Part shown: in pieces, positions 1-64,000 of the stretch | Position numbering within the stretch: position 1 is the stretch's first letter | Layout of the letters: every line of letters starts with the position of its first letter | Source of the DNA: Azolla caroliniana | Taxonomy: Eukaryota; Plantae; Polypodiophyta | Length of the DNA: 64,000 nt | Direction of reading: 5' to 3' | NCBI GenBank assembly: GCA_043228905.1 | Contig: JBHGNT010000016.1 | Location: 8,556,001-8,620,000 of the forward strand | Notes under the pieces: model-generated | The model's input: only the letters and a program-made list of their open reading frames with translations | The model's database searches: none | What the model was told of the DNA's origin: nothing | Translations under genes and position numbers: made by a program

Positions 1-1244
1 TTTTTCACGTAGTGTACGAAATACACTACGACACCGGTGCTTCCTCACCGCTTCGTCCGGGTTCTTCCTGTTCTCCCTCCGTTCCTGGCTCTGTTCTGTT
101 ACCGGTGTCGCTTTCTCCGGTCTCGACTGGTCGACTCGATATGCCTCCTTCCTCTGCTCTGGTGTCTTCCGGTCTCAGCTCTTCTTCTTCTCCGGCATCG
201 GTCGACTCCTGCTCTTCTTCAAGTTCGTCTTCGGGTATTCCTCGTCGGGGTTGTTCGGTGTCGGTTGGTTCATCTTCAGCCGGTCGCTCTCCCTCACTTA
301 TCGTGATTGGTGTCGTTCTTCCCTTAGCTTCCTGTCGTAACCGGTCCTGCTCGTATCTCTCCAACTCCAACTGAGTTGCGAGCTGCCCGTCATCCAACCT
401 CTCTACCAACCCTCGGATTTCTTTGAGGTGTTCTTCTGCTAAAGTGTAGAAATCCTCCGACAATTCTTCCCGAATGGCGACGATACTTTCTTCATCCATC
501 TTGTAGAACTTGTCACCGGTCTTCCTCCGATTCTCGGCATCCGCTCGGAGTGTCTGCAGCTCGGCTGCCTGTTGTGACCACTACTTCCATAGCTTTTCCA
601 TACTTTCGTTGATGCTTGCCTGAGCTCGGGTACTCCATCCTGACATGATGAGCTTGATTCGGTCAACCCCTGCCTTAGCATGCGCATAAGCTTCCTGCTT
701 TTCCTTCCTTGCCCATTTTATAATGTCGGCCATTATCTGAGCCTGGGCCTCGTAATCTGCTTTCTGCTTTTCATAGGTACTCTGCAGTTTGCTGATCGTG
801 AAGGTCGATTTTTCCTTTTCTTCATTCCTGATCTTGGATCGTGGTCGCCAAAATAGTGTTGTCTGTCTGGCCGGACTAGCCTCAACACAGGTGTCTATCC
901 GACACTTCTCCAAAGGGGTGGTAAGGATTGGATGCTAGGTTACACGCGTAAGATGATTACAATTAAGCACAGACGGTAAACAATACGAGATACAGATAAA
1001 CACGCAATAATTACTATTGTATTACTTCCGTCCCCCCTTTACAAATCATCGGATCCTTTTATAGGCATCCGGCAAAGTTACAATCGGTGCGCTTAGGCAA
1101 CCGACATCCGAATCGGTCCGGATCCGGATCGGTACCACTGTACCAGATCCGTCCCTCCGAATAATAATTCTACTATTATTTACTTCCTATTATCCGATCC
1201 GATTCCGCCTTCCCACTTGTCCTTGCTCTTCTGACCGGCCAACA
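1..1244 (-). mobile_element. LTR retroelement D: 5' LTR 857-1244, PBS TGGCGACCA at 842-850, gag-like acidic/coiled-coil ORF pieces (26-499 and about 581-840); continues beyond the window start
   Basis: Ends TGTTG(857)...CAACA(1244). It interrupts the pol reading frame of element A at 'DPTIVEP'. The PBS core is the same as in element E (tRNA-Arg-like). Confidence 0.7.
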
Positions 1245-4200
1245 ATTGGTTCCACAATCGTCGGGTCCAGGCACCCGATCTCCTCCGATGAGAATGCGAA
1301 GGCCTTCCCTTGCCTCCCGAGCATTCTCCGAAACCAGTCCTCCTCCACCGGTAGTAGGAAGCCACCCCCACCGATCTTGAGCTCCTGTAGCATTTCGTTG
1401 GTGAACTGGTGTCCTATGCCGGCCGGATTTCGTAAACTTGGGTCCGACGCGACCCCCTTCATCTGTTCCTCGCTACCCTTTGGCAAGGGAGCTGCGACTG
1501 GCCTCACCTTTCGGTCCATAGTCATGTACTTCGTACCTACGCAGGCCGTTCGATCTGACTCGACCTTTTCCCCAAAGTTGGCAATGACTTCGTAAATTTC
1601 TACGGACCTAACCGGAATCACCCGGTCTTCACATGGGCCTCCTTTGAAGACCTTCCTTATCTCTTCTAGGGTGTTGTCGAAAGAGACTGCCTCCACGGCG
1701 CTGCTAATCTCTTCGTCGGGGTTGAGAGCTCCGCACGCCCTAAGACACTTCTCTGCTCGCTTCCTTTCTTGGTTGTTGACGCCGGTTATCGTACAACCTC
1801 TGCTATCGGAGAACCAAAACTTCCTACCTATGGCACACGTGTGGGGTTCTTCCGGGGTGTCCGGACTATCGCGGCCCCACGCCTTGATAGCCCTCTCTAA
1901 AACTCCTCTTGGCCATCACTACCGAGAGTCTCACGGGTGCGCTCGTGGTTCGGTCGTACTGTCAAGAATTGGACGGAGTGATGCCCATCTTGGCTTTTCA
2001 CCCGTGTGTACGCCGAACCGTTGTCCAACACCTTGGTTTCCATACGAGCTGCCGTAATGTATGGCTCTCCAAGGATAACTGGGTATGAGGACGTTTCCTG
2101 CACGAAGAAGTGCTGGTCTATTTCGACGTTGCCGATCTTTACGCGCACATTCGGGCACACTCCGTTCAATTCATTCGTAGCGCGTGTAGCCGCGCGTATT
2201 TTCCATCCGTGCTTGGTGTTGATTGGCCATTTCCCCTTTTGTAAAAGTCCATGGACATTAGGTTGATTTTGGATCCATGGTCTATCAATGCTACCACCGG
2301 CTCCTGAACGTTCCCAATCCGGACTGGGGTCTTCGTAGTAGCTCTTGCCCAATGTATCTTCGAGTAGTGGCTCTCCGCCAAAACATCCTCCAAGGCGTCC
2401 TCCTCCAGGTGCGCCGTCCGCACTTCTACAAGCTTCTCCGGTTCCGGCTTCGTCGAGAGCCATTTACGCTTTACTAAGTTCACGATGGAATCGTGGAACT
2501 CCTTTTTCGCGATCCCGAGCACTTCTCTCAACGACAGGTCCACCTTGCTGTCGAGGATCCGCTCTTTGAGGACCTTCTGCAAGTCCGTCGACCTCTCTAT
2601 CTCCGTGCTCAGCCGGTAACCGGCCTGCTGCGTTCTGTCCGGTACATCAGAATTACCAGCATCGTTCCTTTTTGGTCCAAACCGAGTCTCATACCGATTC
2701 GGGGGTCCAGTCCCTCCTGCGTTTCCCACACGCTTGTCCTCTACCAGAACTTCGTAGTTTTGGCATGCCGCTTCCACAAATCCGGTCTTCTCCTCAACCA
2801 GATCGGACCACCCTGTGAATTCCCGGACCCGTTGCTGTGCGTGGTCCACTTCCTCCCTCTTCAATCGTACTCCAAACAGGCCTTCTAGTACTGATGGCCA
2901 GAATCCGGAATCCTTCATCTTTTGGCCTCCGTTGGCTCCGACCTGGATCCTAGCCGACGCCGAATAGTGGACGGCCTCCGCATGGCGCGCCGCAACTTCT
3001 TCCATCAATCACTTCATTCTGCCGCGCCCGATATTCATCTCGAGGGCTCTCCGAGTGTCACTAGCATGCACTCGCCCATTCTACAGGTAAACCACATTAT
3101 TTCTGAGCGCTTCCATAAACTTTGCGCAGTCTCTCCTACTGTGTCCGACCTTGTCGCACCACATGTACCGCTGTTCGGCCGTAGGCCTCCGGTCGCGCGA
3201 CTGTTCTTTGTTGTCTCTCTGGGCCTGTGCGATCTGAAGATCACGCGCGATCTGTGTCAACTCTTCTAGAGCCGCTCCTCCGAATGGGCCCTTGACCACG
3301 CCGGTTGGGGCCAAGGCCATCTCAAGCCAACTTCGGGTCTCCTCCTTTTGCGGATCGTATGGCTCGTAGATTGGCTCCTCAAGCTTCCTTGCCACGACTG
3401 GTCCCACCGTCGATGAACCCTCGTCGCTCTACTCGCGCCGTTTGTCCAAACGGCCGCAGACTCTCTTTACCATGGCCTAGTTGGCCATCAGCCCATCATC
3501 TGTCTCCAATAGGAGACCCACTTGCTCCTGATCTCGCACGTTCACCGCTTTGACGAACAACAGGACACGACTTGTGTCAAGCACGGTCCTGTCCAATGCC
3601 GAGAGCCGGGCAAAGCGTTCCTCAAACTCCTGGAGGAGCACCGACGCGTTCCTCCCCTTTCCGGGGGTCTCCACCCATTCCATGAAGTCCCACTTTGACA
3701 GTCGAAGTGAGTCATCGAGCCTGTACTTTTCGAGGAGCTGCCCTTCGAACTCTCCCCAGGTCTGGCAGCCAACCTGTACCTCGAGCACCTCTACGTGAAT
3801 GCCCGGTGTCACCACCCGAGGGAATCCATCCAGTCTTTTGTCCTTTGGGACATCCCTCATCATCATCTCAGCCTGGTAGACCTCCAAATAGCTCGTAGTG
3901 TTCTCCCCTCTGAACCGGCCTATTGTGCCGACAATCGATTCGATGGCCTGTCAAGGGCACTTGTGCCTTCACGAGCGTTCACCAGCTGGTCGACGGCTAC
4001 CGCCATGGCTTCGGTGAGTTTAGATCCCCTCATCTTCAACTCCTTTGCCACCTTGATTCACATCAGGTTCACCAAATTATGTCGTGTTGTTACATGTGCG
4101 CGTAGGAAACCAAGGCGGGACCGCGGGGGCCCTGAATCGAGGAGTGAGCAAAAGTAGAGGGAGAAGAGAAGGGAAGAGATGGAATGACAAGAACCGGGGC

Positions 4201-4405
4201 CGGCAAGGAAAGCGCTCGCCGGGGCAGGCGAGAACACAACTACACGCGAAAGGTAGGAAGAGAAGCGCACTCGTTCGGTTACGAAGGACAAGAGTAGATT
4301 ACAGAAGGTCACAACTAGCCCGGGAGAATGCAACTCAAGAACCGATTATTACTAGTTAGTGATTACAACTTTGCTGAGATTACAACCGGCGTGCCGGTGA
4401 CCAAC

Positions 4406-4448
<43 letters not shown>

Positions 4449-4861
4449 GGATACACAGTGGAGCCCTGTCGGAAGCATATGGGCTTCCCACGCAAGCAGA
4501 GGCAACCAGCCAAGAAGCTTGCAGAGATTACAATAGAGATGAAACAGTGCTCAGTTCCCAGTCCGACAACACTTCATCCTCCTCAAAAAAAATGTGATCC
4601 CCTCATAGTCTCTCTTCTCCCCTTTTTATAGGCCGCTGAGGGTGGTCTGTTACATCCTAGTTACATCACCTTTTATTCTCTGTCCCTTCGGATAGAGATA
4701 CGCCTTTATTTGCTAGTCCTATTAATATGTTTATATTTACATCACGCCAACCTATTCTTAAATAAGCTACATTAACTTAAATTGGTGTGTATTCGTGTAC
4801 GACCGACCCGTTCACACGCTAGGACTCCCATTTCCTCCTATCGCCGGTTTTCTCCACGACA
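1245..4861 (-). mobile_element. Ty3/gypsy-like element A (tRNA-Trp primed): 5' LTR 4080-4861, degenerate gag, protease and start of RT
   Basis: LTR TGTCGTGGAGAAAACCGG...CACGACA on the minus strand. PBS TGGTGAACCTGATGTGAATC at 4055-4074. Gag knuckle CDKVGHSRRDC, protease ALIDHGSKINL and pre-RT AFAFSSEEIG occur in frameshifted ORFs. Confidence 0.85.
4410..4445. repeat. (CA)n microsatellite inside the LTR of element A
   Basis: Uninterrupted CA run. Confidence 0.95.
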
Positions 4862-5256
4862 TCGTCTTTCCTTCCTTCGATCATGTGCTACGTACTGGCA
4901 CTACTGTAGCGGATAACCGGAATTTGTCGTCGGCGTTTCGAACACACAATTACAAAGAGGCGGATGGGCTTAGTGGATGTGCTAAACCACATGCTCTGAT
5001 ACCATGTTAAGAATTAGGTAATTAAGCAAGGGATAATTAGTACCTAATTATGTGATTAAGTTAAGTGGAAGATTAAGTGATATGTGTGTGTATGTGTGTG
5101 AGAGGAAGAGAGAGAGAAGTACACTTATGAGCAACACAAGATGGGGGATGATGAACTCTATATTAAATTAGCATCATCATCATCAAATACAAACACACCC
5201 ACAATGAGGTATATTTACAATTCATGTGCAATGGTGCACATGTGTGAGTAGAAACA
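4862..5256 (-). mobile_element. 5' end of Met-primed LTR element C (LTR about 5005-5256, PBS 4993-5004)
   Basis: GCTCTGATACCA (reverse complement of the tRNAiMet PBS) abuts a TGTT...AACA segment. Integrase C-terminal coding of element B resumes at 5257. Confidence 0.65.
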
Positions 5257-8200
5257 ACGGCACGTACCACTTAGCGGAACTCGACGGGACACGGTTAGCG
5301 GTACCGGTGGCCGGGAAACAGATCAAAGCGTTCAAGAAGCGGTTCGAGGACGAGTGTTGTAGGTTTTAGGGTTAGGGTTAAGGACGATGATGATGATGAA
5401 TGATAACTATGATGATTGGTAATGAAGATAGACATGGTGATGGAGAGTATGATGGTGAGAGAGATCATATAGAGAAGCATTGCGGGGTGGGGGGTGGTGC
5501 CTAGAACGGCCCCACCCCCCTCCCAAGGGGGTTCAACGTGAGAGAGGGAGAGAGAAGAGAAAAGGTGTCAAAGAGAGAGAGATTAGAGAGAAAATGTTCA
5601 TTCATATTTCATTCATTCCCCATAAGGGGTTAAATAGCACAAGAGGGGGTAGATACATAGGGGTGTAAGCCCCCTCGAGCATTCATATTGGACACTCACT
5701 CACACCTCCTCGTATCCATCCACATGCACACACGTGTGCATGTGTTCACCTACGTATAGACTCACAATTACATTTATGTCCCCTACACATACACACCAAC
5801 ATCATGATAACATTCGACCCTCGCTCATCACACTGACTCTCCGTACATCTCGTACGGGGTAACACAATATGGCACGCCCGTGGGAGAGTGCCTTGCACGT
5901 CGATCCCACATGCCTTGATGATGATATTTCTTCGACCGGAACTTCCATCGGTCCTTTCAACGATTGACTCCCTCGATCGGAGTGCTTGACTCGACCATCT
6001 TTGTTGGTCAGCAAATCTTCCGCGACACGAACATTCTCGTTCTGTCGACTTACGAACTTCGTCATGGGTCCAAAAATGTTGTGTGTATGTGTATCTTCCT
6101 TTTGTTGATTTTGTGAGTTGTCGTGGTCGATCACGTCCATTTCTTTAGGTGGATGAGTTTTTAAATTTAAGTATTGAAGCCTGAAATTTTCTAAACCAAT
6201 GACAATGCCCTTGGATTTTGAAAATTGTATCATGTACCCTCATGTTTTTATAATTCCAACAATGCCCTTAAGTTTTTCTTTTTTCGAAAGTAGTTTCGAA
6301 ATTCCTATGGTTCTCTCTTCTTCTTCTTTTTTTTTCCTGTCTCTGATATCATTCTTTGCTTCCTCTTCTCTGTTTTCTTCTTTCCCACTGCCAGGTTTAC
6401 TTTTTCTTTCTTCTTGTCCGTTTCTATTCTTCTTTCTTTTTCCCTCGTTTTCCTTTCTGTCCACGTTGTTTCATTTGCTTCTTCATCTTACCTATCTTCT
6501 GTTTATCCTCTATTTCTTCTTCTTCATCAGTGTATTTTCTTGCGGTTTCGTCCTCTTCTTTTTCCTTCTTCCTTGCTTTTGTCTTCGATTCCATCTCTCT
6601 TTCTTCTTAGTTTCTGTTGCTCTTCTTGTTGTTGCTCTCCTTCTCCGTGCAGGTCATCCATCTTTGTCACCGTTTCGGCTATCATCCAGTTGTCGGTGTC
6701 CTGCACTGTCGCCATCTGGACGTCGTCGTTGTCGTCCCATTTGCGTATGCGTCTGCATCTCTATCTCTGTCTCCGGCCGTCATTGTCTCTGTCCGTCACT
6801 GTCGTCCGTCAGTTCGTCCTCGTCCATCACTGTCTGTCTGTGTCTTCGACTCTGTCCCGTCCATCTATCTGATCCGGTCGTTATTGTCTTTCTGGCCCTC
6901 CGGCCACTATTCCGTTGTCCGGCCCGTCGTTTCAACGTCAACGCCGTTTCGGCCGTCGGCTGTCCGACAATTCCTGTCACTTTTCGGCATGGTGTCGTCG
7001 TTCCGGTTGCTGTCTAGTCGCTTCTAGGGCCATTCCAGTTGTCTGTCTGGTCGTTGATTTTTGCCGCTGGTAGTTGTCTGTGTTCGACCCTATCTTTCCG
7101 GTCCTCCGTTCATTTGTCTAGCCCATCCGGTCCGTCCGCCTCCGGTTTCTCACCGTTCGGCCACTCTGACCGTTATGTGTCTTTGCACATTCCGGAAATT
7201 GATCCAGCCCCTATCCGGCGGCTGCCGCTCTGTCGCTGCCACTGTACGACTGCTGCTCCATCCGGCGGCTGTCGCTGTCTCGAACCGACTAGGCCGCTAT
7301 TGGTCAGCCACCACTCTAGTTGTTGCTATGTGGCCACCGCCGTCCTATCGTTGTCCCGGCTCCGTCACCGTTTCAACTGTTTGGCCCATTCCGGTCGTCG
7401 TTTGGCGGTTCTCTGTCCAGCCCGTCTAGCCACTGTTCGGCTATTCCAACTGCTTCGGCCGCTCCTCGGCCACTATTTGGCCCACCCGTCCGTCGTTCCA
7501 ACTCCAGCCGCCTCCGTTCGGCCACTACGATCGCTCTTAGGTCACTCTCCGGCCTCTCCTCCGTCTCTGTCGGTGTCCGGTCGTCGTCCTCCTCTTTCGA
7601 CTGTGCGTTCGGTCCGTCGTCCCAGCCGTCTCGTCCACTATTCGACAATCGGTGTGGCCGCGCCGTTCCGGTCTCACCGGCCTTTTCCATCATTGTCTCG
7701 GCTGCTGTCCGACTGCCTTTGTTGCGGACTCCATCATCGTCTCTGTCGGTTTCTGTCCATTTGAGTCCGCCTTTGTGTATCCGGCTCCATTGCCATCTCT
7801 GTACGGCCATAGTCCGGTGTTATTGCTTTTTTTTGCCGCCGCCGCCGCCGCTTGTTGTACGGCCTCCTTCGTTTTTCCTGACGTGTTCGTCCGGCCATCG
7901 TTCATCCGACCGCCTCTATTCCGCTTCGAATGTTGTCCGGCCCTCGCTTTTCCGCTACTCTGGCCGAATCTCTCATCTTTGTTAGTTGTCTTGTTTCCCT
8001 AGTGTCTCCATCGCCATTGTCCAGCGTCGTCATTGTCTGGCCCGTCCGGTCCGGCCGCCTCCGTTTCGGCACCGTTCGGCCACTCCGACCGCTCTCCAGC
8101 CACTTTGGCCATTTCTGTGCATTTCGGCCGCTCCTCGGATGTCTGTCTGTTGTCTTCCGACTGTGCGTCTAGTCCGTTTTCCCGGTCATCTGTCCGGTTC

Positions 8201-10180
8201 TCCGGCCACTCTAGCCACTGTCTGGCTATTCCGGCCAGTTTTCGGCCCTACTGGCCGCTCTTTCCGCTGCCTGGCTCGTCTGGCCATGTCTGTGCGGTCA
8301 ATCTCCAGATGTCTCTATCGCCGGCCTTGTCGGCCCTGTTCAGCCAGTTTGCAGTCGGTCGTCTGTTTTGGCTGAGGTTCGCCCGTCACCGTCCGATCGT
8401 CGTCCGGTTGCTCTTCAGTAGTTGTCCGGCCATTCCGACCGCTCTCCAGCCACTTCGGCCGCTCCGGTTGCTCCTGTCCGGTCACTCTCCGGCCTATCCG
8501 ACTGCTCGAAGTGTTGTCCGGCCGTCTCCATCTTCGTTGTTGTTCGGCACAAACGACTATGTCTTTCCGGCTGTCCGGTTGTTGTCGTCCCGCACATCTT
8601 CGGTCCGGCCATCGTTGTTGTCGATCTCTGTCATTCCAGTTATCGCTATGATTGTTTCTTCTTTTTTTTTGTTAACATGGCCATTTCCAACGCATTGTGG
8701 TCGCCATTTCTTGCACATTACCGATTCGATTTGCTACTCATCATAAATTCGATTTCTCGCACATCATCGTCACCATTATCACACATTTCGTCGTTGTTGT
8801 CTCTGCCACGTATTAATCTTCGACTTCGTCTCCAAAGGGGGGTCGCCTTAGTGGTCGCCAAAAGGTGTTGTAGGTTTTAGGGTTAGGGTTAAGGACGATG
8901 ATGATGATGAATGATAACTATGATGATTGGTAATGAAGATAGACATGGTGATGGAGAGTATGATGGTGAGAGAGATCATATAGAGAAGCATTGCGGGGTG
9001 GGGGGTGGTGCCTAGAACGGCCCCACCCCCCTCCCAAGGGGGTTCAACGTGAGAGAGGGAGAGAGAAGAGAAAAGGTGTCAAAGAGAGAGAGATTAGAGA
9101 GAAAATGTTCATTCATATTTCATTCATTCCCCATAAGGGGTTAAATAGTACAAGAGGGGGTAGATACATAGGGGTGTATGCCCCCTCGAGCATTCATATT
9201 GGACACTCACTCACACCTCATCGTTTCCATCCACATGCACACACGTGTGCATGTGTTCACATACGTATAGACTCACAATTACATTTATGTCCCCTACACA
9301 TACACAACAACATCATGATAACATTCGACCCTCGCTCATCACACTGACTCTCCGTACATCTCGTACGGGGTAACAACGAGCTGGGGCCGGCGAGCGAGAG
9401 CAACGACGACGATCAGTTCGGGCCCGGCGGTGAATCGGAGAGCGACGAGTGAAGCCGGTTTTCTTCGGTGTCTACCCATCTCTGGCGCATGCCGGTGGAT
9501 GCGCGGATTGGTGGGGGTGGATGTCGTGAAGAAAACCGGCCATGGGCGGAATCGGAGAAAGAGGCGCATGAACCGGCTCTTACACGGATGGACGTGAGAA
9601 TTGATATTTGGGTCGGCTGATGTAAATACTAGGTAGTATACATTTAATAGGGGATTGTGCGTATCTCTGTCGAAAGGGACAGGGAATAAAGCGGTTTGAC
9701 TAGGAAGAAAAGGGGCACCCCCTTTCGGGGGGGGGAACTATTAAAGGGGGGATAGAAGGAAGAATCAGGATCGCGCGTTGGTGAGGACGAAGTGCTGATG
9801 TAGAACCGAGTGCCAAGCTCTCTCTCCTCCGATCGTCGTTCTCTGTGGGTGTCGGGAGTTCGCTGCCTCTGCGTCGTGGACAGCCTGTGTGCTTCCAACA
9901 GAGTCTCTCTCTCTCTCTCTCCCCTTCCCCTTTTGTTTCTTCGAGTCGGGTGGCTGTTGTCGGTGTGCGTGAGTAGGACCCCGTGTCAGGTCCATTACCG
10001 GGTTGCCGGTTGTAACTGTTCGTGTTGTAAACTATTGATTATAGTAATTGGATTCCTGTTTTCTTGCTCTTAATCTCTTTCTGTGTACTTGCTACTCTCT
10101 CTCTCTCTCTCACTCTTTCCTTGGTCCAAGGCCCCCGTGGCCCGGCCTCTTCCTACACGCGAACGCGAAACTTCGCGACA
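5257..10180 (+). mobile_element. 3' end of Trp-group gypsy element B: integrase C-terminus split by element E, PPT, 3' LTR 9522-10180
   Basis: 5256-5354 joined to 9381-9452 reads NGTYHLAELDGTRLAVPVAGKQIKAFKKRFEDE|LGPASES...*. GGTGGGGGTGGA precedes TGTCGTGAAGAAAACCGG...CGCGACA. Confidence 0.8.
5355..9375 (-). mobile_element. Intact non-autonomous LTR element E (LTRs 5355-5864 and 8866-9375, TSD ACGAG)
   Basis: 510-bp near-identical LTRs with TG...CA ends. ACGAG flanks both sides. PBS TGGCGACCAC at 8851-8860. No gag/pol motifs in the 3-kb interior. Confidence 0.92.
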
Positions 10181-13100
10181 ACGTGAGCAAAGGCGTACTC
10201 GACGCAATTCATTCCGATATGTTGGGAATCAAGAACCATCGTGCCTTTTATTACTGCACGAGTGTGAACACACTTGTAGCACACTTTTGACTTGTATATA
10301 CATAATATCTAAAAACCAAAAAAGAGGCACACTCTTTGTACCCAAGACAATGGTGCGGACGCCATGAGCTTTGGCCATCATTTGCTCGAACTCGGCAGTC
10401 GGCAGCAGATGGTCATATATAATGGTTTAGCCAAGTGGCTAGGTTTGGAAGAGCTCACATGTTTCCCACATGGAGGAGGGGAAAGCACAATCGATTATCT
10501 AATAGGACGCCCTGAAGCTACCCACATGATTAACTCCTTCCGAGTGGCCCCATGTCCTATTGGCGTGGACCATAGTTTCTTATACTTCGAGCTAAAATGC
10601 GATATCTCTAACGTCACCAACTCTAGTCAACCACGCCATGACATCACAATTCATTTCACACATGAGCTCTCTGACATATATGCTCGACATGTTCAAGCCC
10701 ATCTCTCCTCCCTTGATCCCTCCCTACCTTTAGAGAGCCTTAGTACGAAACTCACACACATCCTCCACTCTGCAGCAGTTAGCAGTTTCCCATACACGAA
10801 ACACTCCAATCAAGGTAAAGTAGGATCTATGCCACAAAATAGATGGTATGATGAGGATTGTAGGTGCTTACATAGACAACTTACAATATCGTACCTCAGT
10901 GCTAGTATTACCTCAGTACAAGCTTGTAAAGAAATGCGCAAGATGACACGTCGTAAGAGACGAGCATGGGAAGCATCCCAATATTGGGAACTCTACCATA
11001 TGCTCATGAGTAGCGATTGTGCCACTGCATGGAAGAGATTACGGGAACCAAGACCACAAACACCCATCGAAGATCTCGAAACTTGGCACACTTATACAGA
11101 GAGACTTTACCAAATCCCAAACCAACCACCCATTCCAATGCCTTCTACACCCTGACCTACTGTGGGGACACTCTTCACAACCTCTAGGGTCACGAAGGTC
11201 ATAAAGAAATTACAACATAGGAAGTCCATGGACCACACAGGATTGCGAGCAGAACACATCATATATGCGAGAGAGTGCCTAGCTCCCTTGCTAACTCTAA
11301 TCTTCAATCGTGCCCTTGCAGAGGGTTTTCCACCACAATGGACGATGAAACAGTGGCCCCCATACATAAAGGGGGGGACCCCATGGACCCAAATACTTAT
11401 AGGACCATTATGATAGGTCATACCCTTGCTAAATTATATGGTGCAGTAATGGAGGTAGAGCTTAGCGAGTATATGGAGACCTTAAATCTTCGTGCACCTA
11501 AACAGGCTAGCTTTAGACGAGCCTTCTCCACTATTGATCATATCTTCACACTTAGATGCTTAATTGACCAGACTAAGGCTCGCAAGAAGAAACTATATTG
11601 TTGTTTTGTGGACCTCCGCAAAGCCTTTGACACGGTCCCTAGAGAGCGGTTGTTTGATAGGCTTAAGAGCTTGAGGATACCAGATGACATGGTTTGGGCC
11701 ATCTACGCACTATATGAACAAGTGTCCGGGTGTGTTCGATGCCTAGGCGGCATATCCGATAGTTTCACTAGCACTATTGGTGTAAAACAAGGTTGCCCCT
11801 TATCTCCGACTCTTTTTGGGATCTACAATGATGAGATCACAGATTTTATTGCTCGTAAGGGCGGCAATGGAGTAGTCCTTGGGGATACGCAGGTGCGTAT
11901 CTTGCTCTATGCAGACGACATAGTTTTGCTCTCTTAATCCGAACACGACCTACAAAGGCACCTTAATGCCTTAGATGACTTTTGCACACAACGAGGATTG
12001 GTAGTGAATCTAGGGAAAAATAAAGTCCTTATCTTCCACACGTCGGCCCAAGTTAGAGCTAAGTGTCACCTAACTATCTCCCATAGCCCAGTTGAGGTGG
12101 TTGGATCATATGTCTATCTTGGAGTCACTTTCAGTGCCCGCTCAGGTAAATTTTCGATGACACAAGCAACAAAGGATAGACTTACAAGAGGACATGCATC
12201 CCTCTCACTCCTCGAGAGACAATGCCACCAAGCATACTTCCAAGAGCCACGAACTAAAGGGTGGCTCTTTGGCTCATTAGTGACTCCCTCTCTCATGTAT
12301 GCATCAACGGTTTGGGCTCCAGGACTACCATCTTTCATGTGGATGCAATTAGAGAGACCATTGGTGATGATGTTATCACGCCAACTCCGAAGCAAATCGT
12401 CGGTCCCACATGACATTATTAGGGCTGAGTTCACTCTACCCCCTATGTTAGTAGAAGCACTTTTTCAACTTGTAGTCTTTATCCACAGGATACATAACCA
12501 ACCACTTGATAGAATATCCCACCAAGCCTTTAAGGCTTCTCGAGCACTGTATGAGTCCGGCTATACTAGCTCATGGTATGGCATGGTGGTGAGTTGGCTT
12601 CTTGCCAACGGTCTAGACATTAATAACCTCCCCCCCCTTAAGTACGACCACACGACTGATAACACTTTAATCTCTCATGAGGACCGTAATAAAGTAATAC
12701 GCCAAGAAATATGGCAAATTTATACTCGGTATAAATGGATCACCCCACTAGAGCCACTCCCATCTAAAATGTCGTACTATAAGGAACACTTTATGCACTT
12801 CTCTAAGTTAGGTTTTATCACACGCCCAAAATATCTAGATGTATTCTTACCACATGCACTAAGGGTTGCCATCGGTCAACTTAGAATATCATCTCACCAA
12901 CTTGAGATTGAGAATGGACATACTAATGGAGTCCCTAGGGAGCAAAGGATATGTAGGTTATGCCACATAGAGATAGAGGATGAGTACCATTTTACATGCA
13001 AATGCCCCACCTATGCCAAGATAAGGGCAAAATACCAAGACATACTTGGTTCCTCTCCCACCCTCCCTAAACTATTAGATACACTAGATATAAAGAAATT

Positions 13101-13291
13101 AGGTAGATACATCTTAGAATTGAAAGAACACAGAGAGAATAAGTTACAAAACATTGATAATAATGTTGCTAATGTTTACCAACATGTAACAAATGAAGTT
13201 TTTCAGGAACAGGGGGAGACAATGAATGTCGACACACCTGCACCACTCGGGCTTTTCCTTGATGAAGTAGAAAATCAAAGAAGAACCAAAC

Positions 13292-16200
13292 TATTAGAGA
13301 TCTAGGTACTAAAGTAAGTTTAAGATAAGGATAAACTAATGATAGATAGAAAGGAGAAAGAGAAAGAAGGGTGCCGATCCACCCGACCACCCCCGAGCGA
13401 AGGGATCGAGACGGACTCGAGCCTATATCGGCGTCCCATACCACTGCCGTGGCGTCGAGTCGTACCTGGTGTTGGTGCGCTCGCTACAAGAGTTGACCCA
13501 CCACAAGAGCAGAGTCTCGATGTAGTAAAAAAGATGATCAAATGAGGGTAGCTAGGCCTCTTATTTATAGCGATACCCAAGGCCCCCAGGCAAGTTCACA
13601 CTTGACCTAATGGGTTGTCTCAATCCCGAGGATTAAAAGTAATCCTCCCCTTCTTTACACTCTCGTTTAACCCTCACACTTATCCACGTGTATAGAATAC
13701 GACGGTAAATTCTCACCACGGGATATTTAATGGTCATGCCCGTAACATACTCCCCCTCTTTAAAACATTGCACTCTTGCAATGGAAAGTTAGGGAAATTA
13801 GTTTTGAGAGTATTTTCGCGTTCCCATGTGGCATCTTTTATTGATTTATCCATCCATTTTATTTTAAATTCTCGGATTTCTTTAGTACGTAATTTTTTTG
13901 TTGTAACATCGAGAATTTTTTCTGGTACATGTGGTTTAGAAGATAATTCTTCAGAAGTAACCAGAGTTTTAGTTGTAACTGTATTGTCGCTAGAACCTAG
14001 AAGTTCTTTTAGACGACTCACATGAAAGACTAGATGAATTCCAACACCATCGGGAAGAGCGAGACGATAGGCTGATGACCCAATGCGTTTGAGGACTGTA
14101 AAAGGTCCACAAAACCGTGGGGCTAACTTAGCGCACTTACCCGTAGACAATGTCTTAGAATTGTGAGGTACACGTAAAAATACCTTCTGTCCAAGGTTGA
14201 ATACACGAGGTTGCCTATGATGATCGGCATAAAAACACGCTCTATCTTGAGCTATTTTTATATTATCTCGTGCAATATGCAACATATCTTGCATATCCCG
14301 AAGAAAGTTTTGCGTACTTCGCAACTCATCATGATGTATATTAACATCAATTGGGGCTCGTGGCTGAAAACCATACATCAACATAAAAGGACTATATCCC
14401 GTCGATGTATGCTTGGAGCTGTTATAAGCAAACTCCAAAATTGGGAGATAACGTTCCCATTTTGTTGGTTTTGCACCAACGTATGCTCGAAGCATGTCCT
14501 CAATAATTTGATTTACTCGTTCTGTCTGTCCATCGGATTGAGGATGATCCGTGGAGCTCATGCTCAACGTAGTTTCTAACTTCTTAAAGACTTGCGTCCA
14601 AAAGTCACTAGTAAACTTTGGATCTCGATCACTCACGATATCCATTGGTAACCCATAAAAACGAAATAATTCGTCAACGAATTGGTAAGCCAATTCAGGA
14701 GCTGTTACCGTGGTTTTAGTAGCAATAAATCTGGCCATTTTAGTTAGTCGATCAACGACAACCCAGATGGCATCATGACTTTTTTGGGTGCGAGGAAGGC
14801 TAACAATAAAATCCATGGATATACTTTCCCACTTATTATTGGGAATGTCCAAGGGATGTAAAAGTCCTGCGGCTTTAAGTCGCTCGGCTTTGTTAACCTG
14901 ACACTGGTGACATTTAGTCACATAGCTATGTATGTCAAGACGCATCTTAGGCCAATAAAATTGAGTGGAGATGAGAACGAGTGTACGATGTATTCCAGGG
15001 TGCCCTGCTGAGGGTGCATCATGGCATTAAAAAAGAATCCTCCTTTTGACCTCGGGTAAATCTGGAACACAAACCTTCCCATTACGGTAGAGCAAACCGT
15101 TAGCAATGTGGAAGTATTCCTTCGAGGATGTGATGGTGTCTGTTCCAGACTCAACTCTTGCCTAGTATTTTGCAAAATAATTGTCATCAGGATACTTTCC
15201 TCGAAGGTGATCATAAAGATCTGATGTTATTTCAGTGAAGCTAAGCATGTTAACTTCACGGATGCGACTTAGTGCATCAGCGACAGTGTTCACGGAACCT
15301 TGACGATATCGTATGGAAAAATCAAAGTCCTGGATGAGATCAGCCCATCGTGCCTTATGACCTTTCAGGTCTTGTTGGTCACAAAAATATTTCAAGGACT
15401 CGTGGTCCATAGTTACCACAAAGCGATTTCCATAAAGATAGTGGCGCCATGTTTTGAGCGCATGTATAACTACAAATAATCCCTTTTCTTGAACGGTATA
15501 CCGACATTGAGCAGAATCAAGTTTCTTACTCTCGAATGCTATTGGTTTACCATCTTGATACAAGACATCACCTATAGCATAATCACTTGCATTGGTTTCA
15601 ACCTCAAAAGGTTTTGAAGGATCAGGTAAAAGAAGTGAAGGAGCCTTGCAAACCAGGTCCTTGAGTTCCTTAAAGGCGAGGTCTAGTGTAGCATTCCACA
15701 CAATAGGTTTTGTAGACCTACGCATTTGACCTTTTAAAAGAACAGTAAACAGCGTCGTCAATTGGGAGTAATTACGAAGAGACTTTCGCAAAAACTTGAC
15801 AAAACCAAGGAATGATCGAACTTCTCGAATATTCCGAAGAGTGGGCCAAAGTTTGATTTTCTCCATGCGAGAAGGATCAGTTTCAACTCCTCGTTCGGTT
15901 ATGAGATGTCCTAGATAAGTAATTGATTTCTTGAAGAACTCACATTTTGAGATCTTCGCATAAAACTGTTTGTCACGCAATGTTTGTAAAACAAAGCGGA
16001 CATGTTTAGCATGGTCTTTTAATGTACGACTATAAACTAAAATATCATCCAAGAAAATAACAACAAATTTTCGAAGGTGTTCTCAGAAAATGTCATTCAT
16101 TTCTTGTTGAAAAGTAGTCGGAGCATTGGTCAAACCAAAAGACATAACCAAAAACTCGTAATGGCCATAGCTCGTACGAAATGCCGTTTTAGGAACATCG

Positions 16201-17846
16201 TCCTCACTTATACGTATTTGATGGTACCTAGTACGGAGATCAAGTTTCGTAAAATACCGAGCTCCCTGGAGACAGTCAATTAGATCGTCAGCCCGGGGCA
16301 ATGGATACGAATTCTTGATCGTCACTTTATTCAAGCGCCGGTAATTAATACACATACGCCATGTGCCCTCTTTCTTTTTAACCAAGAGTACTGGTGCACC
16401 CCATGGAGATTTACTATAACGTATATAACCCATTCGTAAATAGACCTTGAGTTGCTTCGATACCTCATCTTCTTCGGATCGACTTAAGCGATACAGAGGT
16501 ATACTTATTGGTGCAACACCAGGTACAATATCTATATGATGGTCTATATTACGTTTAGGAGGTAACCCATCAGGTAGTTCACTTGGAAAAACATCATGAA
16601 AATCATTTAAGATTTCATCAAGTTGTTGTTGTTCAAAATATGTTAATTGAACCGAGACATTATCGATATTATAAACGTGAATGTCCGGATCAAGTACACA
16701 ATAAAATAGAGTAGAACAAGACAACTCGGATATTGATGGACACGAGGAAACAATCGAGAGGGATTGTTTTTTTACACATTGAAAATATATACGATCAAAT
16801 ACGTATATACGTGACCACATATACCTATATTAAACATATCGTTATATTAAATAGCCACAAATTATGTGATCGAGATACGTAATCGAGGTATATACCTCTA
16901 CGCACATGAAACATCCACAAATAAGAGATCATCGTAATACACAATTGAGGTATTGACCTCTTACGCATACGAGACCAAACACATATCCTTTACAACAAAT
17001 CAAGGTATTAAACTTATACGCAAACGTAACATATGTTCGTGAACGTAATACGTAATTGAGGTATTAACCTCATACACATACGACACTCATCACATATTAT
17101 TTATATGTCAAACTCGGTATTGACCTCGTGCACATATGTAAACGTTTTAGATAATCAATTAAAGACCACTACAACATCATTGAGTTAATGAAAAAAAATG
17201 ACATATAAACTAAACACATGATTAGATGGGAGAAGAGAGAATAGAAAGAAAAAAAAATATTATGGAAAGAGTTACCGAAGTTCTTTGTTGATCGTTGTCT
17301 GGATCAAGGCCGATCGCACATCGATCGATCACCATCAATCAAAAGAGAAAAGAGAAACAAAGAAACATTAGTACATAAATCTGATACCAAATATTAGAGA
17401 TCTAGGTACTAAAGTAAGCTTAAGATAAGGATAAACTAATGATAGATAGAAAGGAGAAAGAGAAAGAAGGGTGCCGATCCACCCGACCACCCCCGAGCGA
17501 AGGGATCGAGACGGACTCGAGCCTCGATCGGCGTCCCATACCACCGCCGTGGCGTCGAGTCGTACCTGGTGCTGGCGCGCTCGCTACAAGAGTTGACCCA
17601 CCACAAGAGCAGAGTCTCGATGTAGTAAAAAAGATGATCAAATGAGGGTAGCTAGGCCTCTTATTTATAGCGATACCCAAGGCCTCCAGGCAAGTTCACA
17701 CTTGACCTAATGGGTTGTCTCAATCCCGAGGATTAAAAGTAATCCTCCCCTTCTTTACACTCTCGTTAACCCTCACACTTATCCACGTGTATAGAATACT
17801 ACGGTAAATTCTCACCATGAGATATTAAATGGTCATGCCCATAACA
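13292..17846 (-). mobile_element. Chromodomain Ty3/gypsy element H (LTRs 13292-13747 and 17392-17846, TSD CAAAC); pol only
   Basis: About 455-bp LTR pair, PBS TGGTATCAGA at 17380-17389, PPT next to 13747. RT FLDDIL, RNase H ETNASDYAIG, integrase HPQSDGQTER and GPF, chromodomain FKIKW...ATWE. Confidence 0.95.
16875..17135. repeat. Array of five ~56-bp units, each built around a GAGGT-N4-ACCTC-type motif
   Basis: Cores at 16885, 16947, 17002, 17058 and 17114; units 1, 2 and 4 are perfect hairpins. Confidence 0.8.
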
Positions 17847-18189
17847 CAAACGCCCTTGGATGCCGGGTTTCAAAGCAACTCGACGAGATATAGAAGCAAT
17901 AAAGAAAATAAGGGAACGTGAACTACACCGCCTAGAAGCCATGGCTAGGGCACTCTATGCATCGGGATCATGGGTCACACCCACACCAAAAACTTTTGAC
18001 CTCCCACTCCTTTTTGAGAGACTTGGGTGGAAATGAGATTAGGCTTAGTGCAAAGTTTTGTACACTACTAGAACTTTTCTTAGCTTAAGCTATTTTCTTT
18101 TATTTTAGTTTTGATGATTGGATAAACACTCATTTTTGTTGTAACCCAATTGTCTCATGGGCCAAATTTGGCCTTCGAAGATGTTAATA

Positions 18190-18222
<33 letters not shown>

Positions 18223-18614
18223 CTCTCCCTTTGTCTCTCACTTAGACTCTCTCCCTCTCTGTTTTTGACCTAAACCATAATCCTCGTGCTGCCTTCAAAC
18301 TGCTATCAGATCTAGGTTTAGGGTTTTTTGTAGAGTAGAGGTTAGGGTTTTCTACAAAGTAGAGTTTAGGGATTTTTGCAGAGCAGAGTTTAGGGTTTTC
18401 CAGAAGAGCGGGTCACATTTTCTGCAATGCAGGTTTGGTCCTCCATTTGGGCTAAGAAATCATGACTAGCAACAGTGAAAGCAGCCACCTTATGCACATC
18501 AAGAAGCTTGAGGGTGCACATAACTTTGCGGTTTGGAAAAAGCAGTGCCACAACATCTTGCTGTAGAAGAAGCATGCAAATCCTATTAAAGCCAAAGGGG
18601 TAAATCCTACAGAT

Positions 18615-21600
18615 ATGGACGAAGATGATTGGCAAGAATTGAACGAGCTTGCACGCTCGAGTATTGAGTTGTTGGTTTCTGATGTCTTGTTGTTTAATAT
18701 TGAAGGTTTGGACTGTGCCTATTCTATATGGACTAGACTAGAGGAATTGTATGCCCAGAAGACGACAACTAGCAAAGTTTATTGGTGTAAGAAACTTATG
18801 GATTTGCGCATGACAGAGGGTACACCCATGTCGACTCACCTGAGTGACTTCAATTCCATTTTCAGCCAACTGGTTGCCTTGAAATTCATCATTGATGATG
18901 AGTTTAAGGCTACGCTTTTACTTTGCACCTTGCTAGAAAGTTGGGATACTTTCAAGACTGCTATGAGCAATTCAAATGTGATGCTTCTTTATGCCGATGT
19001 AGAGAGTTCTCTACTCATGGAAGAGATGAGTCGGCAAAACAATGCATCCAATAAGTCCTCTAGTGCATTGCATATGAGGGGAAGGTCACAACAGAGAGGC
19101 AAATCTGATAGTTATGGCCGTAGTAAATCACGTGGTAAAGATGTAGAATGCCATCACTGTGGCAAAAAGGGTCACTTTAAGCGTGATTGTTTCAAATGGA
19201 AGAAAGAGAAAGGAAAGGGCAAGAAGATAGATGATTTCATAGAAGAAAAGAGAGACATTCAACCGAGGAAAAGCAATACTAAAATTGAAGAGGTGAATGT
19301 AGTCACTCATGATAGTGATAGTGGAAATAATGGACTCTTTGTTTCATCATGCCATAAAGAACATGCTTTACTTGCAGATACGGATGGTGACATGCACACT
19401 TGGATACTCGATTCCGGTGCTTCTTTTCAGGTCACCCCTCATCATGAGTGGTTTTCAAATTACACAGGGGGTCGACATGGTGTTGTCCATCTTGGGGACA
19501 ACTATACATGTGAAATTGCAGGTATTGGCATTGTGCAAATTACTGTTTCAGCATGGTTCTGCTTTCACACTTTAACATGTACGACATGTACCTCAACTCA
19601 AGAAGAGCTTGATTAGCACAAGACAAGTAGATGATGATGGATTTCACACAACCTTTGGTGATGGGAAATGGAAGATTTTTAATGGATCTAGAGTTATTGC
19701 CAAGGGTAGTAAAAGTGATACTTTGTATCCTCTCCATGTATCTAGTGTGAGTGACCATGTTGTTGCTATAACCGAGAAGCCTAGTGTTTCCTTGTGGCAT
19801 GGCCGGTTGGGACACATGAGTGAAACTGATATGAAAGTATTGTCTCGTTTGGGTTACTTGCCATGTCTTCATTATGCTGATTTTGAACATTGTGATCATT
19901 GTATTTATGGTAAACATGTACAAACATCTCATAAAAAGTCTCTTTCCCTGAAGTCGTCCCCGCTTGCATTAGTACATTTAGATGTATGTCAGATGCCAGT
20001 GCTATTATTAGGGGAAAATAAATACTTAGTCACTTTTTTCGATGATGCTACACGAAAGGTATGGGTTTACCCTATTCGTAGCAAGAATGAAGTGCTCAAA
20101 AAATTTCGAACATTTTTGGTATTAGTTGAGAATCAAATTGATAAGACACTTAAGTGTCTTCGCTCTGACAATGGTGGGGAATATGTGTCCAAGGCCTTTC
20201 AAGCATTTTGTGGCAGCAAAGGGATAAAGAGGGAACTCACTACCCCTTATAATCCACCCCAAAATGGAGTTGTAGAGCGTATGAATCAAACCATTCAAGA
20301 TAAGGTCCATACTATGTTGTCTCATGTTGCGTTTCCCCATGGTTTTTGGGCAGAGGTTGTTATGACAGCTGTTCACTTGATTAATCGGTCACCTAACATG
20401 TCTTTGGGAGGGGGAATACCCCAAGAAGCGTATCGGGCAAGCCACCTTCATATGCTCACTTGAGAGTGTTTGGCTGTGAGGCTTTTGTGCACATTCGTAA
20501 AGAAGAATGCAACAAACTTGAGCCAAAGTCCTGCAAATGTATTTTCCTAGGATACGGTGACGAGGGTGAAATGGGGTATAGATTGTGGGATCCTGAGAAA
20601 AGGAAAATAGTACGTAGCAATGGTGTTATCTTCCAGGAAAATTGCATGCATAAACAACCTGAAAAGACCGAGGAAGTACATAGGGTTGTATTCCAAGAAG
20701 AAATACCTTTTAGATAGAAAAATATGTCCACTGTACAACAGTAAACACTTACTGTAAACTTACTTGAAAATGTAGAGAATGAGGTTGGAAATGATCAGCC
20801 AGCATTTGCCAATAATGATGAGCCACCAAATGTGCAGGAATGGCTAGAACAATAAGTTGTTAATGCTGATTTGCAGGCTGAAATGCCTAGACAACAAGTT
20901 CAAAATGATGATTTGTAGGTAGCTACCAAACAATGAGCCTTGGGTTAGGAGATCGTCTAGAGTTACTAGAAGGCCTGACAGATTTGTTCCTAATGCAAAC
21001 AGTGTGGTTGATTATGTCATGGTAACTGATTGTGGCAAACCGACTTGCTTCAAGGAAGCAATGGACAGACAGGACAATAAGAAATGGTATAATGCTATGT
21101 TCTCAGAGATGGAATATGTTGAGAAAAATGAGACTTGGGATTTGGTGCAGTTGCCTAAAGGGCAGAAAACACTTCCATGCAAATGGGTTTATATAATGAA
21201 GGTCATTTCTGATTCCTCGCCAAAGTACAAAGCAAGATTGGTTGCAAAAGGATACAAGCAAGAATACGGAGTTGATTTTGATGAGATCTTCTTGCCTGTA
21301 GTCTAGATGACTACATTAAGAATCATTTTGGGCTTAGTTGTAGCTGAAGGTATGGAGTTCATACAGATGGATGTGAAGACCGCCTTTTTACATGACGATC
21401 TGCATGAAGACATATATATGCAACAACATGAAGGTTTTTTGGCTAAAGGCAAAGAGAAGATGGTTTGTAAGCTCAAAAGGAGTTTGTATGGGTTGAAACA
21501 AGCACCAAGAGAATGGTATCATAAATTTGATGCATTTATGCAGTCTCAAAGTTTTCGTAGAAGTCAAGTGGACCACTGGTTTTATGGATGCAGACTATGT

Positions 21601-22657
21601 TAGTCACGCAGAAAACCCTACATCTAATGATGAGAAGGCTGAAATGGCTAAGGTTCCACAGGCTTCAATCGTTGGCAGTTTGATATATACGTTGGTTGCT
21701 ACACACCCTAATATTGCCTTTGCAGTGGGAGTGGCTAGTAGGTATATCGCAAATCCCGGCAAAAAGCATTGGGAAGCGGTAAAAGGTATTATGCGATACC
21801 TCAAAGGCACAAAGGACTTGGGCATTTGCTTTGGAAAGCAAAAGGCATCTGTCGTTGGTTTTACAGATGCAGACTATGTTGGTCACACAGATAACCCTAC
21901 ATTTGATGATGAGAAGGCTGAAATGGCTAAGGTTCCATATGCTTTAGCCGTTGGCAGTTTGATATATGCGATGGTTGCTACACGCCCTGATATTGCCTTT
22001 GCAGTGGGAGTGGTTAGTAGGTACATGGAAAATGCCGGCAAAAAGCATTGGGAAGCGGTGAAAGGTATTATGCGATACCTCAAAGGCACAAAGGACTTGG
22101 GCCTTTGCTTTGGAAAGCAAAAGGCATCTGTCGTTGGTTTTACGGATGCAGACTATGCTGGTCACACAGACAACCCTACATCTGATGATGAGAAGGCTGA
22201 AATGGCTAAGGTTCCATATGCTTCAGCCGTTGGTAGTTTGATATATGCGATGGTTGCTACACGCCCTGATATTGCCTTTGCAATGGGAGTGGTTAATAGG
22301 TACATGGAAAATCCCGGAAAATAGCATTGGGAAGCGGTGAAAGGTATTATGCAATACCTCAAAGGCACAAAGGACTTGGGCCTTTGCTTTGGAAAGCAAA
22401 AGGCATCTATCGTTGGTTTTACGGATGCAGACTATGCTGGTCACGCAGACTGCAGGAAGTTTACTTCTGGGTATGTGTTTACTTTCACAGGAGGTGCGGT
22501 CTCTTGGATCTCCAGACTAAAGAAGTGTGTTGCATTGTCTACTACAGAGGTAGAGTATGTTGTTGCAACGGAGGCATGCAAAGGGGCTTTATGGCTTTCA
22601 TATCTAGTGATAGATCTTGGCATTACAGAGTTACCTATTCTTCATAGATGTACTTAA
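18615..22657 (+). pseudogene. gag-pol pseudogene of copia F
   Basis: Fragmented ORFs 18615-19616, 19609-20463, 21004-21603, 21527-22324 and 22337-22657 with copia domain order. Confidence 0.9.
21577..22449 (+). repeat. 279-bp in-frame tandem triplication (plus a partial unit) in copia F RT/RNase H
   Basis: The peptide NPTSDDEKAEMAKVPY...GFTDADY repeats with a period of 279 bp. Confidence 0.95.
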
Positions 22658-24430
22658 TAGCAAGAACATTGAGCTTGTCAAAGTACATATAAATAATAAT
22701 CCTGCAGATCTTCTCACGAAGGGTCTTCCAGCTGAGCAATTTGCTCATTGCCGACAGATGACAGGAGTTGGATAGATGTATGCAGTTCAGCTTTGTACAT
22801 ACTTGGACTTAGCTGACTTTCCTTTTCTTTTCTTTTTTCTTCTCACGACACATTTCCTTTAGGTGGGAGGTTGTTGGGAATAAAGGGCCATCGTGCCTTT
22901 TATTGGTGCACGAGTGTGAACGCACTCGTAGCACACTTTTGACTTGTATATACATAATATCTAAAAAACAAAAAAGAGGTACACTCTTTTTACCTAAGAC
23001 AACATGCATCTCTCTCTCTCCCTTTGTCTCTCACTTAGACTCTCTCCCTCTCTATTTTTGACCTAAACCCTAATCCTCGTGCTGCCTTCACGATGTATAG
23101 GGTCCGGCTCAAATGGCTACATTCGGCGGATGCCGATATTACGTGGCCTTCATCGACGACTTCTCCAGGCACACCTGGATCTACCCCAGGCACACTTCCA
23201 AAAATTCAAGAATGAAGTCAAGAAAGCCACGGGCCGACATGTAAGATGTCTTCGGTAGGATGGAGGAAAAGAGTACTTCTCCGACGAATTTACGACGTAT
23301 CTCCGAAAGGAAGGAATTCGATGAGAATTCTTGTACCGACACACACCTCAGCAAAATGGTGTAGTTGAACGAACAAATCGGCACATCCTCGAAGTAGCAC
23401 GAGCCATGTTTAGCGAAAAGCACCCGCCGAAGTCGTACTGGGCAAAAGCGGCTAACATGGCCATATACCTCATGAATCGATGTACGACATCGGGTGTGCA
23501 CGAACTTACTCCACGTGAGAAGTTTTTTGGAAAGAAGTTGGACCTATCACATGTTCGGATATTCGGCTCCATTGCGTATGTGCACATCGTCGACAAGAAG
23601 TGACAAAAGCTCGACCCGAAGTCGGAGAAATGTATCCTCATAGGATACTCACTAGAGAAAAAGAGGTACAAGTGCTATAACCCCTCAACTCGAAAATCTC
23701 AAGTCGAGACGTCGTTTTCGACAAGTCCGCATCTTGGTACGCATGAGAGACAACTTCGACTCCGATTCCGCTCGAACAGGAATCCGCCGAAATAGAGATA
23801 GAAGCCGAAGATCGGCTCATGCACATGTACGAAGAAAGCCGGATTACGACAAGACTTAGTGGGCTACAAGAGCCCGGAGCGACCAACGCACATCTCGGCC
23901 TAGTCTGAAGATGGACAAAGGGAAGGCGAAAATGCCAAAGTATGAAGACAATCACTTCGACGACAACAAATCGACACATTCCCTCGATAGTGAGTTTGAA
24001 GGCGTTGACATCTGGACACATGGAACGAAGAAAGCCTTAGTATCTGCAAACGAGAAGCTCTGTCGATCCACCTATGAAAAGAACCCCGTAAGCCGATTCG
24101 GCTACAACGATTATATGGTGTACCATTACGCTTTTATGATGAAGGTAGCGACAGTACGGGAGCCGGAAATTCGAGTTGAGCTTGAGGGGGCGTGTTGAGA
24201 ATCAAGCTCAACATAGTGCAACGTGTGAACACACCTTTTGAGAATCTATGATTACTCAAAAGTCAAGAGTCACACCACTACTCTCTACACATTAACTATG
24301 TGTCATATAATCATATTCTATGACACATAACTAATGAGTTACATATTCCCCATGACTATGAGTCTTCACATTCCCCAAGAGAGAGTGGTTGTCGTAGTTA
24401 GTTAATGAAGAGAGAGGGTCACTATAATAA

Positions 24431-27400
24431 TGTGGCGCTAGGGGCCTTGAGCCACTTGAGGTGATTTGATGGCCTAACATAAGTTGCATGCTTTGATGTA
24501 GGAGGCGACCTCGTGGCGTAGCCCCGGCCAATAGAATTTGCAATGGACTTTGTCTAGCACCTTATGAAAACCCAAGTGGCCGGACAACGGGTGATCGTGG
24601 AAGAAACGAAGGTAAGACAGGCGTAGTTGCTCAGGCAAAAAAGCAGGACATTATCCTGGATCATGAATTCCTTGGTAAGGGATGATGTGGGCTCGGCTCG
24701 TAGGCGGTGGCAGATGTCTTGGATTTTTTTGTCGTGTTGTTGCATGTTGGCTATTTGGGACGAGGATATGGGAAAATCGATTGTGTCAGAGGCGATTTGG
24801 TTCGCCTGAAAGGATATGCGGGATAATCCATCGGCGACGATGTTCTGGGGACCACGGCGATAGCGCAATGTGAATGTGTAATCCTATAGCGCCAAAGCCC
24901 AACGGAGTAAGCGACCGGGTGGATGAGCCTTCTTTATGAGGGAGAGCAATGGCTGATGGTCGGTTTCAACTAATGTATTTGATCCATGTAGGTATGGGTG
25001 GAAACGATGGAATGCCCAGACGATGGCGAGCAAATCTTTTTCGATTGTCGAGTAATTTTGTTCAGCTTTGGTAAGTGACCAACTTATGTAGGCAATCAGG
25101 CGTAGTTGGTCGTTGTCGTCAGATTGGAGCAGGACTGCACCAAGGCCGACATTGGAGGCATCAGTCTGCAGATGGAAAGGCTTCTTGAAATCAGGGTGAG
25201 CGAGGAGGTCAGAGGCTTGGAGTGTTCGCTTGAGCTGCAGGAAGCTGGATTCGCAGGCTTTGGTCCATAGGAAGGGTGTGTCTTTTTGTAGGAGCGCGTG
25301 TAGTGGGGCTAATAGGTCAGCTAGCCATGGGATGAAGCGGAGAGAGAACGTGAGGAGGCCGAGGAAGCATTGAAGCTGCTTGACTGTGGTGGGGTGTGGG
25401 AATTTTTGGACTGCTTTCTTCTTCTCTGGGTCCATCTGTAATCCGTCGGAGGAGATGACGTACCCGAGGAAGCGGAGGCACGTACTACCCCATCGACACT
25501 TCTTCCATTGCAGCTGCAATCGATAGCGTTGAACACAAGTGAGGACCTCCCGAAGGACTTGAAGGTGTTCCACCCAAGTGCTTGTATGTATCAGAATATC
25601 ATCTAGATAGACGATGACGACGCGACGGGTGATGAGATCATCGAAGATGGCGTTAGCCATTTGCTGGAATGTGCTCCCAGCATCGGATAGGCCGAAGGGC
25701 ATCCGTGTGAACTGAAAAATGCCTTTCCTAGTGCGGAATGCAGTTTTGTGGGCATCTTTAGGATTCATAGGGATCTGCCAATATCCCGAGGCCAGATCAA
25801 GGGAGGTGAAGTACTTTGATTTGCCGAGATGGTCAAGGAGGTCGTCGATATGAGGGAGAGGATATCGGTCATGGGTGGTGACATGGTTTAGTTGTCGGAA
25901 GTCGACACAAAAACGGTAGGCGCCATCCCCTTTCTTTACCATGTGTGGCTTCGAGATCCACTCGCTCTTGGAAGGTGTGATGATCCCTTGTTGTAGCATA
26001 GTTTTGACGGCATTGTCGATGCACTCATGGTCGAGAGGTGAGCGACGTCGAGGAGCTACGTGGATGGGGCGAGCGTTGCTTGTAGGAATCGTGTGGTGGA
26101 TCGGAAAATGGACCATGGGAGGTTTTGCAGGTGGTGTAGACAACGAGGGAAAGGTGGCTAGGAGCCGTCAGATGTCGTGGATGCGCTCTGTCGGTGATAC
26201 CAGGTACTGTGTGTTGCTGATGTGGGTGGTATCTCGCGGAGTAGTGAAGAGCGTGATCGGAAGGTGATTGGGGAGGATGAGCTGTTGTGAGGAGAAATCG
26301 AGACAGGCTCGACTATGGAGGAACCAATCACAACCCAGGGTGATTGGGAACAACTAGCTCGGGAGGACGTAGAAACGATGTTGGATCTGGGCGGAACTGA
26401 TGGTGAGCATGCACATGACTTGCGTATGTGAGTGGTACACCCGTTGTTGGTCGCCGAAGAGGATTTTAATGGGTAGTGCGTGGCTCGTGGGAAGTTGTAA
26501 TTGGGTGACTAAATCTGCGCTGATGGAAGAGATGTTGTTGCCGGAGTCAAGGAGAACTTCTTGGGTCGTGTGTTGGAGGCGGGCGATTGTGGTACAAACG
26601 GGCGAAGTTGATGACGTGGAGGCGTGGACATGCGGGGTCGGCTCGATCGTGGTATAACTGGGAGAAGTTGATGACGTGGAGGCGTGGACGCGCGGGGGCG
26701 GCTCTCCTTGTGGCCGCGCATTAGTTTTCCGGGAGCTCAGAGAGGGAGGCAGCATCAGCTAATTGGACGTTCTGCTTTTGTTGGTGATTTTGCCACTTTC
26801 GGCAGTGACGCCGAATGTGGCCATAGTTGTTGCAGTAGAAACATTTGGGGCGTCCCTGGCTATCTCGTTCGGGCAATGCATGCTTGGCATGTAATTGCAC
26901 GTTTTGGACGTCGATATCCATGGGAGTGGTGGCTGGCATAGTGTTTGTATGATCGTGACTGAGATTACCTGGTCTGTGCATGTCGTGCGCGTCTGCAGCT
27001 TTGATGCGTTGGGCGATGAGGATGGCTTCGTGTAGTGTTGTCGGGCCTTGATCGCGTACACGGCGACGGAGGTCATGTCGGATACGTGGCCAGAAGAAAA
27101 ATAACTTCATGTCTTCCGACATGTTGGCGTCAGCCTGACGTAAGATTTGCATAAACCGAACCACGAACTGGGTGATGGGTTTGCATGGTTGTTGGGCAAT
27201 TGACTCAAGTTGTTATAGGGCCGTCTGGCGGGAGTCTTGATAAGCAAAATTCTGAATCATGGCTGCCCGTAACAGATCCCAGTCGTTGCGTGTCTCTTCG
27301 GGTTGTTGGACGAGCCCTGTTGCTGTGATATTCTGAAGGAGTGTCTTCATTTCCATTGCCTTCCGGGGGTGTGGCCACTGGTGGTAACTGGCCACCATTT

Positions 27401-27961
27401 CGAAATGATCCAGCCAAGAGAGGACGTCTTCCGATGGTAGGCTGGAGAATGGTTTTGGGCGAACTCGAGGGTCCGGGAGATTCTGTTGTGGCTCGGATCG
27501 TGCTGAAAGAAATGACAACATGGCTGGCTTGGTTAGTATGGTTAACTTGTAAAATAATGTTGGACAGGGCTTGAACCAGTTGGTCGATTGGCGATGTGGG
27601 CTGTTGTTCTTGAATTTGTTGTTGGAGGAATTCCGGATTCATTGAGTTGCCGTTGCCGCCATTGTTGTCGTGTTGCATAGTGGCGTGTGTTGTTGGGGTC
27701 GTGAGTTGGGGTTGCTTTGCCCGTCCTCTCCACCAAGATGTGAAATGCTCAAGATGTGAAATGCTCTCAAGAATAGCTCCCATTCCATTACGTTCTAAGT
27801 TACATTTTATAGACTACTCTTAGTGTGGAGGGTGTTCTCCCGCTCCAATTAGCTCTTCTAATTATGGGGCTTGGTAGGGGCCTAATTTGGGTGTGGTCCA
27901 TGTGGCGGTAAGGGCCTAATTTGGGTGGCCTAATTTGGGTGTGGTCCATGTGACCGCCACA
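24431..27961 (-). mobile_element. Degenerate Ty3/gypsy element U (gag, protease, RT, RNase H, integrase HHCC only); probable 5' LTR about 27739-27961
   Basis: CFYCNNYGHIRRHC, VLLDSG, YFTSLDLASGYWQI, YLDDIL, QTDASNVGLG. PBS-like TGGTGGAGA (tRNA-Ala-like) at 27727-27735. Confidence 0.85.
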
Positions 27962-29717
27962 ATAAAGCATCCCCATACTTCATACTAGGTTGGTTGTGAC
28001 TCCTTGTTATGCTACATTTTGTAATTCTTATTCTACTTGTGAAATATATACCTTCTTCTTGAGTATTCTATTTTCCTCTCATTTATCTATCTTGCTTTCT
28101 CTTTTCTCTCCTCTGTTTTTCTCTCACACATATATGCAAATAACGCACATCTATTCCGTTGCACAAGAATCACCATCGATTCTTTACACTTATAATAAAG
28201 AATGAGTGCAAAAGTATGGTATTTACCATACTTCGAGGGTATTTTTCTTACGCGAATGCGAATGCGAATGCACGAATGGTACGTATGCTTCATACTATGA
28301 TGTCTGACCCACAAGTCGATAGTATAACCGATTCGACTAGCTGACTCCTATGTCGACTATCTAATTAGCCCGACTAGTCGGCTCCAATTTGACAACCCAT
28401 TCTCCCAATCGATAGTCGGCGTCTCCCATTAGGAGGGACAATATCCTAACATAACTACCCTCATAGACACATTACTTCAGATGGCTAAAGTCGTGGGACA
28501 CCAATGGTATGGACAAGGCTTTTGTCACAACCATCATGTTACCTCTTCAAAGGTAGAAGTCATCCTAATATTCATCACTATGGGACGTCAACCATAGGTT
28601 GGGTATGTCTCGATTATTGTTGGGAATTCGGTCCCTCCATATGGGATCTGGATGAGAACCGGAGAAGCCGAACCAGACGGATCCAGCGTGGACTGGATCC
28701 AAGGACATATTTGTAAATATGTTTTTAGTGTGCTTGTCATGGCCATATTTGTAAATAGTCCTAAAGTCATATAAGTATAAATATGACTTAGGGCCATCAC
28801 TTTATGGATAATGCATGAGTAGAGATATTGTTGGATAGACACACAGAGAGAGTGTGAGATATAGAATGCTTTTTTATTGTAATCGCCAATTCGCGAAGAC
28901 ATAGAGCTTGAGGTCGTTGACTCCGAGTCTCATTTTGTTTTATCCCTCTCCATAGTGATTCTGTTCGTAGTTTGTGGGCTCCCGTGGGATGTTTTCCTAA
29001 TTAGGGTTTTTCAACGTAAATATCTGGTGTTGTCTCATTCTACGTAAGTGCAGTAATCCTCTTATTCCTATTTTCTTGTTTCTCCTTCCATTGCGAGTTT
29101 AAGAGTCGGTTGTGGCCGAGCACTATTTCCTCTCAAACTGGTATCAAACCACACACAACAAAGGAAATGGTAGAGTCATTCGGCGGCATGAAAGGAGAGG
29201 AACGTCAGCAATCATGACAAGTGAGGAAGAACTGTTGCTAATCACCGAGGAGAGTGAACTAAACCTTGTCAGTGACGAAACTACATGGGTGGTCGACTCC
29301 GGAGTGTCGTTTCACCTATCTCTCGATAGGGAGTGCTTCTCATCCTACAAAGCCGGAGATCATGGTTCTGTCCGGATGGGAAATGAAGGTGCATGCCGAT
29401 TTGTCGGCATAGGCGATGTGTGGTTGACAACGTCAACCGGGTGCAAGTTGTTGTTGAAGGACGTACGACACGTTCTAGAGGTTCGGTTGAACCTGATATC
29501 AGCCAGTCGGTTAGAGGATGAAGGCTACACAGGTAGCATTCGGAACGGAGTCATGAAGTTCTACAAAGGAAGCCTAATCGTGGCCTGAGCCCGGAAGATC
29601 AACACGTTGTACTTGATGCATGCCCGAATATGCCGAGAAGAAGTGAACATGGCATCCGACAATGTCAGTGAGTTGTGGCACAAGAGGTTGTATCATGTGA
29701 GCTAGAAAGGAATGCGG

Positions 29718-30366
29718 TGTCGTGAAGAAAACCGTCCCTTAGCGCAATTGGTGTATAGCGCGCGCGAACCGGCTCTTCACGCGTGCACGCCCTCTAATGT
29801 ATATAATAAAGGATTAGGAACAAAGGTATATCCTAGGTAGTTAGATTCGGTAGGTAGGAAGTTAATGAGGGAAACGGCTCCCTTCTTGGAGCTATAAAAG
29901 AGAGGGAGGCGCGGGGAGAAAGGGATCGCGCATTGAGGAGGACGAAGTGTTGTCGGACCGTAACCGAACGCTTCTCCTCTGTTCATTCTCCATCGTTCTT
30001 CTCTGCAGGATTTCGGGAGGCTCGCGCTGCTTCGAGGAACGCCCGTGTGCTTCCGGCAGCACCTCCATCCTATCCCCTTTCGTGCGCAGACGAGCAGGCA
30101 TCGGCATCTGTTCGCCGGCCTGTTCGGTTGTAACCGCTCGCATGCTCTGTTGTTTTGTGTCATTTGTTAATATACAAACATTTGTGTCTCTCTGCCTCTA
30201 TGCCCATTCGTGTTTTCTGCGTTGATGGGCCGTGTCCCTGTGTTTCTTTGCTCATACGTAACCAGTCGTCTCTCTCTTTCTCTTCCCCCTCCTATCACCT
30301 GCTCTTCGGTTTAAGACCCTGGTGATCCCGCCTCGTTTCTCCACGCACGTGCGTAGTAACGCGACA
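29718..30366 (+). mobile_element. Solo LTR of the Trp-primed gypsy group, 4-bp TSD GCGG
   Basis: TGTCGTGAAGAAAACCG...CGCGACA flanked by GCGG at 29714-29717 and 30367-30370. Confidence 0.88.
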
Positions 30367-30375
30367 GCGGAAACT

Positions 30376-33300
30376 TGAAAAGAATGGCGTGCAGAAGCAA
30401 TATAGGAAACTGAACAACAGAAAACACATGTTTAATGGAAAGCTTAGGTTTGCACAGTACGCACGGGAGAGACAGAGAGTAAAAACAGAACTATATTCAA
30501 AATAATACTCAATCTGTACATTGTGTGTGTTCAATGAACACTTTTATACAAGTTCTTTTCGGACTGACAAGAAGTACTGACAGTACTTCAATGCTCATTA
30601 AGGAGCCCCTACACTAACTCTCAAATATATTCCTTGCGGAATATCTTTCCGATGGCCTCACGGTTTTTGCACCGATACAACCTTCCTACGCACCGGTTTG
30701 CGTACCGGTACCAATCCGGCCTAATAGATCGGTCCCAACCGATCCGGTCCTCGGCTTGCTTAGCCGATCTGGCCGATGTTGAGCTTGTCTCTCAACACTC
30801 CCCCTCAAGCTCAACTTGAGGCTCTTCGGGATCTTCCGGGCTACCGCTCCAGTTCCTCCTGGCTCCACGCCTTGCTCGCACTCCTTGGCCTGTTCGACTC
30901 CGCACGCTTCGACCCTTCCGGTCGGCTTGTCTGCTCCCACGGCCCTTCACAGCTCCCTTGTTGTCGCAGTGTTGGCACTTCTCCTACTGCCTTCTTTGCC
31001 GCTTGGCCCTCAGTTGATTCAGTGTATCCGAATCAAACATCCGAACCGACTTGGCTACCTCCGATTGGTTTTCGCTCTCGTCCGAGTTGGCTGTCTCCAA
31101 CTCGTCTTCGGTCTTCTCGCCCTTGACGGCGTCATCTCCCCCATGCTTGGTTGGCTTCGGCTCTTTCTTTCGGCTGCTCCTCTATGTCCGCTTTTGGACT
31201 CTTCCGCAGATCCGCCCTCAGCTTCTTCAGCCGATCCGAAGTCAAATTTGTCATCTGACTCGGTGTCGCGGCCTCTTCCGCTCCTTTCTTGCTCCCTTGC
31301 TCGGTCTTTCAAGACTGTTCTCCCCCTCAAGTTTGGCACGTCGAGGTGACGCAACCCAAGCACACCCGAGAATTGTCGCAACTTGTCTAAACCAAGGGGC
31401 TTGGTGAAGATGTCGGCAGTTTGCCGATCCGTCGGAACATACTGAAGTTCGACTTCACCAGAAAGGACACGCTCACGGAAAAAATGGTAGTACACCTCAA
31501 TGTGCTTGGTCCGTGCATGGAAAACGGGGTTCTTTGCGAGCTGGATGCTGCTGAGTTTATCGCAATAGATCGTCATCGGATCGGACAACTCCTCTTGCAG
31601 GTCCTTAAGTAGCCGCTTCAACCATATGGCTTGACACGTCGCGATAACTGCTCCTTGATACTCAGCTTCGGTGCTCGACAGTGCAACTATTGGCTACTTC
31701 TTATTGCTCCACGCTATCGCAGCACTCCCAAGAGAGAATGCGTATCCGAACGTTGATCGGGGATCGGCGACGTTGCCAACCCAATCAACATTGGTGTAGC
31801 CGACCAACTGCGAGGCTGTACCGGTCCGATATAGCAGTCCCCGGTCCTTAGTGCCGCTTACGTACCGCAGTATGCGTTGCGCACACTAAAGGTGCTCCTC
31901 GGTAGGTCGCGCCATGAACTGACTGATCACCCCAACCGGATAACTGAGATCAGGTCGGGTGATTGTCAAGTAGATAAGGCTTCCGACAATTTGTCGAAAC
32001 CTCGTCGGGTCGCATACCTTTCCGGAATTGGGGCGAAGCTTGACAGTTCTATCCAAAGGAGTTGAGACGGACTTACAGTCGGCCATCCCAAATTTGAAGA
32101 GCATACTTAGCACATAATGGCGTTGGCTGATCAATATGCCTTCGGGGGTACGGATCACTTCGATCCCAAGGAAGTAATGAAGATCCCCCAAGTCCTTCAT
32201 GTCGAACGATGCCGCAAGCTGGAGCTTCACGTGGTCGATTTCACCTAGGTCGGTGCTGGTGATGACCAAGTCATCAACATATAGTAAAATACTGACCAGA
32301 CCGAGTCGACCTTTCCGGATGAACAGGGAAGAGTCTGATTTTGACATTGCAAAGCCCATCCGACGCAGTTGCTGCGTGATCTTCGCGTTCCAGGCACGGG
32401 GAGCTTGCTTCAGTCCGTAAAGGGACTTCTTCAATTGGCACACTACCGACGTGTTCATTCCAGAGTGAAATCCAGGGCGTTGTACCATGTACACTTATTC
32501 CTCAAGCTCACCTTGCAAGAACACATTCTTTACATCCATCTAATGTAAGTGCCACCCCTTTGCCGCAGCTACCGCGAGCAAAACACGGACGGTCGTCATC
32601 TTCGCAACCGGCGCAAATGTCTCATCGTAGTCGATGCCGTGTTTTTGCGCGTAGCCCTTTGCCACTAACCGGGCCTTGTATCGGTTGACCGAGCCGTCGG
32701 TTTTGTACTTGACCTTGAACACCCGCCTACATCCGATCGGCTTCACACCCTTCCGTGCATCAACCAGGTCCCAGGTCTCGTTTTCCGCCAATGCGTGCAT
32801 CTCTTCCTCCATCGCAGCGCGCCAATTCGCGTCCTTAGCCGCTTCTGTGTAGCTCTCCAGCTCACGCACTTCTGCTACATGGGTCATGTACGCATAATGA
32901 TGTGCCATGTACTCGTTGTATCTGAACCGCACAATTGGGTTCTTTTGGCGGGTAGATCGGCGTAATCAGTCATTAGCCGATGTCGAGGTCTTCTCGGCCG
33001 ACGCGGACTTCGCTCTTGAAGACTCGTCACCACTTCCCTCGGAGTCGGACTCGCATCGGTCTGACTCGTTCCTATCCATGCCGGAATCCGACACCTTCTT
33101 CTTCCCTTTCTCTTTGCGCATAAGCCGTCTTCTCGGCTTCTTGCACGGGGAATGCACGGTCGAGTCTCCACTACTCGCTGGCTCTTCATCGGACTGGTCG
33201 AACCGACTCAGTCGTCCATTCGGTCCACTTAACCGAAACGAAATCGGACTCTCTTCGTGGGTCCCGATTTCAAGCTCATCCAGAGGCATCTCAGTCTCGC

Positions 33301-36112
33301 TGACCTCATCATCAGAGCTCGGATTGGAGTTGAGATCCGGTGTCGGAGGGAAGTACCAGGACGCGGACTCATCAAACACAAGGTTGCGGCTCACGCGCGC
33401 TTGTTTGGTGCGCGCGTTATAACACTTATAACCCTTCTGCTCGTCCGAGTAACCGACCAAGATACATTTCTTGGCTTTTGTGTCCAACTTCCTCCATTTC
33501 TCCTTCGGCACATGCACATACGCAATGCTACCAAAAACTCGTTACTGTTGCAAGTTCGGCTTCGTTCCGAAATATAGCTCATGCGCCGACACTTTTTCTC
33601 CGATCCGATTCTGGATGTATACCGCGGTTCGTACCGCCTCGGCCCAGTAGAACTTGGGCAAGCTCTTCTCCTCCAACATTGCCCGTGCCGCTTCCACAAC
33701 TGACCGATTTTTCCTCTCGGCCACGTCGTTTTGCTCCGGCGTGTATCTACAACTAAATTCGTGCCGAATTCCCATCTGTTGTAGATAACCGTTGAATTGA
33801 CCGGAAAAGTATTCTTTTCCGCCATCTGAAAGAAGGCACCTGATCTTTCTTCCTGTTTCCGTTTCCACAAACCCTTTGAGGTCCCGGAAACAGTCGAAGA
33901 CTTCGCTCTTCCTCTCAATGAGGTAGATCCACGTGTGCCACATGTAGTCGTCGATGAAGGAGACGAAATATTGGCTCCCGCCAAGACTAACGTTTTGTGT
34001 CGGCCTCCACACATCGAAGTGTATCAAGTCGGGCTTGTTCTGGCTCCAGTTACGCTCATTGGGGAAAGGAAGTCAGTGTTGCTTCCCAAGCCTGTAGGCT
34101 TCACAAATTTGTGCCTTCCGGCCACTAAATTTGGGCAATCCGAACACCACTTGTTTCGATTGCCGGTCTTGAAGCCGTTGGTAGTTGACGTGGCCTATCC
34201 GCTTGTGCCATAAGTCGATGTCCAACTCGACTTTTTGTCCCTTCGCGAACATTGCAGTGCCACCGCCAATAGAGTCGAGGATGAACATCCTCTTGTCTCT
34301 ACGCCCTTGCGCAATAGCTCGGCCTTCTTCCTCAATGAAGCACCTGAGGTGTGTAAACCAGACCTCCATCCCTTGGTCGACGATCTGTCCGACCGACACC
34401 AAGTTCTTTGTGATTGTCGGAATGTGTAGTACGTTCATGAGTTTCCCTTTCTGCCCGACATGGCTCAAGGGAACTTCTCTAACATTCGCGATCAGATGCA
34501 GAGTGTCGTCTTCGGTTGCAACAACTCCCGGTTGCATCGGTTTTTCGAGGTACGAGAACCACTCCTTATGGCTCGTCATGTGATTTGACGCGTCGGAGTC
34601 GACGTACCACACCTCGTCCGATTTCGGGGTGGTCTGCTTCATTGAGTTTGCTTCGTGTCTCATCACGAAGGCAGACCCTTTTCTGGCTATTTTGGATCCT
34701 TCGACGTAGTGCGATAGCTGCCGGTTACCTTTGTCGGTATGTCCGAAACCAGATCCAGAACCGGTCCTCTCCAACTCGGCGCGCTTATTCCAACACTCGC
34801 TCTCCCTGTGGCCTTTCTTGCCACAATACCAGCATTCTGTGGCGGGTTTCCCTTGCCGGTTCTCATTGCCTCGACTCCCCCTGTTTCCGGAGGGTCCGGA
34901 ATTGTTGTCGGCATCATTTCGGTGCCTCCTTCCTTGATCTCGTCGGCCGCCTCCATTGCGCACCGACTCGCCTCGTCCTCCACGTCCACAGGGCCTATCT
35001 CCCTTTGTCGGTGTGCATGCTCGTTGACGCACCCGCGTGGTTCTCCTCTACCAGGAGCATCGACTATAAGTCGAAAAAGGATGGCGTATTCTCTCGGGTA
35101 CAAACAACAGTTCGGAACGCCCCGAACTTCGACGCCAAACCCCTGAGACAGACCTGGACCATCTTGCTTTCCTCGATGTTCACATCGATGGAAGCTAAGG
35201 AGTCGCATATGTCCTTGATCTTTCGAGGTATAGTCAGCCACCGACAAGTCGCATTGTCGTAGGTTGCTCAACTCCTGTCGGAGCTGAAGCTTCCTGGCTG
35301 TGGTGCTTGCGGCGAAGAACTTCTTCAGATTTTCCCACGCACCCTTCGGGGTTTTTGCATCCCGAACGTAGCTTAATAGTTGTTCGCCCACACAAGACGC
35401 GAAACAGTACAACACTTTGCTCGCCGATTGTTCCCACACAAGTCTTTGTGTGTCGATTCGAGTGCCGCGTCATTCGCTCCTTCAACATAGCTCCAGTAAC
35501 CATGCCCAAGCAGGTACTGGTGTATCTTGTAGGACCAAGATGCGTAGTTGGTTCTATCGAGCTTCTCCGTCGGAAGCGAGCTAGCCATTCCTCTGTCCAT
35601 CAGTTTTCTTGTTCTTCTTCGTTGGTTTTTTTCTTCAAGCAAAGTCGACTGCAGAGGTTCTCAACCCTCGCAGTCTGATACCATGAGAAGAATGGCGTGC
35701 AGAAGCAATATAGGAAACCGAACAACAGAAAACACAGGTTTAATGGAAAGCTTAGGTTTGCACAATACGCACAGGAGAGCCAGAGAGAGAGAGAGTAAAA
35801 ACAAAACTATATTCAAAATAATACTCAATCTGTACATCGTGTGTGTTCAATGAACACTTTTATACAAGTCCTTTTCAGACTGAGAGAAGTACTAACAGTA
35901 CTTCAATGCTCATTAAGGAGCCCCTACACTAACTCCCAAATATATTCCTTGTGGAATGTCTTTTCGATGGCCTCACGGTTTCTGCACCGATCCAGCCTTC
36001 CTACGCACCGGTCTACGTACCGGTACCGATCCAACCTAACCAATCGGTCCCAACCGATCCGGTCCGCGGCTTGCTCAACCGATCCGGCCAATGTTGAGCT
36101 TGTCTCTCAACA
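30376..36112 (-). mobile_element. Full-length degenerate Ty1/copia Y (LTRs 30376-30797 and 35684-36112, TSD AAACT)
   Basis: LTR pair, PBS at 35674-35683, PPT at 30798 onward. [45 protein letters not shown]. Confidence 0.95.
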
Positions 36113-38196
36113 AAACTTAACGAGGGAAACCTCATTCAAGAAAGGCATGCATTTTGAGAAGTGCACCAATTTCTTGGCCAGCAAGCAGAACCAAACCTCT
36201 TTCTGGTCAAGACCACCGATGAGATGGAATGCATCGTTGAAACTTGTGTGTACCGATGTATGTCAACTGGACACGAAGTCACATGCCAGATCGTAGTATT
36301 TCGTGACGTTCATAGACGACCATAGCCGGAAGTTGTGGGTCTCACCATTGAAGACGAAGGATTGGGTATTATCCGTCTTCAAGGACTTCCACGTGAGAGT
36401 GGAAAGGGCAACCAGTCGGAAGCTGGAGGTGATTTGAGGGGACAACGAAGGAGAATACCGGGGGCAGTTCCAGGACTACTGCCGGTCGAAGGGAATCTGA
36501 CTCGAATTCACCATGCTGCAGACACCAGAACTAAATGGGTTGGCTGAGAGAATGAACCGGAAAGTAATGGAGGGAGTCCAGAGCATGTTAGCACATGCAA
36601 AGTTACCCAAGACGTTTTGGGCTGAGGCGTTGATGACAACGCCCTATGTGATAAACAAATCACCCTCGACACCCTTGGAAGGAGACACACCACAGAGAGT
36701 ATGGACTGATAAAGACGTGTCTTACCAAAATTTGAAGGTGGTTGGTTGTCTCGCTTACGTGCATGTTGCAAAGGACAAGAGAGAGAAATTGGATCTGAAG
36801 TACCGACCATGCATATTCCTTGGATATGGTGATGATGAGTTCGGGTACCGAGTGTGGGACTTGGTCGACAAGAAGAAGAAAAGACTATTGTTGACTGGGA
36901 GTCGAAGAAGAAGGTAGCGGACTCCGGGTCAACCGACAAAGATCGGTCAGAAAACACAAAGACCCATCTGTTTGGAAGCCGGATGACACTCGAAGAACCG
37001 GATGGATTCAGACAAGAAACCGAATTAACCGAAGAAGAAGAATCAGACACCAAAACCAAACAAGACCCCAAATTGGATTCGGATGAAGAACAAACGGAGC
37101 AACCAGTGGCCGAAGACCAAGGAAGAAGATATCCCCTTAGGGAGAGAAGAGCCCCCCGGAGATTTCTGGATGTACAACATGTATTGCTAATTGATGAGGG
37201 GGAGCCAAAAAGTTTCGAAGAAGCAGAGAAAGACACCCACAGTTACAAGTGGTTAAGTGTCATGCAAGATGAGATGGATTCCCTGCATGAGAACCACACA
37301 TATGAACTAATGGGGTTACCAAAAGGAAAGAGAGCGCTCCGGAGCAATTGGGTGTACAAGCTGAAACCGGGAGACTTCGGAAATCCACCAAGGTATAAGG
37401 CCCGCATTGTGGTGAAGGGCTTCCAGCAGAAGAAGGGTCCAGTGGATTTCAACGAGATCTTTGACCCGGTAGTCAAGATGACATCCATCCGGACTATGTT
37501 GAGCATTGCAACAAGCATGGATGTCGAGATCGAGTAGCTAGATGAAGAAGAGATCTACATGCAACAACCGGAGGGATTTGTCAAGAAAGGGAAGGAGCAC
37601 TTGGTATGTCGATTGAAGAAGAGCTTATACAGACTGAAGCAAGCTCCCCGGAAATGGTACCGGAAGTTCGACTCCTTCATGAACGACCAAAGATACCACA
37701 AGACACAAGCTGACCACTGTGTATTTGTGAAGAATTTTGATGGAGGAGACTTCCTGATACTCTTGATGTATGTGTATGACATGTTGATCGTCAGACTGGG
37801 CCGAGTCAAAATCGGGAATCTGAAGAAGGCCTTGAACCGGACCTTCTGAATGAAAGATTTGGGCCCGACAAGACAAATACTAGGGATGGACATAGTGCGG
37901 GACTTGATGAAGAAGCTATTATGATTGTCATAGGAGAAGTACGTGATGAAGGTGCTCCAACGGTTCAACATGACGGATGCGAAGTTGGTAGGGTCGACAC
38001 TTCTAGCAAACTGCAGGTTGTCCGAGAAGCAAAGCTCGAAGACAAAGGCAGAGAAGTCGGAGATGATGAAGATACCATACGCCTCTACCGTAGGAAGCTT
38101 GATGTACGTAATGGTGTGCACCCGGCCAGATATCGAATACGTTGTCAGAGTGGTCACCCGGTTCATGAGCAATCTGAGAAGAGAACACTGGACCAC

Positions 38197-39566
38197 TGTC
38201 GTGAAGATTTTCGGCAACAGTGTGAAAATTGTGTGGAACAGACAAAATTGAGAAGGTGTTCATTACACAAAATATAAAAATAAACCTAGGGCCTATTGAG
38301 ATTGAGTGCGTATAGAGAGGGTGCAAGCAAGATTTGAACCTTGTACCTCCAATGTAGAAGAGAATTGATTTACCACTAATACTATTATCATATACTTTAA
38401 ACTTTATGTATTTACTTTTCATATTCAAATTACATACGAAACAACAATACAAAACTGTGTGCACAAAACCATGGTTTTAAGCCAATGGTTTTGTGCATGT
38501 CACAAAGCAAAACTGTGTGCACAGAAACCATGGCTCCAAGCCCATGGTTTTGTGCATGGACAAACCTATAAAAACCCCTAGTAGGGCTTGTGTAAAGGGG
38601 GGCTCAATTTGGAGATCATCATCATCATCATCAATAATAATATAATACTCTTCTTATTCTTCTTCTTGACATTTATTTACTTCTCAAGTGTACAATCTTT
38701 CATCTTATGAAGTGTAATAGTGTTTCCTTGACTCTTAAAATTGACATCGTTCTCTTTACAATAACTTGGCAAACATCTTCCCTGGTCCAAGACCCCGGTG
38801 GTCCCACTCAAGTAGCACACGTGCACACGAATCTTTGCGACATCATTTGGTGAACCCGACATGAAGAGCGGCAAGGGAGGATGAAGATGGACGAGGAAGC
38901 TCTATTGGAGGCATACAAATACGAGAAACCGAAGGGACGAGGTTGGCACGAGTTCAACCAATGGGTATATCATCAATGAAGACCCACCAAAGTGCCATGC
39001 ACGCGTTCCTAGTGTTTGAGCATCGTTTTGGTCAAGTCTTAGAGCGGGAACAAAGATTGGTGGGGGTGGATAAGGTCCTGTTGTTCGTGAAGTCAATTGA
39101 TCGGAAGGAAAGGAAGCCAATTGAAATCAATCTTGAGGATGATGATGGAGCAAATGGCCTCACCGAGAATTGGGCCAAAGTCAAAAGAGTATGTTGGCAA
39201 CATGACAAGAGGAAGATGGGAATCTTGTCAACAATGTCACGACCCATGAGGGACGATCGAAGGAGGATGAGACGCGGCAACATGCCACCACCGAAGGAAG
39301 AAAGATCAAAGAGGGAAGGCTCGAGAATACTCGACATAGAAGTCTTTATGAGAGAGGCATTTGAGAACTTAAAGTCACAAGTCGAGGTTGAAGAGAAGCT
39401 TAAAATGGAGCCCAAATCGAGGCGAATGATGATCGAGGAAGAAGAGACCTCCCAACAAAGGTGGGTTACTGAAGTGGTTGATACAAAGGCTCAGGTTTGG
39501 TATGACAACGCCAAGAGACTTCAATTTGATTTATTGTATATTAAGAGGCTACAATATGAGTTATGA
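38197..39566 (+). mobile_element. Truncated Trp-group gypsy V: 5' LTR 38197-38842, PBS from 38848, gag remnant
   Basis: TGTCGTGAAG...TGCGACA then TGGTGAACCCGACATGAA. Gag VLLFVKSID...DDDGANGLTENW is homologous to the gag of element A. Confidence 0.82.
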
Positions 39567-41181
39567 AGGGTGGGGATATCCATTGTTTCTCCCTTGATTG
39601 TCAATATTAGAGATGGACTTGGCACTTTCGAGCAACATTCACCTAATTCGTCTACTATGGTCAACAATGGGGGCACATCATGTTTATTGAGTGTTATTCA
39701 TGGGGAGTGTAGTGAATCATGTTGGCACAAGAGTCTACTTTTGATTCTTCTCCTTGTATTATTATTTATTAGGCCATCCTTAATTAGATGTTGGACAATG
39801 CCGACCAAATCAGCTACTTAACAATTAGGTTAGTCAAAACCTAGTCAATTGCCCATGGAGCATCATAGGCACACCTATTAGTGAGTCAAACAAAGGCAAC
39901 TAGAGCATACAATTATGCACAACATGATATGTCATCTTGCTAAGTTATTTAGTATAGATGATGCATACAACGTTTTGGATATTCTCTCTAAATCATATTC
40001 AGCTCTTTAATGAGCTCCCGTAGAGCATTTTCTGATTTAACCCTTCGTACTTTTCTAAAATATTACATGTATATTCTAATTTTCAATAGCCAAATTATGC
40101 AAGGGGAGCTAGATACACTATAAAATAAGGATTGGCTTTATTTGTAGGGGCTCACAAGTTTACTAAAACTTAACAATAATGATTAAGGAGATCAAAGGCA
40201 AAACACACCGATTAAAGTCAATCTAAGGGTAAAACTAGTTCCCAAGGGCATGGACATTTGCATGGATTTATATTGGATGTAGGTAGATTAAAACTAGAGG
40301 AGATATTCACATTTTATAGCTTTTCGTTAGTAGCAGAGGCAGCTTTACAACATCATTAACCCTAATAATAATTCCACCAAAATCATTACCCCCACCTCAT
40401 TGCTATAAATGGGTCTTTAAGAGAGTCATAGTGCTTACACGCATACAAACAAAAGTTACCCTTGGCCTTTTATTATTTTTACACACCCTTAAAAAGGATA
40501 TAAATGTTCTTGCACGTCATGTAATAAACGCATTGCAAATCAGCCAAAAGTTTACCTTTAGAATCACTCATTTTTCTATAAGATCAACAAATATCATTAT
40601 AATCAAACATTATCCAAGACAATACAAATACTGTCACCAATACATATTACTTTTAGTAAGCCCCAATAATGTTAATTCCTTAGTATCATTGTTGGTGGAG
40701 TTTGACCTAACAAAAAAGCTACTTGACTTTAATTTTGACTTTCACAAAACAAAATTACACGGGAAAAATATAAAACATTTCACTCATGTATGAGATAGTA
40801 TCAATAATGTCCTAATAATCCATCAATGGATCGACAATCCTGACCTTACTCTAATAGGTACAAGTCTTTATATGAACTCTTTCATGATTTGTACGATATC
40901 CATGAATTACAATTATTCAAAGTTTTTTAATCCTTTCCTAAGAAAATTGGTTGTTTTCGTTCCTTAGTGAAGGGGGAATGCGTTGCTGTTAATATATACA
41001 TATTTACACATACATACATATACATAGATTCATAGATAGATGGATAAATAGGTAGTTTAGTAAACCTGAGTCTAAATTATAACAAATCAAAGTGTACTCT
41101 ATAACAAATCAAATATTCTTTATTGACATTAAAACTTATTAGAGCCGATGTGACACATGAGGCTTCATCTACCAAATAGCT

Positions 41182-44100
41182 CTACAAATGACCTCTCGAA
41201 GAAGCTGCGCTTTGAGTGATGCGATGATTCAAATATGTTTCAACGTTATCCAAACCACAAAGAGTTTTGACTTTCTCCATAGAGGCTGGGGTATCCAACT
41301 CAAAGTATCTCGTGTCCAACCTCTCATTATGGCATGCCCAATTCTTGAATCTATCTTCTCGGGCAGCTTCTATGGCATGTCGTACTGCTGAGTGTACCGA
41401 CCCTGCCAATAGCAAAGGAGGTTCTCCACATGCTACACAAACATATTAACCCAAGTTAGGTAAAGAAATCAGCCCTCAACTAACACTGAATGGTTTGAAT
41501 GTGGGTGATCTTTTGATTTTGAGATTTCATTGTTTTTGTTTGTACTCCATGGTTCGAATATGTATTTAGGAAACCATTTTGAATTTTCATCATCACTACA
41601 AGTCAATCAAGGACTACACAAATGGGCTCCCGACTAGGACATAACCAAGGGTTTACAATAGATTGGGCAATAGCAACTTGACATGCACGTAGGCCCAAGC
41701 CTTCTGAACCAGAACCTCACCACCCTTATCATTGACAGATAAAGTTCATTATCTCCCACCATTGCAAGTGCTTGCCTCATTTTAGAGACCTATGGTGGAG
41801 ATCTTTCAAGAAAAAAATTACAATATATCTTACTTGAGAATATTACACATACCCATAACAAGATTCTTTAGTCTCTTTTTTAACATTTATTTACTTTGAT
41901 TTGTTGTTATCAAAGAGAAGACAACACTTAAGATGTAATCTCTTGTTCAAGGTCTTTTATGCCATTTTTGGCCTCTCATAAGACATCAATAATTCTTTCT
42001 TTCTTTCATTTGCCCATCAAGAATACCATTTTGGGAAGCTTTCAAGAAAGCCATGGTCTCTTGCACAAACAAATGCTTTTCGGTCAAGCACATGACTTAC
42101 AAAGGCATCAAAGCACATGCTTGGTGAACTAATATGTTTAATCATGCAATTTGACCACATGAGAAGAAAGGGAGTTTTAGCAAATCCAGTTGGAAATGCT
42201 TGTAGTCATATAGCCATGGTAGATAAAGGTCAAATATATTGTGAAGCCATGGTGATGAGCGTTTATTTATATGTTGATCAGCATGCGAGCATGGAAGAAG
42301 ATGGATGAACATTGGGTCTTAGCCAATGATCACATGAGATGGGAAAAAGAGTCATGTATGTGTGTCCACCGCTCTTTGTAGTCTTCTACTTTGAGTCTCT
42401 GAGTTTTTTATTGGCCTATCATGGCCACAGCTTTTATGATGTTGTCAGACTAATAATTTTCTCATGTATGTAGAATTTATACTAATGAAGCATATTGTTT
42501 TGGAAAAAAAAAACAATGTTTAATCATGCATTGCAACATGGCATGACTTACAATTAGAGTACAACTTGGATGAAACCTTTAAATAAAGTGGAGATGTAAA
42601 TATTGTAGACAACTGAACAATCATGTTTGACTCACTTATGTTCAATTATTTGGATATATGATGGAATCAAAGGTAAGTGCATGAGCTGAAGAAACCATAA
42701 AAGTACTTATATTACATATGTCCTTACCTCAAACTTGCTTCAAAGTGAAATGGGACCTTGAGGCATAAATTATGAGACTAGATACTTTCCACACATCTTT
42801 CTACCCAACCCAATCCTTGCATGAATTTCTCTCATAGTCATAGTGTGCACGCTCAATTGCAACATTTATAGGTCATATTTGACCTCCCAAAACAATAATA
42901 GAATCTATCCATCTATCAACTTGTCAACAAAAAGTGTTTTAAGTTCTTCTTTCATGACATTGTTTAATAGCTGTTTCCAGTCCTTGCTCCTCCCAAACTT
43001 TTAAAATCAGCCAAGATGGCATTGCATTGCTAGTCTAGTATGGTTGAGGACCATCGGTCCCAAATCTAGAGTTGTCGAGGCTGTTAGGCCTTGGGATTGG
43101 CATGTGGTTGTTACAATTAGCATTGCTTGTGTGGACATGGGTGCATTTATTTACAAAGTTGTGGCTTATAAAGTTGGACCTTCATTTAGAGCTAATGTAG
43201 GATCATTTTAGATTGCCAACATTGCAGGTCTTGTAGCTTATTCTCTCTCTTGAATGTTTGCTTTAAATGCAGGTTTTAGAAGCTTAACTATATTTAAATG
43301 CCATGTTTTCAGGGTTTGGGCTTTACATTACTGCGTTCTCTTGCATTAATTATTGCAATAACTAATCTTCAGTGAGAAATGTTATTCGCATACCTTTCGA
43401 TGAGAGTATCCGATTACTATGAGCAGCACCATTGGTGATCTCCACCAAAAATTTCCGAGGTATGTTGTCAAGAGTTGGAGGCTTGTATGTCCATGTACCA
43501 TTTGAAACTACCTCCCCATTGCCATCCACTTCATACTCCTCTGTCAGAAAGAAACCAATTCCCTGTACAAAGGCTCCTTCTATCTGTGCAAATACACATT
43601 ATTTTAGAAGTGTAAGACACAAATTCAATGATACACTCTCACAAAACAGATGGAATTGGTTAAGCTCCAAGTAGATTTTCTTTTAAGAGTTTTGTTGTGA
43701 AGACCCTATAAAAGTATATTTTAAAGCCAGAATTGCCTCAACAATATCTCTTTTCAAACCTGTCCTATATCTACTGCTGGATTCAAGCTTCGCCCAGAAT
43801 CATAGATAAGATCAGATTTAAGGATAGTAACAGCTCCTGTAAGAACATTCAGTTCGACCTGAACCAAGAAAGAAAAGCACATATCTCAAATGCCTATTTG
43901 AAAGCCAGAAATGGAGCAGTAAGTAGAAGGAAAAAAAATATTCACCTCAGTGGCTGCTACACCATAAGTAAGGTAGTTCTCAATGCTTTTATCCGGAAAC
44001 CAATGAACCTGAGCTGACAGATTAATGTTGGATTCCGCTGCCTACATCCCATTGAGAAAGATGATTCTCTTAGAGAGTGTTCAATGAAACATACGTCAAA

Positions 44101-47100
44101 CCTTTCAGGCAATGGAGATTAAAATCTGAAATATTTCATATGCATGTACGCGTTTGAAGAGTGGGAGGGTAGATGAATGTCAAAAACATAAGCTTCATTT
44201 TGAAATTTGACAAAATAATCACTTGAAAAAATCAAATGCGTCTTATATAGGTGGCCACCACTCTCTCTTGGAAAAGGGGTAGAATGTGAGGAGTTTCATT
44301 ATAAATTCAACAGCCAACTCCTCTTCGATGAATTTAGAACAGGTTTAAACCGAACTGAGAAGAAACATACATAAAAAGGATCTGCAAGCAACATATATGA
44401 ATACACAACTCATTATAGACTCAGACCACTCAATTTCCCAATGCACAAGACAGTAGTACCACATGAGGTTTAGATCTTAAAATTAGAAGTGAAACACAAA
44501 TGTGAACAAAGAAAAGCAAGACCTAAGTAGGCAAATATGGTTGATGATAAAGAATAGATACAATAGATTTTTTATCATCCACAAGGACGTCAATTTGACC
44601 TATGCAACCAAATAAACATATCACCTTCTATGTGACTCCTTCCTAATAAGGGGGTTTACTAATCTGTAATAAAAACTCTCTATGTGAAAATAATGCATGT
44701 ACAAATGTGCTCACCATTTTTGGTGAGGATTGATTATGACATTTAAATTATCATGACCACCTAACAAGTCATCATACTTCTCACAAGTTACCTTATATTC
44801 TGAGCATGTGAGAATTAAGTGACATCCATCCTCCACTAGGTTTTCATTGCATACCTTGCATATCTTCATACTTGGGTGATGATACCATGATGGTACCTCA
44901 ACACCTAATTTGTGTGAGCAAGTTCGAAGAACTGTTAAGGCTCTTCAAGAGGCAAGGTTCATGGGGGGGTAGTAAGATGCAATTGGATAAGTTTTGGCAT
45001 TTTTTCCTTGCATTAGGGCCAACATTGAGTATTAACATTTACAATGTTCGAATTTCATAATTTTAGCATGTTGCCACTTCATTTCTAGTTGCCTCTAGTA
45101 ATCTATCGTCAATAATCACATACTTTATAGCATCACCTGAAAGTTCCAATTGGTCTTTTACTCCCCATCTTTTAAACCATTTCATGATGTCAAGCACCCA
45201 ACGAAATGAGAGGATTTCATAAATACTCTTAATGTAACCAAATGATCAACAATGGAATGTTTTGGTCTAAAGCATTCTTGACCAAGTAATTGTTTGTAAA
45301 AATGTTCCACCTATAAGCTAACCTTTTGTTCCATGATAGTGCTATATAACTGGGACGTAACTGAGCTAACCATGATAGTTGGATTACCAAAATTTTATCC
45401 CTTCCTTTATGGATTGGTATAATCCAATTCATGACCCAATCTTCCAAAACACCTTTCTTGATAGCTTGATCCATGATAGAATGGTAGAAGGAGAGAGCAT
45501 AAAAAGGCAGTATTGTTGATGGGCCATTGAAGGAGACATTATCAGGACTCAAATGGTAAGGAATGTATGGAATGCTAAAAGAGGAAGAAAGACAGAGAGT
45601 GAAACCCAAAATGTCCTATGAGACTGAGTGAGAGATTACCTTTGAAAATGTTGCACCCTCATGGCGAATAAACCATAATAAATAAATATATTGAAGTATA
45701 TTAGTCAAATTGGTTAAGGACTAAAATATTTATGTTAAACTTCCTTTCACCAAACTTCAATAAAATATACGCCCATGTAACTAATGGTCTCAAAGGTCAC
45801 TGCCTTTAGAAGATGCTATTGTAAAATTCATTCTCATTTCATTTCTGCCCATACACTTTTAACTCTAGATCATACCACATAGTTTAGCTTAGAAGTGACC
45901 AATCATGATTGTCCTATATAGTTGCAAGGTATCATCAGATATCCACACTTGAAGATCCATACAATGGTATAGTCTGTCCAGCTAGTTAGGAGACACTTAC
46001 ACAGGTTCTATTTATTAAACATATGTGCAAGAAGCAGGATGAATATGTCACATGCATAGATATAATATTGAGCTATTAATCCATCATGTTCCTCTGCCTT
46101 TCCAAATTACAGACGATCAATTGTCTTTAAATCATAATATGTAAACTAAAATACGTGGATTCATGTCAGCGTGAGCTATATGGATTGGGGAATGGGGCTG
46201 CCCACGAATGTCGTAGGGGCTAAGGTGAAGTTAGTTGTGTGCTAGGTTGCCTCTCATAAAATATTCTGCAAGCTCATTTACCATCTTGTCAAAGGAATAA
46301 TCTATACTCCTCTGCTTTAATCAAGTTTAGCCAAATATGATCTCTTCTTCTTCTTCATAAGGTGCTGGAAGTTTGCTCTTGTGTGTCTAAGTATGCAAAT
46401 CTCCTGACTCACTTCCTGTAGGAAGTGTCTCCTTGTACCACAACATTCTTCACCACAAGAATGTGTTGGTATGTCTCAATTGTAATCTGGGGAAGGACAT
46501 TTATGGCTACAAAATACAATGATTTTGAGAAATCTTGAGTGACTCCCTCAAGGGTGAAGAAAGGATGCACACACTTCACAAAAGTATATACATCAACCAT
46601 GAAGAAGCGAGCACAACTTCTGCTACAATTTTTCCATATATGGTCTTACATCTACCAAGATACACTGCACGCGCATTGGAGTTCCCTAATAGCATTATAT
46701 CTATTATTTCAATCTTAAAAGGAAGGACTGTTTTATCAATCATTGTTTTCTCTCAGCAGTTCTCTATGAGGCCAAACAGTTTGGATATAAGGCAAGATAT
46801 TCTAGGAGTCAGGCCCAACTTTGCTCAACTAATATAAGTAAAGCTGTAAGTACCGATTGATTCTCTATTTTTTCTAGAATCCGTATACAAAAGAGCTTTC
46901 GTAAGAACTCTTTGGTAAACATTCTATATTGTGTTTCTTTAGCACTGGACAGCTCTTTTGTGAAGCCTACTTCGAAACCTTATATGTAAGGCGTAAAATT
47001 GAGGAGTTATTTAAATCTGTTGTGCTGGATATAGATATAGAATTATATATTTGTAATCCATTAACAAAAAATCACATACAGGGTATCTGCACACAACAGG

Positions 47101-50100
47101 CCTTTCCGCATGTGGTTTCTCTTTTAGGTTTTGGATGTGCATCACATTGTGCTTTGCATGTATAACTCCTTTTAATTAAGTACTGATACCTGGGTTACTC
47201 AAGAAAACATCATTTCTTTGGAACCTAAGCAATTAATAGACTCACAAATTGCAGCAATGATAAGGCAATCAACGAAGCAATAATGCCCTGATCAAAGGGC
47301 AGAAACTAAAAGCATAACGCGACATTCCGAGATTGAGGACATACCGATGTGATCAAATCATGCCACGAAACATAGCCATCAGAAGACAGCTGCTCTTTCT
47401 GGAGTTTTAGTGGCATTAACCTGTCAACCAAGACCTCACATGCTCTTCTGGCGGCTTCACAATTACCTTCTGATGTACTGCTACTGCCAGTCATCCCACC
47501 ATATGGCAAACTAATGGTATCTGCCTGAACCACCCGAACATTTAGTGATTCAGAAGCTCTGCTATTAGCCGGACATAAACAACTCAATCCAAAAACAGTA
47601 GCTTGCTTCACTTTAGTCCAAAGGCCTTGTCCAATCTCAATTCCCCCTACTTCAACAACTATGGATCCATCCTTAAAGATGCTCACTCTCGCAGCTTTGG
47701 CTAGCTGTTCCACATCATAAACACACGGTATAACTGACACCCCTCGTTTACGCCATGAGCTGACACTATTGAAGGTGGTTATTTCTTTCCTTGTACATTC
47801 GATGCGTTTCAGCATAGCGTTCCACATTGAAGGCAGCGTATAGCCTTCAGTTCCACCAGTGATGGATTTGGGATGGAACAATTTTGCACTGTCAAGTGTA
47901 TGCAGATTCCTTGTAATCACAGTGTGTACATCTAAACCAAGTGTAGCTGCCACATGTTCCATTATTGTGTCTGCAATGAAGGATCCCTGAACATAGCCAG
48001 GAGCCCTCATTGCACTTTTGCTGCATAGATTGGTCTTGCATACTTTCGTATCAACATCCATGCACCCCCAATTATACTTTTTCAGAGCTGAAGAAAGTGT
48101 GGGCAACATAATTGGACTGAAATCTACTGACCAACCAGCATCGATGAAAAGCCGAGCTGACAGGCTAGTTACCCTCCCATCAGATTTGAACCCAACTGAA
48201 TATATTGTTTTTGTTGGATGGCGCCCACCCATCATTAAAATGTCCGTCTTACGATCGAGGTACATCCGCACTGGACACCGCAATCGCTTTGCAGCGACTG
48301 CACATGCAGATGCCACCTGACATGAAAAATAGCTTTGTTAAATGATGAATTTATCTATAGAAGAAAATAAAATTGAGGTACTATATGCATTTCCTTTACC
48401 GTGATGTTTCTAAAAACCTTCCCACCAAACCCACCTCCTACTCGTCTTGTTATTACGCGTACATTATGGATTGGTATGCCAAGACAAGTGGATATGCACC
48501 CTTGCAAGAACTCTGGATATTGAGAAGAACTGTAGACCACCATACAATCATCTTCATCTGGTATGGCAAGCGCAGTCTGAGTCTCCATATAAAAGTAATA
48601 CTGAGACCCTGTTTTCACCTGTGCAACAATAACTTGAAGCATCATTCAAAGTAGATATTGATCCTGAAATCTATTGCAACCCCTCTCAATCTCCTTCTAA
48701 CATCCATGCCATGGTTTACAAGTAAAACATGCCAAGTCGAATGAGACTATAATTTTTTGTTAGGAATATGTACCTCGGCATTTGTTATTTTATGATCTGC
48801 TTCCAGGAAACCTTTTTCAATATCACCGACGGGTTCCGTACTTAGAAAAGCTGGCATTGCAAAGAAACTGTTCCTTTCCACTGCATCTTCAATACCAAGA
48901 ATTGGTAATTCATGCACTTCATACTCCACTCTCACTATTGATGCACCATGCGCCGCATGTTCCCGTGAATCTGCAACCTATATGCAAAATGATAGTAATC
49001 ATAGAGCAACTTTAATGGTGATACTGTTCCCCAACCACACACAACATACACCAGAATGTGTCTAGGTATCTCCCATGTTCAAAAAATATTAAATTTTTTT
49101 CTTTATTACAGATTGACACAGTCTTTCCCCATGTCCCAAAGAGTCCATGTTTCCCTAGATTCAAAGGCCTTTTTTACAATTGGAAGAAGGTTTGGGCACT
49201 TTCTCATTCGGAAATCATGGTAGGAAAATGGCTTAAACTTATATTGGTTGGATCACAATATTGATAAGTGGGGATTGCATACCACAATGCCAAGTGGATG
49301 GCCAACATATTCAACCACCTCTGTTGCAAACAGACATTCTATAGGAAGGTTGGGTAACAGTGGAGAAGGCCCCACATTCTTCCCATTTTTAGGAATATCC
49401 TCAGCCGATATGAATGCTACTACTCCAGGTGATTCAAGTGCAAGTGAGTAATCAATGCTCTTGACTTTTGCAGAGGCTTTTGTACTCAACACAAAAGCAG
49501 CAAATAAGCAATGCTGAGGAGAAGGAATATCGTCCACATAGACAGCCTCACCTACATACAAGAAATTCAACTTTTATCAGAGTATTAGGACGAGAAAAAA
49601 CATATACTTTTTCTGCTAAAAGAAAATCAGAAAGCATGCATCATATTCAAAATTGGTTTCTGTTGTACTTGTTGCTAATTCAGAAACACTTTATTTATTT
49701 ATTATTATTATAAGAAACAGCATGCATCGTTGTAATCAAGATTTGGTGCGAGTGAGGTTGAACCTGAAGCTTGAATAGCTGCTTCGGTTTTCTGAATCGG
49801 CTGGCCAATAAAATCATCATCTTCATATGTTGGCACAATTTGATTACCAGATATGTTGAAACCAGGCTCGAGTACCTCATTTGGCATGGAATTCCGCATA
49901 GATATTTCACTACTCTGGAATGTTTGTCCATTGTTTGGTTGTTTGGCATCATCTCCCACATTTGGGATGCTTGAGGCCGGGGCATCATTTTCTACATGAG
50001 GCAACAACGGCAAAAAAAATTCAAAGAGCAGCCCTACAGCTACAGAATATCTATAGGCATACTTTTTCGTGTCTTTCAACGGAACAGCCAGCTCATCCTT

Positions 50101-52349
50101 CAATATCCTGATGGCTTCCATGAGAACGTTTTCATCAATTGATTTACCAGTTAAGTAATTCTCAACTGCATGTACCCTAATGGCATGGGCATTGCCAAAT
50201 GCACCGAAAGCTATTTTGGCATCCAGAATAGACCTCTCTGAACTTCCTTCCGACCGGCATGATATAGTGACCAAGAATGCTGCATTAACGAATGCCAAAG
50301 CATTTCCTAATTCACGGGGAGCCGCTCGATAGCTTTTGAACAACCGCTGCCGGTTTGTACTTAGTGGAAGGAAAATGGATTCTAGTAACATATCTGGCTC
50401 AGGGAATCCCTTCTTCATGAACTCTTCCAAAGCCATGATGGATGGCTCCCCACGAGACGCAACCAACTTCACTGTCGCATCAATCACGAGGAATAGAGGT
50501 ACTAAGTCTGAGGCAAAGCGCAACCGTTGGGCCATGATGAGGTTACCTCCGACACTAGCTCGATGGCGGACATGGGGGTTCGCTACTTTCTTTAAATGTG
50601 AAACGAGACCATCAGTTACAACGTTATCATAGTTACCACACATCCCCTCGAGTAAACCTATAAGCTTCTCTATAGTAACAGCGGCCCCTATTTCAAGCCC
50701 AATGGGTGTCTTTTGAACGGCTAAAAGCTCTGGAATTCGGCTTATATCCACATACACTCTAGAAGGGACTGAGTCTTTATAGTATCCCCAACTGGTATTC
50801 CCAACAGTGAGCTTAACCCTGTTTCTCTCCCCACATTGAATTGACTCCTGCAAAACTTCAAAAGCATGGTGTAAAGAGCTTGCTTGGACCCATAACCTCT
50901 CCTCTGCTATAGTAAGACCTTTGGTAGGCTCTCTATATCTAATAGATAAAGGTGGGGGGGCATCGAGCTCCTTGCGATGTAAATATCTGAGATTGATTTC
51001 TTGGATGAGGAAGTCTGGGAAATCCGGGTGGATTGGAGCAGCAGTACAAGTAGTGGTAGCGCCGGCTGCCGGTGCCAGTAGAGGCGGAAGAGAGCAGAGG
51101 TTAGCGTCTTTACGGGAAGCCCAGAATTTGTTGATCCCTAAGTCTTCCACATCAACTTCAGCTGAGAAGCTCTTGCATGCATCCAGGATGGGGCGGTAGC
51201 CTGTACAGCGGCAGATGTTGCCAACAATGGCTTTCTGTGCATCGGAAAGGGAGAGCGTTGGAAGAGTATACTGGAAAGGGGATTTACTGTGTGGTATCAT
51301 TGTAAGAGAGCTGCTGGAGGTAAGGCTTGAATCATGGCTGCTAGAGTTAGGGTTGGAAGTAGGTATTATTCCGTTACCTGCTGCAGTGGAGCCATTAGTA
51401 AGTGTAATGAGGAGGGGGTTAGTAGCAGTTGAAGGGTGGATGTTATGCAGTCCATCAGTGAGGAGATTATGTTGTGGTGGCACAGGAGAGGATGAGGCAT
51501 GAGTGCTAGGGTTAGGGTTAGGGTTAGGGTTAGGGTTTCCATTGGTGGTGGTGGTGTGCAGCAGGCAGCTGGAGAGGGCAATGCACATACCGGGGGTGCA
51601 GAAGCCACACTGGGAGGCATGGAAACCGGCGATGCGTTGTTGGACGGCGGAGAAGGAGGAGGAGGAGGAGAGGGCTTCGATGGTGGTGATGGAGCAGCAG
51701 TGGAGGGAGCAGAGGAGGGCAAGGCAGGCATTGATGCTGGAGTGCTGAAGCCGCCGGTGGGGGAAGGCGGGGTCGGGGTCGTAGGAGGTGCAGAGGACGA
51801 GGCAAGCGCCACAACCGCCTGCCCGTGAGTGAGTGAGTTAGATAGATAGAAAAAAATTAAGATCACTAAAAAAGGGGGAGAAAACTACAACTGTAGTGAT
51901 GAATGGATGGATGGATGGATGGATGGATAGATAATTAATACATACATACAAACAAATTACAATAGCATAGCATAGAATAGAATTATAGAAAAGTGACATG
52001 GATAGTAGGTAGTAGATAGTAGATAAGAGAGTGGTGGTGTACCTTCGGCGCAGGAGAGCTTGGTGCCGGTGAAGCGCGTGTGGGAGCGGAGGAAGGAGAG
52101 GAGGGTGAGGGAAGGGTCGGGCGACTCCACCTCCACCCGCTCCCCGTTCAACGCCAGCACCACCACATTATTATTATAATTATTATTATTATTCACACTC
52201 ACACTCACACCACTACCACTACCACTACCACTACCACTACCACTACCACTACCACTACTGCTCCTCCTCTTCCGCCAGCCCGCCTCCTCCGCCTCCGTCA
52301 CTTTAGCCGACGCCGCCTCCACCTCCGCCTCTTTCGCCGCCGGCGCCAT
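41182..52349 (-). CDS. AO: Aldehyde oxidase (indole-3-acetaldehyde/abscisic-aldehyde oxidase family). Exons 52349-52043, 51818-49764, 49551-49283, 48977-48774, 48618-48400, 48316-47345, 44041-43946, 43858-43760, 43583-43394, 41432-41182
   Basis: All introns GT-AG and the exon total (4662 nt) is in frame. 2Fe-2S motifs GTKLSCAEGGCGAC, QCGFCTPG and GNICRCTGYRP; FAD domain; Moco motifs GGGFGGKV, AMRAPG, EIGQGL, IEGAFVQG, KACGEPPL. Lacks the XDH-diagnostic GGKE and AFRGFG. Confidence 0.93.
45060..45470 (-). pseudogene. Highly decayed LINE RT remnant in AO intron 6
   Basis: WVMNWIIPIHKGRDK resembles the 'PIHKGGD' segment of LINE G. Confidence 0.55.
51507..51538. repeat. (TTAGGG)4-5 repeat within AO exon 2, encoding an Asn-Pro repeat
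   Basis: ctagggttagggttagggttagggttagggtt; the minus strand encodes NPNPNPNPNP. Confidence 0.9.
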
Positions 52350-52387
52350 CTCCAAACGGACAGCGACACCAACACCAACAACACCAG

Positions 52388-52429
<42 letters not shown>

Positions 52430-52706
52430 TACATCTTTCTTTCTTTCTTTCTCTCTCTACACGGATTCTTCTTCTTTTTATCTTTTCCCTTCTTCTCTTC
52501 CTTTTTTTTTTCCTTTTTTTTTCCTTTTTTTTCGTAAAACTCCTTTCTCTTTCTCTTTCCTTTTTCTTCTTTTTCTTTCTCTTCTGTTTTTCTTCTTCTT
52601 ACTATTTTTTATTCTTTTTCTTTTATCTTTCCCCTTATTCTTATTTTTCTTTTCCCTCCTTTTCTGTTTCCTTTTCCTTTTCTTTATTCTTCTTCTTTTT
52701 TTTTCC
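52388..52706. repeat. (CT)n plus long polypyrimidine tract just upstream of the AO start codon
   Basis: About 320 bp almost entirely C/T on plus, so GA/A-rich on the gene's sense strand. Confidence 0.9.
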
Positions 52707-52893
52707 AAAAAAACACTACTTCGCATTAGTTAGCAAACAAAATTACATCATAGAACACCCAAAGTTCCTCTCACGAGCCCTCACTGGCCTTCCCACCAAA
52801 GTGGACATAGTCCCCACCTCATTTTCAACAAACGTATCCAAACAACTCCAATAACCTAATAATTTGTACCATATCTGTACAGATTTACAGCAC

Positions 52894-53559
52894 CTAGACG
52901 CTGTTGGAAACCGAAAACAGCCATCGGGGTGCTTGGTAGTTCCATTGAGGCCCTGATGATGATCTGCCCACCATAGGAGAATTACCCCATTTCAACAAGA
53001 ACTTTGATCGAGATCTTTCAACTGCATCAGATTCCCCCTTAATTGAGTCGTATCGTCCCCGCAGCCAAGATACCAACTCAAACCAGATATTTAATAATAC
53101 CTCACCGCTAGGGATCTTTTGTTGTTGAAAAACAAATTTACAACGGTTGGTCCAAATGTGCCAGACCGATAAACAAGACACCATCATCCATATCTCTTCA
53201 AAAAATTCTGAGTTAGTGCCATGTCGAACTCCAACCCGTTGAAACACCTTGCCATCCTGCACTATAAAACCATGTCCGTGGGGGTTTAACTGTTCAGCCC
53301 AGCCTTCCCCTGTTAACTTCAGCCCTTGTACGGACCCCCATACAACTCTCCCATTCACTCCGCATGTTGCCACTATCCTGAGACTTATACCCCAAATGTT
53401 AATAGCCTCGCTGCAATTCCAAAAACAATGAGGAATTGATTCGAAAGGGTGTCCACAACTTTTGCATCCAGCCTCACCACCACGACACCTAAGCCACTCC
53501 CCCACCGGCACCGCTTTGTGACTAAGAAGCCACAACCAAAGCTTTATTTTTTCTGGCAT
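52894..53559 (-). pseudogene. 3' fragment of an L1/Tx1-like LINE ORF2 (zf-RVT region)
   Basis: PEKIKLWLW...CKSCGHPFESIPHCFWNC...WHIWTNRC. Confidence 0.8.
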
Positions 53560-55384
53560 ATCGAGCGCCCATATTTCCCTTTTTTAGTCTTCTTCTTATT
53601 TGCCTTTTTATTTCCTTTTTTTCCGAATAAAGGGTACAGTTCTCCCCATTTATTATATTAGTTCACGTTAAAATGTGTAAAGTACACCAGTACATGTATA
53701 ATAAACACTTCTATCTACATACATATGTACATTATCTACCACATTACCCTATCTAGTACAGTCCTCTCCATTTATTACTGAACTCCTCTAAAACCGATAC
53801 TCATCACGAACACCAAAAAGATATTGTAATCTTCCTATATGTATTTCAGGACCACCCATTTGTGACTGTCATCTTGTCACCTAGATAATTTTAAGAAAAC
53901 AAACACCATGTACCTTCGTGGTTGGGATGCCAAGGCGAATATACCCATTTAGGCGTGGTGTATCACCATTTTATTAGTACTTTTATTATTTCATAATCGT
54001 AATTATCCATGACACAGTTCCACACATAAAGAGTCCACAAAGCATCATGAGTCATATGCATACCACACTGTAACACATCCGATGTGTTGACGGGTTCCAT
54101 GATTGGAACCGCAACACACCACCTAGATGGATTGAGCCGAGGGTCTTTCTCGACAGATAAAGAAGGCGCCCATGACTCAGGATAAGAGTCGTGGGCTTCT
54201 ATGTCTTCTCGATGGATGGAGAAGACCCCCATGACTCAAGGTGTGAGGCATGGGCTTGTGGGACGTGTACTATTGCCAAGGTGCACACGGGGAATGTAAC
54301 CTCTAGTGCATTCAATACCCCAAAGTATGCAAGTACCTATGTGGGGGATGGGAATCTCCCTAGTGACTTGTATTCAATACCATTATGATGGATATAGGGT
54401 ACTCATGTACTATATGGGGAAACTTATGAGAGAATGAAGAGGATCTTCTATATAAGCTGGACAGAGGGTGGTTGGGCGGAGGTTCAATGGATCCAAATTC
54501 TCTCACTTAGTCATTTACCCCCTTAGTCGAGGAGTGTTGACAGGCGAGTCCGAATCCAAACAGCAATCCAACCTTATTGCGAAATTTCTAGCCCCCACAC
54601 ACTCTCGAGTTATACATGCGTTGAGACTCAAATTTATCTTTACTTACGGTTACATTGAGATAATGGCTCTCATGATTTCAACCTTTTCGGTTGCTTCTCG
54701 AAAAGCTAGTATTTCTAAGACGAAATATTGGTTGTCTCAAATTACAACTTATACAAAAAGGGAGGTTATGAATCATGATATTTGTCTCTTTTGGGAAATC
54801 ATTCATACTGCAACACTTTTTGGATAGCTATTTCCTTTCGGTTTGTGGAAAAGTCATTATGTCTACAAATAAATCATTAGTGTGCATTGTCTCAAAGTGC
54901 AAATGGGAAGGTTGTGATTTTAAAGACAAACCATGACACTTTTTGGACGTCTAGTTGTAGAGTGACATTTTTGGGTGTGTAATGTTGAAAAAAAATTGTA
55001 ATTTGGGAGGTTATGACTTTAAAGATAAACCAAGATTATTTAGAATGCTCGGAAGCCTAGAATGTTACAGCCTGTAGGGCAAAAATTTGACAGGTGTCAT
55101 GCCTATCAAAGGCCATTTTGCTCGTCAAAAACAGACACCCAATGAAAATGTCTGTCAAGTGACATATAAAGTTTAAATTTCTTTTTTCATGTGAAAGGTA
55201 CCTAAATTTTATATATGTCAAATGACATGCTAAAATTCTATTTTTTCCATGTCATGACTTGTTATATATATATACACATAGAACGTAATATTCGTGTTCG
55301 TGCAAGCATTCAAACGTTTGGAAACGAACACTTTTGAAATGGGAAAAATATGTGCTCCTTTTTTTTTCATTTGTTGTCATTACA

Positions 55385-56122
55385 ATTCAGCTCACCCTAG
55401 TGGTAAGGAGTCATGCTATTGTTGTCGATGTCTTGGGTTTGATTCTCAATTTTCTCATCTCTCTCTCTCTCTCATTAGTACCATGTCATAGCAAATTTTT
55501 ATGTTAGTGTTATAATAGGTTTTTTCTTTTATTTTTGTACTATTAGAATTAAGCACAACCTAGTGGTAAGTTGCTATGCTACTATTACTTGTGTCTTGGG
55601 TTCAATTCCTAACTCTCTCATATCCTCTTGTTAGTGTCATGGTCCTTTTTCTTCTTTTTCTTTCTTTCTTTCTTATTAGAAATTAGCTCACCCAAGTGGT
55701 AAGTTGTTATGCTACTACTACCTATGTCATGACAAAATTTTATGTTAGTGTCATGTTCCTTTTTCTTTCTTTCTTTCTTTCTTTCTTTCTTTGTTATTAG
55801 AAATTAGGTCACCCTAGTGGTAAGTTGTTATGCTACTACTGCCTATGTCATGTTTTCTTCATATTCTCGAATATAAGTTTTATGAGTTTTTGATCATTTC
55901 TTTCTTTGTTATTAGAAATTAGGTCACCCTAGTGGTAAGTTGTTATGCTACTACTGCCTATGTCATGTTTTCTTCATATTCTCGAATATAAGTTTTATGA
56001 GTTTTTGATCATTTCTTTCTTTGTTATTAGAAATTAGGTCACCCTAGTGGTAAGTTGTTATGCTACTATTGCCTATGTCATGTTTTCTTCAAATTCTCAA
56101 ATAAACGTTTTATGAGTTTTTG
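55385..56122 (+). repeat. Tandem array of six tRNA/SINE-like units; the last three are near-perfect 115-bp repeats
   Basis: (T/A)AGTGGTAAG at about 55398, 55561, 55695, 55815, 55930 and 56045. B-box-like GGGTT(C/T)(A/G)ATTC appears in the first two units. Confidence 0.8.
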
Positions 56123-56353
56123 AACGTCTGATTATAATTTATAATGACATATTTTGATTCAATCTCTATAGTTCATACTCCTTTTTTTGTAAAGTTCTAA
56201 AATGAGGATGATAGAGATGTCTTGATTCACATCCCAAAAGTATGCATGTGATACAATGCAAATATTGCAACCATACTTATGTTGGTGGTTCACAATGGAT
56301 TAGAGTCCATTTATTGGGATTGAGAGTGAATCAATATATAATATAGACCCTAG

Positions 56354-56630
56354 TGACAAGAATATGCGGAATAATCTTCGGCCACAACCGAGACTTATAT
56401 CACTTAATGATAATCAAATACAGAAAGATGAGAAATGGAAGTAAGTACACAAACAGAAAAAAAAGAATGCACAGGATGTTAACGTGGAAAACCCTAAATG
56501 GAAAGAAACCACGGGAGTTCACAAACTCCAACTATCACTATATAGAGAGGAATACAACAGATGAACACAGAGGCAACAACCTCTTGCTCACAGACTTTGC
56601 TTCGCAGCAGTTACAACAGAGACTCGCTCA

Positions 56631-56684
<54 letters not shown>

Positions 56685-59600
56685 GTCTATCTCTATTCTT
56701 CTACTACACTCTCTACAGCAGTTACACCAATAACTCTATACAAAATAATAACCTCTCGAATCCACAATACAACTGTTTGCCCTAGGTCATATTTATACTA
56801 ATATGACCTTCGGGCTATTTACAAATATAGGCACAACGGGCTAACAGAGACATATTTACATATATGTCCCTTCATCCGGTGAGAGGTTCTCACTGGGCTT
56901 GCATCATTCGGTCCCCACTGGGTCTTCCTTGTCGGGTACTCATCATGCGGTTCTCACCGGGTCTTCCTTGCCGGGTACTCATCATCCCATCCGGAGGGAC
57001 CAAAATCCTAACAAACTTCCCCTTCACTTCGGCATGGGATGCCTCGTCAGTCCGATCCGCTTCCGGCATGCGTCTAGCTTGTCGGGTGTCAACACCTTGG
57101 TCAGCATATCCGACCCATTCTCCTCTATGTGGATCTTCGTCAACACGAACTCTCGATCTTCTACTCGCTCCCGGATCCAGTGGTACTTGCGTTGGATGTG
57201 CTTCGTCTGGGTATGGTAGGCCACGTTCTTTACAAGGTGGATGGCACTCTGACTATCGCAGTAGAGTTGGTATTCCTCTTGCCGGATCCCTAGCTCTCTG
57301 ATGAAGTCCTTCATCCATAATATTTCCTTGCTGGCTTCCACAGCCGCTATGTACTCCGCCTCCGTGGTTGACAATGCAACCGTCTTCTGCAACCTCGACT
57401 GCCACGAAACAGCTACCCCTGCATATGTCATGACGTATCCGGATGTTGACCGGCTGGTATCCGCATCAGCTGACATATCCGAATCGGTGAAACCGTCAAG
57501 TTGAGGTTTACCGAAGCCGAATCGGAGGCACATACTTGAGGTGCCTTTCAAGTACCGGAGTATCCACTTTATTGCGTTCCAGTGCTCCTTGTTGGGATTG
57601 CTCATAAACCGGCTCACCACTCCGACTGCATATCCGATATCCGGTCGGGTACACACCATTGCGTACATTAAGCTCTCGACGGCAGAGGCATGTGGTATCT
57701 TCATCATATTGGCCTTCTCTGCCTTCGTCTTCGGGCTTTGCTTATCGGATAATCTGCAGTTTGCCGGGAGTGTCGATCCGACCGGTTTCGCATTTGACAT
57801 GTTGAACCGCTGAAGCACCTTTGTCACGTACTTCTCTTGTGATAGCCACAATTGCTTCGATGACTGGTCTCAGATGATATGCATCCCCAGTATTTTTCTT
57901 GCCAGACCCAAGTCTTTCATTGAGAAGGTCCGATTCAAGGCCTTCTTCAGCATTAGTATCTTGACTTTGTCTCGTTCGACGATCAACATGTCATCCATGT
58001 ACAAGAGGAGTATCAGGAAGTCTCTACCTTCAAACTTCTTCACAAACACGCAATAATTGTCCTGCGTCTTGTGGTATCCTTGATCCGTCATGAAGGAGTC
58101 GAACTTCCGGTACCATTGCCGGGGAGCCTGCTTCAAACTGTAGAGGCTCTTCTTCAACCGGCAAACCAGGTGCTCCTTCCCTTTCTTCACAAATCCCTCT
58201 GGTTGCTGCATGTAGATCTCCTCTTCGAGGTCGCCATGGAGGAATGCCATCTTCACATCTAACTGCTCTACCTCGAGGTCCATGCTTGCCGCCATGCTCT
58301 GCACTGTCCGAATGGAAGTCATCTTCACTACCGGGGCAAATATCTCGTCAAAGTCCACTCCCTTCTTTTGCTGGAACCCCTTCACCACGATCCTGGCTTT
58401 GTACCTTGGGGGGTTGCCGGCATCTCCCGATTTCAACTTGTACACCCACTTATTCCGGAGTACCCGCTTTTCTTTCGACAACTCCACCAGTTCATACGTG
58501 TGGTTCTCATGCAGGGAATCCATCTCGTCCTACATGGCACTCAACCACTTGCGGCTATGGGTGTCCTCCCTCGCTTCTTTGAAGCTTTTCGGCTCCCCCT
58601 CATTTGTTAGTAACACATGCTTTGGATCCGGAAATCTCCGGGGGGCCCTTCTCTCTCTGAGAGGATATCTCTGACTTCGGTTTTCGGTAACCGGCTCCTG
58701 CATATGTTCTTCATCCGAATCCGCTTCGGGATCTTGGCCGATTCTGGTTTCAACTTCCTCTTCTTCTTCTTCTGCCGGTTCAGTATCCTCACCTTAACCG
58801 GCCGGTTCTTCGAGTGTCAACCGGCTCTTAGCCGTGTAGGTCCAAATCTCATCGAACCGATCCTTACCGGTCGACTCGGAGTTCATTATCTTCTTCTCCG
58901 ACTCCCAGTCGGCAAGGGTCTTGTCCTCCATGAAGATAATATCTCGACTCCGGAAAACCTTCTTGTCGACCAGATCCCACACTCGGTAGCCGAACTCATC
59001 ATCGCCGTATCCTAGGAATATGCAAGGCCGAGATTTTGGATCCAACTTAGCTCTTCGGTCCTTTGCAACATGCATGTACGCGAGACACCCGAACACCTTC
59101 AGATGCCGGTAAGACACTTCCTTACCGGTCCACACTCTCTGCGGCGTGTCTCCGTCCAAGGGCACTGAGGGTGATCTGTTTATCACATACGTTGTTGTCG
59201 ACAGCGCCTCAACCCAAAACGTCTTAGGTAGCTTTTTATGTGCCAACATACTCCGGGACCCTCTCCATTGTGGTCCGGTTCATCCTCTCGGCCAGCCCAT
59301 TGAGTTCCGGCGTCTTCGGCACGGTAAATTCGAGCCGGATTCCCTTCGAGCGACAGTACTCCTCGAATTGCCCTTGGTATTCTCCTTCGTTATCTACTCG
59401 AACCGCCTTCAGCTTCCGGCTGGTTTCTCTTTCCACTCTTGCGTGGAGATCCTTGAAGACGGATAACACCTGCTCCTTCGTCTTCAACGGTGTGGCCCAC
59501 AGCTTCTGGTTGTGGTCATCTATGAACGTCACGAAGTACTGCGCTCCGGCATGTGACTTCGTGTCCACTTGACACACATGGGTATGCACCAACTCCAGTT

Positions 59601-62600
59601 GTGCATTACGTCTCATCGGTGGCCTTGATCGGAAGGAGGTCTGGTTTTGCTTACCGGCCAGGCAGTCGATGCAACTCTCAAGATGCACGTTCTTGACCAG
59701 AATGAGGTTGTCATCGGCAAGCCTCTTCATTCCCTTCTCGCTCATGTGACACAGTCTCTTGTGCCACAACTCACCAACAGTGTCGAATGCAACGTTCACT
59801 TCTTCCAGGCATAATCGGGCATTCATCAGGTACAGTGTGTTGACCTTCCGAGCCCGAGCTCTATGAGGCTCCCTTTGCTGAACTTCATGACACCGTTCTG
59901 GATGCTACCCGTGTAGCCTTCATCATCCAACCGACCGGCTGATATCAGGTTCAATCGAACCTCCGAAACCTGTCGAGCATCCTTCAGCAACAACTTGCAT
60001 CCGGTTGGTGTTGTCAACTACGTGTCTCCTATGCCGACAATTCAGCATGTACCTTCATTCCCCATCCGGACATAGCCATGTTCACCGGCTGTGTAGGATG
60101 AGAAGCATTTCCTATCCGGGGTCAGGTGGAACGACGCCTTGGAATCGACAACCCACGTTGTCTCGTCGTCAGCAAGGTTCAACTCACTCTCCTCAGTGAT
60201 GAGCATCAACTCCTCCTCACTTGCTACGATTGCCGTCATTCCCTTTCGGTCCGGACCTCTACGGTTTTTGATGTTCCAGTCCGTTGACCGCTTCGAATCG
60301 GTACTGTCAGTTTCCTTGTCTTTCCGGAAGTGCCCCGGTGTCGTGTGGTTTTTCACACACGATATGAAAACTATGTAAAAAAATAATGAAATAATTATTT
60401 TAGATTAGATTAGTAGCTTGTTATAGAAAGATGGATGTACTCAAGAGCTTTAAAACGCATTTCACTACATACAAAATAGAAGTTATGAGAACATGAAGCT
60501 TGAGAAGATAGGGAAAATAGAAATTTGAACTATCCCACATAGATAGGAAACTTAAGGCCCTGGCTATTAAGCACATTGAGATCCCTCATTTTTCATTTGT
60601 GCTAAGAGCACTTTGGCCACTTTGTCTAGATGGATGAATGTGGCCAAGTTCCCAAAAAACTGACTGGCAATAAAATGGAACCGGCTGGTAATGGAACCGG
60701 TCGGTAAGCAATCCGGAACTGGCCGAAAAGCAAACAGGAACTAGCCGGAAAGCAAACCGGAATCGGTTGGTAAGCAATTCGGAACCGGCTGGAAAGCAAA
60801 CCGGAATCGACCGGAAAGCAAACAGGAACCGGTCGGTAAGCAAACCGGAACCGGCCGGAAAGCAAACCGGAACCGGCCGGTAATCAAATCGAAACCGGCG
60901 AAACCGGCAATCAGATGGAGTCGAAAACCGGGCGAAGCCGGCAACCGGAAACCAGCGACCGGACAGAATCGGCGACCGAACGAGGCTAGACGCGGACCAG
61001 ACGGATTGGATGGGTGGCGATCGAGACGGACGGATGATAGGATCATGTGGCAAATTAAAGTAAAGTAAAAGAGACTAAAGTAAAGGCCATATGGACAATC
61101 GCATGCAACTAAAAGAAAAAGCTATGCAACTAAAAATGGATGCAACTAAAAGAAGAGGCCATGCAACTAAAAGTGGGCATGCAAAGTAACATGGAAGGCT
61201 ATGATCAACAGAGAACTCCATATAAAATTCCATTTTTTTTTTCCTACTCTCATCCTCTCTCCATTTTTTAGTTTTCGTTTCCTTCTTAACTCCCTTATCT
61301 TATCGAAGCGATAAGACTCAAAAACCCTAAATTTCCCTACGAAAGCCATAAACCCTAAATTTCCTTACGGAAGTCATAAATCCTAATTTTCCTTATGGAA
61401 GCCATATCTCTCATAAACCCTAATTTCCATACATAAACGATTAAACTCATAAACCATAATCTCTTATCAAAGCCAAAAAACCTTACTTTTCTATCGAATC
61501 CATATCTCAAATTCTTCTAATCTATTACTCTAGCAGTCTCCATTAGTTAAACTTTTTGTAATTCCAATTTTGGGATTGATTATAATCTTTCTTTTCCTTT
61601 GTTAATGAAATTTATCAATCTTTCTTATTTCCATTAATTGTTTAATATAAACATACGAATCTGATATTCTCTGGTCGGAGGCCCCGGGGTCCTGCCTCAA
61701 ATTCACGTATCCTCGTCGTATTTTCATGACACCGGCTTGCCGCAATAGAAGCAAGTGGGCCTCCCCCTTGACTTTGACCGTGTCCCCGACTTTTCTCGGT
61801 TCTGGGGACTCCAATTCCTTTGTCTTCCGTGTTTCGATTCGGTAAGGAGCGCTTTGGAGTCGAAGCTCATATCCTTGTCTTTCCAACGTGCCTCCTCATC
61901 TAGCAAGCTCGACTTGACTCTTGCAAGGGATAAATGTTTTCCTTTCGGCCCGGCGTTGCCGAAAGTGACAACTAACGTCTCCCAGCTATCCGGGAAGGAA
62001 CTGAGCAGGAGTAGAGCAAGTACCTCATCGGCGAGAGGTACTTCCAACGAGGTTGCCTGGTGAATCAGCCCTTGGAAGGCATTCATGTGCTCCGCCATAC
62101 TAGAACCGTCTTGGTACTAGAGCCTAACTAGCTTCCGAAATACCGAAACCCGATTAACAACATTTTTGTTCTGAAACATGATGCCGATCTTCTCCTAGAG
62201 CTCATGAGCCTTACTCTCCTCATTAAAGTTGTTGTACAGGCTCATGTCAATGAAGCACCGTATGTATGCCGTTGTCTTCATGTGCATCACCTCCCAGATC
62301 GTGGCATCGATCTTGTCCGATCTCTTGTCCCCGAACTGAACCGGAAACCAGAGATCTTTGACCACGAGCATGTCCCTCATCTTTGACTTCCACACTAAGT
62401 AGTTGGAGCCGGTGAGCTTGAACATGCCTCCCAATGAATCTTCCATTTTCTGTGTCGTTTCGCTCTGATACCAGATTGACAAGAATATGCGGAATAATCT
62501 TCGGCCACAACCGAGACTTAGATCACTTAATGATAATCAAACACAGAAAGATGAGAAATGGAAGTAAGTACACAAACAGAAAAAAAAGAATGCATAGGAT

Positions 62601-63069
62601 GTTAACGTGGAAAACCCTAAATAGGAAGAAACCACGGGAGTTCACAAACTCCAACTATCACTATATAGAGAGGAATACAATAGATGAACACAAAGGCAAC
62701 AACCTCTTGCTCACAAACTTTGCCTTGCGGCAGTTACAACAGAGACTTGCTCAAGGTCTCTCTCTCTCTCTCTTTGTGTTATTCTGCTACACTCTGTACA
62801 ACAGTTACACCAGTAACTCTATACAAAATAATAACCTCTCGGTCATATTTATACTACTATGACCTTCGGGCTATTTACAAATATAGGCACAATGGGCTAA
62901 CAGAGACATATTTACATATATGTCCCTTCATCCGGTGAGAGGTTCTCACCACGCCTGCATCATGCGGTTCTCACCGGGTCTTCCTTGCCGGGTACTCATC
63001 ATTTGGTTCTCACCGGGTCTTCCTTGTCGAGTACTCATCATCCCATCCAGAGGGATTGAAATACTAACA
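56354..63069 (-). mobile_element. Full-length degenerate Ty1/copia Z (LTRs 56354-57013 and 62477-63069, TSD CCTAG)
   Basis: LTR pair, PBS at 62462-62473, PPT next to 57013. gag, WVVDSKAS, VDNEGEY, YKARIVVKG, LYMDDM, FTDSD. Confidence 0.95.
60339..61731. mobile_element. 1393-bp solo-LTR-like insertion with 4-bp TSD CCGG in the gag knuckle of copia Z
   Basis: TGTCGTG...CATGACA ends. CCGG at 60335-60338 and 61732-61735. Removing it restores CFYCGKPG|HFRK. Confidence 0.85.
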
Positions 63070-63632
63070 CCTAGTCAATCTAATCCAACTTGTCAATCCA
63101 ATTCAACTTTGAGATGATTTACCATACACGTTTGATTGAATCATTCTCGAATGCGAATGCACGTATGATACGTATGGTTCATTCTATATATATACACATA
63201 TAAAAGTATGTATGTACTATGAAGTGTGTATAAAAATATATTATATGTTTTTATACAACACTATAAAAATAATATCACGTAATAATGCTACATATTGTAA
63301 TGTGCACCTTAGAACCAAATTATGTCCCTTTCCATTAACCATTAGCTCTATTTATACATTCATGTTCCTTTAGTTACATTCTTGATTCGACCTCTAACTA
63401 ACTCCAATGCTTTCTTGATGTGTATTGGTTCGACTTGGGACCGAACCAACATGGTTCGGTCTCGACACATGAGACCTCTCCCTTTGAGAAAATGAAAGCC
63501 ATGATCTTAGGTGTTTCCCACCAGGTGGCCCAAAAAGTTGAGACACTTAAAAAAAATGAGCTTTTTGACTTTCCCCCTTTTCACAAAATGAAAAATCAAT
63601 TTTTTAACATCTACTAGTGCGCAGTGGATTGC

Positions 63633-63730
63633 GTGTTCTCTCCTATTTCAACTGATTTTCCTCCTATTTCGATTGTTTTTCCTCCTATTTCGACTGTGTT
63701 TTCTCCTAGTTCGACTGTGTCTTCTCCTGC
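63633..63730 (+). repeat. 21-bp tandem repeat, about 5 copies
   Basis: Degenerate units of TTTCCTCCTATTTCGACTGTG type. Confidence 0.75.
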
Positions 63731-64000
63731 TGCGTTGCGACTGCGTGGGTCACTGAACTGGGGGAGACCGTGGACTGTGCTGCCTCGCTACCTACGGTCG
63801 GTGGAAGGGTCGACATGCTTGATCTAGGTATCGTTTTAATGCGTGAAATGTGTGCAACAGTCTGGGATGATGTATCCATTCTCTGTGATCGATAGGTATT
63901 AGCCTTGATGCGGTGTGTGACCTGATAAGGATTGAGCTAGCGATGCATAAAAGACTCGCATAGTCCTTTGCGGCGGATAGGGTAATAAACTCTAACTTGG

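What the first reader, a model, noticed from the sequence alone, without database searches (positions are those of the whole stretch)
4055..61735. tRNA-Trp-primed gypsy-like group with 4-bp TSDs that appears to integrate specifically at CpG
Seen: five LTRs with TGTCG...(C/T)GACA termini at 4080-4861, 9522-10180, 29718-30366, 38197-38842 and 60339-61731. The two with both flanks visible have 4-bp TSDs (GCGG, CCGG), whereas every other LTR element here with both flanks has 5 bp. The single visible flanks are TCGT (4862), ACGT (10181) and CCAC (38193). Four of five sites are N-CG-N. Inference: the fifth was CCGC and decayed CG to CA, because the host copia codon there is normally Ala (HWNAIKW in copia Z, HWEAVK in copia F). 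Established: most plant LTR elements give 5-bp TSDs with weak sequence preference. A CpG-centred integrase would steer the element into CpG-rich, methylated TE bodies, and all five copies here lie inside other TEs.
Basis: partly seen in the sequence, partly recalled or inferred. Interest (0 to 1): 0.8.

Follow-up and report, generated by a model that had tools for sequence, protein, structure and literature searches.

The report
Phygy-type retrotransposons insert at CpG
A large family of plant jumping genes in this genome sits almost only at CG dinucleotides, likely because its integrase picks that sequence itself, a habit already in print for the Phygy lineage of mosses, to which this family most likely belongs.

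Summary
For one LTR start motif, 1889 of 2152 genome-wide junctions that face host DNA are N-CG-N (88%; background CG 2.9%). Another 164 are CA/TG/TA, about what later CpG decay predicts. Of 48 complete elements, 33 have identical 4-bp NCGN duplications, 7 show CG decayed on one side, and none has 5 bp. All five LTR types share a tRNA-Trp PBS, one PPT and TGTCG termini. A and C are LTRs of autonomous gag-PR/pol families (B by its ends); D and E belong to gag-only families without pol. The phenomenon is published: Neumann et al. 2019 list Phygy with 4-bp NCGN TSDs and a tRNA-Trp PBS, and Phygy is reported from a liverwort and ferns. The features tested fit Phygy except length; phylogeny against Phygy references could not be run. 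New here: near-absolute CG choice, a palindromic V-CG-B motif, gag-only partners and candidate integrase contacts. Random CpG picking explains most of the enrichment in repeats. Dependence on methylation is untested. An unreviewed note of this scan reported NCGN duplications in a probably fungal genome.

The parts
1..33 (-). End of a sixth LTR of the same group (solo, about 720 bp, mostly upstream of the window); flank CCGG at 34-37, other flank CCTG
   Evidence: 94% over 561 bp to locus L337, which holds a Trp-PBS element
1242..4079 (-). Internal region of element A: gag-protease and the start of pol, broken by stops and frameshifts; pol is interrupted by a nested element and continues upstream of the window
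   Evidence: 67-86% aa identity to the open-frame copy in L059
4058..4074 (-). tRNA-Trp primer-binding site of element A
4080..4861 (-). 5' LTR of autonomous element A; TSD TCGT at 4862-4865, matched at the partner LTR upstream
5254..5354 (+). Remnant of the pol 3' end belonging to truncated element B, then interrupted by a 5-bp-TSD element (5355-9375)
9510..9521 (+). Polypurine tract of element B
   Evidence: same tract precedes 1648 LTR starts
9522..10180 (+). 3' LTR of truncated element B; host flank ACGT at 10181-10184
29718..30366 (+). Solo LTR C of an autonomous family; TSD GCGG at 29714-29717 and 30367-30370
38197..38842 (+). 5' LTR D of a gag-only family; host flank CCAC at 38193-38196, likely a decayed CCGC
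38848..38864 (+). tRNA-Trp primer-binding site of element D
38865..39566 (+). gag-like fragment of element D; similarity to the family ends near 39507 and no 3' LTR was found
60339..61731 (+). Solo LTR E of a second pol-less family, with an internal 22-bp tandem array (60671-60921); TSD CCGG at 60335-60338 and 61732-61735

Best explanation
These LTRs belong to a group of tRNA-Trp-primed, non-chromovirus Ty3/gypsy retrotransposons that sit in 4-bp duplications centred on CG, most likely members of the Phygy lineage, whose integrase likely reads the CG step directly. Shown: autonomous copies of about 6.6-7.3 kb carry gag-protease and RT-RNaseH-integrase in two overlapping frames, with a conserved GGATTTT run at the overlap; pol-less copies of about 3.5-4.8 kb share PBS, PPT, termini and target motif; the target is palindromic, A>C>G at the first and T>G>C at the last position. 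Inferred: -1 frameshifting at that run; movement of the pol-less families in trans; a foamy-virus-like intasome with a 4-bp stagger that bends the target at the central step and adds base contacts that admit only CG. Candidate contacts are the acidic residue at the position of PFV Ala188 and a conserved Gln-His loop in the C-terminal domain. CA/TG flanks are inferred to be later deamination. Because CpGs are denser in young TEs, CG choice would by itself carry most insertions into repeats.
For: 1889 of 2152 host-facing junctions are NCGN and 2053 are N-YR-N, against 2.9% CG and 20.7% CA+TG+TA in 396 kb of background. 48 complete elements: 31 identical NCGN, 7 one-sided decay, 2 edge mismatches, 8 other; two of the 8 were mis-called ends that are identical NCGN. 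CG transitions between LTR pairs run at 3.6% per base, about 7% per CpG, close to the 8.0% non-CG YR flanks. Left flanks by LTR type: B/C 52 of 64, A 4 of 4, D types 25 of 32, E 11 of 17 CG; no TA among 122. Copia control: 0 of 19 flanks with CG at positions 2-3. PBS matches host tRNA-Trp(CCA) genes, 6 of 6 loci scanned. No chromodomain and no extra RNase H by Pfam. Phygy is listed as 4 bp (100%, NCGN), tRNA-Trp 81%, no extra domain. Integrase model pLDDT 83.5, best matches PFV and Ty3 intasomes; Glu/Asp at the Ala188 position in 97 of 97 rows, Gln 91 and His 90 of 97 in the loop.
Against: No Phygy reference sequence could be read, so membership rests on diagnostic features, not on a tree. Elements are shorter than the published Phygy range (7656-9968 bp). 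Elements with a decayed TSD were not older than those with an intact one (median LTR identity 0.990, n=6, versus 0.972, n=13; p=0.86). One solo LTR has identical CCAG on both sides. Six of 48 complete elements stay unresolved and 99 genome-wide junctions are neither YR nor matched by the PPT pattern. Insertion flanks are CpG-richer (14.5 versus 12.0 per 250 bp, p=0.025) and more often inside the same group (12 of 50 versus 51 of 600, p=0.002) than random CpG picking predicts. The contact residues are assigned by analogy; no DNA-bound model was made.
Confidence: 0.8

Rival explanations
1. The intasome, or a host factor tethering it, selects methylated CpG, so the element actively aims at silenced DNA.
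For: Flank CpG density and self-nesting exceed the random-CpG model. LTR pairs show CG and CHG transitions at 3.6% and 3.9% against 0.8% at CHH, so these elements are probably methylated.
Against: No chromodomain or methyl-binding domain in pol by Pfam. The repeat excess over random CpG is marginal (41 of 50 versus 414 of 600, p=0.055) and purging of insertions in genes would give the same. The background rests on 40 stretches, so the self-nesting null is noisy. The Drosophila ZAM integrase binds its CG-rich site in vitro as a bacterially made protein (PMC2527525, passages).
Confidence: 0.12
2. The integrase only prefers a flexible pyrimidine-purine step, as 4-bp-stagger retroviral integrases do, and CG dominates because of local base composition.
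For: All 4-bp-TSD retroviruses favour a central YR step and disfavour T and A at the TSD edges (PMC4422553, passages); the same edge avoidance is seen here (32 and 59 of 1889).
Against: CA, TG and TA are each more than twice as common as CG in the background yet together make 164 of 2053 YR flanks; no TA in 122 sampled junctions; no complete element of 48 has an identical non-CG duplication.
Confidence: 0.02
3. The group is not Phygy but TatI (also 4 bp and tRNA-Trp) or a separate, fungus-related lineage that reached the same target independently.
For: TatI is listed with 4-bp TSD and 75% tRNA-Trp. The top atlas look-alikes of the integrase are fungal clusters. Elements are shorter than published Phygy.
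Against: TatI carries an extra archaeal RNase H in 100% and none is detected here. Only Phygy is described with NCGN. The named pol homologues among the best 120 that carry an organism name are all from the liverwort Riccia sorocarpa, 52-67% identity. The atlas hits are feature scores, not a phylogeny.
Confidence: 0.06

Closest known systems
Phygy, non-chromovirus Ty3/gypsy lineage (Neumann et al. 2019, PMC6317226; passages and Additional file 5 read)
   Same: 4-bp TSD with NCGN preference, tRNA-Trp PBS, no chromodomain, no extra RNase H, polyprotein filling the internal region. Also named from a liverwort (PMC12885004, passages) and ferns (PMC13477047, one passage).
   Different: Autonomous copies here are about 6.6-7.3 kb versus 7.7-10.0 kb. 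ORF layout is 'ND' in that table, here gag-PR overlapping pol. Gag-only partners and the V-CG-B detail are not in the passages read.
Ginger1 DNA transposons (Bao et al. 2010, PMC2836005; passages)
   Same: Gypsy-like integrase with GPY/F motif, TGT termini, 4-bp TSD CCGG (75%) or CCGT/ACGG (24%).
   Different: DNA transposons with TIRs and no RT; narrower motif led by CCGG, whereas ACGT leads here (24 of 122 left junctions).
ZAM of Drosophila (PMC2527525; passages)
   Same: LTR retrotransposon with a CG-rich target (CGCGCg) that its integrase binds directly.
   Different: Longer motif plus a second nearby site; insect element.
Prototype foamy virus intasome (PMC4422553, passages; structures)
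   Same: 4-bp stagger, central YR step, T/A disfavoured at the TSD edges; best structural match of the integrase model.
   Different: PFV accepts any YR with weak preference; here the step is nearly always CG and the Ala188 position is Glu/Asp.
TatI (PMC6317226 Additional file 5)
   Same: 4-bp TSD, tRNA-Trp PBS.
   Different: TatI has an extra RNase H and is about 9 kb; no NCGN preference listed.
TR-GAG gag-only non-autonomous LTR elements (definition recalled; term seen only in a search listing)
   Same: D-type copies have LTRs, PBS, PPT and a single gag-like ORF without pol.
   Different: Here they carry the CG target signature, which ties them to one helper integrase.

Membership tests
Phygy | 4-bp TSD | tested here: met
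   33 identical and 7 decay-related 4-bp TSDs among 48 complete elements, none of 5 bp
Phygy | NCGN target preference | tested here: met
   1889 of 2152 junctions
Phygy | tRNA-Trp PBS | tested here: met
   PBS complementary to host tRNA-Trp(CCA) genes, 6 of 6 loci scanned; same PBS in all LTR types
Phygy | Ty3/gypsy domain order RT-RH-INT without chromodomain | tested here: met
Phygy | No extra RNase H, no extra ORF, polyprotein spans nearly the whole internal region | tested here: met
   gag-PR and pol fill element positions 789-6454 of 7326; no further Pfam domain
Phygy | Typical length 7.7-10.0 kb (descriptive; the authors rate size as weak for classification) | tested here: not met
   most uninterrupted autonomous copies measure 6.6-7.3 kb
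Phygy | RT, RH and INT cluster with the Phygy clade of REXdb | not testable with these tools
   Additional files 1 and 3 are too large to read; the RT tree holds no Phygy reference and a single long-branch outgroup
TatI | Additional archaeal RNase H domain | tested here: not met
   no such Pfam hit in pol, its N-terminal 241 aa or the RH-INT linker
Chromoviruses (Tcn1, Galadriel) | C-terminal chromodomain | tested here: not met
   absent in pol, present in the neighbouring element at window 13737-15026 used as positive control
Fungal Ylt1-like elements | RT/INT clade membership | not testable with these tools
   no reference sequence; fungal clusters top the atlas list; passages of PMC2864245 and PMC5014426 give no Ylt1 target motif

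The most novel reading that the evidence does not exclude
The integrase of this lineage reads methylated CpG itself, without a chromodomain, and so steers a very successful retrotransposon group and its gag-only passengers into DNA that is already silenced, including its own copies.
Probability: 0.12. Interest if true: 0.75.

Novelty: new member of a known kind. Interest (0 to 1): 0.3.

Why it matters
The preference is known as a table entry and one sentence. In seven searches I found no paper that explains or tests it; the library lacks most subscription journals. This genome holds thousands of young copies, enough to measure the motif and to ask whether methylation matters. A near-absolute two-base choice is unusual for an integrase of the retroviral type. 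It makes a clean model for base readout at the bent target centre, and for how an element can avoid CpG-poor DNA without a chromodomain. Each duplicated CpG also serves as a small clock of deamination.

Tried and rejected
Unrelated families: rejected, since all LTR types share PBS, PPT and termini. Generic YR preference: rejected. Age test of decay: no support, small sample. Extended motif beyond the TSD: only weak biases, C 44% at -1 and C 8% at -3 in 95 left flanks, not mirrored in 59 right flanks. A named Physcomitrium homologue as a proxy for Phygy: none among the 120 listed or in ten clusters. Metagenome relatives (80 loci, 54-95% integrase identity): many keep the PBS or PPT and TGTCG start, but their TSDs were not scored. 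Host lineage: only weak evidence; of four hits of a host aldehyde-oxidase-like ORF among long proteins, two are ferns at 42-43%, one an unnamed transcriptome protein at 43% and the top-scoring one a yam fusion protein at 33%. No tRNA gene in the window. Pfam finds nothing in the D-family ORF; atlas hits to gag are leads only (0.81). PMC8282616, PMC9033089 and PMC13469084 (passages) only list the lineage name; PMC6911290 (passages) confirms 4-bp TSDs and nesting of Phygy in Tcn1; PMC4005685 was seen as a listing only. No methylome or sequencing-run look-up was made.
Full report
Observation. The five LTRs, their termini and flanks are in the sequence as stated. A (4080-4861) reads on the minus strand. 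Its partner LTR lies 4.2 kb upstream of the window, 91% identical, and the element is flanked by TCGT on both sides. B is the 3' LTR of a truncated element, C and E are solo LTRs, and D is a 5' LTR whose element breaks off near 39507. A sixth LTR end with flank CCGG lies at 1-33. Three other LTR elements in the window have exact 5-bp TSDs. The five LTRs align to each other only in short patches, so they are several families.

One group. Thirty loci each for D and E and 70 loci or stretches for the B/C motif show the same PBS, the same PPT and TGTCG...GACA ends. The PBS is complementary to host tRNA-Trp(CCA): a pattern built on it has 63 genome matches, and 6 of 6 scanned loci hold a tRNA-Trp gene. 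Autonomous copies carry gag-protease (726 aa) and RT-RNase H-integrase (1167 aa) in overlapping frames, with a conserved GGATTTT run at the overlap; -1 frameshifting there is inferred from recalled slippery motifs. Pfam finds no chromodomain and no second RNase H. Of 20 stretches fetched for D and E relatives, the complete uninterrupted ones measure about 3.5-4.8 kb and carry gag-like sequence without pol.

Target site. The 17-base LTR start of the B/C families occurs 3800 times. 1648 follow a PPT. Of the other 2152, 1889 follow N-CG-N and 2053 follow N-YR-N. The 99 left over include PPT variants that the pattern missed, so 87.8% is a lower bound. CG makes 2.9% of dinucleotides in 40 background stretches of contig 1 (396 kb), a 30-fold enrichment. 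In 48 complete elements paired by alignment, 31 have identical NCGN, 7 differ by CG versus CA/TG, 2 differ at the last base and 8 were scored other. Two of these 8 were mis-called ends and are identical NCGN; six are unresolved. None has a 5-bp or an identical non-CG duplication. Among 18 rows scored solo, 8 are identical NCGN, 5 decay-related, 1 identical CCAG, 1 an edge mismatch and 3 appear not to be true solos. The motif is palindromic: first base A 52, C 29, G 16, T 3%; last base T 51, G 34, C 12, A 4% in 95 left flanks; genome-wide T first 32 and A last 59 of 1889. In the copia control 19 host flanks could be scored from 30 loci; none has CG at positions 2-3.

Decay. Between paired LTRs, transitions hit 125 of 3516 CG bases, 74 of 1878 CHG and 72 of 9148 CHH (22 pairs). 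About 7% per CpG matches the 164 of 2053 (8.0%) non-CG YR flanks, so the target at insertion was likely close to 100% CG. Against this, decayed TSDs were not on older elements in a sample of 19. For D, 21 of 29 homologous copia sites keep the CG and 10 read CCGC, but 3 read CCAC without any insertion.

Steering. For 50 sites sampled in position order on contig 1, the 250 bp of host flank hold 14.5 CpG, against 12.0 next to random CpGs and 7.4 at random positions. Repeat hits: 41 of 50, 414 of 600 and 263 of 600. Hits to the same group: 12 of 50, 51 of 600 and 18 of 600 (tests). The autonomous elements are themselves 9.9% CG. CG choice alone thus explains most of the shift into repeats.

Mechanism. 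The integrase has HHCC, a D,D,E core and a GPY/F C-terminal domain. Its model (pLDDT 83.5, 57-row alignment) matches PFV and Ty3 intasomes best. PFV cuts with a 4-bp stagger, unstacks a central YR step and touches bases through Ala188 and Arg329 (PMC4422553, passages). The residue aligned to Ala188 is Glu or Asp in 97 of 97 rows. The loop before the GPY/F motif carries a conserved Gln-His; its match to the Arg329 loop is recalled, not aligned here. I infer direct readout of CG at the bent centre. Recognition of methylation is open.

What is known. Neumann et al. 2019 state that Phygy elements prefer NCGN and tabulate 186 elements with 4-bp NCGN TSDs, 81% tRNA-Trp and no extra domain. Phygy is also named in a liverwort and in ferns. 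Named pol homologues are from the liverwort Riccia, and the genome's RT copies group together with them nearby in a tree that lacks proper outgroups. TatI shares 4 bp and Trp but has an extra RNase H. Ginger1 DNA transposons and ZAM show similar CG-centred targets; the Ginger1 lead came from note e1-10582392, which reports NCGN duplications in a probably fungal genome and which I did not check beyond reading passages of that paper. The host is probably a seed-free plant; moss or fern is not settled.

Verdict. A real, very strong and already described target preference in what is most likely a new, abundant set of Phygy families. Interest 0.3. The open and testable question is whether the integrase needs the CpG methylated.

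Noticed in passing
window 5355-9375, and the element from upstream -1288 to 1244: Two LTR elements with 5-bp TSDs carry a PBS-like site after the 5' LTR and, in place of a PPT, an inverted PBS-like site just before the 3' LTR. Several earlier notes of this scan describe the same design elsewhere in this genome.
   Followed up: partly
loci L361-L410, L164, L172: A next to the LTR start is more common than its mirror image (59 versus 32 of 1889, p=0.006). Of 9 such elements with both ends read (20 tried), 3 had identical TSDs, 5 differed only at that base and 1 differed more; two D-type elements show the same. Some may be CHG decay, but four C/T-to-A cases suggest that the A from the PPT side is sometimes kept at the junction. 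The sample was selected for this base.
   Followed up: partly
L164:880-3234: D-type pol-less elements carry one 784-aa ORF, gag-like in its first 220 residues (about 37% to the autonomous gag) with a long charged tail.
   Followed up: partly
window 47306-51837 (-): Host aldehyde oxidase/xanthine dehydrogenase-like gene with long exons.
   Followed up: partly
window 13737-16829 (-): Chromodomain-bearing gypsy element between LTRs 13285-13747 and 17386-17846.
   Followed up: no
window 21577-22450 and 55355-56142: Tandem triplication of a 279-bp unit, and a tandem array of 115-133-bp units.
   Followed up: no
G000:C8:17796786-17823371 and C16:4989495-5105657: Clusters of 14 and 19 matches to the tRNA-Trp 3' half, on C8 mostly at about 1.2-kb spacing; these were not scanned.
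   Followed up: no
L115 and L116; L077, L078 and L085; L188 and L192: Identical host flanks at different genome places, which points to segmental or carrier-element duplication.
   Followed up: no
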